Translations under genes and position numbers: made by a program
The notes under the pieces: model-generated
Told to the model about the DNA's origin: nothing
Seen by the model: only the letters and a program-made list of their open reading frames with translations
The model's database searches: none
DNA from: a virus
IMG/VR virus record: IMGVR_UViG_3300028654_000014
Coordinates: 18,222-82,221 of that record
Reading direction: 5' to 3' (one strand)
Length of the DNA: 64,000 bases
In this document: positions 1 to 64,000 of the stretch, piece by piece
How positions within the stretch are numbered: position 1 is the first letter of the stretch
Layout: every line of letters starts with the position of its first letter

Positions 1-1
1 T

Positions 2-103
2 ATGTATATTGAAAAGGAAGAATCATATTGGCATGTATGTGGTAATAATATAGATAATCATAAAGAAAATGGGAAAATAATTGATATATTAACTTATGAA
101 TGA
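2..103 (+). CDS. micro-ORF of the ILEYK family (ends ILTYE), possibly 5'-truncated by the window edge
   Basis: Manual translation MYIEKEESYWHVCGNNIDNHKENGKIIDILTYE*; its end overlaps the polymerase ATG at 96. Confidence 0.55.
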   Translation: MYIEKEESYWHVCGNNIDNHKENGKIIDILTYE

Positions 104-1583
104 AATATTATATGGTAAACAAGAATTACAAAAAATAGTATCAATAGAACCTTCAAATAGTTCTGTTGAAATTTTCATTCAAGATAATCAAGGAAATGTT
201 AAATCAGAATTTGTTGAAAACCGTTCATGGATTTTAAGCCATTTTCCTCTAAAAGACTTTAAAAAACTCCAAGGTAATCTTTATTATCAATATGGTAAAC
301 AATTTAGAGAAAGAAACGAATTTCAAAAAGCTCGAAGCTATTTAAAAAACTCAGACATATTTTCAATTTATGACCCAAAAGAATCTTTCATGGTTCTAAA
401 GGGTTATACTTATTTTAAAGGATTAAAACACCAAGATGTTACAATTCTTTCATTTGACATTGAAACTACAACAAAAGATTTAAATGATCAATCTAAACTT
501 CTACTAATATCCAATACATTTAGAAAAAACGGCATAATTACTAAAAAGCTATTCTCCTATGATGATTATAATGATGAAGGAGAAATGATTGAAGAATGGT
601 GCAAATGGGTTAGAAAAATGGACCCAAGCATTATAACAGGTCATTATATTTTAGTATTTGATTTGGATTATATTCAATTCATAGCTAATAAATATAATGT
701 TGCTTTAAAATTAGGCCGAGATGGTTCTAATATGAAAGTTAACAATTATGAATCACAATTTAGAAAAGATGGTTCACAATCTTATTCATATTACAAACAT
801 TACATTTATGGCCGAGAAATTATTGATGGATACTTTTTAGCTTTAAAATATGATATTGGTAGAAAATATGATAATTATAAGTTAAAGAATATAATCAAAC
901 AAGAAGGATTAGAAAAACAAGGAAGAGTATTTTATGATGCTTCAAAAATCAGAGAGAATTATAAGAATCCTACCGAATGGGCTAAAATAAAAGAATATTG
1001 TATAGATGATTCTGATGATTCATTAGCAATATTTGATTTAATGAGTCCAGCATTATTTTATTCGGCGCAAATGATTCCCAAACCCTTTCAATTAATATCA
1101 GAATGCGCAACAGGTTCACAAATTAATTCAATTATGATGAGAAGTTATTTACAAAATGGTCATAGTTTACCAAGAGCTTCTGATCCTTTTCCTTTTAAAG
1201 GTGCAATATCAATAGGAAATTTTGGAATCTATAGAAATGTATTTAAAGTAGACGTTTCAAGTCTATATCCTTCAATAATGATCCAATATGAAGTTTACGA
1301 TAAAGATAAAGATCCTAATGGAAATTTCTTATATTTGGTAAAAAATCTAACGGAACAAAGACTTATAAATAAAAAATTAGCAAAAGAAACTGGAGATAAT
1401 TATTATAAAGGATTAGAACAGAGCCAGAAAATTTTAGTGAATTCTGCTTACGGATTTTTAGCTGCGGCAGGTTTGATATTTAATTCTCCTATTAAAGCTG
1501 ATTTTATTACAGAAACTGGAAGAGATATATTAAAAAAATCTATTTTATGGGCAACAGGAAAAGAATATGACGAAAACAGTTGA
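96..1583 (+). CDS. family-B DNA polymerase, N-terminal part (3'-5' exonuclease plus palm motifs A and B)
   Basis: ExoI FDIET, ExoIII YCIDD, motif A DVSSLYPS, motif B KILVNSAYG; motif C is absent. Confidence 0.93.
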   Translation: MNEILYGKQELQKIVSIEPSNSSVEIFIQDNQGNVKSEFVENRSWILSHFPLKDFKKLQGNLYYQYGKQFRERNEFQKARSYLKNSDIFSIYDPKESFMVLKGYTYFKGLKHQDVTILSFDIETTTKDLNDQSKLLLISNTFRKNGIITKKLFSYDDYNDEGEMIEEWCKWVRKMDPSIITGHYILVFDLDYIQFIANKYNVALKLGRDGSNMKVNNYESQFRKDGSQSYSYYKHYIYGREIIDGYFLALKYDIGRKYDNYKLKNIIKQEGLEKQGRVFYDASKIRENYKNPTEWAKIKEYCIDDSDDSLAIFDLMSPALFYSAQMIPKPFQLISECATGSQINSIMMRSYLQNGHSLPRASDPFPFKGAISIGNFGIYRNVFKVDVSSLYPSIMIQYEVYDKDKDPNGNFLYLVKNLTEQRLINKKLAKETGDNYYKGLEQSQKILVNSAYGFLAAAGLIFNSPIKADFITETGRDILKKSILWATGKEYDENS

Positions 1584-2109
1584 TTTAATTGGTAAAAGAT
1601 TTGGAAGATGGTTAGTTTTAGAAATTTCAAACATGGGAAAAAATCCTAGAGTAAAAGTAATATGTGATTGTGGTACAGAAAAAATTATATTAAGTAAAAC
1701 TTTAGTAGCTAAAAAAGCTAAAAGTACATCATGTGGATGTTATCAAAGAGAAAGAGTAAAAGAATGTTTAGGAAAACCAAATGATGTATCAGCTTTAAAT
1801 CAATATTATTCAATTTATAAAACTTCAGCAAAACAAAGAAATCATAATTTTAATCTTACTAAATATGAATTCAAACAATTTATTTTTGAAAAATGTTATT
1901 ATTGTGAAAAAAATCCAGAACCTAGACTTATACATTCTAGAGGATTACTTTTAAATGTAAATGGAATAGATAGAGTTGATAATTCTAAAGGTTATTCTAT
2001 TGAAAATTGTGTAACTTGTTGTAAAGATTGTAATAATAAAAAATCAGATATAACTAAAAATATTATAATAAAAGCTTATAATTTTCTAATGGGGGATAAT
2101 AATGCATAA
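1567..2109 (+). CDS. free-standing HNH homing endonuclease interrupting the polymerase
   Basis: N-terminal DLIGKRFGRWLV..CDCG..SCGC module; CYYC and GIDRVDNSKGYSIENCVTCCKDCN HNH/Zn motif. Confidence 0.88.
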   Translation: MTKTVDLIGKRFGRWLVLEISNMGKNPRVKVICDCGTEKIILSKTLVAKKAKSTSCGCYQRERVKECLGKPNDVSALNQYYSIYKTSAKQRNHNFNLTKYEFKQFIFEKCYYCEKNPEPRLIHSRGLLLNVNGIDRVDNSKGYSIENCVTCCKDCNNKKSDITKNIIIKAYNFLMGDNNA

Positions 2110-2770
2110 TTTTAAGCTTGTAAACGCTGATACAGACAGTATTTCCTTTTCCAAGGGTGATGAGTCATTTATTGAAAAAAGTGAGCGTATAAGCCTTTTA
2201 AACGAGATTAATGACCTATTTCCTGAGAAGATCAAGTTCGAAGATGATGGATTCTATAAAACGATTATATGCCTGATGGCAAAGAATTATGTAATGGAAA
2301 AGGAAGATGGTACAGTAATTTATAAAGGTTCTGCTTTAAAAGATGCTAAAAAGGAACCAGCCCTTTATCAATTTATGAAAGATATAATAGGTTCAATTTT
2401 AAACAATAAAAACAACTATTTAGAGATTTATAATCAATATGTTAAAGAAATTAAGGATGTGAAGGATATAAAACGCTGGGCATCAAAAAAGACCATTACC
2501 AAAGCTGTTTTAAAAGCTGAAAGAACCAATGAAAAGAATATACTTGCAGCAATTTCTGAAATCGAGTATAATGAAGGTGATAAAATTTCATTGTATTATG
2601 ATGAGGAAGATGTTTTGAAATTAGCTGATAATTTTGATGGAAAATATTCAAAGACAAGACTTCTGCAAAAATTGTACAAAACAAGTGAAACTTTTGAATC
2701 GATTATTCCAAAGGAAACTTTTATGAACTATTCTTTGAAGAGAAATCAAAAGATATTGGAAGTTTTATGA
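2102..2770 (+). CDS. family-B DNA polymerase, C-terminal part (motif C and thumb)
   Basis: NADTDS catalytic motif C followed by AKNY and YKG motifs; own RBS GGGGA upstream. Confidence 0.9.
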   Translation: MHNFKLVNADTDSISFSKGDESFIEKSERISLLNEINDLFPEKIKFEDDGFYKTIICLMAKNYVMEKEDGTVIYKGSALKDAKKEPALYQFMKDIIGSILNNKNNYLEIYNQYVKEIKDVKDIKRWASKKTITKAVLKAERTNEKNILAAISEIEYNEGDKISLYYDEEDVLKLADNFDGKYSKTRLLQKLYKTSETFESIIPKETFMNYSLKRNQKILEVL

Positions 2771-3390
2771 TAAAAAAGAAACACACATTATACTATATGG
2801 TAGAATCATTCTTATATAATAGTGATTTTTTTGTAAATTATGATGATGGTGGATTTTTCTTACCCATTTCTGAAGATGATGATCTTATTAAAATTGATCT
2901 AGATGAAAATGATGTAAAAATATTGGAATATAAATGAAAAAGAAGAAATGGACTTTAATTTATGATAATAGACCTTCGGAATTATTAGTAGCTGTTGGAA
3001 TTAAACCTTCTGCTGATAGTTTATTTATTTCATATAGTTATAATGAAACAATATTTTTTGATGATGGATTATTAAAAATGAAACTTGGTAAATTAAAATC
3101 TGATGTTAAAATATTGGAATATAAATGATGGTATTATTTTATTATCCAAGATTATGGTTTGGAGATTTTCCAGTAGTTAATTATTGGCCAAAAGATTTAT
3201 ATTTAAAAACTGAAATATTAGCAGGTGAATTTATTATTTGTGAGTATGAATGATTTTATATAGTTGGTATTCAAAATCTTTTAATAAATGGTTCATACAA
3301 GATCCAATGATGAAATTATATTTCTATAAATATATAATTGAAAAAGAAACAGATTGGATAGATAGAAAAATAATATTGGAATATGAATGA
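2767..3390 (+). CDS. array of four coupled ILEYK-family micro-ORFs (2767-2937, 2934-3128, 3125-3253, 3250-3390)
   Basis: Ends ILEYK, ILEYK, ICEYE, ILEYE; every junction is an ATGA overlap. Confidence 0.75.
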
Positions 3391-4316
3391 TTAAAGAAAT
3401 AGTTAATATTTTAATAGCAGAGGGAGGCATGGGAGATTTAATTTGTTCATTAGTATCAGTAAATTACAATATAACTCATTTCCCAGACATTCAATTTCTT
3501 GTATGGGTTCCAAATTATTTATTAGATTTTGCAAAACATGTATTACCAAGAGGAACTTCTATTAGAAATTTTACAGAAGCTCAAGATAAATATAATCCAA
3601 ATTTACCAGGAGTTTCAACAAAATGGTCATCATTCCATACTCCAATGAGAACTCATCCTGTAGATTATTCATTTCATATGTTAAGCGATAAACATATTTA
3701 TAATATGAATGAAAAGAACTATTTACAAATAAATCCTGAAAAGATTAATATAAAGAGATTTTCATTGCCAGAAAAATATGTAGTAATTTGTTCAGCAGCG
3801 GCAGAAAAAGTTAAAGAAATGCCCATAAGTACAATGAATGATTTAATTGAATATATTATTAATAAAGAATATACACCAGTATTTTTAGGTAAAACTCTTG
3901 TAGAAACAGGAGTTAAAGGAATAGATATTAAAGCTAATCCTTTAAATATTGATTATAGTAAAGGGATTAATTTATTAGATAAAACAAGTTTATTAGAAGC
4001 GGCAAAAATAATGAGTGAAGCAAAATGTGTAATAGGAATGGATGGAGGATTAATTCATTTAGCAGGATGTACAGATGTTACAATAATTGCAGCTTATACT
4101 TTAGCCAGCCCCGAACATTTAGCTCCAATAAGAAATGGATCACAATCTTATAAATTCTTTCCAATAGAACCAGATCTAAACATTCCAAATAGATATTATC
4201 AAACCAATAATAATTTTAATTATAATGTTGATTATAGAACATTTCCAGGATGGGAAAAAGTTGTAGAAAATATTACAAGTGATAAATTTGTAAAAGTATT
4301 GGAAGAGATTTTATGA
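3387..4316 (+). CDS. GT9-like (ADP-heptose/LPS heptosyltransferase-like) glycosyltransferase
   Basis: GGMGDL near N-terminus; INLLDKTSLLEAAKIM...IGMDGGLIHLAG motif typical of GT9. Confidence 0.82.
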   Translation: MIKEIVNILIAEGGMGDLICSLVSVNYNITHFPDIQFLVWVPNYLLDFAKHVLPRGTSIRNFTEAQDKYNPNLPGVSTKWSSFHTPMRTHPVDYSFHMLSDKHIYNMNEKNYLQINPEKINIKRFSLPEKYVVICSAAAEKVKEMPISTMNDLIEYIINKEYTPVFLGKTLVETGVKGIDIKANPLNIDYSKGINLLDKTSLLEAAKIMSEAKCVIGMDGGLIHLAGCTDVTIIAAYTLASPEHLAPIRNGSQSYKFFPIEPDLNIPNRYYQTNNNFNYNVDYRTFPGWEKVVENITSDKFVKVLEEIL

Positions 4317-4769
4317 CCTTTTTATATTATATAAATGATGAATTATCTGAAAATCTAACTTCTAATGAGAATTTTTTTATTAATGATATAATTTATAAAG
4401 ATAATAAGATTATTAAAATATTGGAATACACATGAATTATTTATATATTGTTAAAGTTGATAATAAAAGAAATTCATTAAAAGATGCAATTTTTCAATAT
4501 TTTACTAAAGAACAATATAAATTTTGTAAATTTTATCCTGAAGATACTTTCATATTGGAATATGAATGATATTTTATTGGATTACAATTGTAATATTAAT
4601 TTTAATAGGAATAAGTGCAATAATACTTATAATAGATAATTTTGTAATTAATAGAAAAACTTATCTTGTATGGAATCATAAAAAGATGTCTTTAAGATAT
4701 ACACCTCCAGTAGAATGTGGCAAATATCAAATAAAAAGAGAAGAACAAATAATAATGAGTTACAAATGA
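4313..4769 (+). CDS. array of three coupled micro-ORFs (4313-4435, 4432-4569, 4566-4769)
   Basis: Ends ILEYT, ILEYE, IMSYK; ATGA overlaps; the third has an N-terminal TM helix. Confidence 0.72.
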
Positions 4770-5395
4770 AAACAGCAATATTTACAACTACTTATCTAGT
4801 CCCCCAAGAAAGATTTGATAAAACTGTCAAATTTCTTGATTATTATTCAAGAAAAACTAATTATGATATATACGTTTTAGATAATAATTCTCCATTAGAA
4901 AAAGCAATTGAATTACAACTATTATTTCCTCAAATCAAAATTATAAGATATGATGAACATTTTGATAGACCAAGCCATTTAGATTATAAATATCTTTGGA
5001 GAGCAGTTTTTGATCTTCAAAACTATTTTAATGAATATGAAAAGATAATTTATATGGATAATGACTTTTATATACTTTCTGATAAAATGTTCAATTATAT
5101 CAATGATTTAAAAGATTCATGGACCACTTTTTGGTGTAAAATGCATCAATTTCCAGAAACAGGATGCCATATAATTCTTAAAAATGATCCTAACTATACT
5201 AACTTTATTAAAGATTTAACTTTACAAAATTTTATAAACCTGTATAATAATAGTTGTATGGAAAATACTTTGCCCGTTTCAAAAATTGAGAAATCATTCA
5301 ATGGTGATAGATTTGGGGAATTAAAAGATCCTCCAAAATTAGATGGATTGGATTTTTGGGCGCAAGCGAAATTGGAGGATAGGATTGAACTTTAA
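4766..5395 (+). CDS. GT-A fold glycosyltransferase-like protein
   Basis: VLDNNS and YMDNDF (DxD) motifs; start at the ATGA overlap at 4766 preferred over 4715. Confidence 0.6.
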   Translation: MKTAIFTTTYLVPQERFDKTVKFLDYYSRKTNYDIYVLDNNSPLEKAIELQLLFPQIKIIRYDEHFDRPSHLDYKYLWRAVFDLQNYFNEYEKIIYMDNDFYILSDKMFNYINDLKDSWTTFWCKMHQFPETGCHIILKNDPNYTNFIKDLTLQNFINLYNNSCMENTLPVSKIEKSFNGDRFGELKDPPKLDGLDFWAQAKLEDRIEL

Positions 5396-5517
5396 TATTC
5401 TAGCTTATAGATTAAATCAACCTATTCATGGTAATATTCATGATCCTTTTTATTGGATTCCAACAGTTTATTCAGGATATGTAGAAATATTTAGATTAGT
5501 TGAATTTAGAGAATATA

Positions 5518-5789
5518 ATGACTAAATTATGGTATAATACAAGAAAAGTATGGAAACATATGCCATTCTCTTCAACAAGGAAAAATTATACTATACATTT
5601 CACAGGTAAGAAAAATATTATATCTGATAGAGAAATAATATATGAAGATGATATTTTAATAATGGAATATAAATGATATTAGTTTATTGGAGCGAAATAT
5701 ATGCAGATCCATTTAAATTATATCCAATAGAATATTATTGTAATATACCAGTTAGTAAAGTTCATATAAAAGTAATGGAGTATAAATGA
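5518..5789 (+). CDS. two coupled micro-ORFs (5518-5676, 5673-5789)
   Basis: Ends IMEYK and VMEYK; ATGA overlaps. Confidence 0.72.
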
Positions 5790-6400
5790 TTTGTATCATA
5801 CCTTGTGCCGGATTTGGAAAACGAATGGGAATGAAAAAGAACCAATCCAAAGAAATGCTCCCAGATACTGATTTTAAAAATGATCATATAATTGATTATA
5901 GTATAAATATTTGTAGAACATTAGAAATTGAACCAATAGTAGTTACAAGAAAAGAGAAGAAAGATTTAATTAATTATTTAAAAGAAAAGAAAGTTAAATA
6001 CATCATTTTTAATCCAAATGAACATAATGAATGGTATGATTCAGTTTTAGCTTCACAAGCTCATTGGGATGAAGATAATTTATTAATTCTACCAGATACA
6101 AGATTCTTACCAATATTTCCAACTATTTCTGATATTAAAAAAGGATTGGAATTGGGAAATGAAGCAGTATTTGCAGTTCACAAAGTTAATGACCCACAAA
6201 ATTGGGGAATAATTAAAGATTATTCTTTATTTGAAAAACCTGAAAATATGGAAGGTCCTCAAAGAGCTTGGGGATTAATAGGTTTTAAAAAATCTTATGG
6301 ATTTAATTTATTTAGTCGAATGAAGATGAAAAATCAAGAATTAGAACATGCAGGATTTGTATATTTAAATAGCTTTTTGGATATTACAAGAGGTAAATAA
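5786..6400 (+). CDS. sugar-phosphate nucleotidyltransferase (NTP_transferase family)
   Basis: IIPCAGFGKRM...SKEMLP N-terminal signature; LLILPD; VNDPQNWG. Confidence 0.8.
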   Translation: MICIIPCAGFGKRMGMKKNQSKEMLPDTDFKNDHIIDYSINICRTLEIEPIVVTRKEKKDLINYLKEKKVKYIIFNPNEHNEWYDSVLASQAHWDEDNLLILPDTRFLPIFPTISDIKKGLELGNEAVFAVHKVNDPQNWGIIKDYSLFEKPENMEGPQRAWGLIGFKKSYGFNLFSRMKMKNQELEHAGFVYLNSFLDITRGK

Positions 6401-7371
6401 TGGGAGTTTTTAAAGTAAAAAAGATTACCAATATTAATGATGTAAAAGTCAATGATGAACTTCCTGAATCAGATTTCGCATCAATGACCAGTGAAGGAAA
6501 TTTCGTACAACTTGAATATATTGATGATGAACATACAAAAGAACCTTATAAAGTCAAGCCAGGAATTTGGGCAGTACAAAAAGTAGGTATGAGTTTAAAA
6601 TTAGAAGCTACAAGCTTTGTAAGTGATAAAATATTAGATTCATTTGTAAGTACAAAGAATATTACTGATAAAATTGATTGCTTTTTCAATAAAATTCCAG
6701 TTTATAAGGAATTGGGATTTGAAGTGGCGAAAAGAGCAGCTTTATTATATGGTCCCGCAGGATGTGGAAAATCGACCAGCCTTGCATTAGTAGCAAACAA
6801 ATATACAGCAGATAATAAAACAGCAGTCATAATATGGCATACAGATAAATTTGAGTCATACCAAATTAAGGATTTTATCAAATCTTTTGAATATGATGGA
6901 GTTGAAAAGCTCATTTTGATTATAGAGGATGTTGGAGGAGCAGAAATTGAAGGTGCTCGAATGAAATCTGACAGTTCCCTACTTTCATTATTAGATAATC
7001 AAGAAAAAACCTTTAAGATTCCAGTATTTATACTCGCAACAACAAATTATCCTGAAAATTTCATGGGCAATCTTACAAACCGTCCTAATCGATTTGACGA
7101 TAAAATAGAAGTATCCTATCCAGAAGCAAAACAAAGAGAAGAATTATTATCATTCTTTTTAAAAGAAAGTCCTTCACAAGAAGCAAAAGATCTGATATTA
7201 TCTAATAAGACAAAGGAATTTTCAGCGGCTCATATAAGAGAGATAGTGATAAGGTCAAAAATATATGATAAATCAATTGAAGCTGTCATTACAGAAATGC
7301 ACAAAGAGATTGAGAAGTATAAGAAAGCCTTTGCAGAAGAACGAAAAATGGGATTCGAAATTGATGATTAA
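6400..7371 (+). CDS. AAA+ ATPase
   Basis: Walker A LLYGPAGCGKS, Walker B IIEDV, sensor ATTN, RPNRFD arginine finger. Confidence 0.88.
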   Translation: MGVFKVKKITNINDVKVNDELPESDFASMTSEGNFVQLEYIDDEHTKEPYKVKPGIWAVQKVGMSLKLEATSFVSDKILDSFVSTKNITDKIDCFFNKIPVYKELGFEVAKRAALLYGPAGCGKSTSLALVANKYTADNKTAVIIWHTDKFESYQIKDFIKSFEYDGVEKLILIIEDVGGAEIEGARMKSDSSLLSLLDNQEKTFKIPVFILATTNYPENFMGNLTNRPNRFDDKIEVSYPEAKQREELLSFFLKESPSQEAKDLILSNKTKEFSAAHIREIVIRSKIYDKSIEAVITEMHKEIEKYKKAFAEERKMGFEIDD

Positions 7372-7468
7372 TGGATATTATTGTTTTGATAGTGAACAAT
7401 TTCATTATTTTCAATCACATTCTTCTTGCAAATCTTGTAATTTTGTATTAGAATATATAAATGATTAA
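7364..7468 (+). CDS. micro-ORF of the ILEYK family (ends VLEYIND)
   Basis: MINGYYCFDSEQFHYFQSHSSCKSCNFVLEYIND*; overlaps the AAA stop. Confidence 0.55.
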   Translation: MINGYYCFDSEQFHYFQSHSSCKSCNFVLEYIND

Positions 7469-7489
7469 CTAAACAAAAGGGAGAAATAG

Positions 7490-8554
7490 ATGAAGCCAGG
7501 AAATATTAAAGATGTAATGGATTTAGCAAAAAGAGCACGAGAAAGAGGTCATAGATTTAATCCATGTTTTGTAAGTCCTCCAGGAGTTGGAAAATCAGAA
7601 ATCGTTCAACAATGGTGTAAAGAAAATGGTTACGATTTTATTGATATTAGATTAGCTTATAAAGAAGCTCCTGATATGATCGGATTTCCACAACCAAGAG
7701 AAGTTACCGATAAAAATGGTACAGTAAGACAAGTTTGTTTATATTTTACCCCAGAAATTTGGCCAACAGAAGGTAAGGGAGTTATTTTCTTAGATGAAAT
7801 TAACCGAGGTACAACTTCTGTTATGAATACTTGTATGCAACTTTTGACTGATAGAAAGATTGAAAAATACTCACTTCCTGAAGGATGGATAATTGCTGCC
7901 GCGATAAATCCTGAAAATGAACACAATGATGTAAATACAATGGATACAGCTTTAAAAGATCGTTTAGAAATCTTTGAAGTAAATTATGATAAGAAAACAT
8001 TTGTATCCTTTATGAAAGATTCAAGCTGGGATAAAAATATCGTTATGTTTGTAGAATCAAATATGTGGTCATATTCCAAACCAGAAGATGTTGGAGAAAC
8101 AGCGGGAAATAAATATCTATCCCCAAGAACTTTAAGCAAATTAAATGCAGCTTTAAAATCTGATATTCCAAAAGATATGGAATTAGATTTCTATGAAGGA
8201 ATTTTGGGTAAAAATGTCGGGAGAGCATTTTTCCAATTTATGAATGATGAACAACCAGTACTTTACAAAGATATTGTAAAGAATCCAGCTAAAGCATTTG
8301 AGAAGCTTAAAAGATTCAGTGATCCTGCAAAATACATGGCTGGACACATTTCTTTAACAATCAAAGATATTGTTGAAAATCATGATATTGATGATGAATT
8401 GTTAGTAAAAGTAATTTTAAACATTCCAGCTGATAGTGGACCATCACTTGTAAGTGAATTGGAATTTAAAAGAAAAGATCCAACTCTCTTAGATCGTTTG
8501 TTAAAAAATTATCCTGCTGTAAAGAAATACTTTAAGGATGTTTTGAATAAATAA
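7490..8554 (+). CDS. MoxR-like AAA+ ATPase
   Basis: SPPGVGKS, FLDEINR, AAAINP, DTALKDR; followed by a vWA gene. Confidence 0.85.
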   Translation: MKPGNIKDVMDLAKRARERGHRFNPCFVSPPGVGKSEIVQQWCKENGYDFIDIRLAYKEAPDMIGFPQPREVTDKNGTVRQVCLYFTPEIWPTEGKGVIFLDEINRGTTSVMNTCMQLLTDRKIEKYSLPEGWIIAAAINPENEHNDVNTMDTALKDRLEIFEVNYDKKTFVSFMKDSSWDKNIVMFVESNMWSYSKPEDVGETAGNKYLSPRTLSKLNAALKSDIPKDMELDFYEGILGKNVGRAFFQFMNDEQPVLYKDIVKNPAKAFEKLKRFSDPAKYMAGHISLTIKDIVENHDIDDELLVKVILNIPADSGPSLVSELEFKRKDPTLLDRLLKNYPAVKKYFKDVLNK

Positions 8555-8598
8555 TGATTTTCATAGTGTATTTAAATACGAGAGGGAGATTTTAAGAT

Positions 8599-9900
8599 AT
8601 GACTAAAACAGAGGAACTTTTACAGTCATGTATTTATAAGATAGTAAGGGATAATGCTTTTATTGGTGGTTTGTTACAAGAATTAACTTTTAAATTTAGT
8701 AATGAAGTACCAACAGCTGCGATTGGTTTTGATAAAAAGACCCAAAAGTATGAATTATACTTCAATCTTGACTTTTTTCAGAAAATGGAGAAGGAACAAA
8801 GAATTGCAGTATTAATGCATGAAATCCTTCATTTTCTTCATAAACATCTATTTCGATGGATGCAAATGAAAGTTGATGAAAAGGACCGATTTTTATGGAA
8901 CATTGCAGCAGACATGGCCATAAACCAATACATTGAAAACCTCCCAAAAGGCTCTATAAGCATAGATAATTACAAAGATGCTAAAGGACAGCCTTTTCCA
9001 AAATTCCAGCCCATGGAAGCCTATTACGATCTAATACAACAGAATAGAGAAGGAGATAAGACCAAAGGACAGGATTTAAAAGATCCTAATGGTGAACCTT
9101 CAAAAGATAAGAACGGAAATTCTATTGTTGATCCTAATGGAAAGCCTTATGATTCCAAAGGAACGGGCAATGAGGGATCAAATAAGGAAGAATTGGACAA
9201 ATATACAGCAATGGATGAGCATAAATGGGAAGATCTTTCAGATGAAGAAAAAGAAAGAATGGCTAGAGAAGCTGAAAAGCTTATTAAACGAACCATTGAA
9301 AAAACAGCTTATAGTCATTCAAATATTCCAGGATATGTTGAAGATTTCTTAAAAGATTTAAGTGCATATTTAAGGAAATTGAATTATAAAGCTATTTTAA
9401 GAAATGCAATAAAGAAAACAGTAATGAGTCAAGATAGAGAAAATTCATGGAAGAAACCTAATAAAAGATTTGGAGAAGTAGCCCCTGGAACTTCTTTAAG
9501 TAGAACTCCAAGAATTAATATGTATGTTGATACTTCAGGATCAATTTCTTATCAAGAACTTACAGAATTTTTAAGTATTATTGATGGATTTTTAAAAGCC
9601 GGAAATAAAGATTGTAGATTAGTTTTATGGCATACAAATCCTTATTATAATAAGAAATATAAACTTAATAGTAAATTAGATTCAAAAGTAGTTCAAGCAG
9701 GAGGAACAGATCCTCAACCTACTTTAGAATTGATTCAAAAAACTAGCCCCGATCTTTCTATTATTCTAACAGATGGATTTTATGATAAATCTAATATTAA
9801 ATTACATAGTGATGTAATATGGATTATTAGTAAAACTGGAAATAAAGATCATCCAAATTCTCATATTGGGAAAACGATTCTTTTAGAAGGAATTAAGTGA
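8599..9900 (+). CDS. metallopeptidase-like plus vWA domain protein (DUF2201 type)
   Basis: HEILH zinc motif, WNIAADMAIN, MIDAS DTSGS, GGT, ILTDG. Confidence 0.85.
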   Translation: MTKTEELLQSCIYKIVRDNAFIGGLLQELTFKFSNEVPTAAIGFDKKTQKYELYFNLDFFQKMEKEQRIAVLMHEILHFLHKHLFRWMQMKVDEKDRFLWNIAADMAINQYIENLPKGSISIDNYKDAKGQPFPKFQPMEAYYDLIQQNREGDKTKGQDLKDPNGEPSKDKNGNSIVDPNGKPYDSKGTGNEGSNKEELDKYTAMDEHKWEDLSDEEKERMAREAEKLIKRTIEKTAYSHSNIPGYVEDFLKDLSAYLRKLNYKAILRNAIKKTVMSQDRENSWKKPNKRFGEVAPGTSLSRTPRINMYVDTSGSISYQELTEFLSIIDGFLKAGNKDCRLVLWHTNPYYNKKYKLNSKLDSKVVQAGGTDPQPTLELIQKTSPDLSIILTDGFYDKSNIKLHSDVIWIISKTGNKDHPNSHIGKTILLEGIK

Positions 9901-10087
9901 AAAAAAGTTTAATATGGATTCCTAAATTAGGAATTAGAAGATGTATAAGAGGTGATATGTTTAAATACGAAACTCTTATATTGGATTATGAATGAAAAAT
10001 TTAATTTGGTTGAATAATTTAAAATGTTTTATTTGGATTAAAAGAATAGGTGGTACACATGAAACTTTTATATTGGAATATAAATGA
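9897..10087 (+). CDS. two paralogous coupled micro-ORFs (9897-9995, 9992-10087)
   Basis: MKKSLIWIPKL..ETLILDYE and MKNLIWLNNL..ETFILEYK. Confidence 0.72.
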
Positions 10088-10410
10088 TAGTAATTTTAAA
10101 AGATGAAGTAGTAGGAAAATCTTTACGTATTCCCATAATGATTGGAATTTCGGTATCAGTAAAATTTACATTAACTTCAATAGCTAACTCTCAAATTATT
10201 GATTGTGAATTTTTAAGAGGAAAAGAATATAAAGCAAAATTAAAAAAAGATCCATTAATAGGAGATGAATTTTATTTTATAAAACCAGAAAATTCTTCTA
10301 AAATATTTAAATTTGATAAATATGTTATTGATAAACACTTTTATATTAAAACAGAAAAACAAATACATCAAGAGAAATTTGATAAGAAAATGGATAAGAT
10401 ACTGAAATGA
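10084..10410 (+). CDS. hypothetical protein with C-terminal HxExFxxKMDK helix
   Basis: Coupled ORF ending HQEKFDKKMDKILK. Confidence 0.6.
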   Translation: MIVILKDEVVGKSLRIPIMIGISVSVKFTLTSIANSQIIDCEFLRGKEYKAKLKKDPLIGDEFYFIKPENSSKIFKFDKYVIDKHFYIKTEKQIHQEKFDKKMDKILK

Positions 10411-10604
10411 TTCAATTATATTATATAGATAATACATGGTATGAAAATACTTACGAATTCATTGATTTTTCTAATGGTAGGAATTTATTGAACAAAAGTA
10501 AAAAAGAGATGTCCAGATTTGTTTATAAAGATTATAACGATACTGTTAGAGTTAATAGTGATTATATGTATAAATTAAAGCTTATTTTTGAAATTAGTGC
10601 TTGA
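10407..10604 (+). CDS. hypothetical small protein
   Basis: ATGA-coupled ORF with aromatic N-terminus like the micro-ORFs. Confidence 0.55.
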   Translation: MIQLYYIDNTWYENTYEFIDFSNGRNLLNKSKKEMSRFVYKDYNDTVRVNSDYMYKLKLIFEISA

Positions 10605-10629
10605 TTTTTGATTAAAGATTTGATATAAT
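10601..10629 (+). promoter_or_regulatory. sigma70-type promoter
   Basis: TTGATT-17 bp-TATAAT with extended TG; AAGGAG RBS before 10659. Confidence 0.7.
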
Positions 10630-10658
10630 GAATATTATTAACTAATAAGGAGATAATA

Positions 10659-10958
10659 ATGGAAACAGTAACATTTCACGATTCAAAGAATAATATCACT
10701 TTTACGATTAAGAGTGAATTTGTAGAAACTTGTCCCGAATTTAAAACCACTCCCACGAAAGAATTAGTAGAAAAGCACAATATCTTTAAATTCTTTCACA
10801 ATCCTAATGGTCCATCAGTAACTGACCATAAAACCAACACTATTACATATTTTTTAAATGGTCATTTGGTTGAAGGTGAAGAATTGGAAAAGATTAAACA
10901 TCGTGAACAATTCAATGGTAAAATGGATAAAGTTTTAGCAGATGAATCAGCTTCATAA
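10659..10958 (+). CDS. hypothetical protein
   Basis: Strong RBS; HNPNGP..YFLNG motif; ends HREQFNGKMDKVL. Confidence 0.7.
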   Translation: METVTFHDSKNNITFTIKSEFVETCPEFKTTPTKELVEKHNIFKFFHNPNGPSVTDHKTNTITYFLNGHLVEGEELEKIKHREQFNGKMDKVLADESAS

Positions 10959-10961
10959 AAT

Positions 10962-11117
10962 ATGAATAGATTATTTATTGTAAATGAACCATTAACTTAT
11001 AAATGGCATTTAGAAAATAATCATGGAGTTCATTATTTCAGTAATGATAAAGTATTAGTTAAGTATGCTGTAGTTATTGATTATAGTAAAGGAATATATA
11101 TTTGTATTTATGATTGA
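10962..11117 (+). CDS. micro-ORF, divergent ILEYK-family member (ends ICIYD)
   Basis: Manual translation, 51 aa; overlaps next ATG at 11110. Confidence 0.5.
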   Translation: MNRLFIVNEPLTYKWHLENNHGVHYFSNDKVLVKYAVVIDYSKGIYICIYD

Positions 11118-11331
11118 TCTAGATGAGTATAAAAATAAGAAGAAGCTCAAAGATATTGTAAAAGATCTTGAAGATTGTAAAATTAAACTTACAGGATCTT
11201 TAAATCTTTTAGAAGTTCATAAGAAATATATTCCTATAATGGAATCGATAAGTGTTTTACATAATAGTCGAACTCTTATAGAAATTCATTTAAACAAGTA
11301 CAAGAATTTACTAGAGAAAGAATTAGAATGA
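11110..11331 (+). CDS. hypothetical protein
   Basis: ORF MIDLDEYKNKKK, coupled to neighbours. Confidence 0.55.
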   Translation: MIDLDEYKNKKKLKDIVKDLEDCKIKLTGSLNLLEVHKKYIPIMESISVLHNSRTLIEIHLNKYKNLLEKELE

Positions 11332-11675
11332 ATTGGAAAAGCTTTTATAAAAGAATTCCTAAACAAGTTAAAGTAGGTCAAAATACCTATGAGGTTGTTT
11401 GGAACAAAGGTTTTTCCCGCGATAAAAAACAATTAGGGGAAACAAGATTCTTTAACGAGAATCCGCAAATTGTTATTAATTTAAATCAACCGATAGAAGA
11501 AGCTGTTCATACTTATTTTCATGAACTTTTACACATATTTAGTGAAGAATATGGTGCAAGATTGACAGAAAATCAAGTAATAGTTCTAGAGCAGGGACTA
11601 AAGGACATTCTAGCCCCTAATAATATATTTACCAAAGGAGTCAAAAGTGATACGACCAAACCAAGAAAACGGTGA
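11328..11675 (+). CDS. small zincin-like metallopeptidase
   Basis: YFHELLH HExxH motif. Confidence 0.6.
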   Translation: MNWKSFYKRIPKQVKVGQNTYEVVWNKGFSRDKKQLGETRFFNENPQIVINLNQPIEEAVHTYFHELLHIFSEEYGARLTENQVIVLEQGLKDILAPNNIFTKGVKSDTTKPRKR

Positions 11676-12639
11676 GATATTAAAGGCTTACGTCCAACTA
11701 GTTCAAACAACAGGAAGGTTTCCAAATTGTAGGGAAGTAGAAAGATTAATCACAAGTGATAGGCAAGTTAGAAAACATTTTGGAGGATATACAGCTTTAA
11801 AAGAAACAGTAATTAAATTTCATCCAGAACTGTTAGAATTTGATCAAACACATGAAAATGAAGCTAAAGTATTAGTATTTGATATTGAAACTGCTCCTAT
11901 AACAGCTCACGTTTGGGGATTATGGGAAAATAATGTATCATTGAATCAAATAGTTAAAGATTGGCATGTTTTAAGCTGGAGCGCAAAATGGTTAGGAAAT
12001 CAAGAGATACTATACAAAGATCAAAGAAAAAATAAGAATGTAGAAGATGATACTGAAATATTAAAAGGTATCTGGAAATTATTAGATGAAGCAGATGTTG
12101 TAATTACCCAAAATGGTAAGAGTTTTGATGTTAAGAAACTTAATGCTCGATTTGCTTTAAAAGGAATGAAACCGCCAAGTAGTTTTAGACACATTGATAT
12201 TTGTCGCGTGGCTAAAAAACATTTTGGATTTTCAAGTCATAAATTAGAATATATGACCGATAAATTATGTAAGAAATATAAGAAGTTAAAGCATAAGAAA
12301 TTCCAAGGCCATGAATTATGGACCCAATGTTTAGCTGGTAATTTAAAAGCTTGGAAAGAGATGGAAAAGTATAATAAATATGATGTATTATCATTAGAAG
12401 AATTGTATTATATTTTAATTCCCTGGGACAATACCATTAACTTTGATATTTATACAAATAAAGAAGAAAATATTTGTAAATGTGGAAGTAAGAAATTTGT
12501 TAAAAAAGGATTTTATTACACTGCTTCTTCAAAATATCAGAGATATCAATGTATTAAATGTTATGCAGAATCAAGGGATAATATTAATTTATTACCAAGT
12601 CATAAGAAGGATTCTTTGAAACGTGGCATTACAAGGTAA
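11647..12639 (+). CDS. RNase H-fold (DEDD) 3'-5' exonuclease with C-terminal Zn ribbon
   Basis: VFDIETAP, QNGKSFD, HIDIC, YNKYDV; CKCGS...CIKC. Confidence 0.85.
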   Translation: MIRPNQENGEILKAYVQLVQTTGRFPNCREVERLITSDRQVRKHFGGYTALKETVIKFHPELLEFDQTHENEAKVLVFDIETAPITAHVWGLWENNVSLNQIVKDWHVLSWSAKWLGNQEILYKDQRKNKNVEDDTEILKGIWKLLDEADVVITQNGKSFDVKKLNARFALKGMKPPSSFRHIDICRVAKKHFGFSSHKLEYMTDKLCKKYKKLKHKKFQGHELWTQCLAGNLKAWKEMEKYNKYDVLSLEELYYILIPWDNTINFDIYTNKEENICKCGSKKFVKKGFYYTASSKYQRYQCIKCYAESRDNINLLPSHKKDSLKRGITR

Positions 12640-12640
12640 A

Positions 12641-13148
12641 ATGATATTAACTTATATAACTTCTGTATATTATATAGGTAATATTCATCATATTGAATTT
12701 TGGTACGGTCCAGTAAATAATTATTTATCCAATAATTATGGTGATGAAGAAAAGATAATATTGTATTATGAATAAAATGTACTATATTTTTGATACAGGA
12801 ATGTATCATATTGGAATTCAAACTGCATATAGTATAAGGTATTTTGATTATTCTCATAATGATTGGACATCTATTATTAATAGAAAGATACATTACAAAG
12901 ATATTAGATATGTATTAAATTATGAATAAATTAATATTAGTACTTTCATTTTTATTATTACTTGTAACTATTTTGTATAGAAGATGAATAAACTTTTATT
13001 AGATGGTACTGGTATTTTTGGTAAAACTAAATATTGGATTATGAAAGATGATAGATTATATGAATCAATAAGTATGCGTTTATTGGAAAACACAGTTAAT
13101 GATTTAAATATTAAAAATGATAAAGTTATATTAGAATATGAGGATTAA
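12641..13148 (+). CDS. array of four coupled micro-ORFs (12641-12775, 12768-12929, 12922-12987, 12984-13148)
   Basis: Ends ILYYE, VLNYE, ILYRR (21-aa hydrophobic peptide), ILEYED; each overlaps the next start. Confidence 0.68.
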
Positions 13149-14045
13149 GTGAAAGAATTTGATTTAGAAGATTATGAAGAAGCTTCGGAACCAACAGAAG
13201 AAATTGTATATAAACCAATGCAATATATTACAATGCCTAAATGTTTTCAAGATTCTATAGGATTGCCAGGAATTCCATTAGGACATTCAACAATGCTTTA
13301 TGGACTTTCAGATTCTGGAAAAACTGATGTCTTGTTAAAGATAGCAAGAGAAGCTACAAAACAAGAAATTCTACCAATAATTGTAATTACTGAAAATAAA
13401 CTTGATAAAGATAGATTAGATTCCATGGGTTTGGAACATAAAAAGAATTGTATCATAAAAGAAGATCTTACAACATTAGAAGATGTTTATGATTATATTT
13501 CAATGAAAGTAACTGATATAAAGAATAATAAGCTTAAAATGAATACATTGATTCTATGGGATTCAGTTGCCGGAACTCCTTCAAAAGATTCCTTTGAAAT
13601 TGCAAAAGATGGTAAAATAACTAAAAAGTATGGTCCACAAAAGAATGCTCAAACAATTGGATATTTTAATCCTATTATTATGAAACTTGTTACAAGTACA
13701 AGACAAATGGATTGTGATTATTCTTTAGGACTTTTTATGTTAAATCAAGCTTATAAGAATATGCCCGAATTTCCAGGAGCACCAGTAACAACGGTTCCAA
13801 ATGGCGGGGAAAAGATTTGGTTTCCAATTTCTTTAGCCATTGAGATTAAAGAAGGAAAACGCATTAAAATCACTAAGGATGGAAGAGATTTAGAAGTTGG
13901 ACTTGTGAGTAAACTTAAAGTTAAAAAGAATCATATAACGGGTATAAACTCATCTGGAGAGATTGTACTGGCAGGTTCTGAAATGTTTGAAAATGATGAT
14001 AAGCTTATAAAGGATTTTAAAGAGAGGATTAAAAATGAAAGCTAA
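13149..14045 (+). CDS. RecA/UvsX-like recombinase
   Basis: Walker A YGLSDSGKT, Walker B LWDSV, LNQ, GG and KVKKN motifs. Confidence 0.8.
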   Translation: MKEFDLEDYEEASEPTEEIVYKPMQYITMPKCFQDSIGLPGIPLGHSTMLYGLSDSGKTDVLLKIAREATKQEILPIIVITENKLDKDRLDSMGLEHKKNCIIKEDLTTLEDVYDYISMKVTDIKNNKLKMNTLILWDSVAGTPSKDSFEIAKDGKITKKYGPQKNAQTIGYFNPIIMKLVTSTRQMDCDYSLGLFMLNQAYKNMPEFPGAPVTTVPNGGEKIWFPISLAIEIKEGKRIKITKDGRDLEVGLVSKLKVKKNHITGINSSGEIVLAGSEMFENDDKLIKDFKERIKNES

Positions 14046-14271
14046 GTATTTAATACCATTTTTATTACTAATTTCAATAGGTTGTATAAATAAACATGAA
14101 CAATCTAGACCTAAATATCATATTGGACAAATTGTAGGTAATGGATATTGTAAAGGAATGATAGCATCTGTTATATATTTAATGGATTACTATGAATATT
14201 ATATATTAGATGCAGAATGTGGAAATAGAATATATAATCATGTTATTTTAAGAGAAGATGAGATAAAATGA
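14035..14271 (+). CDS. putative lipoprotein
   Basis: Hydrophobic N-terminus ending ISIGC (lipobox-like). Confidence 0.5.
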   Translation: MKAKYLIPFLLLISIGCINKHEQSRPKYHIGQIVGNGYCKGMIASVIYLMDYYEYYILDAECGNRIYNHVILREDEIK

Positions 14272-14413
14272 AGCTTAAATTATATATTTTAGTTGACAAA
14301 GATAAAAGAATTTGTTATACTAGTGATAATAGAAAACAAGTTCAATATTTTAAAAAATCTATTGAAGCAAATAATAAAAACCTTAAAATTGTAAAACTAA
14401 CAGGAGAAATAAA

Positions 14414-14605
14414 ATGACCAAATACGCCGTATCAGAAGAGTCCCTCAATTCTATTCTAAACTATCTAGCATCAAGACCTTTTGCTGAAGTTTATAAAATT
14501 GTACCACTTCTTCAAGTTCCAAATGTAGAACTATTGGCACAAGAAGCTCAAGCAGAAGCATCTGAAGTATCTGAAGTATTGGATAGTCAAGAATCAGCAT
14601 CATAA
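14414..14605 (+). CDS. hypothetical protein
   Basis: AGGAG RBS; ILNYLASRPFAEV motif. Confidence 0.6.
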   Translation: MTKYAVSEESLNSILNYLASRPFAEVYKIVPLLQVPNVELLAQEAQAEASEVSEVLDSQESAS

Positions 14606-14621
14606 TGATCGGAGGGGATAA

Positions 14622-14957
14622 ATGTCGGGAATTAAGCATGATTCTGAAAAAGAACCATTAGATCTTTTACCACCAGAAGCTTTATTTGAGATAGGAAGAG
14701 TTTTAGCTGCCGGAAAGAAAAAATATGGCACAGCAAATTGGGCCAAGGGAATTACAATTTCCAGACTTCTGGCAGCTTCTTTAAGACATATCTTTCAATT
14801 TTTAAAAGGTGAAGATTATGATAAAGAAACTAAAACACTTCATATTGCAAATGCTGCTTGTAATTTAATGTTTGCGATTTGGATGATGAAAAATAGACCT
14901 GACCTAGATGATCGTTGGATCAAAGGAGTTAAAAATGGCAAGAAAAAAGGCAAATAA
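14622..14957 (+). CDS. dATP/dGTP diphosphohydrolase (DUF5664-like)
   Basis: GIKHDSEK..LDLLPPEAL...GKKKYG..NWAKG...LRH...LHIANAACN pattern. Confidence 0.8.
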   Translation: MSGIKHDSEKEPLDLLPPEALFEIGRVLAAGKKKYGTANWAKGITISRLLAASLRHIFQFLKGEDYDKETKTLHIANAACNLMFAIWMMKNRPDLDDRWIKGVKNGKKKGK

Positions 14958-15280
14958 ATATGGATGGAGTGATAATCCTTTAATTCTAATTAAACAGTTA
15001 GAAAAAGAAATGATTCCTGATATTAAAGCTGGATTAAAATTAAATCCTAAAACAATCAAGAATCTACAAAAAATAGATGAGATCTTTAAAAAAGGATTAA
15101 AAAATGGTAAGAAAAAAAGATAATACATTAAAACTTATGAAAAAAGTTGGTAAAGATTTAGATATAGTATTAAAAAATAAACATAAATTAAATCCTAGTA
15201 CATTAAAGAATTTTAAAAAGATTGATTCTTTATTTGAAGATTTATTTAAAGATATTGATTCACTTGGAAAAAAGAAATGA
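14935..15280 (+). CDS. two tandem paralogous small basic proteins (14935-15123, 15104-15280)
   Basis: Share M[AV]RKK..DNxL and KLNPxTxKNxxKIDxxF. Confidence 0.6.
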
Positions 15281-15468
15281 TAACAAACGAGTATCTAAAA
15301 GGATACATAAACGCTCTAGATAATATTAAATCTATTGTAAATACTTACAAAATTGATTCAAATAATAATCATTCACTAGAAGCTTTTAATGATGTTTTAA
15401 ATTATATTGAACAAGTAAGAAATAATTACAAACAATTAGTAAAGGAATTAAACGAGAAGAATGATTAA
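15277..15468 (+). CDS. hypothetical protein
   Basis: ATGA-coupled ORF. Confidence 0.5.
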   Translation: MITNEYLKGYINALDNIKSIVNTYKIDSNNNHSLEAFNDVLNYIEQVRNNYKQLVKELNEKND

Positions 15469-15573
15469 TTTGAATGAAGCTCTTATGTATTTTTTTAAAC
15501 TTTCAATATTATTTTTCATAAGTTCAATTGTTTTATCAGTAATATTTCACAAATTAACAAAGAGGATTAAACG

Positions 15574-16011
15574 ATGCAACTAAAAGTTAAGAAAACAGAT
15601 TCAACTGCTTACCCTTTGGAATATAAAACAGAAGGATCAGCAGCTTTTGATTTAACAAGCATTGAAGAAGTTACTATTACATCAGGAGAAACAAAAGCAG
15701 TCAGAACAGGGTGGTCTTTCGAAGTTCCTCCAGGTTTTGAACTAGAAATTAGACCAAGATCAGGACTTTCTTTAAGTTCTAATATTAGAATCAGTAATTC
15801 TCCTGGTACTATTGATTCTGATTTTAGAGGAGAGGTTAAAATTATTGTAGATCTTCTAATGAAAAGATTTCCTGAAACATATACAATAGTCAAAGGACAA
15901 AGAATTGCCCAAGCTCTTTTAAAGAAGGTTGAACAAGCAGAAATTGTAGAGATAGAAGAACTTTCTGAAACTGAAAGAGGAACTGGTGGATTTGGAAGTA
16001 CAGGAAAATGA
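15574..16011 (+). CDS. dut: trimeric dUTPase
   Basis: SAAFDL, RPRSGLS, PGTIDSDFRGE, QRIAQ, RGTGGFGSTG. Confidence 0.95.
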   Translation: MQLKVKKTDSTAYPLEYKTEGSAAFDLTSIEEVTITSGETKAVRTGWSFEVPPGFELEIRPRSGLSLSSNIRISNSPGTIDSDFRGEVKIIVDLLMKRFPETYTIVKGQRIAQALLKKVEQAEIVEIEELSETERGTGGFGSTGK

Positions 16012-16095
16012 TCCAATCTTTTGGTCAAGTCTTATTTCTATTCCTAGCATTTTTAATGATTATATTCATTCCCGATTCATTTAAAAGGACAACAG

Positions 16096-16380
16096 ATGGC
16101 AAAGACACGTCATGCAAAACCAGACGAGTTCCAAAAGGAACAAATAAGAAATCTAAGAAAACAATTAAAACAAAGAGATCAAAAAATAAGACAGTTAGAA
16201 AAACTTCTAGGTTATAATCAAAATAGAGATGAATCTAAAAAGGATTCAGTAATAGAAGAATTAAATGTATGTGAGCATTGTGGAAAAGGGTTTGTAGTTG
16301 AAACTGTTTTTGAAGGAATTAAAAGGAAGTTTATAAGCTGTACAGTGTGCGATTATAAATCTAGGGCAATCAAAATATGA
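16096..16380 (+). CDS. coiled-coil plus Zn-ribbon protein
   Basis: CEHCGKG...CTVC. Confidence 0.6.
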   Translation: MAKTRHAKPDEFQKEQIRNLRKQLKQRDQKIRQLEKLLGYNQNRDESKKDSVIEELNVCEHCGKGFVVETVFEGIKRKFISCTVCDYKSRAIKI

Positions 16381-16673
16381 ACGATTTAAAGAATCTTAAA
16401 ACTCTAGAATATCTATTAAAAGATAAAAACTACTTTGGATATAAATTTTATACTGTTTTTAGACATATTGAATATGATAGTTATGAAATAACTTTTCTTA
16501 ATGATGAAAATAAATATTTTAGAATTCAATTATGTCATGGATTAATTTTAGGTATGGAATACAATAATTTAATAGGATATATTGATAATATGGTCCATAG
16601 TTCCTCAGATTTTAAAAAACTCGCTCATAATCAACAATTTATGAACAAATTTGATAAGATGTTACATGAGTAA
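16377..16673 (+). CDS. hypothetical protein
   Basis: Coupled ORF ending HNQQFMNKFDKML. Confidence 0.55.
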   Translation: MNDLKNLKTLEYLLKDKNYFGYKFYTVFRHIEYDSYEITFLNDENKYFRIQLCHGLILGMEYNNLIGYIDNMVHSSSDFKKLAHNQQFMNKFDKMLHE

Positions 16674-16836
16674 TATATCATATAGATTTAATTCAGTAAT
16701 AGGATTATTAGAAGCTGGTATTATAACACATAAAGAAGCTATAGAACTTTTAGATTTTAGTAATGTATATTATATTAATAATAAATTAATGTGTTTTAGA
16801 AAATTTGATATAATAGAAGTATTAAGATATGAGTAA
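16666..16836 (+). CDS. micro-ORF of the ILEYK family (ends VLRYE)
   Basis: Overlaps both neighbours. Confidence 0.6.
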   Translation: MSNISYRFNSVIGLLEAGIITHKEAIELLDFSNVYYINNKLMCFRKFDIIEVLRYE

Positions 16837-17233
16837 AAAGAAAAAAGATTATAGTTCAATAGAAAAGGATAATGAAGCATTTGAAAAGCATAAATTCAAT
16901 TTTGTTAAGAATGCTTTAAGAATCGCAACTTACAAGTGGCCATATTTTTCTAAAGCTCTTGCGCGACAAAGACTTGAAAGAGGATTATATCAATGTGAAT
17001 CTTGTAAAGGAGCTTTCGGTCCAAAACAAATTAATCGGGATCATATTGAACCTGTAGTAGCAGTAACAGGATGGTCAGGATGGACAGATTATATTAATAG
17101 ATTATTCGTTAAGAGTGATGGAATTCAAATATTATGTATATCATGCCACGAAAACAAGAGTTTAGTTGAAAATCAAATGAGGAAAAAATATAATCAACCT
17201 ATTATTAAAATTCGAAAAAAGAAGAATAAATGA
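16829..17233 (+). CDS. HNH endonuclease
   Basis: YQCESC, RDHIEPV, QILCISCH. Confidence 0.8.
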   Translation: MSKKKKDYSSIEKDNEAFEKHKFNFVKNALRIATYKWPYFSKALARQRLERGLYQCESCKGAFGPKQINRDHIEPVVAVTGWSGWTDYINRLFVKSDGIQILCISCHENKSLVENQMRKKYNQPIIKIRKKKNK

Positions 17234-17874
17234 AAACTGGTGTGTATAAAATAACAAATATTATAAATAATAAAATTTATGTAGGAAGTTCTTGGAAATG
17301 TATTATAAAAAGATGGAGATGTCATAAAAGTAATTTAAAAAAGAATAAACATACTAATAAACATCTTCAAAGATCATGGAATAAACATGGAGAAGAAAAT
17401 TTTAAATTTGAAGTTTTAGAATATTGTGAGCCTTTAAAATGTATGGAAATAGAACAATATTATATAGATACATTAAATCCCGAATTTAATATATGTAAAA
17501 GAGTTGAAGGTAGGATAGGTTGTAAATTATCTAAAGAACAAATTGAGAGATTAAGGGTAATAAATACAGGTAGACCTGCGTGGAATAAAGGAAAACCATT
17601 TCCAAAAGAAACACGAAAAAGAATGTCTGAATCTAGAAAATTAGGATTAAAAAATGGAACTGTTAAATCTTGGAATAAAGGAAGATCATTCCCATCAAAA
17701 GGACCAGTTTATTGTTCAAATGGTAAAATTTATAAATCTGTAAGAGATGCAGCAAAAGATTTAAAAGTTAAACCAAATACAATAGTTAAAGCTTGTACTG
17801 ATAAAAAGCAAATAAGAAAGGTTAAAAAATTTATAGTATCTTATGATAATATTAATAATGCGAGTAAAGAATAA
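17230..17874 (+). CDS. GIY-YIG homing endonuclease with NUMOD3-like repeats
   Basis: GVYKITN..KIYVGSS, RW..H, EQYYID; repeated WNKG. Confidence 0.9.
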   Translation: MKTGVYKITNIINNKIYVGSSWKCIIKRWRCHKSNLKKNKHTNKHLQRSWNKHGEENFKFEVLEYCEPLKCMEIEQYYIDTLNPEFNICKRVEGRIGCKLSKEQIERLRVINTGRPAWNKGKPFPKETRKRMSESRKLGLKNGTVKSWNKGRSFPSKGPVYCSNGKIYKSVRDAAKDLKVKPNTIVKACTDKKQIRKVKKFIVSYDNINNASKE

Positions 17875-17907
17875 TCAAAAACCAATTAAGATGAAGAAAA
17901 GAAAGAA

Positions 17908-18601
17908 ATGAAAGATCCTTTAAAATTATTTAAAAGACTTGGAATAAAGTATTATGATATAATGGATTTTTTCAAAGAACCTTTCACATATAAACCATAT
18001 TATAATTCAAATATATTAAAATATTATAAAAAGAAAATATTGGTATATAAATGAAAGGTGCTTTCATAGAAGCTGCTAAATATTTAATGGGATTTTATAA
18101 TTTTTATCCATGGGAAATTAAAAGATTTAGTAAATTAAATTGGCTAATATATGGTGATATAAAAATATTGAGGTATAAATAATGGCTGCAACATTTATGG
18201 GAATTTCAGATATGAGTAAAATTTTTAAAGAATTATATGCAGATTATTTTTCACCATGGAGATATGATGGAAAGAAATTAACTTATAATGAAGGTCATCT
18301 TTGGACTTCACCCAAAGTTGCTCCTCCTAAAAAAGATTTGATAGTATTGGAATATAAATAATGGGAAACTCAAATTATTATGTATATGATTCACCACACT
18401 GGGTTTCAGAAAATAATATACTCACTTATATAAGCTTTTATATTCCTTATGAAACTAAACAAACGGAAATATTAAGATATGAATGAATATCAACAAGAAA
18501 CTGATTGGATCTATGAAAAATGTATATGGTTAAGTAATGGATTTTATTGGTATAATTCAAAATATGAAATAATTCAAATATTTCAATTGACAAATGAATA
18601 A
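17908..18601 (+). CDS. array of five coupled micro-ORFs (17908-18054, 18051-18182, 18182-18361, 18361-18486, 18479-18601)
   Basis: First four end ILVYK, ILRYK, VLEYK, ILRYE; ATGA/TAATG overlaps. Confidence 0.72.
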
Positions 18602-18615
18602 CTATTTGATATAAT
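18587..18615 (+). promoter_or_regulatory. consensus sigma70 promoter
   Basis: TTGACA-17 bp-TATAAT, with extended TG. Confidence 0.85.
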
Positions 18616-18624
18616 GGGTAATAT

Positions 18625-18906
18625 ATGATTCAAAAACTACAAGACTTATTAAAGACAATTTTAACTAAATTGAACTTTCTAGACTATCAACAACAGTTAT
18701 CTATAAGCAATATAACAGTTGCTGTATTTGTATTTATAGCCGCGATAAGAATGGCTTTTGGAGGTTCGGATTTAAATCTTGGATTCTTCATATGGAAAAT
18801 ACAAGTTATAGATATAGGTGGAACATTACCAGTTTTCTACTCGCTTTTAAATTATGCACATAAAAGACATATTAACAATCAAAATAATGGAGATAATAGT
18901 AAATGA
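18625..18906 (+). CDS. small membrane protein (holin-like)
   Basis: Hydrophobic segments; directly after the promoter. Confidence 0.5.
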   Translation: MIQKLQDLLKTILTKLNFLDYQQQLSISNITVAVFVFIAAIRMAFGGSDLNLGFFIWKIQVIDIGGTLPVFYSLLNYAHKRHINNQNNGDNSK

Positions 18907-19814
18907 ATAAACTTAAAGACCTTCTAGTTAAATTAAAGAGTAACTTATCTATTCCTTTAAAAGTTGGAATAGTAGGATTCGCTCTTTTGAGCGGATTTGT
19001 AATAATTAAACATTTAAAACACGAAACAAATCTCGGAGATTCAAGTGTAATGATTGTAAATCATGAAGTAACTCATGGTGGTACAGGAATTATTCTACGA
19101 TCAACAAGCGGTGAATCTAGTATTCTTACAAATGATCACGTTTGTCGAGCAATTAATACAGGTGGAATAGTAATTTCTCCAACTGGAACATATCAAATTA
19201 CAAAGATGCTTGAATCAGAATTAAGTGATTTATGTTTAATATCAGTAGCAGCAGATTTGGGAGTTAATACAAAAATTGCTCAAAAAGCTCCAGAATTTTA
19301 TGAAGAAGCACAAGTTTCTGGACATCCAGCTTTGATGCCCAATGTTATTTCTACAGGTCATTTCTCAGGAAGATCAATTATTCAAGTTATGACAGGAGTT
19401 AGAAAGTGTACTGATGAAGAATTATCTGGTCAACTTGGAATTATTTGTGCATTTTTTGGTGGAATTCCAGTAGTTAAGAACTTTGAATCTATTCTTGTAA
19501 CAGCAACAATTATGCCAGGAAGTAGTGGATCTGGAGTTTATAATAAAGATAAAGAACTAAGTGGTGTAGTATTTGCAGGGAAAAGCGATTTTGGTTATGC
19601 ATGGACAGTTCCTTACGAACAAGTTGTAAACTTTCTATTTAAAGAACATAAACATCTTAAAACTAAAGTTGTTTCTCAAGAAATTAATATTCTTAAAGAA
19701 GTCGGTCAAGAAAATAAAACAAAAGAAGTATTACAAAAATGTGCTCAAGAAACGAATGAAGAGATTTTAAACTTTTGTGAGATACTTAAACAAGATATGA
19801 CATGGGTAAAATAA
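18903..19814 (+). CDS. membrane-anchored trypsin-like serine protease
   Basis: N-terminal TM helix; catalytic triad motifs TNDHVC, SDLC, PGSSGSG. Confidence 0.85.
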   Translation: MNKLKDLLVKLKSNLSIPLKVGIVGFALLSGFVIIKHLKHETNLGDSSVMIVNHEVTHGGTGIILRSTSGESSILTNDHVCRAINTGGIVISPTGTYQITKMLESELSDLCLISVAADLGVNTKIAQKAPEFYEEAQVSGHPALMPNVISTGHFSGRSIIQVMTGVRKCTDEELSGQLGIICAFFGGIPVVKNFESILVTATIMPGSSGSGVYNKDKELSGVVFAGKSDFGYAWTVPYEQVVNFLFKEHKHLKTKVVSQEINILKEVGQENKTKEVLQKCAQETNEEILNFCEILKQDMTWVK

Positions 19815-20080
19815 TGTTAGATTTATGGAATAAGATTAAAACATGGGCTTTAGGAATTGTTTCTGTAATAGGAGCAATTTTAGCTGCTCTTTTTTGGTAC
19901 GAAAAAACAAAGAATGCAGATTTAAAAGCTAAAGATGATAATATTGAAACAAAGAGTAAAGTAGCTCAAATTAATCAACAAATTGATGATTTAGAAAAAG
20001 AAACAAAGGATAAAGAAAATGAACCACAAACTAAAGAAAGCTTGCTTGATTTCGTTAATAATGTTAACAAGCCTAAATAG
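19814..20080 (+). CDS. TM plus coiled-coil protein (i-spanin-like)
   Basis: N-terminal TM helix then coiled coil; overlaps the next gene. Confidence 0.5.
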   Translation: MLDLWNKIKTWALGIVSVIGAILAALFWYEKTKNADLKAKDDNIETKSKVAQINQQIDDLEKETKDKENEPQTKESLLDFVNNVNKPK

Positions 20081-20381
20081 TTTTGCTCAACAAGAATCTG
20101 TATATTTAGATAAAGGAACTCCAGCTCCATTCTTTGGATACCTTTTACCAGAAGATACTGTAATTACATTAAGAAATAACACTCTCGAAAGAGATATGTA
20201 TAAAACTGAATCTACTTTAAAAGATCAGCAAATACAACTTCTATCTACTCAAAATGATAATCTTTCCAAGACATTAGAAAGTACATCAAGTTTAAATGCT
20301 TGGGAAAAGATTGGATTTTTTGTAGGTGGAGTTTTAATTACAGGGTTAGCGATTTCAGGTGCCCATGCAATCTACCATTAA
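20019..20381 (+). CDS. signal peptide, coiled coil and C-terminal TM protein (spanin-like)
   Basis: Signal peptide SFA|Q; PAPFFGYLL; C-terminal hydrophobic helix. Confidence 0.5.
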   Translation: MNHKLKKACLISLIMLTSLNSFAQQESVYLDKGTPAPFFGYLLPEDTVITLRNNTLERDMYKTESTLKDQQIQLLSTQNDNLSKTLESTSSLNAWEKIGFFVGGVLITGLAISGAHAIYH

Positions 20382-20825
20382 ATTAGTAATTGGTACTAAT
20401 CCTTTTGTTAGAAGTTATTGTTTTATAATAGAAGATGAATATAGTTTTAGAAATTTATTACCTTCTCGATTAGTTTTGGAATATGAATAACAAATTATAC
20501 TACGATAATCAAAAAAATGATCCAGATAAATTTGTAATATTCTTTCAAGAATCGAATTTAAAATATTATAATACTAGAGTTGACGATTGGGTTTATTCTG
20601 GAATTCATGTAATAAAAGATATAAATAAATTAGTTAGAATAATGGAATATGAACAAACTATATTATAATACAAATCCTGATTTTGGATGGTTTATTAAAT
20701 TTAACAATACAGATGGTTTACATTTTAATAAATTAGAAATCTTTCAAGAAGTTGAAAATGGACAAAAATCTACAGATATACTGATAATGGAATATGAAGA
20801 AGATAATAACAGAACTAACGGATGA
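20365..20825 (+). CDS. three coupled micro-ORFs (20365-20490, 20483-20668, 20649-20825)
   Basis: Motifs VLEYE*, IMEYE-QTIL*, IMEYE-EDNNRTNG*. Confidence 0.68.
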
Positions 20826-21489
20826 AGAACTCCTAGAGATAATAAAGAATAAGCCCGAAGGTGAAGAATTATATTTTAAAAATGATGTAACAGATTTTAT
20901 CTCTTTTTATAATATAAAATCAGGCAGATTTAAAGTACCTCCAAAACTATTATATAAGTTATATGTAAGATGGTCAGAAATTCCAGTTCAACATCAAACA
21001 TTTACTACAACTTTAACTGATCTTTTTCCTCATATTAAAAAGGGACAATATTATACCCTTTTATTAAATAGAGATACTTTTAATTTAAAAAGCACATTAG
21101 ATTTATTAGGTAAAAAGAACAATAAGATTAAGCAGAAAAGATTCAAACAACACTTTGATAAATTCTTAGAAAAGTATGAGATTAAAAGGGGAAAGAAATA
21201 CATTAAAAATGAGATTTTATACAATTTATATGATAAATGGACTTATAAAAACAATAACAAGAATCCCCTCGGAGTTGCACAATTTAATAACTTTTGTAAA
21301 CTCTACTTTAATCACAAGGTAGTGAATCAAGAATTTTGTTTTGCAATAAATGAATCTCTATACAAACATTTAACAGAGGAGATAGTAACATTAATAAAGG
21401 AAAAACATGCCAAGCAAAAAGAAAAATCGAAGATCAAACGCGAAATATCCCGCTTTAGAGAAAAATTTAAATCTCAAAACAAGAACTGA
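20794..21489 (+). CDS. basic, probably DNA-binding protein with two winged-helix-like repeats
   Basis: Repeated LYxLYxxW units; lysine-rich. Confidence 0.5.
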   Translation: MKKIITELTDEELLEIIKNKPEGEELYFKNDVTDFISFYNIKSGRFKVPPKLLYKLYVRWSEIPVQHQTFTTTLTDLFPHIKKGQYYTLLLNRDTFNLKSTLDLLGKKNNKIKQKRFKQHFDKFLEKYEIKRGKKYIKNEILYNLYDKWTYKNNNKNPLGVAQFNNFCKLYFNHKVVNQEFCFAINESLYKHLTEEIVTLIKEKHAKQKEKSKIKREISRFREKFKSQNKN

Positions 21490-22048
21490 ACAAATAGATT
21501 TTGATTATATTGATCAGTTACCAGAAAAATGGACTGATCCTAAAACAGGTAAAACTTGTAATCCCAAACAATACTTGAATGATTTCGTAAATGAATCAAT
21601 TCATGCTGATTTCAAATCAAATAAAAGACTTCATAAGAAGAAAAAGATTGAAGATCCTAAAAATGAAGATCTCCGCAAACTATTAGATCTCATTTATATT
21701 AAAGTTAAAGAACTAGTAGGATTAATAGATAATTCAAAAACCAACAATAAATTAAAGATTAAGCTTAAAAAATCTATTAGTAAACTTAAAGTTCAAATTA
21801 GAAAACAAATTAAAGGTGATTTTTCATTTATTGAAGATTACTTCCAAAAAGAAGCATATGATAAGAATAACTCAAGGAATAGATGTATTTTAACTCGCGC
21901 AAAGGCCCAAGGAAAGGCTATAAGTATAGATGATATGCCAGTAGGAGCTTATGTTACAAAGAATGTAGAGGATGAGGTAATAGATCTTATAGATGGTTTA
22001 AAACTTGCCCAGAACCTTAAGGATGAGAGTGACCAATCCGCTGATTGA
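21407..22048 (+). CDS. hypothetical basic protein
   Basis: 213-aa ORF with RBS; last gene of the + arm. Confidence 0.6.
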   Translation: MPSKKKNRRSNAKYPALEKNLNLKTRTEQIDFDYIDQLPEKWTDPKTGKTCNPKQYLNDFVNESIHADFKSNKRLHKKKKIEDPKNEDLRKLLDLIYIKVKELVGLIDNSKTNNKLKIKLKKSISKLKVQIRKQIKGDFSFIEDYFQKEAYDKNNSRNRCILTRAKAQGKAISIDDMPVGAYVTKNVEDEVIDLIDGLKLAQNLKDESDQSAD

Positions 22049-22252
22049 AGCTAAAAACGCGACAAATACTAAAACACCTTTAGTTTTATCCATATAAGAT
22101 TCAATAGGTTCTAATCTTCCTTCGATGATTTCTGTACGTCTAATATGTTCAGAGAGAGAAACTTCTTGTTTAGCTAATGTAACATCTACAGAATCAAGAC
22201 GAGTATCTAAAACATCAATTTTACCTTCGATTCTTTTTAATATATCGTCCAT
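21998..22252 (-). CDS. coiled coil plus C-terminal TM protein (holin/XhlA-like)
   Basis: Coiled coil followed by a hydrophobic tail. Confidence 0.55.
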   Translation of the reverse strand: MDDILKRIEGKIDVLDTRLDSVDVTLAKQEVSLSEHIRRTEIIEGRLEPIESYMDKTKGVLVFVAFLASISGLVTLILKVLGKF

Positions 22253-22253
22253 A

Positions 22254-24017
22254 TTATTCCTTATCTGGTGTGATTAGTTTGCGTGTTAAAGGGTTTTGCA
22301 TTATGAGAAAGATGGCTCTATTCTTTTCACCTTCATCATCATTATCAATCGCTTTATTCAAATGATCAGCATAAAATTGTAAACCTGGTTGTTGTTTAAT
22401 TTTAGCTGCCACTTCTTTTAAAGAATCATCTGTAGCATTATAAAGATTCTTAGCTATCTTTGAAGATGGATTATCACCACTTCCAAATTTACTTTGAATT
22501 TTTGCTTGTCCAAAAGGATTCGTAATAACAGAAGCAGGTGTAGCTGGAAGAGTTTTTTGAACTAATTGACCAGCTGGAGTATCAACAGCTTTTGAAGCAA
22601 TATTTAAACCTTTAGCTGCTAACATTCTAGCTTCGCGGCCAATTGGATTTCCAGTCAATAATGTCGAAGGTAGATTTAAAGTACTAGCAACAGCACTACC
22701 AGTACCTTTATCCATTAATTTCTTAGCAGCAGTATTATAAGTATAAAGATTACTTAATGTTTGATTTGTACTTTTAATAGCTTCAGAAGCTTGAGGATCA
22801 ACAGTTTCAGCCAAATCTTCAATATGTTGTCTTACAATACCACTTAATCTTTTTACAAATTCAGCTTCGGGTTTTAAATCTGAAGCAGGTTGATCAAAAG
22901 CAGCTGAGGCTAAATCCGTTGCTTTACTTTGTAAACCTTGTTTATAAGATATTAATTGTTGTAAATCACCATCAGAAGCAGATAATTTTTCAATATAAGG
23001 AATATATTTCTTTTCAATTTTATCCATTATAGCATTTTGATCAGGATCAGTTCCTAAACCTTCTCTAAAATCATATAAGAATTTAGCAGTTTTATCTCCA
23101 ATATGACCAGCTTCTTCTAAATTATCTGGCATATTTTGTTCTAATTTCGATTGAACATCGGGTATAATTTTATTTAATTTTTGATAGTTATTATCAATAG
23201 CTTCTAATGATTTATCATAGATTGCATTTGCCCCGCCGGTTAAAGACATTGCACCCTCATCCATAGCAGTTTTACCAATACCTTTTATAATATCAGATCC
23301 TTGAGCAACTTTACCAGTTTCTTGATTATAAACTCTAGCAAGCTCTTTAGAAGGTTTAATTCCAACAGCTTTTGAAGCCATTTTAGAACTAGCAACTTCT
23401 AACGCTTCAGGAGATAAAGCTTCGACACCTTTAGCAATTCCAGCTCCTAAAGCACCCCCAGCAGCTCCTAATCCAGCTCCTAACGCAGTATCTTTAGCCA
23501 TACCACCCAAGTCCTCAGAATCAGAGGTTCCAAGCCCTGTAGCAGCTCCTAAAGCAGCTCCACCGCCAATTGTACCTAATTTAGCAGCAATAGCTTCTGG
23601 AGCTAAGGCAATAGATCCAACACCACCAGCAACATTACCAAGACCATAAGTCCAAGGGTTTTGTTCTTGAGCTGCTGAATTCTTAGATCTTTGAATATCT
23701 CTGTATTGTTTATAAAGATCTTCCATTGAAGCTTTTTCTTCACCTTTTTCAGGTAAAGCTTTATGTTTTAAAGCTTGTAAAGCACCCATCATTTCATCAG
23801 AATAACCTAAAGTAGCACCTTGAGCGGCACCCCTTAAACCTGATTCTAATTGACTAACGGGTTCTTGTTGAGATTCTAAAGCAGATTGTTTTACAGGATC
23901 ATTATCATGAGCTTGTTGGAAAATAGCCTTTAGATCTTGATCATCATTTTTTGATTGATCAATAGGATCATTTCCAGCAGCGGCATTAAAAATGTCTTTA
24001 ATATCTTGATCAGCCAT
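22254..24017 (-). CDS. internal virion (ejection) protein
   Basis: GAAQGATLGYSDE and Gly/Ala-rich membrane-like segment; position at the end of the tail module. Confidence 0.65.
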   Translation of the reverse strand: MADQDIKDIFNAAAGNDPIDQSKNDDQDLKAIFQQAHDNDPVKQSALESQQEPVSQLESGLRGAAQGATLGYSDEMMGALQALKHKALPEKGEEKASMEDLYKQYRDIQRSKNSAAQEQNPWTYGLGNVAGGVGSIALAPEAIAAKLGTIGGGAALGAATGLGTSDSEDLGGMAKDTALGAGLGAAGGALGAGIAKGVEALSPEALEVASSKMASKAVGIKPSKELARVYNQETGKVAQGSDIIKGIGKTAMDEGAMSLTGGANAIYDKSLEAIDNNYQKLNKIIPDVQSKLEQNMPDNLEEAGHIGDKTAKFLYDFREGLGTDPDQNAIMDKIEKKYIPYIEKLSASDGDLQQLISYKQGLQSKATDLASAAFDQPASDLKPEAEFVKRLSGIVRQHIEDLAETVDPQASEAIKSTNQTLSNLYTYNTAAKKLMDKGTGSAVASTLNLPSTLLTGNPIGREARMLAAKGLNIASKAVDTPAGQLVQKTLPATPASVITNPFGQAKIQSKFGSGDNPSSKIAKNLYNATDDSLKEVAAKIKQQPGLQFYADHLNKAIDNDDEGEKNRAIFLIMQNPLTRKLITPDKE

Positions 24018-24018
24018 T

Positions 24019-25929
24019 TTAGTAATTAGTATCCTTTAAAGCTTTTTGTTGAATGAGAGATTTTATAGCATCTTGTCTTGATAATCCTTTTGCTTGCATA
24101 ACTGCATTTATTCCACGTTCTTGAGCAGGAGTATATAATCCTAACATATCAGAATGTCTATAAATAGCATTTTTATATTGTTCAGGAGTTAATTTATCTT
24201 GACCAGCTTTAACAACATTACCCATATTATCTTTAATAACTTGATTACTTACATCAGCAAGTCCATTTAAATATTTTTGATTTAATTTAATAAATTCACC
24301 TTGTTGAGCACCAACAGGAACATTTGCAATTTTTTGCATATATCCGGCCATACCAGAAGCAGCTGTAGGATTACTTAAATCTTTTATCATTCCTTCAGTA
24401 GGAGCGTTATTACTAGCAACTTTTGCCATTTCTATATTATACAATTTAACTTGTTGAGGAGTCCATTTATCAGGATCTGGAAATTCTTGAAACATTTTTA
24501 AAGCATTTTTAATAGCTAATGAATTTCTATAAGCTTGTTGAATTGCAGGTTTACTTCTAGCATTTGTTATATCATTTTCCATTTTAACTTCAGCATCTCT
24601 AGATTCTTTGGCCATTTTAAATTCTTGACCAGCTTTAGCTGCTTGAATTCTAGCAGCATTTTGAGATTTAGTTCTTTCCATAGAAGCTGTACGATTTTTC
24701 TCACCTTCAGATTGTTTTACATTTTGTTGAAGGATAACTTTTTGCATAGCAGTTTGTAATGCTGAATCTTTTTGTAAGAAAGGAGCAATTTTAAATAAAT
24801 CAGAAGCTGAAGCATTATCAGGTACTTTCATTCCTTTTTTATTTAAATAATCCCTTATAACTTGTGACATAGGACTAGAAGCATCATTTTGTTGATTAGC
24901 AACAATTTCATTATATTTTTGAACTGGTAAACCAGATTCAGTTCTTTGTTGTTGTAAAAGAGCTAATTCTTGAGCAGGAGAAGCTTTTGCCATTCCAGCA
25001 CCCATTAAAGCAAATCCTTGTTGAGCATTATTTAAAGCTAAATTTTGATCTCTTTGTCTTTGAGCTTCAGCAAGATCAGAAGATTGAGGTTTTAAAGCAC
25101 CCAATAATTTACTAAAAGAAGATTGATCTGGTTCTTCTAATAATTTCTTATCTTCATCTGATACTTCGGATTCATCTTTTGAAGGTTCAGAAGCTAATTT
25201 TCTATCAGATTCTTCTGAAGGTTTTTCATCAGATTTTTCTTTAGCTACAAAATCTTCATTAGCCATTTCATTTTTTAATTCTTTATCTTCAGGAGATTCT
25301 CCAGAAACATCTAATTCAGAAGCAGGTTTTGCAATTGGTTTAGTAGGAGAAGCTTCAATATCTTGTTCTTCACCTTTTATATCTTCAGGTTGATTCATTT
25401 TTTGAGCTTCAGGATATTCAGCATTAGCAATTAAAGCCAAACCTTCTGGACTATTAGGATCAATAGAACCAGTAACAGGATCAGATGAAACTTGTCCACC
25501 ATCATCGTAACCTTTTATTTGACCACCTTCAGAATCATTATCAGGAAATAATTTATTCCATAATTGTTTTACAGTCATTTGAGAATCTTGGGGATGGGCA
25601 GCAGCTTTTTTTAAAGCATCAGTAACATCAGGTCTAGCAGCTGGAACGGAGGGAGAAGGAGAAGGAGATGGTTCAACATCACCACCACTAAAATAACCAA
25701 CATTTACAACAGGTTCTTTATAATTCTTTTGAGCATCATTATATTTTTGTATTCTTTCTTGTTCGGTTGGAAGGCTCATTAATTCTCGGTAATTCTTTTC
25801 AACAGGTGTTTCTTCAGGAGATTCATCAACTTGTCCACCATCATCATAATGTTCAATATGAATATGAGGAGGATTATTTATCTTTTGATATTGTTTATAA
25901 ACTTTTTTCATTTTTTTAATGTCTGACAT
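24019..25929 (-). CDS. internal virion (ejection) protein
   Basis: Repeated YDDGGQV-type motifs, acidic linker, helical C-terminus. Confidence 0.6.
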   Translation of the reverse strand: MSDIKKMKKVYKQYQKINNPPHIHIEHYDDGGQVDESPEETPVEKNYRELMSLPTEQERIQKYNDAQKNYKEPVVNVGYFSGGDVEPSPSPSPSVPAARPDVTDALKKAAAHPQDSQMTVKQLWNKLFPDNDSEGGQIKGYDDGGQVSSDPVTGSIDPNSPEGLALIANAEYPEAQKMNQPEDIKGEEQDIEASPTKPIAKPASELDVSGESPEDKELKNEMANEDFVAKEKSDEKPSEESDRKLASEPSKDESEVSDEDKKLLEEPDQSSFSKLLGALKPQSSDLAEAQRQRDQNLALNNAQQGFALMGAGMAKASPAQELALLQQQRTESGLPVQKYNEIVANQQNDASSPMSQVIRDYLNKKGMKVPDNASASDLFKIAPFLQKDSALQTAMQKVILQQNVKQSEGEKNRTASMERTKSQNAARIQAAKAGQEFKMAKESRDAEVKMENDITNARSKPAIQQAYRNSLAIKNALKMFQEFPDPDKWTPQQVKLYNIEMAKVASNNAPTEGMIKDLSNPTAASGMAGYMQKIANVPVGAQQGEFIKLNQKYLNGLADVSNQVIKDNMGNVVKAGQDKLTPEQYKNAIYRHSDMLGLYTPAQERGINAVMQAKGLSRQDAIKSLIQQKALKDTNY

Positions 25930-25937
25930 ATCTTACC

Positions 25938-27233
25938 TTAATCTTTTTCGTTAAGTCTATTCTTTACAGAGTTATGAGCATGAATTAATTTTAACAATTC
26001 TTTACCAAGTTTAGATTCAGCTAATGAACGAGGAACTACAATTTCCATTGGAGATAACATTGCATGAACAGTATCATTTTTAGGACTATCACCAGGAACA
26101 TTAGCTTGTCCTGGAACTTCTCCACCTTGTTTGAAATTTACAGGACCACCTTGATTCATTCCAGCAGCAGCGTTCATTCCACCACCTTGCCACTTTTGTT
26201 GTAAATTAGAAATTTTACCACCTTCATAAGCCATAACTTGAGGATTAGCATTTTTAGTACCTGATGTATTATAAGCACTCTCTAATCCACCAAGACCTTG
26301 ACCAGCTCCAGCCCACATATTATAAGCACCTTGAGCTGCTTGATTTCCTAAATTACCTAAAGCACCAGCACTATTTAAAGCTGCACCAGATTGAGCACCA
26401 GCTCTTGATAAATTTAAACCATATTGTTGAGCTGTTCTTGCTTGTTGAGCTGCCAATTCTTGATTTTGAGCACTAATATTCATATTACCAACATTTTGAA
26501 GATTGGCAAGATTTCCAGCTTGAGCCTGATTTTGTGCTCCAACATTTCTTTGTTGTTGAGCAATTTGATTTTGAGTATTAAATCTTTGCATTTGATCAGC
26601 AGCTTGAGCTTTTTGAGCAGCTTGAGAAAATTGTTGTTGATTAATTTGACCACCTATTTGACCAGATTGAGCTGTTGCTTGTAAAGCTTGTTGTGCAGCT
26701 TGTTGAGCAACTTGATTAGCATTACTAAATTCTTGATTAGCTCCTGATTGAGCATTTTGTAATTGAGCAGCTAAAGTTCTACCAGTTGATCCAGCTCCAC
26801 CCATTTGCATTTGAGCATTTTGCAAAATCTGAGCATTTTTAGATTGAATATCACCTTGAGCGGATTGTTGAGCTTGAGCCAAAGCAGCACGATCAGCAGC
26901 AGTTAATCCTTGAGTTGATCTTTGTTGCATTTGTTGTAAAGCTTGTCTTTGAGCATCTAAAGATTGTTGATCAGTACCAACTCCAGCCATAGCTGAAGGA
27001 CCAGCAGACATATAAGCTTCTAATTGAGGAGTTAAAATTCCAGCTTGACGATACTTTTCTAATATAAGAGGTTTAGAAATATCAGGAGCATTTCCAACTT
27101 CTTGCATTATTTGATAAGCGATATTATCTAAATTTGAAGCTTGACCTCTATCGCCACTACCAGCAGCTTGTCCTGCGAAACCACCAGCAATACTACCTAT
27201 TGCACCTAATGCCGAGCTAAATGGATCAGCCAT
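25938..27233 (-). CDS. pilot/ejection protein
   Basis: ALGAIGSIAGG N-terminus, Q/A-rich coils, GDSPKNDTVHAMLSPMEIVVP motif. Confidence 0.65.
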   Translation of the reverse strand: MADPFSSALGAIGSIAGGFAGQAAGSGDRGQASNLDNIAYQIMQEVGNAPDISKPLILEKYRQAGILTPQLEAYMSAGPSAMAGVGTDQQSLDAQRQALQQMQQRSTQGLTAADRAALAQAQQSAQGDIQSKNAQILQNAQMQMGGAGSTGRTLAAQLQNAQSGANQEFSNANQVAQQAAQQALQATAQSGQIGGQINQQQFSQAAQKAQAADQMQRFNTQNQIAQQQRNVGAQNQAQAGNLANLQNVGNMNISAQNQELAAQQARTAQQYGLNLSRAGAQSGAALNSAGALGNLGNQAAQGAYNMWAGAGQGLGGLESAYNTSGTKNANPQVMAYEGGKISNLQQKWQGGGMNAAAGMNQGGPVNFKQGGEVPGQANVPGDSPKNDTVHAMLSPMEIVVPRSLAESKLGKELLKLIHAHNSVKNRLNEKD

Positions 27234-27251
27234 TTTATGATACCTCTTTCA

Positions 27252-28838
27252 TTATGAACTTCCTACAGTATTTGCTATTGAAGGATAAGCTGATTGTTGA
27301 GCAGCTTGTTCTGGAGTTATATTTAAATTTTGTAAACCACCAACAGCAGCATTTGCTGATGCTAATGCATTATTATATGCAGCTTGATCAGTTGCTAAAT
27401 TTGCATTTGCCCAAGCTATTTCGTTATCAGAATTTGCACTACCTAATGCACCTGGAGCAAATTGTCTAATTGCTGCTTCTTTGGCACCTTGAGTATATAA
27501 TGCAGGATCTGTACTATACCAAATATCATGAATTTTTTGAGCTTGTTGATAAGAAGCTAATGGTGAAGCAATTTGACTTTGATAATTACCTAATGAATTT
27601 TGTAATGCATTATTAAATCCTGTTGTATCAGCATTAATAGTTGGAGCGGCAGCAAATTGACCAACTTGTCCTTGATTATATTGTCCTAGTATATTTTGAG
27701 CTGATGTTGGAGCATTTTGTCCACCTAATTGTTGTAAAGCTGCTAATTGAGCATATTGTTGTTGATTAATATCATTTTGAGCTGTTGCTTGTAATGGATT
27801 TTGAGTTAAATAAGATCCAATACCTTGTAATACATTACCAGTAACTTGTTCACCAGGAGTAACTCCTAAAAGATTAGCTTCTTGTTGAGAAATATTACCT
27901 GATTGAAAATCCTTTATAGCTTGCTGATATTGTGCATTTGATGCGTTTTGAGCTTGAGTTGCTTGATTTTGAAATTGATTATTTAAACCAGTAACAGTTT
28001 GACCAAATTGATTTTGAACTCCTTGACCAAATTGTTGAGCTTGAGAAGCTGCTTGTTGTCCTTGAGCTTGAGCACCAGTAATAGCATTTTGTATCTGAGG
28101 AGATAATCCAGCAGTAGCAGTTCGAGCTTGACCTAAAGCTTGTTGATTATTTTGTTGTCCTAAAAGTAAAGAATCCAAACCTTGTTGACCTTGAGTGTAT
28201 TGAGGATTTCCTACAAATCTTTGTAACAAACCAGTTCTTCCACCTTGAGAACCAATAGCTTGATTTAATTGATTAACATCAGCAGCTTGAGATTGTAATT
28301 GTTGAGTATTATTTAATCCTTGAGGTCCTTGATATTGACCACTCATTAATTGTTGAAATTGACTAGCTTGAGGTCCAGAAAGAGATTGAGATCCTGGTTG
28401 ACCTGAAACATACTGAGTAGGATTTTGTAATACATTTTGAACTAATTGTTGATTAGCTCCAGTGTTAAATTGATTTTGAGAAGTACCTTGTTGAAATTGT
28501 TGTTGCTGATTTTGTAAATTTTGAGAAGCTTGTTGACCAACTCCTTGAATTCCATTTCCAACTGCTTGACCTAATTGATTACCTTGATTAGCTTGTAAAA
28601 CCTTTTGAATATTTGTATAACCAGAACCTTTTTGTTGATTAGGATTTGTAGCAGGTGCAGCAGCACTTCCACCAGCAACAGCTGTAGAACCACCAGAACT
28701 ACCCGATCCTTGACCCCCCGTAGGAGATTGACCATTACCAGAAGTAGGAGAAAATATACCAACTTGTTGCTGTTGTTGATTACCAGCTTGTTGAGTATTA
28801 TCTTGACCTAAGTCATTTTGTTGAATAGTATTAGCCAT
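27252..28838 (-). CDS. Gln-rich virion/ejection protein
   Basis: Extremely Q/N/G-rich; lies in the virion module. Confidence 0.55.
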   Translation of the reverse strand: MANTIQQNDLGQDNTQQAGNQQQQQVGIFSPTSGNGQSPTGGQGSGSSGGSTAVAGGSAAAPATNPNQQKGSGYTNIQKVLQANQGNQLGQAVGNGIQGVGQQASQNLQNQQQQFQQGTSQNQFNTGANQQLVQNVLQNPTQYVSGQPGSQSLSGPQASQFQQLMSGQYQGPQGLNNTQQLQSQAADVNQLNQAIGSQGGRTGLLQRFVGNPQYTQGQQGLDSLLLGQQNNQQALGQARTATAGLSPQIQNAITGAQAQGQQAASQAQQFGQGVQNQFGQTVTGLNNQFQNQATQAQNASNAQYQQAIKDFQSGNISQQEANLLGVTPGEQVTGNVLQGIGSYLTQNPLQATAQNDINQQQYAQLAALQQLGGQNAPTSAQNILGQYNQGQVGQFAAAPTINADTTGFNNALQNSLGNYQSQIASPLASYQQAQKIHDIWYSTDPALYTQGAKEAAIRQFAPGALGSANSDNEIAWANANLATDQAAYNNALASANAAVGGLQNLNITPEQAAQQSAYPSIANTVGSS

Positions 28839-28885
28839 TTAAAATCCTGTTATCATGCATAACTATAGTTGTTAACTTCATAAAC

Positions 28886-29299
28886 TTACTGTTGCCAAGC
28901 AACTACTCTTATTATGTATGATTCATTAGCTTGTAACCCTGTGATATTATTGATGTTATAGACATTTGATGATTGAGCACCACTTACAAACACCCCAGAA
29001 GTAGGAAAATGAGTTGTATTAGTTTGATTCAAAGCCGATATAACGGTTACACCATCAACCTTTGCTGTTGAATTTAAAGCAAAAGAAGATGTTTGTAATG
29101 GATTGCCCGAAGCGTCAACCGATACAGTAACATCCTTTACAGTACAACTAATATTGTCTCTTAAAGATAAATCACCATTTAAAGCTTCATAAATTACTTC
29201 AATACCATTATTTAATGATACAGAAAGAGTATCAACCAATTGTCTAAATTGACTTTGATAATCTGATGAAATTAATCTTCTAAATGATGGAAGTTTCAT
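28886..29299 (-). CDS. virion-module protein
   Basis: Position after the tail nozzle gene. Confidence 0.55.
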   Translation of the reverse strand: MKLPSFRRLISSDYQSQFRQLVDTLSVSLNNGIEVIYEALNGDLSLRDNISCTVKDVTVSVDASGNPLQTSSFALNSTAKVDGVTVISALNQTNTTHFPTSGVFVSGAQSSNVYNINNITGLQANESYIIRVVAWQQ

Positions 29300-29302
29300 T
29301 TT

Positions 29303-29395
29303 TTACCTTAATAAAAAACTTATGATTAAATAAACTATGAAATTAAAAATACCCATAGATATTAAAGCTAAACATATAGCATTCCAAAAACTCAT
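29303..29395 (-). CDS. 30-aa single-TM peptide
   Basis: MSFWNAICLALISMGIFNFIVYLIISFLLR* fills the gap between two genes. Confidence 0.4.
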   Translation of the reverse strand: MSFWNAICLALISMGIFNFIVYLIISFLLR

Positions 29396-29396
29396 A

Positions 29397-32300
29397 TTAA
29401 CGATAAGCCCTTGAACTTTGACCAATTTCACCTGTCAAAGTAATTCCAAAAAGAGAATATTTTTCTCTAGCAATTGAATGAGTAAATTGACAATTTAAAT
29501 ATCTACATCTTTGAACATCTCTAGGAATATAAGTTCTTGATGGAGCAGAATTTGATGCCCCACCAAAAAATCCATAACCAAATCCTGTTGGACCTGGAAC
29601 TCCATGAACTGAAGCAGGAATTCCTGTATAACCAAATATACCATTACCTGTACCAAGTACTGGAACATCAATAAAAGATGGTAATAGATCACTAGAAAAA
29701 CTTAAAGTTGCAGAAGTAAAAGCTTTATTTTCAAACATTGTTGTTGCTTCACGAACATGTTTTAAATTTAATGGATCACCAAAAGTTTGAGGTGCCCATT
29801 GAATATTTGATTTAATAGATTTAAAAATAGTCAAAGGACCAATAAGAAAATCTAATTTGTTGTTTAAAGTAACTCTTTTATTTGAAATATTAACCTTTGT
29901 AATAATAGCTTCTTGTAAAGTATTATTTACTATTTGTTGATAATTATTAAAAGCAGTACCAGTATCATTATTTAAAGTTAAAATCATTCCATTGTAAGAA
30001 GATTCAATATCTGCAAAATCATTGTTATTTACAGTTAAACTTCCAGTAGTACCTGCAACTTGTACTGATACTGGAATAGTAAATGTATTAGAAGTAAGAA
30101 CAGTTACAGGATAAGTTCCATCAATATTAGGAACAGAATCACTACCACTAATTGTAATTATTCTTCCACTTGTTAAGTTATGAGCACCAAATGTTGTAAT
30201 TACAGTAGGATCACTAGCAGAAATACCAGTAATAACTACTACAGAATTATTAGATTCATAAACAGTATAACTTGAACCAGGATCAGCTCCAGGTTGAGCT
30301 AATCTTCCAGCATCTGTAGCAATTTTAGCCAATAATAAATCTAATTGATTTCTAGCATTTCCACCAGGAAGTAATTGTAGAGTAGAAAAATAATTCCTAT
30401 CAGTTAAAAATACATCACTATCTAATTTAGTTAATAAAGTATTAAATTGAAAGATAGAAATAGTTTGATCTTGAGTTAAAACATCACCTACTGCAAAATC
30501 AGCAATATTACTAAATAATATTTGATCACCAAAATAATCACCAGCAACTAAATTTTGTGTTAATTCACGATCAGCATAATCATAACGATCAAAATCTTTT
30601 CTTTCTTGTTCTAAGAAATCAGTATCACCAGCTCCTAAATATTGTCTATCATTAAATGAATTAATAACACCACAAGTATCAGTTTTATCAAAAGTTGTCC
30701 ATGTATTAGTTAAAGTACTAAATCTATAACCAATAGTAGCTAAAAGATCAGTTGTCTCTTGAACTGTATAAACTGTATATGAATTATCAGATTCATAACC
30801 AATTCCCCAAGTAGCTGATTTAAAATTTGTATATTGTTCTGTTGCAAGTTTTAAAATATCAATATCAATTGGACGAGAAACAATATTAACACCAGATTCA
30901 GAAGTTGAAGTAATACCCTGAGTAGTCCATCCATAAATTAAATTATTAGATACATCTAAAGAATCAGGAGCCAATAAAATACAGCTACTATCAAATAAAG
31001 CAAGATTAAAAGGAGCAGTTTCTCCACTGATTCTAAATAATCCATCTTCTTTATAAACAAATAGACTATCTCTTAAAGGAAATATTCTAAGAATTGCTTT
31101 ATCTTTTGCACCAACATCAATTGTATTTACTAATGGTACAGCATCAGGTTGTAATATTTTAGAAAAATATATTCTATTAGGTAATACTTCATTATCAGAA
31201 GTTACAGCAGTTGTAATATTTATCAAAGCACCTCTAGTTCCAGCAACCGTTACATTTACAGGAATAGAGAAAGATGTAGGACTTATATATGAAATAGTCC
31301 AAACTCCATTAACTGAAGGAGTTGAATTAGAATTAGTGATCATTACTTGATTTTGATTAATAAGTCCATGAGGAGTTGAAGTTGTAATTACAGTAGGATT
31401 AGCAATTGAAATTGAACTTATTTGAATAGTAGGACTAATATCGGGATTAAAAGACAATCCTGTTTGAGAATTATTTCCAACAATAAAAAAGGGACTATTA
31501 GTTAAAGATCTAGCTTCAAATAATATTTGACCAGGAACACCTGTAGGACCTGAAAGATAATAAGCATAAATAGGAGAATTAGGATCTCTATTAATAATAT
31601 CAATTAAGCTTCTAGCAGTTTGATCAACAGCTTGTGCAGGACTTATAACATTTGATAATAGTATTTGATTTAAAGAAGGATCAGCTCCAACTCCAGGAGT
31701 TAAAACGCTTGAAGTAAATCCAGAAGTACCATTAGTAGGAGCAGCAGCACTTCCTTCATTGATATTAGTAACTGTAATATGATTTGTAGAAAATACTGAA
31801 GTAAAATCTTGAACAATTGTATTAATAACATTACTTGTTTTTATAGCAACAGTATTAGCCGAATCATTTGTTACAAGATCAACTAATACTCCAGTTTTAT
31901 TAGCTACAAGAGGATCAGTTCCAACTCCATTAACTTTATACCAAATATAATAAGAAGTTGTATCATTAGCATCATTGATTGTAAAATATTTCCCAGCTAA
32001 ATTACCTGAAACATCTGCTACTGTATTAATTTGAACAATTTGTGCAACTCCAAGAACGAAAGTATATGTAGTTGTAGTAGTGCCATCAGACAATGTAATT
32101 GTTGGAATTGTACCTGCATTAATTTCAGCAATCATTTGTTCTACACCTAATAAACTAATATCTAATCTTTGACGAGTACGAGTATTAGCATAAAACATGA
32201 CATTCTTAAAATTGTTAATATCTAATGCAAATGGAGGTAAATCATTTGCTTGTAAAATACCTTCACCAGTTGTAGCATTTGTATATAGAAAAGCTCCAGC

Positions 32301-34349
32301 AAATGCTTGAGGAGTAACATCAAGAACTGTAATAAAACCATTTATTATATCTTGAGCTGTAGGAAATCCTTCAAATACTAATTTTAATTCATCACTAGGA
32401 GCTATATCTGTAGCTAAAACTTGAGTTTGAGAAGCAGTAACAATATCTGATCTATAAATTTGATAAAAATCATTAACAGTTACACCAGCTGGAATTGTAA
32501 AAGTTAATAAAACATTAGCACTATTAGTCAATTGAATTGTTGATAAGAAATTAGTTTGAGAGTTTGAACTAATAGTAGGAGGTGTACCAGTTGAAGTTTC
32601 TGATTGTAATCGAGTTATAATAGCTAATAAATAATTTTGTAAAGCTAATAATTGAGCATCAGTTGTTGGAATTGAAGGAACAGCAGGTTGAGCAATAATT
32701 TCATATTCATAACTATGAATTGTAGCGTTACTAAATGAAACAGGACCACCAGCAGTTGTATTAAAATTAATTGCTGCGTCGAAATTTAAAGTAGCACCAG
32801 TTGTATTAGAAATAGCATTTTGACTAAGAGTTATTGTATTAATTCCTACAGCTGTTACATAAGTTCCAGCAGCAATATGTCCAGGACTAGTAACAATTAC
32901 ACCAACATTAATACCAGAAGTACTTGCAACACTTGTAATTATATTAGAATCAGTACCTTGAGTTATAGAAACAATACTAAACCCTGTAGTACCCATAGTA
33001 GCATCAGTAGTAGCACCAATAGATGTATTTGTAATAACAACATTATTAGTTGAACCTGAAGTTATAAAATCAGCATTAAATCCATTTAAAGCTTGTCTAA
33101 TATTAGCAGCAACGGTATTTGCTGAATCATTTGCAGAAATATTTACTCTAATACCTGTTTTACCAGAAACATTTGGATCAGTTCCAGTATTATCAGAATT
33201 TAACCAAACATAATATTGAGTTGCATCATTAGCACTATTAATTAAGAAATATGAACTATTAAGACTTGAATTAATATCAGCAATAGTAGTTAAAGAAGTA
33301 CTTTCAGCAACACCTAATGTTGTATTACCAGTTGTTGTAAATGTAGGAACTAATGTTGAAACAACTTCATTAGCAACACCAGTTGTAGGATTAATAAAAC
33401 TACCAGTAGTAGGAGTAAAATTATTTAATAATATATTACTACCAGATACAAAGTAATTAGCTGGATTTCCAGAAGAGAAACTAATTGTTCCAATTCCAGA
33501 ATTAATTGAAGCTCCACCAATTTGTAAAGGAGCAACAGAAACTTGATCAGCATATAAAATAGATTGATCTAATTTTGCAGCTAAAGCGATTAGATTTGCT
33601 TGTAATTCTTGAGCAGAAGCCGAAGGTCCTAAATTTAAAGAAGAAAAGAAATTAAGAGCTGTTATAAGACTAGGATTAGAAACGTTAGCACTAATATTAT
33701 TTAATTGATTTAGAATATTATTAAAATCCATTAATACCATTGTTGATAATGGATTAAATACAACAACTCTAGCAGTAGGAGATCCTAAAACTAAATTTCC
33801 ATTAGCATCAGTATAACCCCAAACTTGTCTATAAGCTACAGCACTATCTGGAGGTAAAAATCCTGATTGTAATCCTAAAGAGAAATCCAACACAGCTGAT
33901 AAATCTAAAGCTTTAATTCCACCAGCGGGAGTTATATAAGGACAAGCTGTTGTAAAATCAGCAGCAGTTTTAGCTGAAATCTTTTCAATACCATTAGAAG
34001 TTGTAAAGTAAAAATTACCATTAGCTTCTTTAAATCTTATTCTACGACCAACTTCAGGTTCTAAATAAGTTCCACAAAAACTTAAAAATTTACCAGCACC
34101 ATCACTATCATATTGTAATTGATTTGAGAAGTGTCTTAAAATTCTATTTTTATATGTCATTAATTGTTTTGCACGATCAGAAGATGAACCCATAGCATTA
34201 CCATATAAAGGATAACCTCTACGTGGCTCAATAACGCCATCACGCTTAATAATGACATTACTAGCTACTGCTAGACTTCCAGGAGGAAGATCTAATTGAT
34301 TAGGCTGGACATTTAATCCAGCTGCTTTTAATGTGATTGATGCTGACAT
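29397..34349 (-). CDS. tail nozzle/stabilisation protein (tubular B/gp10-like) with inserted repeats
   Basis: 1650 aa; PPGSLAVASNV..RRG N-terminus, NRIYFSK..PDAVP propeller-type motifs; follows the adaptor gene. Confidence 0.7.
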   Translation of the reverse strand: MSASITLKAAGLNVQPNQLDLPPGSLAVASNVIIKRDGVIEPRRGYPLYGNAMGSSSDRAKQLMTYKNRILRHFSNQLQYDSDGAGKFLSFCGTYLEPEVGRRIRFKEANGNFYFTTSNGIEKISAKTAADFTTACPYITPAGGIKALDLSAVLDFSLGLQSGFLPPDSAVAYRQVWGYTDANGNLVLGSPTARVVVFNPLSTMVLMDFNNILNQLNNISANVSNPSLITALNFFSSLNLGPSASAQELQANLIALAAKLDQSILYADQVSVAPLQIGGASINSGIGTISFSSGNPANYFVSGSNILLNNFTPTTGSFINPTTGVANEVVSTLVPTFTTTGNTTLGVAESTSLTTIADINSSLNSSYFLINSANDATQYYVWLNSDNTGTDPNVSGKTGIRVNISANDSANTVAANIRQALNGFNADFITSGSTNNVVITNTSIGATTDATMGTTGFSIVSITQGTDSNIITSVASTSGINVGVIVTSPGHIAAGTYVTAVGINTITLSQNAISNTTGATLNFDAAINFNTTAGGPVSFSNATIHSYEYEIIAQPAVPSIPTTDAQLLALQNYLLAIITRLQSETSTGTPPTISSNSQTNFLSTIQLTNSANVLLTFTIPAGVTVNDFYQIYRSDIVTASQTQVLATDIAPSDELKLVFEGFPTAQDIINGFITVLDVTPQAFAGAFLYTNATTGEGILQANDLPPFALDINNFKNVMFYANTRTRQRLDISLLGVEQMIAEINAGTIPTITLSDGTTTTTYTFVLGVAQIVQINTVADVSGNLAGKYFTINDANDTTSYYIWYKVNGVGTDPLVANKTGVLVDLVTNDSANTVAIKTSNVINTIVQDFTSVFSTNHITVTNINEGSAAAPTNGTSGFTSSVLTPGVGADPSLNQILLSNVISPAQAVDQTARSLIDIINRDPNSPIYAYYLSGPTGVPGQILFEARSLTNSPFFIVGNNSQTGLSFNPDISPTIQISSISIANPTVITTSTPHGLINQNQVMITNSNSTPSVNGVWTISYISPTSFSIPVNVTVAGTRGALINITTAVTSDNEVLPNRIYFSKILQPDAVPLVNTIDVGAKDKAILRIFPLRDSLFVYKEDGLFRISGETAPFNLALFDSSCILLAPDSLDVSNNLIYGWTTQGITSTSESGVNIVSRPIDIDILKLATEQYTNFKSATWGIGYESDNSYTVYTVQETTDLLATIGYRFSTLTNTWTTFDKTDTCGVINSFNDRQYLGAGDTDFLEQERKDFDRYDYADRELTQNLVAGDYFGDQILFSNIADFAVGDVLTQDQTISIFQFNTLLTKLDSDVFLTDRNYFSTLQLLPGGNARNQLDLLLAKIATDAGRLAQPGADPGSSYTVYESNNSVVVITGISASDPTVITTFGAHNLTSGRIITISGSDSVPNIDGTYPVTVLTSNTFTIPVSVQVAGTTGSLTVNNNDFADIESSYNGMILTLNNDTGTAFNNYQQIVNNTLQEAIITKVNISNKRVTLNNKLDFLIGPLTIFKSIKSNIQWAPQTFGDPLNLKHVREATTMFENKAFTSATLSFSSDLLPSFIDVPVLGTGNGIFGYTGIPASVHGVPGPTGFGYGFFGGASNSAPSRTYIPRDVQRCRYLNCQFTHSIAREKYSLFGITLTGEIGQSSRAYR

Positions 34350-34355
34350 TATTTA

Positions 34356-35900
34356 TTATGTTCTCCTGGTAGTTCCGAGTTTTCCATACCTAAGTAAAGA
34401 ATGTCGGTTATTAACTTTTTGAGGAGTTCCTTCTGAACGATTATCTAAAAGATTACCTTGACGTTGTTCAATTTCTGCAATTTTTGCATTAGAAGTTGCC
34501 AAACCTGCTTGATCTCCAATTGCTGCCAATATTCTAGCAGCTGTTCTTTCAGCTAAACCATTATGTAAATCAGGAGGAATTTGAGGAATGATAGCTTCAT
34601 TTGCTAAACAAATATAATCATTAGGTTTAATATCTGCTAATATAAACTGTATAGGATTAGAATGAATATCTTTTGTTATTCCATTATTAATAGTTCCAGT
34701 AGGAACAAGTAATTGTTTTTGTTGAAATGTAATAGTAGTTCCACTAATTCCAGTTGGACTTATTAAAACATCATATTTATAAATTCTATGACCTGGTTCT
34801 GTTTGTAGAAAATCTATTAATGTATTAGGTTGAAATAAAGGTTCTGTAATATTAGTTTCATTATCAGTATAAACACTTGGTAATGAATCAAATACAATAC
34901 CTATAGTATGTTGAGGAATCATAAATGCTATAGTATTACTAGTTATAATAGGCATTCTAATATTAAGAAAGAAAGGTATTACTAAATTTAGAGAATTAGT
35001 TGAAGTTGTATAATCAATAGCAGTTGCATTAATAGATGCCGATAAATTTGCAGCAGTTAAAGCATCACTTACAGCAATTTGAAATTGATTAGTTGATGTA
35101 AATGTTCCAGTTGAACCTGATGTTGCTATTTGAAAAGGAATAGTAAAATTATTAGGATCAAGAACAGTTACACAATAAGTTCCATCAATAATTGGATTTG
35201 AGTTACTTCCGGTAATAGTTACAAATTGACCAGTAGATAATTGATGATTAGCTGAAGCAATTTGAGTTGCAGTAGATGATAAAGCAGTAATCGAACTAAT
35301 TGAACCACCTAAAGTATTAACAGCAGTATAAATTGTTTTTCCTAAAGTAATTGTATCTAAAGGAACAATTAAACTGTTATTAATTCTAATAGGTTGATTA
35401 AAACCTTGAACAATCGCAGCACGATCATTTTTTACTAACTGATTAGGACGAAGATAAAATACAAATACTAAAGATCCTGTAGGAGAATCTACAACACCAG
35501 GAGTTAATACTACATCATTACCTTCAATATAAAATTTATGAATAGCTTGATTAGATCCGATATTTGCTTGAAAAAAAGCTTTATCATGTTCTTCAATTCG
35601 AGTCATTTCGAAAAGATTGCCGTTTTGATCCATCCAAAATAAATCACGAAGTTTCATTCCTGTTGCGCGTCCAGGAATTGGATACTTACTTAAATTAGTT
35701 TTTAATGGAGTAGTAACATAATTTACAAAATACTCTTCATGAAATTGAAGAATAGTAGGTACCTGCGAAATGAACATTTCTTCATTCGCAAAAGCTAAAA
35801 TATCAAGATTGGTAAAAGTGTTTTGACTTATTGGAAACGCAATTTTACGTTTAACACTATCAATAATGTCATAACTCGTATACCATGGTTTTATAGACAT
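34356..35900 (-). CDS. head-tail adaptor (tubular A-like) with inserted domain
   Basis: Helical N-terminus (IIDSVKRK..FANEE), C-terminal IPQIPPDLH..LAERTAAR. Confidence 0.65.
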   Translation of the reverse strand: MSIKPWYTSYDIIDSVKRKIAFPISQNTFTNLDILAFANEEMFISQVPTILQFHEEYFVNYVTTPLKTNLSKYPIPGRATGMKLRDLFWMDQNGNLFEMTRIEEHDKAFFQANIGSNQAIHKFYIEGNDVVLTPGVVDSPTGSLVFVFYLRPNQLVKNDRAAIVQGFNQPIRINNSLIVPLDTITLGKTIYTAVNTLGGSISSITALSSTATQIASANHQLSTGQFVTITGSNSNPIIDGTYCVTVLDPNNFTIPFQIATSGSTGTFTSTNQFQIAVSDALTAANLSASINATAIDYTTSTNSLNLVIPFFLNIRMPIITSNTIAFMIPQHTIGIVFDSLPSVYTDNETNITEPLFQPNTLIDFLQTEPGHRIYKYDVLISPTGISGTTITFQQKQLLVPTGTINNGITKDIHSNPIQFILADIKPNDYICLANEAIIPQIPPDLHNGLAERTAARILAAIGDQAGLATSNAKIAEIEQRQGNLLDNRSEGTPQKVNNRHSLLRYGKLGTTRRT

Positions 35901-35936
35901 CGAATCCTCCTAAAGTTATTAAAAAACGAAGTAACT

Positions 35937-36482
35937 TTATTTGGATGATAGCTTCTTATGAAGTTCCATTAGATGATCGATTCTTTTTTGAATCTCATCA
36001 ATGTCAAGTCCTTCTAAATTTTCATGATCTTCTTCTGATTCTTCTTCAGAAGATTCTTCGCCTTCATGTTCAGGAGATTCTTCATCTTCTTGAGCAGGAG
36101 AACCTTCATCAGCAGCTTCATAATCGCCTTGATCGGGAGATTCTTCAACTTCCCCACCTTCAGCCATACCCATTTCATTTCCACCATGCTCATGTTCGTG
36201 TTCTTGTTCAGCATGTTTGAAATCAGAATATGGAGCTTCAGCATCTTGTTGCATTTGCTGTTCTTCAGGATCATTTAAAATTCCTTTAGCTTTATCAAGA
36301 CCATGTTGCAGACCTTGTTTGCTATTGGACATAACGGATACTTTTCCAAGACCGTCTAATTTATCACCCATCATGCCTGAAACAGAATCTTTTAGATCCT
36401 TAACAACAGACATTTTAGCGTGTTTTTCATTTGGCGAAAGATCTCTCTTTTTAGCCAACATTTTCATCATTTTATCGCGCAT
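35937..36482 (-). CDS. acidic internal head protein
   Basis: E/D-rich with MAEGGEV motif. Confidence 0.5.
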   Translation of the reverse strand: MRDKMMKMLAKKRDLSPNEKHAKMSVVKDLKDSVSGMMGDKLDGLGKVSVMSNSKQGLQHGLDKAKGILNDPEEQQMQQDAEAPYSDFKHAEQEHEHEHGGNEMGMAEGGEVEESPDQGDYEAADEGSPAQEDEESPEHEGEESSEEESEEDHENLEGLDIDEIQKRIDHLMELHKKLSSK

Positions 36483-36501
36483 AAATTACCTTTCCTATCT
36501 C

Positions 36502-36735
36502 TTATAAATGATTGTAAGTTACTTGAGTTGAATCAGAACCACTTGTAGAAACAGATGGATCTGTATCACGAACAGTAACTTGAACAATACCAGCTTTCAA
36601 ACCACCTTCAATAGCTGTCAAAACATTAATATTCTTATTAATTGCTTCGTCAACTTTTGTAGGTACTTGAACTTCTGCATTTAACTGATCAATGGAATCA
36701 TTGGGACAGTTAATCACTAAAACTAAAAATGCCAT
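36502..36735 (-). CDS. small virion-module protein
   Basis: AGGAG RBS; coupled gene. Confidence 0.55.
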   Translation of the reverse strand: MAFLVLVINCPNDSIDQLNAEVQVPTKVDEAINKNINVLTAIEGGLKAGIVQVTVRDTDPSVSTSGSDSTQVTYNHL

Positions 36736-36745
36736 ATTTTCTCCT

Positions 36746-37216
36746 TTACTTTTTCAGTAAGTTAATTATTAATAAAGCTACAATGCTCACGGCTTGCAAA
36801 ATAGCAGCAAATTTCAATATAAATGGATAATCTCTATCTTTTAAAACTTCTATTGTTTTTATTTCTTGAACAACAATAGGTTTTTCATATTCAATTATCT
36901 TTGGTACTTCGATATATTTTATTACTTCAATTGTTCTATATTCGATTTCTTTTACAATAACTTGTTTTTCAATTTCTCTAATTTCAATTTGAGGTATAAA
37001 TACATTCTTTTCAATGATTTGTATATTAGATTCTTTTTGATCTATTTTAATATTCTTTAAACCATCTTTAATTGAATTAGTTATTTGATCTGTATCAACT
37101 GTAATTCTAATATTATCACCCCCAACTAATACTACCCTATCAGCATCTAAATTGTCATCAAACTTGCGTTTGTGAATTTGATCGGTATCGAGTTGAGTTA
37201 AATTATTGTTTTTCAT
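36746..37216 (-). CDS. protein with IEKxV repeats and a C-terminal TM helix
   Basis: Repeated I/V-E-K/Y motifs; hydrophobic C-terminus. Confidence 0.55.
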   Translation of the reverse strand: MKNNNLTQLDTDQIHKRKFDDNLDADRVVLVGGDNIRITVDTDQITNSIKDGLKNIKIDQKESNIQIIEKNVFIPQIEIREIEKQVIVKEIEYRTIEVIKYIEVPKIIEYEKPIVVQEIKTIEVLKDRDYPFILKFAAILQAVSIVALLIINLLKK

Positions 37217-37237
37217 AAGTATAGTTGTTAATATCCT

Positions 37238-40200
37238 TTATTTAAGTTGTTTTACTATCCAAGTTATACTTGGTGAATTTGATAGATTTTCTATACTTAA
37301 AGTTCCACCTGTAACTTGTCCTTGAATACTTATTGTAGCAGCTGAACCCGAACTAAATGCATATATTCCAGTAAGTGTAATAGGAGAACTTTGACTAATT
37401 GCTCCAATAATTGCAGCAGAAGAAAAATTAATTGTTCCATCTGTTAAAAAGAAACTACCTTGTGCAGCACTTTGATCTCCAAAAAATATAGCTGTTATTT
37501 CATAAACAGAACTAGAAGATGCTGGAGTTATAGAAAGACCAGCAACATTACTAGATGCAGCACTTACTGTTATTCCATCACTAAATATTGTAGTTAAAGT
37601 ATTATTTCCAGAATTTGTTAAAGCTGCTTGAGATGTACTTGAAGTTGACCATGATGTTGTATTTAGCATACTACCACTATAATAATTTACTGAAGCAACA
37701 GATGATGGTGTTCCCCAAGTTGGAGCAGAAGTACCATTTGAAATTGGAACTTGACCAGTAGTACCAGCTCCCATATTTACAAATTTAGTACCATCAGAAT
37801 AAAACATTCCACCGGCTGTAACAGAAAGTGAACCATTATTAGTACCACCATTTGCAATTGGTAATACGTTTGATACTTGAGAAGTTAAATTAACTGAAAC
37901 ACTTGTTAATTGAGAAAATGGTAAACTTAAAGCACTTAAAGTTGTTATAGTAGAATTAGATGAAGCTGTAATATTTGAAGCTGTACCAGTTGTAGATTGA
38001 TTTAAAGTTGGAATATCACCAGCTACAATTGCTCCCCATGCTGGAGCAGCAGAAATAGATCCTGTTCCTGTTTGTGTTAAAAATTGTTTTGTTGAAGTAA
38101 TATTACCAGCTAATCTTGCAGCAACAGGAGTTGCATTTTCATAAATTATATCACCCAATGTAGTCATTGGATTTGAAAAACCAGCAGGAGGAGCAGCAAA
38201 AGTTCCATCGGCTCTTAAGAAATTACTTGTTCCACCACCAGAAGCTGGAACCAAACCTTGAAGAGTAGATGTAAATAAATTTAAATCAGCAGTTAATTGA
38301 GTTGAAGTTACATCTATAGCATTTGCAGTAGAACCTGTATTATTACCTTTATATGTATGAGCTGCCATTTGGGAAAGATTAGAATTGGTAACAACATTTG
38401 TTCCTGAAACAGTTCCAGCACTACCACTAGCATTTCCTGTTAAATTTGCAGTAACAGTTGTAGCTGATATAGAACCGTTGACTTGTAAAAAATCTGTTCC
38501 ATTATCTGTAGTTGTATTTATTAAAACATGACCAGAAGTAGTAACTCTTACTCTTTCAGTACGAGTTGTAGATCCTGTTGGAGTTGAATTAAGTGTTAAA
38601 TAAGCACCTTGAGCCGAATCAGTCCAATTTTCACCAGCAAGAAATCCAACACTTGCTTTTACATTTGAACCAAAAGCAGTAGCTCCATATCCAAGACCGC
38701 CAACAAAACCTAAACTATCATTTGATTGAACAGCAGTTGGACTTCCAGAAGTTCCTCTTGCACGTCTTATTTTAAGACCAGCATTACCAGCATTATCATA
38801 ATTTGTTAATTGTAAATTTTGAGTTGTTGCAGAACTTTGAGCTTGTAAATCTAAAATAGAATTTGCTGCTGGAGCTACTCCAACACCTAAAGCTTTATTT
38901 GTTGCATCAACTATTAAAGCGTTTGTATTTACAGTAAAAGCTGTAGTAGAAGTAGAAGATACTGCTAAATCACCACTAAAAGTTTTAGCCCCAGCAATTG
39001 TTTGAGTTGTTGTAGAAATTCCACCAGGATGTGTTGAATCTGCTGGTTGAAGATTTAATACTTGTCCAGAAATACTTAAACCATTAGCATTAGGAGTTGA
39101 TCCAAAAGCTGCTAAAGTAACATCACCACTATTTGTACCAGAAGAAGATCCAGAAATATTAGTAGCTGAAATTGTTCCTGCTAAAGTAGCATTACCTTGA
39201 TAAGTAACTGCAAAAGCATTAGATCTATGTGTATTATCAGTACCATTACCAATTATAAAAGCATTATCAGTATTAACTAAACTTCCTGATGTACCTTGAA
39301 CTACGTTATAACTACCAATAGCAGTTTGTCCATAACCTTGAGCTGTAGTTCCAACATTTGCAGCATGAGCAGCTAAACCTGAAGTTAAAGTACCAGTACC
39401 TTCTGCATGAGAATAAGTAGATCCTGCTGTATTATTTTGACCTTCAACATGACTATAATCACCTGAAGCTGTATTTGTAGATCCTTCAGAATGTGATGCA
39501 TAACCAGAAGCATTTGTACTTTCACCTTCTGCATGAGAAATATTTCCAGAAGCTATTGTTCCCGTACCTTCTGCATGAGAATTTGTATTAGTTGCTTGAG
39601 TTGAAGATCCTTCAGCATGAGCAGAAGCAGCAGAAGCTGTTACTGTATCACCAGTAGCTGTAGAATTATCACCAGATGCTGTTGAATTATTACCGGAAGC
39701 AAATGAATTTAAACCTGAAGTAACATTACCAGTTCCAACAGCAACAGTAATTGTAAATGTTTTAGCTCCTGCAAAAGATTGTGTAGTAGTTGAAACTCCT
39801 CCTGGATTTGTAGCATCAGCAGGTTGAAGAGTTAAAACTTGAGTAGATAATGATGCTCCATTAGAATTAGGAGAACTTCCAAAAGTTGCTAAAGTTACAG
39901 GATTATGAGATCCTTGATTTATAGTAAATCCGCTAGATCCTGGAGTAACTGTTACGATACCAGCAGTATTAGGAGCTTTAAATATCCAACTATTACGATC
40001 AGAAGAAGTTTGAGCATAACCTGTTACTATATTATTTTCTTCAACATTAATACCAGAATTAGAACCACTTCCAACTCCAGCACCAACATTTAAATTTATA
40101 ACAGGATTAGATACATTTAAAGTTGTAGTATTTTCAAATATTGTTGTACCTTGAATATTTACAGTCGCGCCAGAATTTCCAATATTAATTACTGTAGAAT

Positions 40201-40471
40201 TAACACTTGTACCAATTGCTAATGTTCCAGAAGTTGATCTATCTAAAGAAGCTGTTAAAATTCCACCAGTAACACTTAATTTTGTAGTTCCATTATCATA
40301 TGAAAAATTTGCATTATCTTGATTTAATGAACCAGTAGGATTTACAAATAATACAGATTTATTAGTACCACCAACAACTGATCCACCAATAGTAGGAGAT
40401 CCACCTCCACCACCACTGGTACCAGCATTATCAAAGCCACTAAATAATAAAGGATTAAATTTAATCGACAT
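37238..40471 (-). CDS. tail fibre with YadA/Hep-Hag-like head repeats
   Basis: Tandem 14-aa SHAEG repeats, AFIIGNG..RSNAF neck, S/T/G-rich beta repeats. Confidence 0.8.
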   Translation of the reverse strand: MSIKFNPLLFSGFDNAGTSGGGGGSPTIGGSVVGGTNKSVLFVNPTGSLNQDNANFSYDNGTTKLSVTGGILTASLDRSTSGTLAIGTSVNSTVINIGNSGATVNIQGTTIFENTTTLNVSNPVINLNVGAGVGSGSNSGINVEENNIVTGYAQTSSDRNSWIFKAPNTAGIVTVTPGSSGFTINQGSHNPVTLATFGSSPNSNGASLSTQVLTLQPADATNPGGVSTTTQSFAGAKTFTITVAVGTGNVTSGLNSFASGNNSTASGDNSTATGDTVTASAASAHAEGSSTQATNTNSHAEGTGTIASGNISHAEGESTNASGYASHSEGSTNTASGDYSHVEGQNNTAGSTYSHAEGTGTLTSGLAAHAANVGTTAQGYGQTAIGSYNVVQGTSGSLVNTDNAFIIGNGTDNTHRSNAFAVTYQGNATLAGTISATNISGSSSGTNSGDVTLAAFGSTPNANGLSISGQVLNLQPADSTHPGGISTTTQTIAGAKTFSGDLAVSSTSTTAFTVNTNALIVDATNKALGVGVAPAANSILDLQAQSSATTQNLQLTNYDNAGNAGLKIRRARGTSGSPTAVQSNDSLGFVGGLGYGATAFGSNVKASVGFLAGENWTDSAQGAYLTLNSTPTGSTTRTERVRVTTSGHVLINTTTDNGTDFLQVNGSISATTVTANLTGNASGSAGTVSGTNVVTNSNLSQMAAHTYKGNNTGSTANAIDVTSTQLTADLNLFTSTLQGLVPASGGGTSNFLRADGTFAAPPAGFSNPMTTLGDIIYENATPVAARLAGNITSTKQFLTQTGTGSISAAPAWGAIVAGDIPTLNQSTTGTASNITASSNSTITTLSALSLPFSQLTSVSVNLTSQVSNVLPIANGGTNNGSLSVTAGGMFYSDGTKFVNMGAGTTGQVPISNGTSAPTWGTPSSVASVNYYSGSMLNTTSWSTSSTSQAALTNSGNNTLTTIFSDGITVSAASSNVAGLSITPASSSSVYEITAIFFGDQSAAQGSFFLTDGTINFSSAAIIGAISQSSPITLTGIYAFSSGSAATISIQGQVTGGTLSIENLSNSPSITWIVKQLK

Positions 40472-40481
40472 TTGTTACCTT

Positions 40482-40751
40482 TTAATTTGTTCTTTCAGCA
40501 GAAATCATTGTATCTCTAGTTCCAGTTGTATATATAATTTTTATAACATACAAATTAGTTCCACTTTCAGAAAAAGTATAAGTTTCAGTATCATTTGCAA
40601 CAGAAGTTGTAGAAATTGCTAATTCAACTTTACGACCAACTTCTCCAGTTAAAAAACCATCAACACCTAAAGTAGCATTAACATCATTATAAGATCTTTG
40701 AATTGTTTGTAAAGGATCTGTATCTGAAAGCGGTTTATTAGTAAGTGACAT
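40482..40751 (-). CDS. small virion protein
   Basis: Position and beta-rich composition. Confidence 0.55.
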   Translation of the reverse strand: MSLTNKPLSDTDPLQTIQRSYNDVNATLGVDGFLTGEVGRKVELAISTTSVANDTETYTFSESGTNLYVIKIIYTTGTRDTMISAERTN

Positions 40752-40759
40752 ATATTTCC

Positions 40760-41107
40760 TTATTCAAATTTTGTAGGTTTAAGCATTTTCTTAGTTTTAC
40801 CAAATCTAGGACTTTTTGGTAGACCTGGTAAAGCTGGAACAGCAGCTGGTTGAGAAGCTGGCATTTTTGGAACAGGAGGAGCAGTTGGTAATTTTGAAGC
40901 TCCTAAACTTTGTAAAGCACCGATTTTAGGTCCCATTGGAGCAATAGGAGCTACTTTTGGAACCATTGGAGCCATTTTAGGAGCACCCATTCCACTTGAA
41001 GCCATAGGAGGCATAGGAGCAGCAGGAATTGCTTTTGGAGCAGGATTTAAACTTGCCTTTTGTTTATCTTGTTCAAATAGAAATTTTCTTAATTTAGCTT
41101 TATCCAT
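40760..41107 (-). CDS. Pro/Ala/Met-rich disordered protein with RFGKTKKML tag
   Basis: ORF track; low complexity. Confidence 0.55.
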   Translation of the reverse strand: MDKAKLRKFLFEQDKQKASLNPAPKAIPAAPMPPMASSGMGAPKMAPMVPKVAPIAPMGPKIGALQSLGASKLPTAPPVPKMPASQPAAVPALPGLPKSPRFGKTKKMLKPTKFE

Positions 41108-41110
41108 GAT

Positions 41111-41770
41111 TTATCTCATATGTTTCTTTAATTGTTTTTTTATTTCATCAGGAGATAATTTATCTTTACCACCAGGTTGACTATAATTATTTGGTTCATC
41201 AGGAGCAGCACCACCGCCTCCTCCACCAGAACCTTTACCACTACCACCAGCACCTAAAGCACCAGGACCATCACCACTTGCAACATTACCAGCATCAGTT
41301 CTTCCACCAACATTACTAATATTTAAAGTTATTGGACCTGCGGGTTTACTATCTTTACCTTTTCCTTTTTTTGCACCAGCACCACTACTTGTTTCAGTGC
41401 TACTGCTACCAGAAATTGTTACAGTTACTGTACCAGCACCACCAGTAGATGCTCCACCTGTTGCGGCACCACCAGTTCCTGCTCCACCAATTCCACTACC
41501 AACACCACCCGTTGAAGCTCCACCAGGACTAGATCCACCAGTTTCTGTATTAGTATGAGTTGGAGAATTTCCACTATCTGAACCTGCTGAATTTGCTGCT
41601 GGAGGTTTGGCACTAGCAATTTTAGGTTTTGCAGCTATTGGTGCTGCGGCTGTTGCTTCTGGAGTTTTTGCTGGTGCTATTTCTGGTTCTATTGATGGAT
41701 CTTTTGTTGGATCTTTTACTTCTTCACCATCAAACATTTTTTTCATTCTTTTAAATCTATTATGATTCAT
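41111..41770 (-). CDS. Gly-rich disordered protein with RFKRMKKMF tag
   Basis: ORF track; low complexity. Confidence 0.55.
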   Translation of the reverse strand: MNHNRFKRMKKMFDGEEVKDPTKDPSIEPEIAPAKTPEATAAAPIAAKPKIASAKPPAANSAGSDSGNSPTHTNTETGGSSPGGASTGGVGSGIGGAGTGGAATGGASTGGAGTVTVTISGSSSTETSSGAGAKKGKGKDSKPAGPITLNISNVGGRTDAGNVASGDGPGALGAGGSGKGSGGGGGGAAPDEPNNYSQPGGKDKLSPDEIKKQLKKHMR

Positions 41771-41928
41771 TATTTCTTCTCCAACATCTTTTTTGTTTTT
41801 TTAAATCTTGGTAATTTCATTCCTTTTGAAGCTTGATCAAATTCTTTTACAGTAGAAGGTTTAATACCTTCTTTTTTCGCGGTATCAGTATGAAAAAATC
41901 TACGTTGAGCATCTGAAACATACGGCAT
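41770..41928 (-). CDS. 52-aa basic protein with RFKKTKKML tag
   Basis: Manual translation MPYVSDAQRRFFHTDTAKKEGIKPSTVKEFDQASKGMKLPRFKKTKKMLEKK*; AAGGA RBS. Confidence 0.7.
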   Translation of the reverse strand: MPYVSDAQRRFFHTDTAKKEGIKPSTVKEFDQASKGMKLPRFKKTKKMLEKK

Positions 41929-41942
41929 TTATATTATTCCTT

Positions 41943-43481
41943 TTAAAATGCAAAATTAAAAACAGGATATTCAAAATAAAAGCTAACAGGTTCACTAGAT
42001 TGAGCAAAACCATTAGCCGCAACTTTTGTCATTGCTCCACTATTAGTTACTTGTGTAAAATAAATATTAGCATTATCAAAACCATCATAAAATACTCTAG
42101 CTTCACGACCTGAAGTATTAATTACTAATGATGCAGAAGAAATACCAATTGCATTACCTATTTGTGTTCCGCATGTATTTGTTGACATTTTAGTTCGATC
42201 TAATTCATATCCGTTTGGTATGGCAATAGAAGCGATACCACCACCTGTTGTTCCTGCAACAAAAGTACCTCTAACTTGCATTGAATCACCAACTCTTCTA
42301 GAAAATATTTCAGAACTTGTAATTGTTCCAAAACCAATACTAGGAGTAAATGTTAAACTACTTGACCAATTTGATCCAGGCATTCCACCAGCTGAACCAA
42401 TTACTCTCCAACGATTAGTAACAGTATCATATAACAATTGAACTGAAGAATTATTAGGAACTGATAAATTATTTCCAGTTCCTGTTAAAATTCTATTAGC
42501 AGCTGTAAGTCCTGTATCTTCATTATTAATATTTATTGTGGCACCAGTAACATTAGTTAATGTAACAGATTGACCTTCTAGACCAATTACTAAACCACCA
42601 ATTGAAGTCAATGAAGCATTTGTTAATCTAGTAAACGCTTGTGTAATGCTACTAATAAAAGCACTAGCACCAGTAGTGCTAGAATTTGTTATCAAATCAT
42701 ATTGAATATTAGAACTTACTCTAAGACGATTTGAAACTGTTACTTGACCAGTTCCATTTGCAGTTAATATTAAATTTCTATTATTTTGAGTTGTAATTGT
42801 TAAATCAGATGAAGTAGAACCAGTGATAGTATCATTTGCTACTGTAATATTTTTAATTAATACATTACCAGTTGCGCCAGAAAAATCAATATTAGTAGCA
42901 CCAAAAATATCATTTAAAGTTCTATTAATAACACTTACTGCTAAAGTTCCACTAGGACCATTATTATCATTTAAAGATTCTGTATAAAGAGTTGCCCATC
43001 TTTTAGAAATATTACCTAAATTTATAGTATTATCAGATGCTGGTAATAATGAAGTATTAATTGCAACAGATGCTAAGTTACTTAAATTAACATTTGCTCC
43101 ACCAGCAACTACAATAGCATTTATTTGAGTTTGAATATTTGAAGTAGCACCAGAAAGATAACTAAGTTCTGTATTAGTAACATTAGATGATTCTAAACTA
43201 CCAGTTGAAGAATTAAATTGAGGAATTCTATTTGCTGTAGAAGATATTGTATTAGAAGATACTGATATAGTACTTGAAGAAATTGTTCCACCACTAATAA
43301 CTTTATTAGTTAAAGTAGATCCACCAGCTTCAGTAACAACAGGAGATGATATTGTACCATTATGAAGATTTAATTTATGATTAGTGGTATCAAAATCTAA
43401 TTCCCCAGCAGTATCAACATTTGATGTTACTTTTGGAATTATTTGAATACCAGTATTGATGCGTCTAAAATTCAGGGCCAT
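41943..43481 (-). CDS. tail fibre/spike protein
   Basis: ELSYLSGATSNIQTQIN shaft, LGNISKRW, RRVGDSMQVRG C-terminal fibre domain. Confidence 0.7.
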   Translation of the reverse strand: MALNFRRINTGIQIIPKVTSNVDTAGELDFDTTNHKLNLHNGTISSPVVTEAGGSTLTNKVISGGTISSSTISVSSNTISSTANRIPQFNSSTGSLESSNVTNTELSYLSGATSNIQTQINAIVVAGGANVNLSNLASVAINTSLLPASDNTINLGNISKRWATLYTESLNDNNGPSGTLAVSVINRTLNDIFGATNIDFSGATGNVLIKNITVANDTITGSTSSDLTITTQNNRNLILTANGTGQVTVSNRLRVSSNIQYDLITNSSTTGASAFISSITQAFTRLTNASLTSIGGLVIGLEGQSVTLTNVTGATININNEDTGLTAANRILTGTGNNLSVPNNSSVQLLYDTVTNRWRVIGSAGGMPGSNWSSSLTFTPSIGFGTITSSEIFSRRVGDSMQVRGTFVAGTTGGGIASIAIPNGYELDRTKMSTNTCGTQIGNAIGISSASLVINTSGREARVFYDGFDNANIYFTQVTNSGAMTKVAANGFAQSSEPVSFYFEYPVFNFAF

Positions 43482-43489
43482 GAAAATCC

Positions 43490-43972
43490 TTAACTATTTG
43501 TAATAGATTTAGCTTGATATGAAATAATACCGTTATGAGCAGTTCCAGCTAATAAAACAGATGAAAATTGAACTTGACCAATATCGGTAATATTAAAACT
43601 AACTTGAGCATCACCAACTAATTCTTGACTTATTTCCCATTTACTATTTGTAGGATTTGTAGCATTATAATTAATAAATATTTGACCTGTTTCAGTTGCA
43701 GTAACAGATGATGTATTTCTATAAACAGAATAGGTGATGATAGCACCTTGGACATTACTACTTGGAAAAGTAAGATTCGGCAAACTAACATTTGTATTAG
43801 CATTGGAAGTCATTACGAAGATTTGAGATGGTACATCATAAGGTCCAGCGAAGGAATTTAATGTATTTTGAATGGCTTGGAATGCTTCGATTATTGCTGG
43901 TGCCCAGTTGGGACTTTCCCCAGATGAGGGAATATTAATCGTAGTTCCACCGATTATTATTGGAATTGACAT
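43490..43972 (-). CDS. virion structural protein
   Basis: Beta-rich; inside the virion operon. Confidence 0.55.
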   Translation of the reverse strand: MSIPIIIGGTTINIPSSGESPNWAPAIIEAFQAIQNTLNSFAGPYDVPSQIFVMTSNANTNVSLPNLTFPSSNVQGAIITYSVYRNTSSVTATETGQIFINYNATNPTNSKWEISQELVGDAQVSFNITDIGQVQFSSVLLAGTAHNGIISYQAKSITNS

Positions 43973-44532
43973 TACTTTTTAACCTCTAAAATACTACAAT
44001 ATTTATTTGACTTTTTAATATTATGAATCTTCCATAAAGGTTGTAAATTCTTGTAATTATTAACTTTTAAGAATTCTTCCCTAATAGTTAAATCAACTTT
44101 ACTTAAAGGGATAATATGATCTAATTCCCACTTACCATAATTATCCCACGACATACCTTCTGTGAATTGTTTTTCTAAATGAATCTTTAATTCATCTATA
44201 GAACATCCCAAATCCTTTACAGCTGATCCTGCCTTTTGATTTTGTTTTAAAGCATGATAAAGCCGACTTCTTAAATTATGAGCTAATCTGAAGTTTGTAT
44301 TAATCTTACGATGTTCTTTAACATATATTTTTCTATAATTTTTGACTTTTTCTTTATTATTTTTTATATATTTTTTAACATATGTATATTTATTATTATT
44401 TTGTTTCTGATATTCAGCTTTTTTTAACTTAAAACATGATTTACAATCATATCTAAAACCATCTTTAGATTGCTTATAACGATAATATTCTTTATAATCT
44501 TTTAAATTATTACATGTTTTACAGATTTTCAT
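43972..44532 (-). CDS. HNH homing endonuclease
   Basis: CKTC..CKSC; LGCSIDELKIHLE, WELDHIIPLS, NLQPLW..NIKK. Confidence 0.85.
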   Translation of the reverse strand: MKICKTCNNLKDYKEYYRYKQSKDGFRYDCKSCFKLKKAEYQKQNNNKYTYVKKYIKNNKEKVKNYRKIYVKEHRKINTNFRLAHNLRSRLYHALKQNQKAGSAVKDLGCSIDELKIHLEKQFTEGMSWDNYGKWELDHIIPLSKVDLTIREEFLKVNNYKNLQPLWKIHNIKKSNKYCSILEVKK

Positions 44533-44619
44533 CCTACTTATAGTTGTTAACTGTATATTTGATAAAAAATAAAGAATTTTTTGTATATTAAGTAGTTGAT
44601 TTTATTAAAGAATTTAGAT

Positions 44620-44651
44620 AAAAAAATAGGGACCTTTTTTAAGGGTCCCTA
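44620..44651 (-). terminator. rho-independent terminator after the major capsid gene
   Basis: TAGGGACC/GGTCCCTA stem followed by a T7 tract on the - strand. Confidence 0.85.
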
Positions 44652-44674
44652 CTTCAAACTATTACCAGTTTAAA

Positions 44675-45922
44675 TTAGTTAGAATTCACTACGTTGATTA
44701 TAATCGTATTTCGTCCTGGAGCCATACAAAAAACAGCCTGGTCAGAATACAATCGTAATTCATAAGCAGCAGCATTCTCTAGATCTCTAAAGAATTCTTC
44801 ACCTTGTCCAGGACGTTTAAAGGTCATGTCAGTTGAACCAACACGGAACCATTCGTCAAGACTTAGTACATAAGAATAGCCTTCTTTTACATAAATAGAA
44901 GGTTCGATCTCGATTTCACCATTTTGAGAGTGAAACAAGATTGAACTTGATCCATTTTCAGCTTTTGAAGAACTATAGCTGGAATCATACTTACGGAGAG
45001 CAGCTTGATCAGAAAGCATATTAGCCCATGCACGAGGATTGCAAAGAGATAATACACGACCGTCCAAACCTTTCTCAACTGCTCTAGCTACTGCTTGATT
45101 CAACTTTGTGAAGCTGAGCGCACCAGATTGAGCATCATATTGATTGCCACGGAAGAGATTATAATTCCCTACATCGATATTAAACAAAATACCTGAACTG
45201 ATTGTCAAGATTTTGTGAATACCAGGGAATTCATTACCGAAAGCACCTTTATGCCAAATAATATCTGTAGCGATAACACTTGGAATAGCAGATGTAAGGG
45301 TAATTGTTCTAAGAGTCATATCAACAGATTGAACTACAGAAGAACCACGACTTGTAGCACCTGTAGAATCTCTGATTTCAATTGGCATACCTTCAGCACC
45401 GGCCCAGATACCTGGTGCCCATTCTGGGGTAGAGATTGTAATAACAGCTCCAGCAACGGAACCTACTACACCATAACCAATTTGACCATAAAGCATTTCG
45501 ATTTCAAGCTTTTTAGCCATTGATCGAAGCATGTTTGCAACAAGAAACTTTGTAGCATCCATGAAAGCTTTTTGTCCACCAAGAGCTGCACGAGAAGCAG
45601 CAGCATAACCGAGTAAAGATCTCAAAACAACGGGATTACCGCGAATTTGAGCATCTTTTACTTGACCAGCTACAGGAGCATTCAAATTGAATGCATCTTC
45701 ATCTGAAGCAGCAAATGTAACACCATGCTCTAATCCGAGGATTACAGGTTGATGATACAAATTACCTGGTTGTTTTTCTTTCGACATAAATTTAATTTTA
45801 TTTAACAGTTTTACTCCATCTGGGATAAGTTCTTTAAGCTTATCAGCATATGTTTCTTTGAAAAAACCGTTAAGTGTACCAACCGAATTATTCGGGGTAC
45901 CAAACGTATTTGCAGTTGCCAT
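44675..45922 (-). CDS. major capsid protein
   Basis: 415 aa, downstream of the scaffold, followed by a terminator; codon usage shifted as for a highly expressed gene; HK97-like C-terminus. Confidence 0.8.
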   Translation of the reverse strand: MATANTFGTPNNSVGTLNGFFKETYADKLKELIPDGVKLLNKIKFMSKEKQPGNLYHQPVILGLEHGVTFAASDEDAFNLNAPVAGQVKDAQIRGNPVVLRSLLGYAAASRAALGGQKAFMDATKFLVANMLRSMAKKLEIEMLYGQIGYGVVGSVAGAVITISTPEWAPGIWAGAEGMPIEIRDSTGATSRGSSVVQSVDMTLRTITLTSAIPSVIATDIIWHKGAFGNEFPGIHKILTISSGILFNIDVGNYNLFRGNQYDAQSGALSFTKLNQAVARAVEKGLDGRVLSLCNPRAWANMLSDQAALRKYDSSYSSSKAENGSSSILFHSQNGEIEIEPSIYVKEGYSYVLSLDEWFRVGSTDMTFKRPGQGEEFFRDLENAAAYELRLYSDQAVFCMAPGRNTIIINVVNSN

Positions 45923-45942
45923 TTTATATTCTCCTTAAATTA

Positions 45943-46410
45943 TTAATTACCATCTACAACAGAGTATTCGACTTCTAAACATAAATCGGAACTTGTTGAA
46001 GCAAAACTTGGAACACCACTAACACTTAGCATCATATTGCCTGATATTGAAACGCCTGTACTAGAAACAGAACCTGTATCGATATGACCAGAGTAACTTG
46101 TTCCTAATATACGACTTTTCACTACACATTGCATTACTTTTGCAACTTTTTCACCAACAACAACCAAGATATTTAGTTGACCACTAGAATCACTTGGAGA
46201 TTGATTAGCGAATGCCGCAGCAGCTATTGAGTCAGCAGCTGTAATTTGATTAACACCTTGGCTTTGTAAGAACAAAACACTCGGCTCATCATTAGAAAGA
46301 AGTACGCTTGCAGGTGTTGCACTAGCCGTTACAGAAAACGGAATAGTCAACTTTTGGACCTTTAACTGTCGGTCCATTGCGAGCGAACTTTTCGCATAAA
46401 AATCTGACAT
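45943..46410 (-). CDS. capsid decoration-like protein, paralog 1
   Basis: DRQLKVQKL N-terminal motif shared with the next two genes. Confidence 0.55.
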   Translation of the reverse strand: MSDFYAKSSLAMDRQLKVQKLTIPFSVTASATPASVLLSNDEPSVLFLQSQGVNQITAADSIAAAAFANQSPSDSSGQLNILVVVGEKVAKVMQCVVKSRILGTSYSGHIDTGSVSSTGVSISGNMMLSVSGVPSFASTSSDLCLEVEYSVVDGN

Positions 46411-46615
46411 TCTTTTCTTCCTTCTATAAAAATTATTGTTTATAACATTTTTTTACTATAAACGCTAATTTCAGATCACCGATATTCTTACTCTGCTATA
46501 AACAGGTTATAAGAAGTCTAAGACAGAACTACGTTTAAATTTCTTAGATATAGTTGTTAAATATATCTATTTCTAAGCTTTTTATTGTATAAGTTATTGA
46601 AATTATTATATATTT

Positions 46616-46960
46616 TTATAAATGTTCAATAACACTATATTTTACTATTAAAAGATCATTAGCAGCTAAAGATGCTAAACCTGTGATCTTAATTGCACCT
46701 AAATTACTAGGAGCAGCGTTTGTAAGTGAAGAAGAATCAACGATTGACAAGCTAGATTGAGCAAATTCAGTCCAAGTATTTGAACCGTCTACTTTTACTC
46801 TAGCAAGAAAGATCTTTTCTAGTGGCTCACGAATAAATACAAACATATTTCCACCGGAAATACTGTATAAACCTTGATCGGCACCACTCATTGACAATTC
46901 TTGAACTCTTAACGATTGTTGCATCGTTTGTTCATTTTTAGGATTAAATCCTACTGACAT
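46616..46960 (-). CDS. capsid decoration-like protein, paralog 2 (minimal form)
   Basis: MSVGFNPKNE..LRVQEL; colinear with 46986-48263 minus its inserts. Confidence 0.6.
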   Translation of the reverse strand: MSVGFNPKNEQTMQQSLRVQELSMSGADQGLYSISGGNMFVFIREPLEKIFLARVKVDGSNTWTEFAQSSLSIVDSSSLTNAAPSNLGAIKITGLASLAANDLLIVKYSVIEHL

Positions 46961-46985
46961 CTTATTTCTCCTTTAAAAGAATTTA

Positions 46986-48263
46986 TTAAACGTTACGATT
47001 TGCTGGATCTGTTGGTTCACTAACTATATATTTTACAACAGCTAGATCATTTGCATTAAAAGCTGAACCTGGAAGTCCCAACAATCTAATTGCACCTGCG
47101 TCACTAACAGGATATTTCCTATCAACATAACCTTGATTTCCAGATACTGTAACATTTACAGGAATAGAAAAAGTAGTTGGACTTAAAACAATAACTTGTT
47201 GATAGCTATTAATACTTGGTGTTGAATTAGAATTAGTTATATAAACTATTTGACCAGTAATCATATTATGAGGATATGAAGTTGTAATTACGGAAGGATT
47301 AGCAGCACTAATACTTGAAATTTGTAGTAATTGATCATCAACAATAACAATTTCAGCTTGATTGAAATCGTACATTGTATTTGATGCGTCAACTTTACAA
47401 AAAGCATTAGAAACCTTTTTAACTGGTTCACGAACATAGATTGTAAGATCAGTTGATGGTGAAGAAGTACTACCACTAATAGCAATAATTGTACTTATGT
47501 TACTAACAGTAATAGCAGCATTTAATGCTATTAAACTACCATTAATTGTTGCACTTTGAGTTACAGTGATACTAGTATTTGCAATAATGTTACCATTAAA
47601 TACAGCTCCAGTACTTGCTACAGATTGATTGATCGTAGCTGAACTTCCAACAACGAAATATACGTTTTTAGCTAAAGCACCACCAGTTAAAGCAATAACA
47701 GGAAGATCAGTACTACCTGAAGCTCCAGTTAAAAGAGTAGAAGCTGTATAAATAACAAATCTTCCAGGACCATTAAGAGTAAGTGTGCTATGTCCACTTG
47801 TTAGTGAAATACCAGCACTACCAGATGCAAATTGAAAAGCAACAGTTGCACCAGCAACAGGTGAATTTAAAGTTTGTCCACCAAGTTCAGATGGAATTGT
47901 AGTTCCAGCTAAACCTAAAGTTTGTAATGCGGTAAATGCAGAAGAAGCAGCATTTTGAGCAGCAAGAGCAGCTGCATTACCAAGATCAGTAGAACCTGAA
48001 ACAGTAAATGATCCAGTAACGGTACTACCAGGAGATTCTCCTAAATTACCAGTTACAACTGAAGTTCCAACACTATTTGTTATTGCAACTGCTGCTAAAA
48101 TACCATATCCACCAGCAACACCCATATAAGGATCACTAGTTATGATAGGAGCACCAGGAGCCGTTGAATAAAGACCATAATCTAACCCACTTACAGCTAA
48201 TTCCTGAACTTTTAATTCTCTATCTAATATTAATTCATTTTTAGGATTGAAACCTACAGACAT
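46986..48263 (-). CDS. decoration-like protein carrying a DUF3494 ice-binding-like domain
   Basis: YGILAAVAITN..TSVVTGNLG, AALAAQ, ELGGQTL, LTGGALAKNVYFVVGSSATI, FNGNIIANTSIT..TINGSLIA. Confidence 0.75.
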   Translation of the reverse strand: MSVGFNPKNELILDRELKVQELAVSGLDYGLYSTAPGAPIITSDPYMGVAGGYGILAAVAITNSVGTSVVTGNLGESPGSTVTGSFTVSGSTDLGNAAALAAQNAASSAFTALQTLGLAGTTIPSELGGQTLNSPVAGATVAFQFASGSAGISLTSGHSTLTLNGPGRFVIYTASTLLTGASGSTDLPVIALTGGALAKNVYFVVGSSATINQSVASTGAVFNGNIIANTSITVTQSATINGSLIALNAAITVSNISTIIAISGSTSSPSTDLTIYVREPVKKVSNAFCKVDASNTMYDFNQAEIVIVDDQLLQISSISAANPSVITTSYPHNMITGQIVYITNSNSTPSINSYQQVIVLSPTTFSIPVNVTVSGNQGYVDRKYPVSDAGAIRLLGLPGSAFNANDLAVVKYIVSEPTDPANRNV

Positions 48264-48465
48264 TTTAATCTCCTTAAAAATTATGTTTATTTAACTTTAT
48301 TACTTGAAAAATGTCCCTACTCTGTATATCAGGTAATAAGGAGTAATTAAGTAGTACTTTAATTTCCTATAATATAGTTGTTAACTAGAAATTTTTAAAA
48401 TAACTTATACTTTATTCTTCAGAAAATACTAATAAAATCAATAACTTAAGTAATAACACGATTTC

Positions 48466-49467
48466 TTATACGCCTTTGAAGAAATCTTTAAAGCTAATTT
48501 TCTTTTCCTCTTTTTTAGGCTCAGAAACTTTACCAGTATTAGGTACTTTAGAACCTGATTTTAGAGCAGGATTATTACCAGCCTGTTTTACTTTTGCTAC
48601 TGACTTCTTTCTTAAACGATTAAGAACATCTTTTCCAATAAAATCTTCAAGATCATCTTCTGACATTGAAGCTAGGATTTCAGAATAATCATTTTTAAGA
48701 TCTTCGCGAATTAAAGGGATAATATCTTCAGGAGTAACATCTTTTCCAGCTTCAAGACCAATTAACATATAATCAGCCATTCTTTTGATAATTGCTGGAT
48801 TTTTAGGAACATTATGTTTTTCTAATGCTTGAGACATTAACATATCATAACGCTCATATTCTTGTTCTTTAAGACGTTCCAATTCCTTTTGATTACCTTC
48901 ATTCTTTTCTCTTTCACGTTGTTCTTTTAATTCACTAAGTTCTAATTGAAGTTTTTCTTTTTCAAGTTGTTCTGGAGATTTTTTAGAATTTGCAATCTCT
49001 TCTTCCATAATTTCAACAGCAAATTTCTTTAAATCCATTCCAATAGCAGGATCAGAAAGAGCTTTTCTTGGATTCTTTCTTAAATCTTCAATAAATTGTA
49101 GAACTTCTTTTTCAATAGAAGCTTTTTCTTGGGCACGTTTTTGACCCATTCTTCCCATTTGTAATTCTCTACGCATATATTCAATTGCTTTAGGATCGTT
49201 AGGAATTTCAAAAGGAAGTTCTTCTTCATATTCTTGACCATCAATTTTTAAAGTTAATTTCTTTAAAAACTTTTCAGCTGCTTTTTTCTCTGTTTTTGAA
49301 GCATTTGGATTCTTTAAAACAGATTTAGCTTCAGCAGCAATAGCTTGAGTTGGAGGATTTGATTGTTGATTACCATCCTGGGAATTTCCAGCTACAGCAT
49401 TTTCAACTTGATCTCCTAAACCTGATATTGAGTCTTGTACGGATGTACTTTGTGATTCGTCTGACAT
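48466..49467 (-). CDS. scaffolding protein
   Basis: LKIDGQEYE motif, charged coiled coil; between portal/fibre genes and the capsid gene. Confidence 0.7.
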   Translation of the reverse strand: MSDESQSTSVQDSISGLGDQVENAVAGNSQDGNQQSNPPTQAIAAEAKSVLKNPNASKTEKKAAEKFLKKLTLKIDGQEYEEELPFEIPNDPKAIEYMRRELQMGRMGQKRAQEKASIEKEVLQFIEDLRKNPRKALSDPAIGMDLKKFAVEIMEEEIANSKKSPEQLEKEKLQLELSELKEQREREKNEGNQKELERLKEQEYERYDMLMSQALEKHNVPKNPAIIKRMADYMLIGLEAGKDVTPEDIIPLIREDLKNDYSEILASMSEDDLEDFIGKDVLNRLRKKSVAKVKQAGNNPALKSGSKVPNTGKVSEPKKEEKKISFKDFFKGV

Positions 49468-49605
49468 ATTTTCTCCTTTTCAGTCTAACTTTAGCTAGAT
49501 ATGAAAATAGTTAATCGTCCCGTAATTGGGATAGATTCTTAATTAGAGTTGTTAATTTAACATTTTAATAAAAGTAAAGTGATTAGTAATTTGAATTTTA
49601 GTATT

Positions 49606-49821
49606 TTAAACAGCAATTCCACGCTTACCTTTAAGATTTAAATATGATTTATCTTTTAAAGCAGCCATTGGATCTTTTGAAGCATCTAATTCTGCTGTTG
49701 CTTTTCCTTTTGGAGCTAACATAGATTTAGTTTTTTTAAATCTATCCTTTTTCTTTTTTCCATCAGAATAAGATTCTTTTAAATCTGGTTGTAATGATTG
49801 AAATGTATTTGCTATAGCCAT
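49606..49821 (-). CDS. small basic protein with a capsid-like N-terminus
   Basis: MAIANTF..KESYSD; RFKKTKSML. Confidence 0.55.
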   Translation of the reverse strand: MAIANTFQSLQPDLKESYSDGKKKKDRFKKTKSMLAPKGKATAELDASKDPMAALKDKSYLNLKGKRGIAV

Positions 49822-49985
49822 ATTATTCACTTATATCAATTTGAAGATCAGATTGACCATCATCTTGACAAGATATCATTTGTTTATATAAATTTTGATC
49901 ATCAACAGTAATTTCATCTTTATCTATTGTTGCTAAATTCTTTCCACATACATTGCATTTAATTTTCATTTCCATTATATTCTCC

Positions 49986-51194
49986 TTATAAATCTTGTTG
50001 AACTATTACACCTAAACCTTGACCACCACCAGTAGCAAGTATAGCAGCTGGAGCAGCAACAGTTATACCAACATCATTAATTTCTTCAGAAACCATATTG
50101 TCAGAACGTATTAAAAATATTCTTCCTCCACCGCCTCCAGCTCCTCCACCACCGCCAGTACCTGTTGTAATACTATTACCACCAAACCCATTACCACCCG
50201 CTCCACCATTACCACCAGAAGCAGATAAAGCATTTAATACTAAAGGTCCAGATAATGTTTTATATGCAATATAAATATATCCACCGCCTCCACCACCACC
50301 TCCAGAACCACCACCAGTAACTCCAGCAGAAGCACCATTGGAACCGTTTCCACCATTACCACCATTTGCTTGAAAAACGTTAGAAGGAGTAGAAGAACTT
50401 TTTATAATATTTCTAGCATATAAAGCTATAACTCCACCACCGTTACCACCAGCTCCACCTGCTCCACCAGCATTTGTACCATCTCCACCACCAGAAGAAC
50501 CACCACGTCCACCTGCTCCACCATTTATTAATGTTACTCCAGCAAGAAAATTTGTTGTCCATGTTCTAATATCTTTTGGAGTAGGAGTAGTTGCAACACC
50601 AGCTGCTCCACCAGCATTAGTTCCAGCTCCTGCAACAGCAGAAGCTCCACCAGGTCCACCTCCACCAGTAATAGCACCACCAGCAGTACCAGCTGAACCT
50701 GCACCTGTACCAGAACTAGCTCCAGCACCACCTTGACTACCTACACCAATTGAACCTGCAACAGGAAGAGTAGGAGCTGTACCTCCTGTAGTTCCAGAAG
50801 CATTTCCACCATTTAAACCGTTTACATTTATTGCTCCAGCTTGAGCATTTGAAATATCTAAATTATTTAAAACAAATATTCTATAACCATTAGGATTTAA
50901 AACTCCTGTTCCAGAAAGAGTTAAATTGTTGTAATACATATCTCTTGTTAAAGTTGTTGTTCCTGAAGAAATTGTAATATTACCATCAGAACCATCACCA
51001 TAACTTTGTGATATTGTTGAAACTGCTGGACCAGATGAAGCGGCATAAGATAATCCTGTCCAAGCTGTAACTCCATCTCCAAATTTAAATTTTCCAGTAT
51101 CAGATTCAAGACCTATTTCACCTTGAGCTAATATTGGATTTGTTGAAGTCCATTGAGCTGCTGTACCATTTCGAAGTTCTATGTGATATGCCAT
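49986..51194 (-). CDS. Gly-rich fibre/receptor-binding protein, paralog 4
   Basis: Mtd_N-like IELRNGTAAQWTSTNPILAQGEIGLESDTGKFKFGDG plus polyGly domain. Confidence 0.75.
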   Translation of the reverse strand: MAYHIELRNGTAAQWTSTNPILAQGEIGLESDTGKFKFGDGVTAWTGLSYAASSGPAVSTISQSYGDGSDGNITISSGTTTLTRDMYYNNLTLSGTGVLNPNGYRIFVLNNLDISNAQAGAINVNGLNGGNASGTTGGTAPTLPVAGSIGVGSQGGAGASSGTGAGSAGTAGGAITGGGGPGGASAVAGAGTNAGGAAGVATTPTPKDIRTWTTNFLAGVTLINGGAGGRGGSSGGGDGTNAGGAGGAGGNGGGVIALYARNIIKSSSTPSNVFQANGGNGGNGSNGASAGVTGGGSGGGGGGGGYIYIAYKTLSGPLVLNALSASGGNGGAGGNGFGGNSITTGTGGGGGAGGGGGRIFLIRSDNMVSEEINDVGITVAAPAAILATGGGQGLGVIVQQDL

Positions 51195-51195
51195 T

Positions 51196-52416
51196 TTATA
51201 AACTCACTTGTACGATGTTACCAGCGCCACCTGCGCCACCAGTTCCAGCTGATTGAGCAGAACCAGCACTACCTGCTGAACCAAAAGATTCAGATCCTGT
51301 TCCATTTAATATATTTAATAATGTAACTCTACCACCTGATCCACCAGTACCTCCAGCTCCTCCAGATCCTACTGTTGAACTAGCAAATCCAACACCATTT
51401 CCACCTGTACCACCTGTACCACCAGAAGCTGATAAAGCATTTGTTGCAGTAGATCCAGTTAAAGTATTATAAATTACAAATACCCATCCACCACCTGAAC
51501 CTCCACCACCGCCCCCACCACCGGCAATACCAGTTGTAGGAGTTCCTCCAGCACCACCATTACCACCCAATGCTGAAATAGCGTTAGCAGCAGTAGATCC
51601 ACCACGTTTTATTATATTTGCATATAAAGCTAATACTCCACCGCTATTACCAGAAGCTCCTCCTCCTCCACCTTTATTAGTACTATCACCGCCTCCACCG
51701 CCTCCTGATCCTCCACTAGCTCCACCACTAATAAGTGTTATACCTTTAATTAAATCAATTGCCCAACGTCTAATTGATAAAGAAGCTGTTACAGTTCCAC
51801 CAGCAGCACTAGTACCACCTGCATTACTATTTCCAAAACCACCTGATCCACTAGCACCACCCGCTCCACCATTTCCTAATGCAGCAGTAGTACCAACAGT
51901 ACCTATTGTACCTGTTGTAAGTTGACCAGCACTACCAACTATACCAATAGAAGCTCCACCAATATTTCCAGCAGCTTGAGCAACAGGAGCAGTTCCACCA
52001 GTTCCATTTGCTTGTCCTGCTCCACCCATATTTCCATTAAAATTTATTGCTGAAGCTCCGGCAGCTGTAATATCTAATGTACCAGCTACAAATAATCTAA
52101 AACCTGCTGTGTATATTTGACCTGTACCACTAATCGTTAAATTATTAAAATATATATCTCTTGTTAAATTTAAAATACCAGCAGTTAATGTTATATTACC
52201 ATCTGATCCATCACCAAATGATTCTAAATCTTGTGTAGGAGCTGCACCGCTAACACCACCATATGATAAAGTTGAATAAGTTGAAGAACCATCACCAACT
52301 TTATAATTTCCAGTATCTCTTTCCCATCCAATTTCACCTTGAGCTAATATTGGATTTAATAAATACCAATCTGATTTAGTATCATTTCTTATTTGTATTT
52401 GAGAATTAACAGCCAT
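51196..52416 (-). CDS. Gly-rich fibre/receptor-binding protein, paralog 3
   Basis: Same architecture as its paralogs. Confidence 0.75.
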   Translation of the reverse strand: MAVNSQIQIRNDTKSDWYLLNPILAQGEIGWERDTGNYKVGDGSSTYSTLSYGGVSGAAPTQDLESFGDGSDGNITLTAGILNLTRDIYFNNLTISGTGQIYTAGFRLFVAGTLDITAAGASAINFNGNMGGAGQANGTGGTAPVAQAAGNIGGASIGIVGSAGQLTTGTIGTVGTTAALGNGGAGGASGSGGFGNSNAGGTSAAGGTVTASLSIRRWAIDLIKGITLISGGASGGSGGGGGGDSTNKGGGGGASGNSGGVLALYANIIKRGGSTAANAISALGGNGGAGGTPTTGIAGGGGGGGGSGGGWVFVIYNTLTGSTATNALSASGGTGGTGGNGVGFASSTVGSGGAGGTGGSGGRVTLLNILNGTGSESFGSAGSAGSAQSAGTGGAGGAGNIVQVSL

Positions 52417-52417
52417 T

Positions 52418-53623
52418 TTACAAACTCACTGAAAAATTGTTAAGACTTGCACCAGCTCCAGGAGTATTTCCTAAAGCAGTACCACCAAATGCTCCTGCTG
52501 AACCTGTAGAATCAGATGATGTTGAATTTAAAACATTTACTAAAGTTATTCTTCCACCAGAACCACTTCCACCACCATTACCACCAGCACCTGTACCAAA
52601 ACCTTGTCCACCTGATCCTCCAGCTCCACCAGCAGCTTGTAAAGCATTTGTTGCAGTTGAACCGATTAAACTATTATAAAATATAATAATCCAACCTCCA
52701 CCACCACCAGCTGATCCTCCTCCTCCACCAGTATTTCCTATACTATTCATTCCACTTGATCCACCAGTACCACCATTTGCTTGAATAGAAAATTGACTTG
52801 TACTTCCACCTCTATTTATTATATTTGCATAAATAGCAATTAATCCTCCACCATTTGCACCTGATCCACTGGCTCCAGATAGATTAACACCATCGCCACC
52901 ACCACTTCCACCAGAAGCACCACCTATTCCTGGTCTTATTAATGTTGTATTTCTTAATAATTCAGTTTCATATCTTCTAATTGGAAGAGATAAAGATCCT
53001 GTACCACCAGTACCACCATTTCCACCAGTATTTGTAGCTGAAGCTCCACCTGATGCACCATTACCACCATTACCACCATTTACAGGACTAGCATTTGCTG
53101 AAGAATTTCCAGTTGTACCTGTTGTTGTTGAACCAGCTACTCCAGCTACTCCAGTTGTTGGACCACCTAATGATTGAGAAGGTTGTGCTGCGGGAGCAGG
53201 ACCCGCTGTAGATGTTCCGATACTTATACCATTATTACCATTCCAACTAATTGCACCTTGAGCTGCTGCTGTAATATCTAAAGTTCCAGATACAAATATT
53301 CTGTATCCATTTGTTATTAAAGTTCCAGTACCATTAATAGTAAGATTATTATAATACATATCTCTTACTAAAACTGTAATACCTGAACTGATTGTTACGT
53401 TACCATCTGAACTATCACCAAAGAATTTAAAAACATTTGAAGATGCTGGTCCAATTAAACCACCATAAGATAATGCAGTCCAAGTTGAAGTAGCATTAGG
53501 ACTAATTTTATATTTACCTGTATCAGTTTCTAAACCAATTTCACCAGCAGCTAATACAGGATTAACTGAAGTCCAATTTGCTGCGGTATCTCTTCTAATT
53601 TGTATTATTCTTGAAGCTGGCAT
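52418..53623 (-). CDS. Gly-rich fibre/receptor-binding protein, paralog 2
   Basis: Same architecture as its paralogs. Confidence 0.75.
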   Translation of the reverse strand: MPASRIIQIRRDTAANWTSVNPVLAAGEIGLETDTGKYKISPNATSTWTALSYGGLIGPASSNVFKFFGDSSDGNVTISSGITVLVRDMYYNNLTINGTGTLITNGYRIFVSGTLDITAAAQGAISWNGNNGISIGTSTAGPAPAAQPSQSLGGPTTGVAGVAGSTTTGTTGNSSANASPVNGGNGGNGASGGASATNTGGNGGTGGTGSLSLPIRRYETELLRNTTLIRPGIGGASGGSGGGDGVNLSGASGSGANGGGLIAIYANIINRGGSTSQFSIQANGGTGGSSGMNSIGNTGGGGGSAGGGGGWIIIFYNSLIGSTATNALQAAGGAGGSGGQGFGTGAGGNGGGSGSGGRITLVNVLNSTSSDSTGSAGAFGGTALGNTPGAGASLNNFSVSL

Positions 53624-54852
53624 TATAAATTCACCCGCATAATATTACCAGCACCACCTGTTGTACCTAATGTAGTTGTTGCTGTGACTGCTGCCGATCC
53701 TGCTGATCCTATTGAATCTGTACTTGTATTATTTAATAAATTATATAAAGTTACTCTTCCCCCACCACCGCCAGTACCACCTGTACCACCAACAGCACCA
53801 GCACCAGCTGCTGAACCATTTCCACCGTTACCACCATCACAACTTAAAGCACCTGTAGCAGTTGAACCAGTGAGAGTATTATAGACTAAATATATCCATC
53901 CTCCACCGCCTCCACCACCACCTCCACCGCCTCCAGAATTTGCAGTAGGAGTTCCACCACCATTACCACCAGTAGCACCATCAACATTTATAACTTCAGA
54001 TCCAGTACTTCCACTTCGATTTATTATATTTGCCCAAATTCCAATAACATTACCACCAGCACCACCGCCTCCTCCACCACGTCCAGTAGCACCACTTGTA
54101 CCACCACCACCTGATCCTCCAGAACCGCCAGTTCCTCCTATAAGAAGATTAGAACTTTTTAATAAATCAATTTCATAACGTCTAATTGGTAATGCTGTAT
54201 TTGTTCCGATAGATCCAACAGTTCCTCCAGTATTGGCACCAGCAGTTCCACCAATACCACCAGCTCCTCCTGAACTTCCATTTGCAAAAGCTACAGCAGC
54301 AACGTTACCACTAGCACCACCTTGAGTATTAACTCCACCAGCTCCTCCAGCACTACCAGCACCATTAGTTCCTAAAGTATTAGGAGCACTAGCAGCACCA
54401 CCAACAGCACCAGCAGTAGATGCTGAACTAGCTCCAGCATTTGCATTATTAATTATTGAAAAACTTCCAGCAGCACTTATATCTAATGTACCAGCTACAA
54501 ATATTCTAAAACTATTTGTATTTATAGAACCAGAACCACTAATTGTTAAATTATTAAAATAAGCATCTCTAGTTAAGACACCAAAATTTAAAGGTCCTGA
54601 TGATGTAAAATTTGATACAACATTTAAATTTCCATCACTAGCATCACCAAAGAATTTAAATATTTGAGTATTAGCCGGACCAATCATTCCACCATAAGAA
54701 AGTGAATTCCAAGCGATATTATCATCAAGACCAATTTTATAAAGTCTTGTGTCAGTTTCTAAACCAATCTCTCCTTCAGCAAGAAAAGGATTTGCAGCAG
54801 TCCATTGAGCTGCTGTACCTTGTCTTACCGTTAAAAGAGTACTTCGAGGCAT
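53623..54852 (-). CDS. Gly-rich fibre/receptor-binding protein, paralog 1
   Basis: Same architecture as its paralogs. Confidence 0.75.
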   Translation of the reverse strand: MPRSTLLTVRQGTAAQWTAANPFLAEGEIGLETDTRLYKIGLDDNIAWNSLSYGGMIGPANTQIFKFFGDASDGNLNVVSNFTSSGPLNFGVLTRDAYFNNLTISGSGSINTNSFRIFVAGTLDISAAGSFSIINNANAGASSASTAGAVGGAASAPNTLGTNGAGSAGGAGGVNTQGGASGNVAAVAFANGSSGGAGGIGGTAGANTGGTVGSIGTNTALPIRRYEIDLLKSSNLLIGGTGGSGGSGGGGTSGATGRGGGGGGAGGNVIGIWANIINRSGSTGSEVINVDGATGGNGGGTPTANSGGGGGGGGGGGGWIYLVYNTLTGSTATGALSCDGGNGGNGSAAGAGAVGGTGGTGGGGGRVTLYNLLNNTSTDSIGSAGSAAVTATTTLGTTGGAGNIMRVNL

Positions 54853-54855
54853 AAA

Positions 54856-56169
54856 TTAAGGAGTTCCTCCGACAATAACCTGAGCGGCTGTATAAAGAGA
54901 AGCAGCAGTACCACCATCAATATTATTATTTGCAATAGCTGTTGCAAAACTTAAATTACCAGAACCATCATTTTGTAAAAATGTTCCTATTGCTCCTTGA
55001 GATGAAGGAAGAGTTAATGTATAACTTGTAACTGTTGAAGGTGCTGTAACATTTACTGTACCAGAAATTGATCCATAAAATTTTGTATAACCTGTGTATA
55101 TACCACTTCCAACTTGTAACGAATCAACTCCATTATCTGTAACTGTATCAATGAGAACATTTCCTGTTGAATTTATTCTCATACGTTCAGTAGCTGTTAC
55201 TGATCCTGTTGGAGTTGTAGAAAATGCTAAATAAGTTGCATTAGAAGTATTTGTAAATGTTTCACCTGCTGTAATAGTTATAACTCCAGTACTTGCAGCA
55301 GCGAATTGTGATGTTCCATATCCTCTACCACTATATACTGATAAATTATCACCAGATTGAACAGCGGAAGGAGATAAAACAGTTCCTCTAGCAAATCTTC
55401 CTCTAAATGGAACAGATGATCCTACACCATAAGCAGTTGATTGAATAGGTTTTGCTATTCCATTCGCATTTACAATATCTAAAGATGTTGTTGTTCCTGG
55501 AATAGTATTAAGACCTAAAGTAAAATTAGTATCATCCCAGAAAAATTTAGAATTATCTTGAGTTAAAGAAGTACCATTTGAAAATATAACAGAACCAGCA
55601 GTATAAGCAGAACTATTATTTGTTCCACCATTTGCAATAGGAATAATTCCACTTAAAGATCCAGCTGGTAAATTAGTTAGATTACTACCATTAATTACAC
55701 CAAAAGTTCCACCAGATATTTGAGAACCTGAAAGAGCTAAAGATGATGCTGATGTTAAAGCTGATAATGTAGTTAAAGTTGAATTTGATGTTGCTGTAAT
55801 ATTTGAAGCAGTTCCTGTAATAGATCCAGAAGGAATAACATAATCAGTTCCAGCTGAAGCTGCACTAATTGCTGTACCATTTCCTTTTAATAAACCTGTT
55901 ATTGAAGTTGAAACTGTAATAGCTGGAGTTGTAGTTGGATTTGAAACTGTTCCAGAAAAACCATTAGCACTTACAACTGAAACATTTGTTACTGTTCCAC
56001 CTGCTAAAGTACTTGATATTGTAATTGTATTTGCTACAGATGTTACTGTAATTCCACTACCGGCAGCAATTGTTATATTAGGTCCAGGTTGACCATTAAT
56101 ACCTGTGATAGTTCCACCACCACCTCCACCGCCCGTATCACTGGGGATGTTAATAAAAATATCACTCAT
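54856..56169 (-). CDS. tail fibre protein
   Basis: PIANGGTNN, TERMRINSTGNV, YTLTLPSSQG fibre motifs. Confidence 0.7.
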   Translation of the reverse strand: MSDIFINIPSDTGGGGGGGTITGINGQPGPNITIAAGSGITVTSVANTITISSTLAGGTVTNVSVVSANGFSGTVSNPTTTPAITVSTSITGLLKGNGTAISAASAGTDYVIPSGSITGTASNITATSNSTLTTLSALTSASSLALSGSQISGGTFGVINGSNLTNLPAGSLSGIIPIANGGTNNSSAYTAGSVIFSNGTSLTQDNSKFFWDDTNFTLGLNTIPGTTTSLDIVNANGIAKPIQSTAYGVGSSVPFRGRFARGTVLSPSAVQSGDNLSVYSGRGYGTSQFAAASTGVITITAGETFTNTSNATYLAFSTTPTGSVTATERMRINSTGNVLIDTVTDNGVDSLQVGSGIYTGYTKFYGSISGTVNVTAPSTVTSYTLTLPSSQGAIGTFLQNDGSGNLSFATAIANNNIDGGTAASLYTAAQVIVGGTP

Positions 56170-56170
56170 A

Positions 56171-56518
56171 TTACCTTCTTTTTGTATTAATTGTAGCTGT
56201 CATTGTTCCTGATCCAGATCCTGCTAGATACAATAATTGAACCCAAGAGTATGCTGGAAATTCAACATTAATTAAATAACTTCCTGCACCATTTATAACG
56301 GCAGCAGATGTATTAATTAACGTATAAGTAATTCCATCATTTGAACCTTGTATTTCAATATTTCCAACAGGAGATCCAGTGTAAACAGCTTGAATTGAGT
56401 AACTTACAACTTCATCAATGTTATAAGGTAAAGATGTGATACTACTGGACATATTTCCAACAACACCACTATCTCCTCCAACTAATTTCTTATTACTTAC
56501 GTGTACTGGTTCTGACAT
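56171..56518 (-). CDS. small beta-sandwich virion protein
   Basis: IEIQGSNDG motif. Confidence 0.55.
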   Translation of the reverse strand: MSEPVHVSNKKLVGGDSGVVGNMSSSITSLPYNIDEVVSYSIQAVYTGSPVGNIEIQGSNDGITYTLINTSAAVINGAGSYLINVEFPAYSWVQLLYLAGSGSGTMTATINTKRR

Positions 56519-56547
56519 AAAATACCTCTACTTAAGAGTTGTTAAAT

Positions 56548-58638
56548 TTATTTATTCGAAACATTACCCATTGCTGCTTGTTGAATTGCAGGATTTGCCA
56601 ATAAATGAGCTGGAACTTTTGCAGGTCCGGCTGGATTTATATGAGTAATTCCAACACCTTGGGGAGCTGGACCAGCAACGGTTTGACCAGCTTCAGGACT
56701 CATCATAGGAGCTACGTTTGTTTGAGGAGCATTTCCTTGAGGTCCTGGTCCACCATTAGGTTGTCCCCCTGGAGGATTATTATTGTTTGGTTGAAGAGGA
56801 GGTAAAGCTTGTTCACCTCTCATTTGTAATAAAGCAGGATCAGTATTCCTTAAAGCATTCATATGAGCTTCAATATGGTCCATAACAATTTTTACAAGGT
56901 TTGGATCATTTCTAAGATCAGGATCAGCAATAACAGCAGAATGTTCATCAATATGAACACTATGTTTATCCATTGGTGATACTAAAGGATTCTTACCTTC
57001 GAGCAATTCTTCATTTTCTTTTTTAATTAACATTAAATCATCAACTTCACCTTCAAACATTGCTTCTAGTTTTCCAGTATTGATAACTTGAAAGTATTGC
57101 TGGGGATTTTTAATAATCTTCATTTGCATCATTTGTTCGGCCATTTGAACACGACCTGCAATTGTTCTTGATAAAGGATTACCCATATCAACTACAACAC
57201 GATTGATAGCAGAAATCTTTTCGCCAGTAAATTCTTTTAGTAATGGACGATTATTTTTACCAACAAGTGTAATAACTTTAGGAGTATTGGCAAAATCTTT
57301 TAATATTTGAATAACAGCAGTACCAACATCTTCTACTAATTTTACATAATTTTGTTGAAGTCCAGAAATAAATTGTAATGCTTGAGATTGAACAAGAGCT
57401 AAAGCTGTTCCTGATTTTAAAGAAGCTTCAGGATTTCCTCTAGCAACACTATTAACTCCTGAAATTGTTTCAGCAGCTTGAATAAGCATATCTAAAAATT
57501 TAAATATCTCAGCAGGAGTTTGAGTAAGATTTAATGCTTCAGGTTTCTGAGGAGATTCAATAATATTCATTGCTCCTTCAAGATTACTAATAGATATATC
57601 AGCACCCCTTGGCATCCAAACATTCTGAACACCAAAAGCATTTTGATTAGTCATAATAGTTCCATAAAGAGAATTAATACCCTCTTGAATTGGAAAAATA
57701 TCAAACATTGGTGTATAACCATAAGGTGTTCCTAAAATTTCACTAGGAACAATTCTAAATACAGGAATAGTTCTATAAGGTAATTTAGCATCAATTAAAA
57801 CAACATCTGAATCTAAAAATAACATATATCTACCATCAGGCATTGATTCAGTTTGTTTATGGAAAAATTCATATACTGCAATATCATCAGTATCATCATT
57901 AGACCAAATTGCTAATCTAAAAGTTGTTCCTTGATTCTTTGGAGGTAATGCTTTAATTTTATCAGCATATTCAGGATACTTAGCCATTAAATCGAAACGA
58001 TTAACCCAATTACGAGTTAATAACCATTCATTATTCCAAGTTTCTTTAGTACCATCCATTACTACATCAAATGGTGTCATAGTTGAAAATTCTAATTCAC
58101 CTTCTCGAACAGGTTCATTAGTATCAGGATCAACTTCATAAATTTCACCAGCTGTTGCGTTCCAAGCTAACTTTACATAACCAGCACCTAAAACAACTGC
58201 CAATTCTGTAGCACGTTTTAAAGCATCTTCTAAATTCTTTTCTCTCATATAATAATCAAGAATTTGATTAGCAAGATAAGTTTGAGCATAAGATTTATAA
58301 TCAGTATTAATTGCTCTAGCTTCCATTGTTGGACGAGAAGAAGTAATCATTACATAAATATGCTGGGCTAAATTTCTAAAATGATTAATAGGAATTTGAA
58401 CTAATTCACCTTGTTCTCCAGTGAATTGAACTCTATGTCCACCACCGACATAATCATTTAAATAAGCACCATGATAAGCTCTCCACATATTTTGTAATTT
58501 CTCAAGATGATGATTAGATCTTAGAACATTAAAAAATGAATCAGCTTTTCCTAATAATATTCCAGCTGCGTCTTTTGCAGGTTTAGCTGCGAAATATACA
58601 TCATTAGGAGAACTAGATGAATTAAATGTATCTGCCAT
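56548..58638 (-). CDS. portal protein
   Basis: 696 aa directly after terminase; GYVKLAWN, ETISGVNSVARG, SGTALAL P22-like portal motifs. Confidence 0.88.
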   Translation of the reverse strand: MADTFNSSSSPNDVYFAAKPAKDAAGILLGKADSFFNVLRSNHHLEKLQNMWRAYHGAYLNDYVGGGHRVQFTGEQGELVQIPINHFRNLAQHIYVMITSSRPTMEARAINTDYKSYAQTYLANQILDYYMREKNLEDALKRATELAVVLGAGYVKLAWNATAGEIYEVDPDTNEPVREGELEFSTMTPFDVVMDGTKETWNNEWLLTRNWVNRFDLMAKYPEYADKIKALPPKNQGTTFRLAIWSNDDTDDIAVYEFFHKQTESMPDGRYMLFLDSDVVLIDAKLPYRTIPVFRIVPSEILGTPYGYTPMFDIFPIQEGINSLYGTIMTNQNAFGVQNVWMPRGADISISNLEGAMNIIESPQKPEALNLTQTPAEIFKFLDMLIQAAETISGVNSVARGNPEASLKSGTALALVQSQALQFISGLQQNYVKLVEDVGTAVIQILKDFANTPKVITLVGKNNRPLLKEFTGEKISAINRVVVDMGNPLSRTIAGRVQMAEQMMQMKIIKNPQQYFQVINTGKLEAMFEGEVDDLMLIKKENEELLEGKNPLVSPMDKHSVHIDEHSAVIADPDLRNDPNLVKIVMDHIEAHMNALRNTDPALLQMRGEQALPPLQPNNNNPPGGQPNGGPGPQGNAPQTNVAPMMSPEAGQTVAGPAPQGVGITHINPAGPAKVPAHLLANPAIQQAAMGNVSNK

Positions 58639-58641
58639 AAA

Positions 58642-60135
58642 TTAATACTTCTTTCTTGGTCTGTAACCAAAGATCTTTTTATAAATCTCTAATTGGTCAT
58701 TTTTTGATTCACGGAATTTAGCCGGATCTTTAATAAATATATTTTTCATATCTAATTGATAATGAGCAGGATAAGGATTGTGTCGGAAATCAATTGAACG
58801 AACTAAATATTTCAAAGCTTCAACTGCATCATAATGTCCATCATCAACACTTCTTGCAAACTTTTTTCTTTGCTTATCCCATCGAGCATTCTTTAAATGT
58901 CTAATTAAAGTTACACATTTAGGATCAATAATAATCTTTTTATTAGCAATAAGAATTCTTAAATTATTAATCATTGCTTCATTACTATCTTTTGTTGTTA
59001 CTTGAAAATTAATAGTTTCATTTTGCGGGACCATTTTTTTACTTTGATTGTAAATCTCTTGAGTAAAAACATAATCTATATCACTAATACGTTTATATGG
59101 AACTTTAAATTCTCCACTAATAGGATTAGTCCAAAGAGCTTTCTCTTTTTTATTTTGTTGTTGGATTAATAATTCAATTGTTTGATCTTTATTTCTAAAA
59201 TCCATTATTAATTCATCTTGAATAATAATTTTATCAGCTCTAAAATCATAATAACCAAATATAAGAGCAGTAAAATCTTTACCACCAGTATCCATTCCAA
59301 CATAAGCATCATAGAAAGGAGGAAATGGCCAATCTTTTACAACTTCTTTAGCCATATTTTCATCAAATTCAGGTATAACAGAATGATTAGAATCTTTAAT
59401 TATTTCACAATAAAGTTCTCTACGAGTTTCTTCAGAATTAATTCCACCTAGTTCTTCTATTAATTCATCTTTTTGTTGTTTAGTAATTCTAGGATTATCA
59501 TCAATTGTTTTTTTAATTAAGCTACCTTTTAATTCAGCATTCTCAATATATTTTAAAAAGTCATGATCTAATTCTTTTGGAGGAGTTGAAGCCAAAACTC
59601 CCTTACCTTTTGTAATAAGAGTTGTAGGCATAAGAATACTTTTTACTAAATTCTCTAAATCAGAACAACTTCCAGCTTCATCAATAAACCAAATATGAGA
59701 ATCTCCACCGCGAAGTTTTTCAGCATGACCACCATCAGAACCAGCTAATTGAACCTCAGAACCATTAGGAAAATAATAAATATAATCCTTACTTTTAAAT
59801 TCAGGTTTAATATCATCAGGACAATCTTCTAATATTTGTCTAAAGATAGGTCTAACGATTTGTGTAATTTGTACTTTAGTTGGAGCAACAAATTTAACTA
59901 TGCTATTTGGTTTTCGAATACATTGTTCTAAAGCTAATATACAAAGAGTATAAGTTTTTCCTTGTCTACGAGAAAGAAGCCAAGTCATTATTTTATGATC
60001 ATTATTATAAAAGAGTTCATATAACTCTTTTTGAGTACCATCAAGTTTAAATGATAGCGAACCTCTCCTCCACAATTCGTTGAGAGCTGTTCTTTTTTCT
60101 TGTTCTTTACTTGTTATCATTTCCATTATTTTCAA
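58642..60135 (-). CDS. terL: terminase large subunit
   Basis: SRRQGKT Walker A, FIDEAG Walker B, ASTP, GMDTGGKD and HYDAVEAL nuclease motifs. Confidence 0.92.
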   Translation of the reverse strand: MKIMEMITSKEQEKRTALNELWRRGSLSFKLDGTQKELYELFYNNDHKIMTWLLSRRQGKTYTLCILALEQCIRKPNSIVKFVAPTKVQITQIVRPIFRQILEDCPDDIKPEFKSKDYIYYFPNGSEVQLAGSDGGHAEKLRGGDSHIWFIDEAGSCSDLENLVKSILMPTTLITKGKGVLASTPPKELDHDFLKYIENAELKGSLIKKTIDDNPRITKQQKDELIEELGGINSEETRRELYCEIIKDSNHSVIPEFDENMAKEVVKDWPFPPFYDAYVGMDTGGKDFTALIFGYYDFRADKIIIQDELIMDFRNKDQTIELLIQQQNKKEKALWTNPISGEFKVPYKRISDIDYVFTQEIYNQSKKMVPQNETINFQVTTKDSNEAMINNLRILIANKKIIIDPKCVTLIRHLKNARWDKQRKKFARSVDDGHYDAVEALKYLVRSIDFRHNPYPAHYQLDMKNIFIKDPAKFRESKNDQLEIYKKIFGYRPRKKY

Positions 60136-60526
60136 CTAGTTTCAATAGATCTTCAGTTTTTAAATCTTTAACTTCTTTTTCTCTTTGAGTTGGACGAGAA
60201 TTAATTTGATTCAATATTCTAAAATAAGTATCAAGTCTCTTACATTCTTCATAAGTTAATTCACGTTCTAAAGTCATATTTTTTAATTTACTAATTTCAA
60301 CAGTACAAATATATTCAGTATCATCACCAGAAATTTGATTAACACCTTCTGGTTGAGTTTTTAAAAGAGGAACAGAAGATTCTAAAAGAGTTTTTAAATG
60401 ATCTCTTTCATCTTCTATTTTTTGAATCTTTTTAGACAATTGGATAATAGTAGTTTGTTGAGCCATTGCATATTCTTGCAATTGATTTAATTCTTTATAT
60501 TGTAGAATTGTTTTATCGATAGCCAT
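60107..60526 (-). CDS. putative terminase small subunit
   Basis: Immediately upstream of and overlapping terL. Confidence 0.45.
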   Translation of the reverse strand: MAIDKTILQYKELNQLQEYAMAQQTTIIQLSKKIQKIEDERDHLKTLLESSVPLLKTQPEGVNQISGDDTEYICTVEISKLKNMTLERELTYEECKRLDTYFRILNQINSRPTQREKEVKDLKTEDLLKLVENNGNDNK

Positions 60527-60813
60527 TATCTGCTACCCATTGCTCTCATACCAGAAGAAAGTTTCAAAGAAGTAACAGTTGTTTTTAAATTTTCAATCTC
60601 TTTTGTTTTTTCATCAAAACTATTTTGTAGAGAATTTACTTTCTGTTCTAATTCATCATGTTTATTTTCTTTAATTTTTAATTCAAAGAAACAAAAAGCA
60701 GCGGCTAGTATGCCCAAAACTAAAACTTCTGGATAACCAGGAGATTGAGCAAGGGTTTTACCAAAGTAGGCAACAAAAGCCAATAACGGTATAAGCCGTT
60801 TAATTTGATTCAT
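60526..60813 (-). CDS. membrane protein with coiled coil
   Basis: Two hydrophobic helices then a coiled coil. Confidence 0.55.
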   Translation of the reverse strand: MNQIKRLIPLLAFVAYFGKTLAQSPGYPEVLVLGILAAAFCFFELKIKENKHDELEQKVNSLQNSFDEKTKEIENLKTTVTSLKLSSGMRAMGSR

Positions 60814-61013
60814 TATACACCTCAATATTTAATTTTTAGTAATAAAGACATTTTAAAGTGTTAGATACAAATCGGAAATCAATCCATCACCCCACTAGAG
60901 GTATTTATCGTTACTTCTGTCTTATTTATAGTTGTTAAGTGTAGAATTGCTGAAAAATCACTTACTTAGCCGTTTTTGGAATTTGATATTTACTTGTGTT
61001 AACAACTACTTAC

Positions 61014-61157
61014 ATGAGTGAAAATCAAAGTCAAAGATGTCCAGATTGTTGTGTATTAATGGATTTTGTAAAAGATAATACATGGTTTAAATGTCCAGTT
61101 TGCGGTTATATGGTAAGGGTTATTAAAAGGATTACAAGGATACTAAATAATGAATGA
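61014..61157 (+). CDS. 47-aa Zn-ribbon protein
   Basis: CPDC...CPVCG; follows a TTAACAACT motif. Confidence 0.6.
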   Translation: MSENQSQRCPDCCVLMDFVKDNTWFKCPVCGYMVRVIKRITRILNNE

Positions 61158-61554
61158 TTTAATCACACTAGATCAATATTCAATGGGAAGAGATAAATTA
61201 TATCCAGATGAATGGACACAAGATGTTCAAAACAATGCTATAAGATTATTAAAGATTGTCAATGCATTTTTAAATGAGTTGGGAATTAAAGAAGCTATTG
61301 TAAGTAGTGGATTTAGACCCGCAGCTATTAATGGTAAAATAACCAACGCGGCAAAGAAATCTTATCATATGATTGGATTAGCAGTTGATATAAAAGATAA
61401 TGATAATCAAGACTTAGCTAATTTAATAGCTTCAAATCCTGATCTTTTAAGAAAATATAATTTATGGTTAGAAAGTCCGGCAGCAACAAAAGGATGGGCA
61501 CACATTGATCTTGGATCTAGAATGGATCGTCCTTCGAGAGTTTTTAATCCTTAA
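61150..61554 (+). CDS. peptidase M15-family endolysin
   Basis: SSGFR, SYHMIGLAVD, WAHID zinc-binding motifs. Confidence 0.85.
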   Translation: MNDLITLDQYSMGRDKLYPDEWTQDVQNNAIRLLKIVNAFLNELGIKEAIVSSGFRPAAINGKITNAAKKSYHMIGLAVDIKDNDNQDLANLIASNPDLLRKYNLWLESPAATKGWAHIDLGSRMDRPSRVFNP

Positions 61555-61918
61555 ACATATTCGCAAATAATTGTATATTTTTTATGCCATTCCTTATTAC
61601 ATTGTTTAATAGTTGAATATAGATAAGGATATATATTATCATTTCCTTCAAATTTAACTAAACACATTTTTGTTCTAAATATATTCACAAACTAAAACAT
61701 CTCCCTTAAAATTAATATTCCATCCTACAATCCATTCTTTGGTGTAATAATAAAATTTAGTATCTCTCACTTTATCATTATCAAATGATTTAATAACATA
61801 TAAATAATTATTCATATTCACAAATAAATCTTTCAGTTTTCATTAAAGGAATAGCTTCTATTGTTTCCAATATATAATAATCAAAGCGTTTAGAAAGAGA
61901 ATAATATATTAATATCAT
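61551..61918 (-). CDS. array of three coupled micro-ORFs (61808-61918, 61675-61815, 61551-61688)
   Basis: Ends ICEYE, VCEYI, ICEYV on the - strand. Confidence 0.7.
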
Positions 61919-62127
61919 TTATTCAACTTACTCTTTCTTAAAACTTCTTCTGTATAATTAACAATCTCTTGTGCCATCTCATTTTTATTATGTTCATTAT
62001 TTTCTTGCAAACAATCATTAATCAAATCAGAAAGATACTTATCTTCTAATGATAATCTAATAGCACTATTAATAACTGTACTATTAACATTCTTTAATTT
62101 ACTTAATTCAGATCTTATATCACTCAT
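61915..62127 (-). CDS. hypothetical protein
   Basis: Coupled ORF. Confidence 0.55.
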   Translation of the reverse strand: MSDIRSELSKLKNVNSTVINSAIRLSLEDKYLSDLINDCLQENNEHNKNEMAQEIVNYTEEVLRKSKLNK

Positions 62128-62321
62128 AAAACCTCATCTTTCTTTGCACGTTTAATTCTCATTACAACTTTTAATCGTTCATGGTTACAAGAAGGACAAA
62201 CTGATCCAGACCAAAGCTTACCAGATTCATCAGTCCATTTATTATCCTTGGACCATTTTCCAGCCAAAGTTCTGGTTTTTAATTGTTTACAAATCTTACA
62301 AAGTCTTAAATTACTTTCCAT
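62124..62321 (-). CDS. Zn-finger protein
   Basis: CKIC...CPSC. Confidence 0.6.
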   Translation of the reverse strand: MESNLRLCKICKQLKTRTLAGKWSKDNKWTDESGKLWSGSVCPSCNHERLKVVMRIKRAKKDEVL

Positions 62322-62493
62322 TTACATCCCATGTTTCATATATAATACCTACATTATCTATCAAATCAAATATTTTAATTCTAGAATCATCACGTTTAAT
62401 ATCTCTTTTATTATAAGAATCATATGATCTTAAAACGAACATATCACCAACTATACTATTGTACGCGCTATTTTTAAAGTAATAAAATATCAC
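62311..62493 (-). CDS. hypothetical small protein
   Basis: GTG start in a GTGA overlap; aromatic N-terminus. Confidence 0.5.
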   Translation of the reverse strand: MIFYYFKNSAYNSIVGDMFVLRSYDSYNKRDIKRDDSRIKIFDLIDNVGIIYETWDVNGK

Positions 62494-62603
62494 ACATACT
62501 CCAAAATAATTAAATCATTACGATCAATGATAAAGAAATCTTCTTTACTTATAAATCCAAATGGTATTTCATTTTCTAAAAGAGTACAATACCAAAGAAT
62601 CAC
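62490..62603 (-). CDS. micro-ORF of the ILEYK family (ends ILEYV)
   Basis: MILWYCTLLENEIPFGFISKEDFFIIDRNDLIILEYV*. Confidence 0.65.
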   Translation of the reverse strand: MILWYCTLLENEIPFGFISKEDFFIIDRNDLIILEYV

Positions 62604-62830
62604 TTCTTTTTCTTCCGTTTCATAATTTTTTTCCCACCACTCACCACCGGCTTAAATCCATAAAAACACTCCAAGCTACAAAACACCCTACCACCTAATA
62701 AATAAAGCTCGGTACCATTGTTAAACTCACTACCAGCTCTCTTATTACATTGAACGCATCCGTTTGACACTTTATTTGTCCTTCTTAAAAGGCCGGAAGT
62801 TTTGATTAAAAGATTCTTTATAAAGTCCAT
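62600..62830 (-). CDS. Zn-finger protein
   Basis: CVQC...FCSLEC. Confidence 0.55.
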   Translation of the reverse strand: MDFIKNLLIKTSGLLRRTNKVSNGCVQCNKRAGSEFNNGTELYLLGGRVFCSLECFYGFKPVVSGGKKIMKRKKKK

Positions 62831-63005
62831 ATCTAAGTCCTGTTGTTGAAATTCCCTTAAATCCTAAGAAAAAGCTATGCCACATAATTTCATTCAAAGG
62901 AGCATGAATATCATGAATACCATGCTCAGCCTTTCTAATCGGGCAATCAAAAAGCCGCCCAGCTACCTTACCCTCTAATCTGTGCAAACCACCTTTTCTC
63001 TTCAC
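62772..63005 (-). CDS. hypothetical protein
   Basis: AAGGTGG RBS before GTG; downstream of a consensus promoter. Confidence 0.5.
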   Translation of the reverse strand: MKRKGGLHRLEGKVAGRLFDCPIRKAEHGIHDIHAPLNEIMWHSFFLGFKGISTTGLRYGLYKESFNQNFRPFKKDK

Positions 63006-63080
63006 TTAACCACCTTAAATCTTTTACGTCTCTCTTGATATTTTCGTTCTTTAGTATTATTAATAAGATTTCTTATAAAG

Positions 63081-63109
63081 ATTATACCTCCTGTTACAAG
63101 AATTGTCAA
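63081..63109 (-). promoter_or_regulatory. consensus sigma70 promoter
   Basis: - strand TTGACA-17 bp-TATAAT. Confidence 0.85.
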
Positions 63110-63812
63110 TATAAAAATAAAGATAATCGACAAAGCAATATAAGATGTTACAATATTACCGTTCATTCAAATATTCCCTAGTCAAACGATTGTTACAATA
63201 TTTAATGTCATAAACCTTACCATCAGGGTAAAACTCAAGCATAAACTTATCAGCATCATGAATGGTATCAAAAACACCCACTACAAGCTCCTTATAGCCC
63301 CGTGACGTTAACTTTACATAACAAAGAACCTTCGGGCTATTGGGTGTTACAAGATCAGTCATCACCTCAATAGAAGGTTTGTATTTAATAGCTTTAAAGG
63401 AGCGATACATTAGGTAGCCCCTGTTACAATATTCATTAGTCCAAAACTCATATCTGGTCCTAAGAAGGTCATTGTCCTTTATTGATTCCAGTATTACAAA
63501 TTGAAGTTTACCCAGGTCATTAAAACAAGGATGGTTACAATATTTAAAGGATTGAAGGTTTCTTGCCAAAGCTGTTACAATATTTGTAGTAAAGCCCACA
63601 TAGATTTTCTGATCAATTTCATTAATAAATCCATAAATGCACATGTCAGGATAGTTCAATATTTCTTGTATCATAAAAATAGTTGTTAAATCTGTTACAA
63701 TATTCCTCAATAGATATTATATGTTGAAAGTCAAAAATAAACATCAATGATTTCAAGGACTTAATATATTTAAAATAGCTGAGATTGACAAATTTGATGA
63801 AACGTGTTACAA
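63092..63812 (+). repeat. co-oriented TGTTACAA(TAT) direct repeats
   Basis: Exact copies at 63092, 63146, 63191, 63345, 63422, 63573, 63693, 63805; variants at 63492 and 63533. Confidence 0.8.
63156..63674 (-). CDS. GIY-YIG-like nuclease
   Basis: CIYGFIN..KIYVGFT..AR; ATG at 63674 follows a TTAACAACT motif. Confidence 0.6.
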   Translation of the reverse strand: MIQEILNYPDMCIYGFINEIDQKIYVGFTTNIVTALARNLQSFKYCNHPCFNDLGKLQFVILESIKDNDLLRTRYEFWTNEYCNRGYLMYRSFKAIKYKPSIEVMTDLVTPNSPKVLCYVKLTSRGYKELVVGVFDTIHDADKFMLEFYPDGKVYDIKYCNNRLTREYLNER

Positions 63813-64000
63813 GAGTTTAAATTACAAAAATGGTAGGGTTGACTATAAAGTATTATTTAACCCCCCAAAGTAACCCCCCCCCCTCCCAGCCACCACAATA
63901 CACTTGGCACACTACTTGCATATATACAATAACCATACCAACATTCTTTCCTTGCAAGAAGCATACCATATATGTATGGCGATTGCTTGGCATGATACTT

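Follow-up and report, generated by a model that had tools for sequence, protein, structure and literature searches.

The DNA analyzed here (the window, 64,000 nucleotides) comprises bases 18222-82221 of the 82,221-bp viral record of an uncultured soil phage. Across the whole record, about 45 fast-diverging ORFs of 31 to 82 aa terminate in [IV][LMC]xY[KED]-stop; slotted among core genes, they make up about 8% of the phage genome, a share that gene callers using length cutoffs would overlook. About 16 of them lie in the 18 kb preceding the window, and 4 or 5 precede the terminase on the minus strand. An earlier note on the window had described about 30 such micro-proteins, listing 25 ORFs on the plus strand and 4 on the minus strand at 61.5 to 62.6 kb, and had seen none in the virion module. 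All 25 plus-strand ORFs lie where it placed them and carry the motif, the four minus-strand members were found together with one ORF that has the N-terminal motif only, and no member was found in the virion module (22 to 60 kb). The expanded repertoire of micro-protein genes is therefore confirmed as real, and it exceeds the count given at that time. The features in the window are as follows.

2..103, plus strand: family member, the 3' portion of an ORF of 60 aa (MIELKYY...DILTYE-stop); its stop overlaps the DNA polymerase start
2767..3390, plus strand: array of four members (2767-2937, 2934-3128, 3125-3253, 3250-3390), all ATGA-joined
2920..2937, plus strand: example of the junction repeat, ATATTGGAATATAAATGA, comprising Ile-Leu-Glu-Tyr-Lys-stop, a GGA core, and the next ATG
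4313..4769, plus strand: array of three members (4313-4435, 4432-4569, 4566-4769) separating GT9 from the core gene that follows
5518..5789, plus strand: two members (5518-5676, 5673-5789) preceding a 204-aa core gene
7364..7468, plus strand: 34-aa member (MINGYYC...VLEYIND-stop), motif 3 residues before the stop
9897..10087, plus strand: two members of 32 and 31 aa, the shortest of the family, following the vWA/metallopeptidase gene
10407..10604, plus strand: 65-aa ORF with the N-terminal motif (MIQLYYIDN) and without the C-terminal motif, a possible family relative
10962..11117, plus strand: 51-aa member ending in ICIYD-stop
12641..13148, plus strand: three members (12641-12775, 12768-12929, 12984-13148) before a RecA-like gene
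16666..16836, plus strand: 56-aa member ending in VLRYE-stop
17908..18486, plus strand: array of four members (17908-18054, 18051-18182, 18182-18361, 18361-18486) directly 3' of a GIY-YIG endonuclease gene
20365..20825, plus strand: three members (20365-20490, 20483-20668, 20649-20825), the last two extending beyond the motif
61551..61918, minus strand: three members (61551-61688, IICEYV-stop; 61675-61821, LVCEYI-stop; 61808-61918, FICEYE-stop) upstream of the terminase genes
62311..62603, minus strand: contains member 62490-62603 (LIILEYV-stop), upstream of the terminase
62311-62493, minus strand: 60-aa ORF with the N-terminal motif only (VIFYYF), upstream of the terminase

ORF 2-103 has the motif, as previously reported, but not its full extent, since the 60-aa ORF starts 79 nt before the window. 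The motif stands at the very end of most members but 3 to 9 residues before the stop in 7364-7468, 20483-20668, and 20649-20825; in the latter two, CAA or GAA takes the place of the other members' stop codon, which suggests stop loss. The N-terminal half of member 4566-4769 is hydrophobic and membrane-like. Homing endonuclease genes adjoin several arrays. The junction repeat ATATTGGAATATAAATGA recurs at 3111, 3373, 4552, and 10070 and, with one mismatch, at nine more sites, and the 12-mer ATATTGGAATAT occurs 14 times with at most one mismatch, on the plus strand between 1 and 21 kb and nowhere else in the window.

Coding status and kinship of the small ORFs

With a strict expression ([IVLM][LMICV].Y[KEDTC]$; ORFs of at least 28 aa), the ending was found in 36 of the 167 plus-strand ORFs of the replication arm (genome positions 1-40400); outside the arm, it was found in 0 of the 121 remaining plus-strand ORFs and in 1 of 287 minus-strand ORFs, and its rate in shuffles is 0.3%. 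The N terminus is patterned as well: an aromatic pair is present in 20 of the 36 members versus 7 of 81 other genes (p = 1e-7), which substantiates the frequent hydrophobic/aromatic start described before, and the first members of arrays retain this N-terminal motif.

Judged by codon usage and by pN/pS in orthologs, the small ORFs look like real genes. Scored against long-gene usage with stop codons skipped, the annotated frame is the best of six in 43 of 43 ORF interiors, and pN/pS is about 0.15 to 0.35 in the diverged orthologs of the related contigs L029 and L031 (three or four short pairs, from two near-identical contigs), a value resembling that of the neighboring 113-aa gene. Asp makes up 7.2% of member interiors; by our own calculation, base composition would lead one to expect roughly 3%. 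Within the motif, Leu is encoded by TTG, TTA, and CTT, Met and Cys occur as alternatives to it, Ile or Val occupies the preceding position, and the Tyr and Glu codons occur in ratios typical of the genome. The motif is also retained at array ends adjoining core genes and in two members with gaps after them; member 12768-12929 keeps it despite a 54-nt gap on its 3' side, and after 7364..7468 come a gap and a GGGAG site of the ordinary kind.

Several pairs of members located far apart can be aligned from end to end (E from 5e-9 to 1e-3 within the set), and in heads, tails, and middles alike, similarity is higher between adjacent members than between nonadjacent ones (p = 0.005 to 0.008). The earlier description of the middles as mostly unrelated is therefore not supported as worded, and on these alignments the member bodies are diverged paralogs rather than unrelated clients bearing a tag. 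Neighbors have end blocks of 20 to 22 identical bases and middles that can barely be aligned, such that the inherited part could be the ends and not the bodies. Because many pairs show no detectable similarity beyond the termini, we can only infer the common descent of all 45 members.

For a 55-aa member, AF2 with 24 paralogs predicted a four-strand beta sheet (strands 2-11, 14-23, 26-30, and 49-54) at moderate confidence (pLDDT 73); for a 32-aa member (pLDDT 54), it gave no confident model. The diversified repertoire that had been proposed is real, and with this model of one member, a small beta scaffold for it is probable. When the 55-aa model was compared with known folds (Foldseek PDB, BFVD, and VIA-align wide), no match rose above chance (best E = 0.2, Z = 4.2).

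The 38 members searched had no match in PHROGs and no meaningful match in Pfam, and the ESM Atlas yielded no usable match. A full HMM search of 1.84 billion representative proteins returned 13 matches, all of them the phage's own, and the sole match of a word-indexed profile search of 5.8 billion proteins was one protein of the phage itself; the view that this is not a described system thus agrees with its absence from each family library searched. Among the matches listed for 18-mers taken from the junctions and sought in collections of viral, metagenome, and genome sequences, the family appears only in L015 and L027, and the remaining matches are single chance matches. Megablast with the arm gave no match among phage records, and no close cultured relative was found; the best protein matches are 30% for the terminase (a Silvanigrella phage) and 31% for the polymerase (Salinibacter phages). 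Single-protein locus searches with GT9 and with the vWA protein returned nothing.

Junctions and cassette turnover

As had been claimed for nearly all members, 34 of the 36 with the strict motif overlap the next start (among them by -4 in 14, -8 in 12, -14 in 3, and -1 in 2), and the other two have a gap before the next gene. In about half of the junctions, a GGA or AGG core lies 6 nt before the ATG, inside the last codons of the upstream ORF, and TTG-GAA in the motif yields such a GGA core for the downstream gene. Of 41 starts after members, 22 have no Shine-Dalgarno (SD)-like element and 11 have GGA alone, which fits translational coupling. TTG accounts for 15 of 28 motif Leu codons (54%) versus 9% genome-wide (p = 2e-9), and AGG accounts for 3 of 5 in the motif versus 7% in the genome. 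Because both codons are strongly overused, the motif bases appear to be selected also as the core to which ribosomes bind for the following gene. The earlier interpretation of the synonymous variation as a sign of selection on the peptide is therefore incomplete: the Leu/Met/Cys alternatives support it, and the codon overuse adds a second constraint at the nucleotide level.

Where the stop of one gene overlaps the start of another, 34 of 64 small genes carry the motif, but none of the 25 long genes does (Fisher p = 4e-7). An equal frequency at the ends of long overlapped genes, which the earlier note had named as evidence against itself, is thus not what was found, and its reading is favored. 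Nor does the motif occur in any of 25 other ATGA-overlap genes, whose endings are unrelated and which use ordinary GGAG-type sites.

Folding of junction RNA revealed no structure (z-scores of -1.4 to +0.9), and an Rfam search of 1 to 22 kb found no family. Promoter-like sites number 153 versus 139 ± 11 in shuffles, with none recurring at junctions, and terminator-like sites number 4 versus 4.5 expected, with none at a junction. Two candidate elements were rejected: a T4-late-promoter-like TATAAAT, because Glu-type junctions (TATGAATGA) lack it and promoter-like sites are not enriched, and a hairpin at the near-palindrome ATATT-GG-AATAT, because the loop is too short and the RNA folding showed no such structure.

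The earlier note had suggested expansion by insertion at gene junctions, and relatives bear this out. The array at 2767..3390 is inserted between the C-terminal half of the polymerase and the GT9 glycosyltransferase, whereas in the relative L088 the polymerase directly abuts GT9; more generally, core genes abut at the sites of the arrays in relatives whose polymerase is 50 to 55% identical. The proposed check for presence or absence of cassettes revealed a whole-cassette change at the junction repeat: compared with L029, L031 has exactly one additional ORF, of 99 nt, with TTGGAATAYAAATGA on each side. In addition, 17256-18162 is missing from a contig of run X2, in which 17255 and 18163 meet at a 7-nt AAATATT belonging to a junction. 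In L029 and L031, the region homologous to that of the terminase-upstream members has seven or eight members. The family is absent from the more distant relatives examined and is restricted to the closest ones. In L036, which is a related phage, eight ORFs (64 to 88 aa) have in common only an IFVWE-type ending ([IL]F[VI]WE-x) and lack the N-terminal motif; a profile-profile comparison found no match between the two sets. The L036 set seems to be better explained by an ending with a function than by a fold in common.

Possible origin and function of the shared ending

On sequence grounds, we take the coding status, the family relationship, the dual constraint on the ending, the cassette indel at a junction, and the restriction to a single lineage to be established here. 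We consider it probable, though well short of certain, that the small ORFs are genuine genes, that they are translated, and that they make up a single paralogous family specific to this lineage, growing by way of its junctions and having an ending with three duties. The conserved core of the protein is probably a small beta sheet formed by a hairpin at the N terminus (M-x-x-hydrophobic-Y/W-Y/W) and a strand at the C terminus (hydrophobic-I-L-x-Y), between which a segment of variable length and sequence would lie. Growth to about 45 copies would have occurred by local duplication and by the insertion and deletion of entire cassettes within operons that are translationally coupled, with recombination between junction repeats of about 15 to 20 nt driving cassette gain and loss. 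The C-terminal "tag" would be so uniform because the same 15 bases serve three jobs: they would code for the last strand of the protein; they would provide, as AGG or as GGA from TTG-GAA, a weak core for ribosome binding, together with an overlapping stop/start (ATGA or TATGAATAA) that hands ribosomes to the next gene; and they would supply the homology for cassette recombination, which would also keep the endings alike.

There are other explanations for the uniform ending. The hydrophobic-hydrophobic-x-aromatic-acid/Lys terminus could be an address label, i.e., a tag by which one phage or host partner (for instance, an AAA+ machine, a protease, or a clamp-like hub handling small proteins as a group) docks or sorts bodies that are cargo. 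No other part of the proteins is nearly as conserved as the ending, Y-x-stop occurs in about 39 of 43 members, and candidate readers exist among the phage's own proteins (two AAA+ ATPases, one of them MoxR-like, the vWA/metallopeptidase protein, and a trypsin-like protease); moreover, the different but chemically similar ending on eight L036 bodies unlike the family looks like tag-reader coevolution. We nevertheless consider this reading unlikely, given that the bodies are related by a common N-terminal motif and full-length pairwise similarity, that four members have the motif 1 to 9 residues off the C terminus, and that TTG/AGG overuse together with the stop/start overlap already accounts for part of the uniformity. 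A true address label read by one phage or host partner and having lineage-specific versions (ILEYK here, IFVWED in L036) is likewise doubtful; it would make the family one case of a wider phage habit of marking sets of small early proteins with private terminal tags.

Less probable still is that the cassettes are selfish or neutral filler, persisting because their junction repeat recombines easily and coupling is kept, with peptides that are merely harmless and keep the frame open. The cassette indel at the junction repeat, the microhomology deletion at a junction, neighbors with identical ends and scrambled middles, the lack of the family in all except the closest relatives, and the homing endonuclease genes beside several arrays would all suit such filler, but pN/pS is well below 1 in diverged orthologs, codon usage and amino acid composition are protein-like (the excess of Asp included), the hydrophobic/aromatic pattern is kept at both termini, and about 8% of a size-limited genome is taken up. 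An unconstrained peptide that is purely a by-product of ribosome-binding sites and stop/start overlap is very improbable and is already contradicted by the long-gene, codon, and gap tests. It would explain the last Lys or Glu (from NNA-TGA overlaps, and from Tyr-Glu-stop, TATGAATAA, which includes the next ATG), the GGA arising from TTG-GAA, and the ILE-like ends of three long genes before arrays (KILEVL, KVLEEIL, and ILLEGIK). However, the motif is absent from the long overlapped and the other ATGA-overlap genes (0/25 each), Leu is also encoded by CTT and TTA, Ile/Val, Met, and Cys alternate, four ILTY[ED] members use ATA TTA ACT TAT without SD-like bases, the motif is kept even without an overlapping start, and the GT9 ending KVLEEIL is kept in L088 as well, which has no micro-ORFs.

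If the favored reading, a paralogous family with a three-duty ending, is true, the phage has a compact means to build and turn over a micro-protein repertoire, in which one 15-base seam is at once a structural strand, a translational handover, and a recombination site, and the operon is left undisturbed. It would also explain how sets of small phage proteins come to share a terminal peptide, which bears on the idea of an address label, and it offers a testable model for the accumulation of ORFan genes between core phage genes. We infer that the proteins may act early in infection as variable small binders in host takeover or counterdefense; with about 45 members and no homolog in 1.84 billion proteins, the family is a candidate source of small binders that interact with the host.

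Comparison with known systems

Blocks of small early or host takeover ORFs are known from large phages, such as the host takeover module of SPO1 and the terminal-repeat genes of Twort-like phages. The present genes resemble them as dozens of tiny, codirectional genes of the early/replication arm with homologs only in close relatives; to our knowledge, those blocks are neither single paralogous families with conserved termini nor interleaved singly among core replication genes. Short C-terminal peptides that share one partner include ssrA-type degrons, the clamp-binding tails of T4 gp43, gp33, and gp55, and the tips of SSB. Here, too, a short, uniform, free C-terminal ending is found on many proteins of one genome, but it matches none of those motifs, the proteins appear to be paralogs and not unrelated enzymes, and the uniformity is partly explained at the nucleotide level.

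In bacteria and phages, ATGA or TAATG stop-start overlaps with a Shine-Dalgarno sequence inside the upstream gene bring about translational coupling. The -4, -8, and -1 overlaps and the SD-like GGA/AGG 6 nt before the ATG conform to this arrangement; unlike in ordinary coupling, a pentapeptide is shared, whereas the phage's 25 other ATGA junctions end unrelatedly.

T4-type phages carry promoter-early stem-loop (PeSL) cassettes in their hyperplastic regions (Arbiol et al. 2010, PMC2839356). PeSLs are noncoding promoter-plus-terminator units, with a strong sigma-70 promoter and a stem-loop terminator in each repeat, and flank unrelated genes (PMC2839356). Both systems have short repeats between small, mostly ORFan, nonessential genes (PMC2839356), and in both, recombination at the repeat would lead to gene-sized indels between close relatives, as with the 99-nt ORF of L029/L031. 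In contrast to PeSLs, the repeat described here is coding, lies in frame within operons whose cassettes have no promoter or terminator of their own, and bears the translational coupling signal, and the genes that it separates appear to form one paralogous family.

Genome setting and extent of the family

Two regions differ in strand and gene content in the 82,221-bp IMG/VR viral record, of which the window is bases 18222-82221:

Genome 1 to ~40.3 kb (window to ~22 kb), + strand: replication/early arm
Minus strand: virion module and terminase

The G+C content is low (24-30% in the + strand arm), and the arm encodes a family-B polymerase, a GT9 glycosyltransferase, AAA+ and MoxR ATPases, a vWA/metallopeptidase protein, a RecA-like protein, and a trypsin-like protease. 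Ordinary genes of this phage have strong GGAG-type ribosome-binding sites. No close cultured relative was found among the phage records searched; window 1-20000 is covered, nearly without differences, by contigs from four rhizosphere metagenome runs. The polymerase gene (window 96-2770) is interrupted, with ORFs of 495 and 222 aa separated by one of 180 aa, homologues of which adjoin micro-ORF arrays in the related contig L029; the polymerase of another relative, L088, is intact (711 aa).

An earlier note had described a family of micro-proteins sharing an ILEYK/E-type C-terminal ending, often with an N-terminal aromatic-pair motif. All 25 of the + strand ORFs that it listed are present with the motif, and a tiling of the entire arm adds members 5' of the window. 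Its four - strand members were likewise recovered, upstream of the terminase, together with one ORF that has the N-terminal motif only. When ORFs of at least 28 aa are counted, a strict form of the ending ([IVLM][LMICV].Y[KEDTC]$) occurs in 36 of 167 + strand ORFs of the arm. The corresponding figures are 0 of 121 for the remainder of the + strand, 1 of 287 for the - strand, and 0.3% for shuffled sequence. With the last motif position relaxed, the family comprises about 45 members of 31 to 82 aa, and the 39 members on the + strand take up 7.7% of the genome (6.3 kb in all). Enrichment extends to the N-terminal aromatic pair, which occurs in 20 of 36 members versus 7 of 81 other genes.

Coding status and relatedness of the members

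For all 43 ORF interiors, the annotated frame scores best of the six when stop codons are skipped and long genes serve as the training set for codon usage. The interiors are enriched in Asp, Glu, Trp, Tyr, and Phe relative to our base-composition estimate, a composition unlike that of translated AT-rich noise. Two related contigs, L029 and L031 (also L015/L027; portal 85-89% and terminase 72% identical to this phage), have seven or eight members ending in ILEYK upstream of the terminase. They are identical to each other over most of their length, with one diverged mosaic segment, in which three well-aligned orthologous micro-ORFs show pN/pS values of 0.15 to 0.35, similar to that of a 113-aa gene lying between them. 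This is direct evidence of purifying selection in the annotated frame, from a small sample of three orthologue pairs.

Full-length alignments were obtained for several pairs of members encoded far apart in the genome, and adjacent members are more alike than nonadjacent ones in heads, tails, and middles. Neighbors share 20 to 22 identical bases in blocks at both ends, with middles that can barely be aligned, a pattern that suggests either that local duplication was recent and the ends were homogenized or that the middles have diverged fast. An AF2 model of a 55-aa member with 24 paralogues (pLDDT 73) has four strands: two form an N-terminal hairpin, followed by a third and, at the C terminus, a fourth; the variable segment in between is of low confidence. 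No usable model was obtained for a 32-aa member, and fold searches gave no match above chance.

The shared ending and the junctions

The ending could simply be what a ribosome-binding site leaves behind in an overlapped reading frame. That it is more than this, as the earlier note suggested, is borne out by the 89 genes with a stop codon that overlaps or adjoins the start of the following gene: the ending is present in 34 of the 64 small ones and in 0 of the 25 long ones (Fisher p = 4e-7). The other 25 ATGA junctions have unrelated terminal residues and ordinary GGAG-type sites. The ending is also kept by two members with a gap downstream and at the ends of arrays that border core genes, and the N-terminal motif is present in array-first members behind nonfamily genes or gaps; both motifs are thus a property of the ORF and not merely of the member-member junction. 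Since the by-product explanation fails its own test, we consider it highly improbable.

The codons of the ending point to constraint on both the peptide and the nucleotide sequence. The hydrophobic positions are maintained via nonneighboring codons: Ile (ATA/ATT) or Val (GTA/GTT) at the first, and Leu (TTG/TTA/CTT), Met (ATG), or Cys (TGT/TGC) at the second. Synonymous codon ratios of the motif Tyr and Glu are genome typical. TTG supplies 15 of 28 motif Leu codons versus 9% genome-wide (p = 2e-9), and AGG supplies 3 of 5 motif Arg codons versus 7%; With TTG-GAA or AGG, a GGA/AGG core comes to lie 6 nt ahead of the following ATG. The NNA-TGA overlap accounts for the Lys or Glu in the final position, and many members begin with Met-Asn because, at -8 junctions, the next ATG-AAT is contained within Tyr-Glu-stop (TATGAATAA). 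An SD-like element is lacking at half of the starts that follow a member, and the RNA at the junctions shows no structure; this fits a hand-over of ribosomes by coupling.

The 226-aa core gene (window 4715-5395) probably starts not at 4715 but at an in-frame ATG at 4766 (MKTAIF...), which forms an ATGA overlap with member 4566-4769; its L088 homologue begins LKTLLF. A sigma-70 promoter that matches the consensus perfectly (TTGACA, 17 nt, TATAAT, with TG; window 18587-18615, + strand) directly follows the 17908-18601 array and precedes gene 18625-18906.

Cassette turnover and interpretation

L031 differs from L029 by exactly one additional member of 33 codons, and the indel is flanked on both sides by TTGGAATAYAAATGA. 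In a contig from sequencing run X2, window 17255 is fused to 18163 via the 7-nt AAATATT of a junction, so that 17256-18162 is missing; this stretch comprises a GIY-YIG endonuclease gene and the greater part of two members. Such endonuclease genes occur beside arrays in this phage and L031, not in L029:

Window 17230-17874: GIY-YIG-type endonuclease gene, directly adjoining a micro-ORF array
L031:4087-4755: GIY-YIG-type endonuclease gene, directly adjoining a micro-ORF array

In L088 to L091 (polymerase 50-55% identical), the genes for the polymerase, GT9, the next protein, and a 204-aa protein abut directly; the same boundaries in this phage hold arrays of 4, 3, and 2 members. Among 59 loci found via the portal, only L029 and L031 have the family. 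Searched against PHROGs it gave no match, and against Pfam no meaningful one; the large protein collections searched returned only the phage's own proteins, and the family was not found in other contigs with the junction 18-mer among the matches listed. In each of two relatives that lack the family, a single ORF of 65 aa (L030:3653-3850 and L032:6577-6774) starts M-(M/K)-IEIYY(Y/F)ND and has FIKVWK 11 residues before its end. This ORF is a possible ancestral relative of the micro-proteins, with window 10407-10604 (MIQLYYIDN, 65 aa) as its possible counterpart.

Shared endings also occur in other proteins:

L036:3129-7078, + strand: set of IFVWE-type ORFs
Window 6400-7371, 10084-10410, and 16377-16673; genome 10588-11073 and 17341-17760 (L009, a stretch of the phage genome): proteins with the K-[MF]-[DG] ending

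The set in L036, a related contig (portal 78%), is analogous, with eight ORFs of 64 to 88 aa ending in [IL]F[VI]WE-x-stop, synonymous variation in the ending, and an embedded GGGA(R) ribosome-binding core from TGG-GAR codons. It has neither the N-terminal motif of the family nor profile similarity to it, and the ending is the sole feature common to the eight; it is a second, lineage-specific "tag" set. K-[MF]-[DG]-x-x-hydrophobic ends five otherwise different proteins of this phage (RKMGFEIDD, DKKMDKILK, NKFDKMLHE, NNKMDELLK, and RKMDEVIDD) and may be a second C-terminal peptide common to several proteins. Of these five proteins, three lie directly 5' of ORFs with the N-terminal motif of the family, one of which lacks the C-terminal motif.

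The L036 set and the extreme uniformity of the ending are the main support for reading it as an address label for a putative reader, which we regard as unlikely. That the members are neutral or selfish filler is less likely still, given the selection signal. We consider it probable that they form a private and fast-diversifying family of small beta-proteins in which the same terminal codons would encode a structural strand, carry a translational coupling signal, and form the recombination seam for cassettes. From their size, position, and turnover, we infer that the members are candidate early host-interacting binders.

The closest described mechanism is the modular shuffling mediated by PeSLs (promoter-early stem-loops) in T4-type phages (PMC2839356). 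Gene-sized indels at short repeats occur in both systems. However, the promoter and terminator that define a PeSL are absent at the junctions of this phage, and its repeat is coding; thus, the junction repeat is an analogue of the PeSL rather than a member of that class.

Follow-up and report, generated by a model that had tools for sequence, protein, structure and literature searches.

Several kinds of short recurring sequence are known to lie between, or at the ends of, small genes. The attC sites of integron cassettes are imperfect inverted repeats of 57-141 bp (R''-L''...L'-R') able to fold as hairpins, and among phage proteins, the DNA polymerase, gp33, and gp55 of T4/RB69 carry clamp-binding C-terminal tails. 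T4 RegA binds AU-rich sequences around start codons. In T4-type phages, the PeSLs are non-coding sequences made up of an early promoter and a stem-loop terminator (Arbiol et al. 2010, PMC2839356; PMC4122927), and recombination between PeSLs shuffles ORFans in these phages (PMC2839356). Translational coupling at ATGA and TGATG overlaps is also established, with an intragenic SD helping variably (PMC6728339).

The window analyzed here, a stretch of 64,000 nucleotides from an 82,221-bp phage record, contains an 18-mer, ATATTGGAATATRAATGA, which is the dominant direct-repeat family of the early arm. A first-pass annotation had listed this 18-mer at eight positions with at most one mismatch, and all eight were re-found, all on the plus strand, compared to 0.03 expected; eight or more matches were reached in 0 of 100 shuffles of the window. 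The whole record holds nine matches, all forward, and none to a reversed control pattern. With up to four mismatches, 23 matches are present on the plus strand vs 3 on the minus strand, and the early arm (window 1-21 kb, 26% GC) accounts for 21 of the 23. The fusion of a stop, the next start, and a GGA reported for the motif is true of every one of the eight sites: TGA (bases 16-18) is the stop of one ORF, ATG (bases 15-17) is the start of the next, and GGA is located 6 nt upstream of that ATG. The eight junctions, looser copies of the motif, and the genes relevant to the argument are given below in window coordinates.

2920-2937, plus strand: exact 18-mer; tail KILEYK-stop of ORF 2767-2937; ATG opens ORF 2934-3128.
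3111-3128, plus strand: exact 18-mer; tail KILEYK-stop of ORF 2934-3128; ATG opens ORF 3125-3253.
3373-3390, plus strand: exact 18-mer; tail IILEYE-stop of ORF 3250-3390; ATG opens the GT9 glycosyltransferase gene 3387-4316.
4552-4569, plus strand: exact 18-mer; tail FILEYE-stop of ORF 4432-4569; ATG opens ORF 4566-4769.
5659-5676, plus strand: 18-mer with 1 mismatch; tail LIMEYK-stop of ORF 5518-5676; ATG opens ORF 5673-5789.
9978-9995, plus strand: 18-mer with 1 mismatch; tail ILDYE-stop of the GTG-start ORF 9897-9995; ATG opens ORF 9992-10087.
10070-10087, plus strand: exact 18-mer; tail FILEYK-stop of ORF 9992-10087; ATG opens ORF 10084-10410.
18037-18054, plus strand: 18-mer with 1 mismatch; tail KILVYK-stop of ORF 17908-18054; ATG opens ORF 18051-18182.
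4418-4435, plus strand: looser copy; tail KILEYT-stop, Tyr = TAC, -4 overlap.
5772-5789, plus strand: looser copy; tail KVMEYK-stop (GTA ATG GAG), -4 overlap; the NTP-transferase gene 5786-6400 is next.
18165-18182, plus strand: looser copy; tail KILRYK-stop (TTG AGG), -1 overlap (TAATG).
18344-18361, plus strand: looser copy; tail IVLEYK-stop, -1 overlap.
86-103, plus strand: tail in -8 geometry, DILTYE-stop; polymerase ATG (96) within TAT-GAA; without GGA.
12758-12775, plus strand: tail in -8 geometry, IILYYE-stop.
16819-16836, plus strand: tail in -8 geometry, EVLRYE-stop (TTA AGA).
20473-20490, plus strand: tail in -8 geometry, LVLEYE-stop; ATG opens ORF 20483-20668.
20639-20656, plus strand: degenerate copy, IMEYE followed by 4 extra codons before the stop; ATG 20649 opens the next ORF.
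20784, plus strand: degenerate copy similar to that at 20639; the reading frame continues beyond the motif.
2753-2770, plus strand: end of the C-terminal half of the polymerase, KILEVL-stop; -4 overlap with the first micro-ORF.
4296-4316, plus strand: end of the GT9 gene, KVLEEIL-stop; -4 overlap with micro-ORF 4313-4435.
61551-61918, minus strand: three further family micro-ORFs with the ends IICEYV, LVCEYI, and FICEYE, where the relatives L087 and L099 have their arrays.
13149-14045, plus strand: UvsX/RecA-like recombinase, a general homologous-recombination function.

Read in frame, the 18-mer is I-L-E-Y-K/E-stop, the form in which a C-terminal tail, [IVL][LMC]xY[EDK], is most often spelled; under this strict pattern the tail ends 35 of 240 plus-strand ORFs vs 1 of 273 on the minus strand. 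The family in the 82-kb phage totals about 38 micro-ORFs, some 35 on the plus strand and 3 variants on the minus strand. The tail is at the extreme C-terminus, the stop following directly in 35 ORFs; the sites at 20473, 20639, and 20784 are as described, and the frame reads on past the motif at the latter two. Overlap with the next start was observed directly for 33 of the 35 tails, 16 at -8, 14 at -4, and 3 at -1. The sequence ATATT lies upstream of the ATG by 14 nt in -4 junctions and by 10 nt in -8 junctions, indicating that the tail is anchored to the C-terminus and not to the next ATG.

Substitutions among the tails preserve residue type rather than bases, directly demonstrating conservation at the peptide level. 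Position -5 is encoded by ATA, ATT, GTA, GTT, or TTA and position -4 by TTG, TTA, CTT, ATG, TGT, or TGC, and the Tyr is invariant, written as TAT 13 times and as TAC 4 times where the ATG leaves the codon free (background TAC 13%). The first-pass annotation had proposed asking whether nucleotide conservation in the motif goes beyond the codon level, and it does not: the same-codon fraction over same-residue cells was 0.679, where codon usage predicts 0.636 +/- 0.042 (P = 0.16), the sole exception being Leu = TTG, and in the -4/-1 class minus the Leu position it was 0.683 vs 0.68 expected (P = 0.49). The ILEY tail is spelled almost identically each time because GAA, TAT, and AAA account for 81-90% of usage in their codon families in this 26%-GC genome. 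Of the 25 tails with Ile at position -5, 19 spell it ATA (background 0.39-0.40, p = 2e-4), an excess unexplained by SD that may come from shared sub-family descent, since the tails are non-independent and the relatives do not have the excess.

The exception at Leu depends on the overlap class. Leu is TTG in 11 of 12 -4/-1 junctions (background 0.092, p = 4e-11) and in 2 of 12 -8 junctions (p = 0.30), a class-specific bias seen directly in the comparison of the two (Fisher p = 6e-4), and in the -4/-1 junctions TTG-GAA creates an SD-like GGA 6 nt upstream of the next ATG. An SD-like triplet at -14 to -5 was present in 16 of 17 -4/-1 junctions, compared to a 23% background (p = 1e-9), and in 3 of 16 -8 junctions. 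Untagged -4/-1 junctions also carry such a triplet (22 of 29), the untagged ATGA junctions having unrelated sequences with GGAG or AGGA. Given that Leu = TTG, the one codon choice in the motif to depart from genome usage, is the choice that creates the GGA, and that it is found where the ATG spacing is usable, the coupling reading holds, and the same peptide with and without the SD requirement in two overlap geometries amounts to a natural control. This is consistent with the earlier proposal of a coupling site, which the stop/start overlap and a GGA at working distance would provide.

The closer relatives, L087 and L099 (portal 85% amino acid identity, terminase 74%), carry 8-10 micro-ORFs ending in [IV]LEY[KEQN]. 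Orthologous tails differ synonymously between the two (TAC/TAT, GAG/GAA), Ile is ATA three times and ATT four times, with GTT (Val) once, and the Leu codon ends in G at 7 of 7 -4 junctions, TTA occurring in the single tail without overlap. Values of dN/dS for these micro-ORFs were 0.10, 0.16, 0.27, and 0.65 with dS of 0.35-0.85, a direct demonstration at the level of substitution rates that points to purifying selection on the relatives' micro-ORFs. Tail families of other types were also found: E[VI]KDLL[KAS] on 18 ORFs of L009, with junction spacing of every kind and a same-codon fraction of 0.44 vs 0.43 expected; [IL]F[IV][WYF]Ex on 7 ORFs of L265 (8 under a looser variant), with free codon choice; and MEELLK and ILEL[IV] in L017. 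Strong tail families were present in L009 and L017 only among the 57 polymerase-related loci surveyed, and in L265 and L087/L099 among portal relatives; lineage-specific tail families are thus recurrent but sporadic. In other DNA, the exact 18-mer occurred as single-copy chance matches in 19 viral contigs and more than 119 metagenome contigs, and among the matches listed, only L099 had several exact copies per contig; a second variant pattern gave no further relatives in the viral contigs scanned.

The annotation had also pointed out that resident genes upstream of the arrays end in related DNA, and the ends of the polymerase and GT9 genes agree with this. For the polymerase, a K(L/I)LExL tail is conserved throughout the clade and occurs also in phages without the motif. 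Because it is a clade-wide protein feature, motif or not, the KILEVL end is not the trace of a crossover, and the polymerase tail is ancestral to the clade. The closest polymerase relatives have 65-69% identity, and 100%-identical contigs are found in other assemblies (Logan/ENA); rhizosphere samples are among the sources in which the phage occurs.

The bodies of the tagged micro-ORFs, which are about 30-70 aa long, are unrelated or saturated, with mid-region nucleotide identity of 0.52-0.55 vs 0.51 +/- 0.08 in shuffled sequence and a best BLASTP match between bodies of 28% identity (E = 4e-5). Neither the micro-ORFs of this phage nor the tailed ORFs of L009 matched PHROGs or Pfam. In a word-based search, 5.8 billion proteins yielded the query itself only; a profile search against 1.84 billion representatives yielded nine proteins, which match micro-ORFs of this phage in length, and none that was clearly foreign. 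A micro-ORF query had no usable match in the ESM Atlas, a protein cluster look-up gave no sequence variants of the micro-ORFs, a nucleotide search of cultured phages gave a short HNH match alone, and a single-protein scan with GT9 gave no match. AlphaFold2 prediction of micro-ORF 2934-3125 with a paralog alignment had a pLDDT of 49, with no secondary structure and no confident fold. Residues 60-65 of the GIY-YIG homing endonuclease (17230-17874) read FEVLEY. An origin of the micro-ORFs as truncated GIY-YIG N-terminal halves is unsupported, as the hhalign alignment covers just the 6 FEVLEY columns (E = 0.23) and local alignments vs shuffles gave a mean z of 0.4 and a maximum of 3.0.

From these data, the 18-mer is probably a coding tail and translational-coupling junction and not a dedicated recombination site, with three constraints overlapping in one stretch. 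At the protein level, about 38 micro-ORFs would keep the tail hydrophobic-hydrophobic-x-Tyr-Glu/Asp/Lys, with ILEYK and ILEYE as its commonest forms. Where the next gene overlaps the upstream one by 4 or 1 nt, initiation would favor Leu as TTG (or Met as ATG), which with a following GAA, GAG, or AGG yields an SD-like GGA, GAG, or AGG about 6 nt before the ATG. The overlap itself, ATGA or TAATG, would fix the last codon as NNA and allow termination-reinitiation coupling. Ribosomes would then couple at the tag junctions, the tail may act as a docking or targeting peptide for a common partner, and homologous recombination may occasionally exploit the short homology of the junction, with loss or duplication of whole units as an incidental outcome.

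The best-surviving alternative, which we nonetheless judge unlikely, is that tail, overlap, and next-ORF head form a block maintained for general recombination, by which units are gained, lost, and swapped in frame and coupled, as a coding analogue of the PeSL or lambdoid 'linker'. It has the PeSL precedent in T4-type phages (PMC2839356). As the annotation had stated, a RecA-like gene is present, and this UvsX-like recombinase is accompanied by an endonuclease VII; in addition, the arrays lie in variable regions between core genes, and unit number varies among relatives. L087 and L099 differ by a 98-nt whole-unit indel with both breakpoints in the motif, flanked by TTGGAATAYAAATGA direct repeats (the 15-nt motif core), and two adjacent pairs in the phage's own genome (genome 17955/18142 and window 2767/2934) are nearly identical at head and tail but saturated in between, a pattern suggestive of recent duplication or of local gene conversion at junction blocks. 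Against this, the synonymous sites of the motif are at codon-usage level and change between orthologs, and relatives retain the peptide tail on DNA that is very different in sequence. Comparison of indel breakpoints in relatives, a check suggested in the annotation, gave a divided result, as one of the three L087/L099 indels is motif-bounded, while the second, a homing-endonuclease insertion starting just after a tag stop codon, only abuts the tag, the third is unrelated, and the borders of the diverged patch (~3578 and ~4793) fall outside tags. The most diverged L087/L099 micro-ORF has a dS of 0.66, equal to that of its neighbors, indicating divergence of its middle in situ rather than replacement by exchange. 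In the population contigs, which are near-clonal short pieces assembled from public runs and too thin a set to count for or against, one of the arms of a 907-nt deletion variant falls in the 5' portion of a tag, three of four joints are short-sided (21-37 nt) with none of the three at a tag, and a tag junction is found at 1 of 18 listed loose ends.

Deletion of a whole tagged unit is necessarily tag-flanked, so the single such indel cannot show selection for recombination. Flanked by the motif core, it indicates that the repeat acts as passive homology, and it reads as a passive consequence of the repeat and not a selected function. The suggestion that microhomology lets units drop in and out with coupling kept is thus borne out by one clean case but not as a selected function. 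A partial role, in which the block is kept partly so that homologous recombination adds, deletes, and exchanges units in register with rapid turnover of a tail-tagged micro-protein repertoire, is similarly improbable. Under the preferred reading of a coding tail and coupling junction, the motif appears to be an occasional breakpoint when a whole tiny gene is lost, with recombination a by-product, and the one unit deletion via repeat homology implies that array size can change with the translation chain unbroken.

It is distinctly unlikely that the motif is purely a translation signal, an SD, spacer, start, and stop in fixed frame with a peptide tail that is a meaningless by-product. The GGA 6 nt ahead of the ATG in all eight 18-mers, the use of TTG against codon bias, and the overlap of 33 of 35 tails with the next start would all be expected from such a signal, but the 16 tails in -8 geometry keep hydrophobic-hydrophobic-x-Tyr, mostly without an SD-like triplet and with their DNA shifted 4 nt relative to the ATG, and no start overlaps the tails at window 12929 and genome 219 or the KILEYN tail of L087. 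The Tyr is invariant though TAC is tolerated, untagged ATGA junctions use the unrelated GGAG/AGGA sequences, and other tails are conserved in relatives at any junction spacing. An RNA operator for a global early-gene translational repressor in the manner of T4 RegA is very improbable; an AU-rich conserved sequence does lie over many early start codons, but the block is anchored to the upstream stop and not to the ATG (the 4-nt shift between classes), its synonymous sites vary, and most early genes are without it. The integron-like crossover site proposed in the annotation, an attC analogue served by a dedicated recombinase, has a cassette-like layout of many small promoterless same-orientation ORFs sharing an end sequence in its favor but is close to refuted, because the motif's synonymous sites vary as codon usage predicts, in paralogs and in L087/L099 orthologs alike, an outcome that the annotation had itself named as refuting, and because no tyrosine or serine recombinase matched PF00589 (Phage_integrase) or PF00239 (Resolvase) in the 82-kb record (estimated 96% complete; positive-control genomes matched), no attC-like imperfect inverted repeats occur at the junctions, the 18 nt having only a 5+5 nt palindrome (ATATT/AATAT around GG), and the multi-copy motif was found in just two related contigs and none of the others scanned, among the matches listed.

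A repeated junction DNA word invites a mobile-element reading, and here it resolves into a C-terminal peptide, extreme codon bias, an embedded ribosome-binding site, and an overlap. With that, no case for a new recombination system is left, and the sharper question becomes why about 38 predicted tiny early proteins of a soil phage end in a common five-residue tail, and why other, lineage-specific tails recur on dozens of proteins in some relatives. It also provides a worked example of telling nucleotide-level from peptide-level conservation in an AT-rich genome.

Compared with the known systems, the phage arrays resemble integron cassettes as arrays of small same-direction promoterless ORFs, each with a recurring sequence, but differ in being without an IntI-type recombinase, attC hairpin architecture, attI, or Pc, and in having the recurring sequence inside the ORFs, where it is conserved as peptide. 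They are like PeSL cassettes in the short motif repeated between small ORFans, in the variable regions, in a phage with its own recombination system, and in at least one close-relative indel ending in the motif. Unlike PeSLs, the phage motif is coding, its synonymous sites are not conserved, and it has no promoter or terminator signal above background: promoter-like sites numbered 153 vs 139 +/- 11 in shuffles and terminator-like sites 4 vs 4.5, none coinciding with the motif, and a promoter reading was rejected, with no promoter signal above shuffles at the motif. The translationally coupled overlapping pairs described in 2019 (PMC6728339) are alike in the -4/-1 overlaps, seen in all eight 18-mers and 17 of 35 tails, in the SD-like purine triplet 5-9 nt before the downstream ATG and inside the upstream CDS, and in long one-directional gene chains. 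Differing from those pairs, about 17 junctions here are spelled alike, as their upstream proteins have the C-terminal peptide in common as well, and 16 junctions have the -8 overlap (ATG in TAT-GAx), mostly lacking an SD-like triplet (3 of 16 have one); coupling in the phage is predicted from sequence. Protein-database and literature searches found no described counterpart with about 38 carriers of such small size, and no sliding clamp or other tail partner was identified. The clamp-binding tails of T4/RB69 are alike in that a few extreme C-terminal residues are conserved over unrelated bodies, and the phage's own family-B polymerase ends in the related KILEVL.

An 18-mer repeated at ORF boundaries of the early arm occurs in eight copies at ≤1 mismatch in the window, all on the plus strand (0.03 expected), and in nine copies in the whole 82,221-bp record, where a reversed control pattern occurs in none. 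In each copy, a TGA closes one ORF, an overlapping ATG opens the next and a GGA lies 6 nt 5′ of that ATG, so that the recurrence at stop/start junctions reported in the first-pass annotation was confirmed; the 18-mer also heads the direct-repeat list for the early arm. In frame it reads I-L-E-Y-K/E-stop, and when the C-termini of all ORFs were listed this proved to be the most frequent variant of a tail pattern, [IVL][ILMC]-x-Y-[EDK]-stop, carried by 35 small plus-strand ORFs (31–69 aa) versus a single minus-strand ORF under the strict pattern. These micro-ORFs also share a short aromatic head, M-x-x-[LF]-x-Y. Beyond head and tail they are either unrelated or diverged to saturation, with 28% identity in the best BLASTP match between bodies and a mid-region nucleotide identity of 0.52–0.55, compared to 0.51 ± 0.08 in shuffled sequence. 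No match to the tail-tagged micro-proteins was found in Pfam, PHROGs, 5.8 billion clustered proteins or 1.84 billion representatives, and AlphaFold2 predicted no fold for the one encoded at 2934–3125. The tail would most naturally be taken as a peptide for docking on, or targeting to, one shared partner.

The window spans bases 18222–82221 of the record, whose estimated completeness is 96%, and the public runs containing this phage are rhizosphere metagenomes. The first ~40 kb of the record form a 26%-GC arm of ~109 densely packed plus-strand ORFs, and the remainder is the minus-strand structural arm, with the following features:

26%-GC arm, plus strand: family-B DNA polymerase, interrupted by an HNH ORF
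26%-GC arm, plus strand: GT9 and further sugar-related genes
26%-GC arm, plus strand: ATPases, primase-helicase, ribonucleotide reductase and dUTPase
26%-GC arm, plus strand: UvsX-like recombinase and endonuclease VII
26%-GC arm, plus strand: HNH and GIY-YIG homing endonucleases
Window 17230–17874: GIY-YIG homing endonuclease (phrog_314, E = 2e-33)
Window 61551–61918, minus strand, structural-arm side: three micro-ORFs ending IICEYV, LVCEYI and FICEYE (ICEY[VIE])

The polymerase (window 96–2770) consists of 495-aa and 222-aa parts, both overlapped by the free-standing HNH ORF (1567–2109); among its relatives there are both split (~500 aa) and fused (~715 aa) polymerases. A perfect sigma-70 consensus (TTGACA, 17 nt, TG-TATAAT) at window 18587–18615, the sole 12/12 match in 20 kb, lies just upstream of the gene at 18625–18906.

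Thirty-three tails overlap the next start, 17 of them by 4 or 1 nt (ATGA, TAATG; the −4/−1 class) and 16 by 8 nt (the −8 class), with the next ATG contained in the Tyr-Glu/Asp codons TAT-GAx. The first-pass annotation had proposed an integron-like crossover or coupling site at which units insert, excise and shuffle, with nucleotide conservation beyond the codon-level expectation as a test. Such conservation was not found, except at TTG: where tail pairs share a residue at the same position, they share its codon in 0.679 of cells, compared to 0.636 ± 0.042 expected from the arm's own codon usage (P = 0.16), which is far below the ~1.0 predicted for a DNA-level site. For the −4/−1 class without its Leu position, the values are 0.683 and 0.68 (P = 0.49). 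Substitutions preserve residue type and not bases (I/V/L at −5, L/M/C at −4), and the Tyr is never substituted, its third base being free where the ATG leaves it unfixed (TAT 13, TAC 4). A residual signal is that Ile is written ATA in 19 of 25 tails (p = 2e-4, with counts that are not independent, since sub-families share descent); this bias is not seen in the relatives' tails.

The tail is anchored to the stop codon, and the distance between its DNA and the ATG differs by 4 nt from one class to the other, which provides a natural control for separating constraint on the tail from constraint on ribosome binding. Of the 12 Leu codons in the −4/−1 class, 11 are TTG, compared to 9.2% of the arm's Leu codons (p = 4e-11), and GGA, GAG, AGG or GGT occurs at −14 to −5 in 16 of 17 junctions against a 23% background (p = 1e-9); such a Shine–Dalgarno (SD)-like triplet is also embedded at 22 of 29 untagged −4/−1 junctions. 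Both Leu codons (TTG 2/12) and SD-like triplets (3/16) are at background in the −8 class, in which a GG within the tail would be just 2 nt from the ATG. This confinement to one class points to the TTG-GAA pair as the tail's predicted ribosome-binding site where spacing permits, in agreement with known termination–reinitiation at overlapping gene pairs (PMC6728339). The coupling half of the earlier proposal therefore stands on the stop/start overlap and this codon and triplet usage, while a dedicated crossover does not, given the variable synonymous sites and the lack of a tyrosine or serine recombinase. Separately, 15–16 genes, the polymerase among them, have their ATG 8 nt ahead of the preceding ORF's end and lack an SD-like triplet 5′ of it (for example at window 96, 12768, 16829 and 20483; plus arm, genome-wide), and these would have to depend on reinitiation after termination 5 nt 3′ of the ATG.

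Two related viral contigs, L087 and L099, were found by an exact-motif scan and are closer relatives of this phage (portal 85%, terminase 74% amino acid identity). They carry 8–10 micro-ORFs of 30–42 aa ending [IV]LEY[KEQN] upstream of the terminase, the position of the minus-strand ICEY trio in the window; that trio follows a conserved 'MESNLR.CK' protein and is syntenic with the ILEY arrays of the pair. The structural genes of the two contigs are identical and the array segment has a dS of 0.35–0.85, with micro-ORF dN/dS values of 0.10, 0.16, 0.27 and 0.65, indicating real genes under purifying selection. Their orthologous tails vary at synonymous sites (TAC/TAT, GAG/GAA; Ile as ATA or ATT, or Val GTT), the observation named in advance as telling against a DNA-level site. 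The Leu codon ends in G at 7/7 −4 junctions and is TTA in the single tail without overlap, repeating the SD rule independently.

No tyrosine or serine recombinase was found in the 96%-complete record, and no attC-like inverted repeats and no promoter or terminator signal were found at the junctions, so that on these points membership fails for both integrons and PeSLs. L099 holds one more micro-ORF (33 aa) than L087, a 98-nt difference with TTGGAATAYAAATGA on each flank, which is the pattern expected from deletion between direct repeats. The suggestion that microhomology lets units come and go has support from this one unit, but other differences between the pair are not bounded by tags in this way: a 716/87-nt replacement is distant from tags, a GIY-YIG homing-endonuclease insertion (L099 reverse strand, 4087–4755; missing from near-identical L087) lies 6 nt past the stop of the last tagged micro-ORF, and a diverged patch has its borders outside tags. 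In the most diverged micro-ORF, dS matches that of the neighbouring ORFs, so its middle diverged in situ instead of being exchanged. In one population contig (run X2), 17255 is joined to 18163, with the loss of 907 nt that hold the GIY-YIG endonuclease gene and the greater part of two micro-ORFs; the joint is at the 7-nt microhomology AAATATT, which occurs 29 times in 20 kb and whose right-hand copy forms the start of a tag. Two adjacent ORF pairs in this phage have near-identical ends and saturated middles, which suggests recent duplication or local conversion. These cases show occasional homology-driven events at the repeat and do not indicate a site maintained for recombination. In contigs from two further public runs (X3, X9), 3874, within the GT9 gene, is joined back to 2763, within the tail motif of the polymerase, through 12 filler bases. 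The first array may here be tandemly duplicated or rearranged, and a GT9 frame read across the joint would close with …KEYT-stop.

Resident genes upstream of arrays had also been noted to end in DNA related to the motif, but these ends do not hold up as traces of insertion. KILEVL at the polymerase end is a feature of the protein throughout its clade, with fused homologs of many phages ending K(L/I)LE-x-L, and GT9-like neighbours in relatives end in similar helices, so these ends are not cassette-insertion scars. Residues 58–66 of the homing endonuclease at 17230–17874, FKFEVLEYC, resemble the micro-ORF tail. GIY-YIG domains carry an 'F-x-F-x-ILE' strand at that place, and a relationship to the tail is not supported, as profile and shuffle tests show no significant similarity.

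Neither the 18-mer nor the tail was found at 57 polymerase-related loci (43–60% identity), some of which bear their own tails on small early ORFs. The related contig L009 (IMGVR_UViG_3300028581_000020, 369–19182) has E[VI]KDLL[KAS] on 18 ORFs at junctions of all spacings, with free codons (same-codon 0.44 observed, 0.43 expected) and a conserved helix-like stretch, K-x2-E-[IV]-x2, before the tail; L017 has MEELLK and ILEL[IV]. L265 (IMGVR_UViG_3300015195_000051, 3153–7078; portal 78%) has [IL]F[IV][WYF]Ex on seven ORFs, or eight with a looser variant, and its predicted tail is the same chemical pattern as the window's in a very different DNA spelling. These lineage-specific tails, carried by many small early ORFs whose bodies are unrelated, recur across the group but do so sporadically. 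A second tail type, …KMD-x-[LI]L-x, occurs on mid-sized proteins (window 10084–10410 and 16377–16673; genome 10588–11073 and 17341–17760), matches the KM[DE]ELLK tails of L017 and is similar to those of L009 and another relative, L014; it may be the older and more widely shared of the two tags.

On the sequence evidence, the motif is a coding tail and putative coupling junction, with recombination there a presumed passive side effect. The first-pass interpretation is thus retained in part, as a coupling junction (overlap, SD rule) and not as a recombination site (synonymous variation, no tyrosine or serine recombinase, no attC-like repeats). The motif is not an integron, and it resembles PeSLs only in recurring across a variable region, rich in ORFans, in which an indel can end. 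The junction would work much like any translationally coupled gene overlap that carries an intragenic SD.

What the first reader, a model, noticed from the sequence alone, without database searches (positions are those of the whole stretch)
46616..48263. Ice-binding-like DUF3494 domain grafted into a capsid decoration-like paralog
Seen: 46986-48263 aligns end to end with its 114-aa neighbour (MSVGFNPKNE..VQEL..GLYS / REP..K / GAI..GL..ANDL..VKY) apart from two inserts: a ~215-aa domain (about 47478-48122) with DUF3494 motifs and a ~65-aa repeat module. Established: DUF3494 beta-solenoids bind ice in cold-adapted microbes. Inference: the virion may display an ice- or surface-binding domain, aiding freeze survival or adhesion in cold habitats.
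Basis: partly seen in the sequence, partly recalled or inferred. Interest (0 to 1): 0.78.

Follow-up and report, generated by a model that had tools for sequence, protein, structure and literature searches.

The report
Ice-binding-type domain on phage head protein
An uncultured 82-kb soil (rhizosphere) phage carries, next to its capsid gene, a small head-module protein into whose loops a genuine "ice-binding-type" (DUF3494) domain and a second small barrel domain have been spliced; related phages made such splices repeatedly, but neither capsid location nor ice binding has been shown.

Summary
ORF 46986-48263 (-, 425 aa) matches Pfam Ice_binding/DUF3494 (E 5e-22). It is collinear in three pieces with its 114-aa neighbour. 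Its predicted structure matches solved ice-binding proteins (TM 0.8). The second insert is an E1-FCCH-like barrel, 64% identical to a module in the phage's own 1650-aa late protein.

New here:
- The 155-aa gene directly upstream of the capsid gene is a third paralog.
- This small-protein family sits directly upstream of the major capsid gene in at least 66 of 80 related viral contigs.
- Every related contig with a domain-bearing copy also keeps a bare copy.
- DUF3494 has entered the family at several different positions and backbones.
- All five long family members checked carry DUF3494.

Reading: a capsid-surface accessory protein that displays an adhesin-type solenoid. "Decoration protein" rests on gene position only, because the core matches no known decoration fold. 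Ice binding is untested and doubtful. The DNA occurs in rhizosphere metagenomes, and DUF3494 is abundant in ordinary soils.

This scan earlier found DUF3494 domains in the baseplate and tail sheath of an unrelated 166-kb phage. This case extends that theme to the head module.

The parts
46986..48263 (-). 425-aa fusion gene: small beta-sandwich core carrying two inserted domains
   Evidence: ORF. AF2 model pLDDT 83.5. About 30 full-length homologs at 43-70% identity.
48132..48263 (-). Residues 1-44: conserved N-terminal arm (FNPKNE...LKVQEL) plus the first two core strands
   Evidence: 62% identical to the 114-aa paralog. The motif is shared across the whole family.
47478..48131 (-). Residues 45-262: DUF3494 / Ice_binding beta-solenoid inserted in the beta2-beta3 loop of the core
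   Evidence: Pfam E 5.3e-22. Foldseek 6eio E 1.3e-11 and 7bwx E 6.5e-11, TM 0.80-0.82. PDB phmmer 6eio E 1.1e-10. It is the most conserved region of the fusion, with mean pairwise identity 0.60, 61% T/S/A/G/N and 3% charged residues.
47343..47477 (-). Residues 263-307: middle strands of the core sandwich
   Evidence: BLASTP to the 114-aa paralog. Strands match between the two AF2 models.
47106..47342 (-). Residues 308-386: E1-FCCH-like beta-barrel inserted in the second variable loop
   Evidence: Foldseek UBA6/UBA1 FCCH E 1e-5 to 4e-4, including 2v31. PDB phmmer UBA6 E 1e-3. Absent from the 355-aa homologs. 64% identical to a module in the 1650-aa protein.
46986..47105 (-). Residues 387-425: last two core strands (…DL.VVKY.V.E)
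46616..46960 (-). Bare 114-aa paralog (beta-sandwich with N-terminal arm)
   Evidence: AF2 pLDDT 81.6. 33 homologs that co-occur with fusions on the same contigs.
45943..46410 (-). 155-aa third paralog, directly upstream of the capsid gene
   Evidence: hhalign end-to-end match, E 2.2e-4, probability 45%. Local jackhmmer joins all three paralogs. Family alignment A4.
44675..45922 (-). Major capsid protein
   Evidence: phrog_14242 major head protein, E 1.7e-9. More than 2,300 homologs.
48466..49467 (-). Scaffold-like protein (inferred from position, charge and a conserved …FKDFF.. C-terminus)
   Evidence: No family hit. Conserved position in relatives.
48373..48384 (-). TTAACAACTATA promoter-like 12-mer, 109 nt upstream of the 425-aa gene
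   Evidence: 8 copies, all on the - strand, against 1.46 expected.
46549..46560 (-). Second copy of the same 12-mer, upstream of the 155-aa gene and the capsid gene
31230..31427 (-). FCCH-like module in the 1650-aa late protein (residues 975-1040), 64% identical to the insert of the 425-aa protein
   Evidence: BLASTP E 1e-22.
30042..30233 (-). Second FCCH-like module in the 1650-aa protein (residues 1373-1436), 47% identical
   Evidence: BLASTP E 4e-15. Weak Pfam E1_FCCH hit, E 3.9e-4.

Best explanation
The 425-aa protein is an auxiliary copy of a small beta-sandwich protein that this phage clade encodes directly upstream of its major capsid gene. The family is most likely a capsid-surface accessory (decoration or cement-type) protein. 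It would anchor through the conserved N-terminal arm and sandwich core. Two solvent-exposed loops of the duplicated copy have received folded domains: a DUF3494 beta-solenoid and an FCCH-like barrel. The virion would therefore display a flat, uncharged, T/S/A/G-rich binding face, while the bare paralogs keep the basic structural role. The displayed solenoid probably works as an adhesin for a repetitive surface such as polysaccharide or matrix, mineral, or ice. That would hold particles in the host's microhabitat. Shown: the domain identities, the insertion topology, the paralogy, the synteny, and the recurrence and conservation of the insert. Inferred: capsid location, outward display, and any ligand.
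For: Domain identities.
Insertion into loops of a paralog.
Head-module context is TerL, portal, scaffold-like, the three paralogs, then MCP.
A family member lies directly upstream of MCP (or of its first exon) in at least 66 of 80 related viral contigs.
Only the four contigs with a domain-bearing copy have two members, so a bare copy is always retained.
DUF3494 is inserted at different sites: after about residue 40 of the 114-type, before the last strand in L041, mid-protein in L071, and at further positions in P0056, P0069, P0092 and P0119.
All five family members longer than 360 aa in the 1.84-billion-protein search carry PF11999.
The DUF3494 part is the most conserved part of the fusion.
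The protein has no N-terminal signal peptide and the domain is internal (sequence).
The gene has its own copy of the late-region 12-mer.
The FCCH-like module is shared with the phage's 1650-aa late protein.
In other phages DUF3494 sits in the tail sheath, another exposed virion surface.
Against: The core has no significant structural or sequence match to any known decoration or cement protein. The best VIA Z is 6.7 to neck/GTA chains, BFVD gives nothing at E<=1e-3, and there is no Pfam or PHROG hit. No virion proteomics or cultured relative exists; the closest cultured phage capsid protein is 27% identical. The inter-domain geometry of the model is uncertain (pTM 0.62). No ligand can be read from the sequence.
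Confidence: 0.5

Rival explanations
1. One reading: the capsid displays a true ice-binding domain that attaches virions to ice or protects them from freeze-thaw damage.
For: The closest solved relatives are all active ice-binding proteins (6eio, 7bwx, 3wp9, 4nu2). The composition is typical of ice-binding faces, with 61% T/S/A/G/N and 3% charged residues. Temperate soils do freeze seasonally (general knowledge).
Against: The DNA is held by runs labelled rhizosphere metagenome, with no icy habitat among them. PF11999 is abundant across soils in general. DUF3494 occurs in the tropics and hot springs and is thought to bind varied substrates (PMC7783341). Solved structures are biased towards proteins picked for ice activity.
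Confidence: 0.2
2. The family is a virion or assembly protein that is not on the capsid exterior. It could be a neck or head-completion protein, an internal head protein, or an assembly factor, with the inserted domains acting elsewhere.
For: The weak top structural matches are to neck and portal-tail complex chains: 8q01, 8hqo, 9ilp, 9k09, Z 5.4-6.7.
Against: Those scores are in the range of chance beta-sandwich similarity, as the tool notes say. The gene sits between the scaffold-like gene and MCP rather than after MCP, where connector genes usually lie. Large folded inserts in two loops are hard to reconcile with an internal or tightly packed neck position.
Confidence: 0.2
3. It is an auxiliary ('AMG'-type) gene: a phage-encoded ice-binding protein made to cryoprotect the host cell, as proposed for PF11999 genes in Arctic viral contigs.
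For: PF11999 genes on Arctic vOTUs were interpreted this way (PMC11515562).
Against: The protein has no signal peptide. The domain is embedded inside a conserved head-module protein. The gene lies between the scaffold-like gene and MCP behind a late-region motif. The same embedding recurs at different sites in paralogs.
Confidence: 0.05
4. The solenoid has no ligand. It is a rigid bulky module that stabilises or spaces the capsid lattice, or shields it.
For: Beta-solenoids are stiff and stable. The domain is conserved, but no binding site can be shown from sequence.
Against: The same domain is also placed in tail sheath and baseplate proteins of unrelated phages. That fits a surface-interaction role better than lattice cement.
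Confidence: 0.1

Closest known systems
Solved DUF3494 ice-binding proteins (EfcIBP 6EIO, AnpIBP 7BWX, ColAFP 3WP9, FfIBP 4NU2, SfIBP_1 6BG8)
   Same: They share the Pfam family and the predicted fold: a triangular beta-solenoid with one long alpha-helix (helix at residues 97-118). Foldseek E is 1e-11 to 1e-7 with TM up to 0.82, at 20-31% identity.
   Different: Those are secreted or cell-surface proteins of cold-adapted microbes with measured ice activity. This one has no signal peptide, sits inside a loop of a phage head-module protein, comes from rhizosphere samples, and has no measured activity.
Phage capsid decoration proteins encoded between scaffold and capsid genes or displaying extra domains (lambda gpD, SPP1 gp12, T4 Hoc/Soc, T5 pb10)
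   Same: It is a small protein encoded beside the capsid gene in the head module. It has a conserved N-terminal arm and outward-display-type extra domains. It evolves faster than the capsid protein. The comparison with the named proteins rests on established knowledge, not on a match found here.
   Different: No sequence or significant fold match to any of them was found. The family has no Pfam or PHROG model. The displayed domain is a DUF3494 solenoid rather than an Ig-like or collagen-like module.
DUF3494 insertions in tail sheath and baseplate proteins of a 166-kb soil/peat phage
   Same: The same domain family (45-57% identity) is spliced into an exposed virion structural protein.
   Different: It is a different phage lineage, a different host protein (sheath/baseplate against an MCP-adjacent small protein) and a different virion part (tail against the presumed head).
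Ubiquitin-activating enzyme E1 FCCH domain (PF16190) and FCCH-like modules of uncultured Caudovirales
   Same: The second insert has the same small beta-barrel fold.
   Different: It does not reach the Pfam threshold, it has no enzymatic context, and here it is a shuffled module shared with the phage's 1650-aa late protein.

Membership tests
DUF3494 / Ice_binding (PF11999) | Match to the family HMM above the curated cut-off | tested here: met
   79 bits against a cut-off of 28.7, E 5.3e-22, profile positions 1-204 of 208. 81.7 bits in the genome scan.
DUF3494 / Ice_binding (PF11999) | Triangular right-handed beta-solenoid with a long alpha-helix packed alongside | tested here: met
   Predicted model only: pLDDT is mostly above 90 in the domain, the helix spans residues 97-118, and TM is 0.80-0.82 to 6eio and 7bwx.
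DUF3494 / Ice_binding (PF11999) | Ice-binding activity (thermal hysteresis, recrystallisation inhibition, ice shaping) | not testable with these tools
   This needs recombinant protein. The habitat label (rhizosphere) gives no support.
Microbial secreted ice-binding proteins (functional class) | Export to the cell exterior (signal peptide or surface anchor) | tested here: not met
   The N-terminus is polar and charged, the domain starts at residue 45 and lies inside another protein (sequence). This was judged by inspection; no signal-peptide predictor was run.
Phage capsid decoration / cement proteins | Gene in the head module next to the major capsid gene | tested here: met
   The order is scaffold-like, 425, 114, 155, MCP. 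A family member lies directly upstream of MCP in at least 66 of 80 relatives.
Phage capsid decoration / cement proteins | Sequence or fold relationship to a characterised decoration family | tested here: inconclusive
   No Pfam or PHROG hit. Best VIA Z is 6.7 to unrelated neck/GTA chains. BFVD gives nothing at E<=1e-3.
Phage capsid decoration / cement proteins | Physical presence on the outside of mature capsids, bound to the capsid protein | not testable with these tools
   This needs virion proteomics or cryo-EM. No cultured relative exists.
E1 FCCH domain (PF16190) | Match to the family HMM above the cut-off | tested here: not met
   The 425-aa protein gives no PF16190 hit at E<=0.1. The related module in the 1650-aa protein scores 20.9 bits against a cut-off of 29.5.
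E1 FCCH domain (PF16190) | FCCH beta-barrel fold | tested here: met
   Foldseek to UBA6/UBA1 and 2v31 gives E 1e-5 to 4e-4. phmmer to UBA6 gives E 1e-3 over residues 311-368. This is fold-level likeness only.
Viral auxiliary metabolic gene (host cryoprotection) | Stand-alone host-type gene outside the structural modules, with a product that acts in or on the host cell | tested here: not met
   The domain is embedded in a head-module protein, behind a late-region motif, and has no export signal.

The most novel reading that the evidence does not exclude
A widespread clade of about 80-95-kb soil phages has repeatedly duplicated its capsid-adjacent small protein and spliced DUF3494 solenoids into it, at four or more different sites. 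Their heads would then be coated with functional ice-binding or surface-binding faces. That would be the first virion-displayed ice-binding proteins, giving particles ice adhesion or freeze-thaw protection in seasonally frozen soils.
Probability: 0.15. Interest if true: 0.85.

Novelty: new variant of a known kind. Interest (0 to 1): 0.62.

Why it matters
Phage-encoded DUF3494 genes have so far been read as auxiliary genes for host cryoprotection (PMC11515562). This locus, with its relatives, shows the domain built into a conserved head-module protein, and in other phages into sheath and baseplate proteins. That points to a structural, particle-surface role. It defines an uncharacterised capsid-adjacent protein family of 305 clusters at 50% identity. 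The family tolerates whole-domain insertions in its loops, and DUF3494 is its preferred cargo. If the domain binds ice or soil matrices, this would be a new way for virions to persist or stay positioned in soil. The small core would also be a natural display scaffold. The work gives a concrete, cheap test: express residues 45-262 and assay binding to ice, polysaccharide and mineral.

Tried and rejected
- Complex prediction with MCP (A3) and the 114-aa protein (A2) returned 'no answer' (score 0.00). This is no evidence either way.
- ESM Atlas gave no usable hit for the 114-aa protein.
- BFVD Foldseek for the 114-aa model found nothing at E<=1e-3.
- VIA wide and second-look searches gave Z<=6.7 with mixed beta-sandwich and neck chains. 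No known decoration fold was listed, which is not evidence that the folds differ.
- PHROGs gave no family for the 425-, 114- or 155-aa proteins.
- tblastn of the 425-aa protein against 50,697 phage records gave no match.
Co-occurrence of homologs on one contig was therefore inferred from equal contig lengths, and checked directly only in the viral-contig loci.
- The genome-contig scan for a donor found only 29-45% identical soil MAG proteins (Pyrinomonadaceae, Chitinophagaceae and others). No host or donor can be named.
- The listing of cluster members gave no organism names.
- The careful tree did not finish. The quick tree suggests the domains of the fusions are interleaved with those of other architectures (at least 6 changes forced), but many of the 'other' proteins turned out to be family fusions too. 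I draw no donor or order-of-events conclusion from it.
- Mapping of published ice-binding-site residues was not attempted, because no verified residue list was at hand.
- No tRNA gene was found for host inference.

Full report
**What the window is.** The window is the last 64 kb of an 82,221-bp IMG/VR virus record estimated 96% complete. It has about 30% G+C. The finding lies in a run of minus-strand late genes:
- large terminase, 58642-60135
- portal, 56548-58638
- several Gly-rich proteins (Mtd_N domain shown for 49986-51194)
- an acidic, lysine-rich scaffold-like protein, 48466-49467
- the 425-aa ORF, 46986-48263
- the 114-aa ORF, 46616-46960
- a 155-aa ORF, 45943-46410
- the major capsid protein (MCP), 44675-45922, phrog_14242

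**The observation.** It holds on each point.
- The 425-aa protein matches Pfam Ice_binding/DUF3494 at E 5.3e-22 (79 bits, cut-off 28.7) over residues 55-255.
- A clade-specific HMM extends the domain to residues 45-262, nt 47478-48131.
- BLASTP against the 114-aa neighbour gives three collinear pieces: 1-37 (62% identity, E 2e-13), about 272-302 and 387-416.
- AlphaFold2 models of both proteins (pLDDT 83.5 and 81.6) show the same eight-strand beta-sandwich with an N-terminal arm.
- In the long protein the solenoid sits in the beta2-beta3 hairpin. A second domain (about residues 308-386) sits in the loop before the last two strands.
- Foldseek matches the solenoid to solved ice-binding proteins: 6eio E 1.3e-11, 7bwx E 6.5e-11, target TM 0.80-0.82.
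- Foldseek matches the second insert to the FCCH domain of ubiquitin E1 enzymes (E 1e-5 to 4e-4). phmmer against PDB agrees.
- The second insert is therefore a single FCCH-like barrel, not a repeat.

**Origin of the second insert.** It is 64% identical (E 1e-22) to residues 975-1040 of the phage's own 1650-aa late protein (29397-34349). It is 47% identical to a second copy at residues 1373-1436. This module has been shuffled among this phage's late proteins.

**A third paralog and a family.**
- The 155-aa protein directly upstream of MCP aligns end to end with the 114-aa family profile (hhalign E 2.2e-4, probability 45%).
- It shares the N-terminal ..K..L...QLKVQ.L motif and the C-terminal L.V.Y.V.E strand.
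- I fetched 80 related viral contigs through the MCP profile (MCP 36-89% identical).
- A local iterative search from either the 155-aa or the 114-aa protein converges on the same 70 ORFs in 66 of the 80 loci. E-values are relative to this small set only.
- In the loci inspected the family member lies immediately upstream of MCP, or of MCP's first exon where the gene is interrupted.
- The members fall into two size classes, about 94-125 aa and about 147-197 aa.
- A profile search of 1.84 billion representative proteins finds only 305 clusters at E<=0.001, nearly all 94-197 aa.
- The family has no Pfam or PHROG model.

**Recurrent insertion.**
- Only four of the 66 loci have two family members. 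In each of these, one copy carries a large insert and the other is bare.
- L019: DUF3494 in the 114-type loop.
- L028: an FCCH-like barrel alone, in that same loop.
- L041: DUF3494 just before the last strand of a 150-type copy that is 65% identical to its bare neighbour.
- L071: DUF3494 mid-protein in a 171-type copy that is 53% identical to its neighbour.
- Further database homologs have the domain at yet other positions: P0056, P0069 and P0119 near residues 62-80, and P0092 and P0079 near residues 105-127.
- All five family members longer than 360 aa among the top 150 representatives carry PF11999 at E 1e-38 to 5e-63.
- So duplication followed by DUF3494 insertion has happened several times, and DUF3494 is the family's preferred cargo.
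- Within the 31 aligned fusions the DUF3494 part is the most conserved region (mean pairwise identity 0.60 against 0.51-0.55 for the core). It is 61% T/S/A/G/N and 3% charged. It is under constraint and is not a decaying passenger.

**Expression context.**
- The 12-mer TTAACAACTATA occurs eight times (six exact), all on the minus strand, against 1.46 expected.
- One copy lies 109 nt upstream of the 425-aa gene. Another lies upstream of the 155-aa/MCP pair.
It suggests the 425+114 pair is a separately promoted late cassette.
- A relative with 89% identical MCP (L018) lacks the cassette and goes straight from scaffold to the 150-aa gene to MCP.

**What the core is.** Homology does not tell.
- VIA-align against 48,161 PDB representatives gives at best Z 6.7 (phage 812 neck, GTA virion). 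That is in the range the tool describes as common arrangement.
- BFVD gives nothing at E<=1e-3.
- The 'decoration' label therefore rests on four things: the position between the scaffold-like gene and MCP, which is where lambda D and SPP1 gp12 lie (established knowledge); strict synteny with MCP across the clade; loop tolerance for whole folded domains; and much faster divergence than MCP.

**Ice or not.**
- The domain belongs to the family by sequence and predicted fold, but activity cannot be read from sequence.
- The DNA is held by at least 12 runs, all labelled rhizosphere metagenome and probably one campaign.
- The nearest genome-collection relatives are ordinary soil MAGs at 29-45% identity.
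- PF11999 is listed among the abundant Pfams across 1,512 soil metagenomes.
[quoted passage not shown] They suggest the proteins bind varied repeating substrates (PMC7783341).
- There is no signal peptide, which argues against a secreted host-protective protein of the kind proposed for PF11999 genes on Arctic viral contigs (PMC11515562).
- In two other viral contigs the same domain (45-57% identical) is inserted in tail sheath proteins (phrog_279).
- Earlier reports of this scan describe it in the baseplate and sheath of a 166-kb phage. BFVD holds DUF3494 folds in a giant virus, Hyperionvirus.
- The common thread is display on exposed virion surfaces.

**Verdict.**
- The architecture is a genuine, recurrent and conserved domain graft into a clade-specific MCP-adjacent protein family.
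- Capsid-surface display of an adhesin-type solenoid is the best reading (about 0.5).
- Specific ice binding is a minority possibility (about 0.2).
- The held literature has no description of DUF3494 in a phage head protein.

Noticed in passing
L056:3986-6083, also L063, L070, L072, L073, L076, L080, L084: In many relatives the major capsid gene is split into 2-4 pieces by 0.2-1.5-kb intervening sequences, often near the PGNLYHQPV motif. In L056 the gap holds a 228-aa ORF. These look like introns, possibly with homing endonucleases. The window's own capsid gene is uninterrupted.
   Followed up: partly
window 28864-28875, 37220-37231, 44539-44550, 46549-46560, 48373-48384, 49544-49555, 60927-60938, 63678-63689 (all - strand): The 12-mer TTAACAACTATA occurs 8 times (6 exact) against 1.46 expected. 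Every copy is on the strand of the late genes, and the copies examined lie upstream of gene starts. It is a candidate phage-specific late promoter or processing site.
   Followed up: partly
L002:5362-8178 and L005:5251-8184: These are tail sheath proteins (phrog_279) of 938 and 977 aa with a DUF3494 insert. Its HMM segments appear in permuted order (positions about 40-205 first, then 3-50), suggesting a circularly permuted or split solenoid.
   Followed up: partly
L028:3723-4334: A 203-aa family member carries only the FCCH-like barrel. It sits in the loop that holds DUF3494 in the window's protein, so the two cargo domains are interchangeable between sites.
   Followed up: partly
window 43972-44532 (-): An HNH/endonuclease VII-like gene (phrog_1035, E 7e-16) lies directly downstream of the capsid gene and is preceded by a copy of the 12-mer. 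It may be a homing endonuclease related to the capsid-gene interruptions seen in relatives.
   Followed up: no
window 49986-54852 (-): Four ORFs of about 400 aa lie here; a fifth, of 437 aa, lies at 54856-56169. Only 49986-51194 was examined, and it is Gly-rich with an Mtd_N start (E 6e-12). They lie between the portal and scaffold genes, an unusual place for fibre-like genes.
   Followed up: no
window 29397-34349 (-): A 1650-aa late protein with no PHROG hit and only a weak, below-cut-off Pfam E1_FCCH match contains two FCCH-like modules. Its role (tail fibre, internal protein or other) is unknown.
   Followed up: partly
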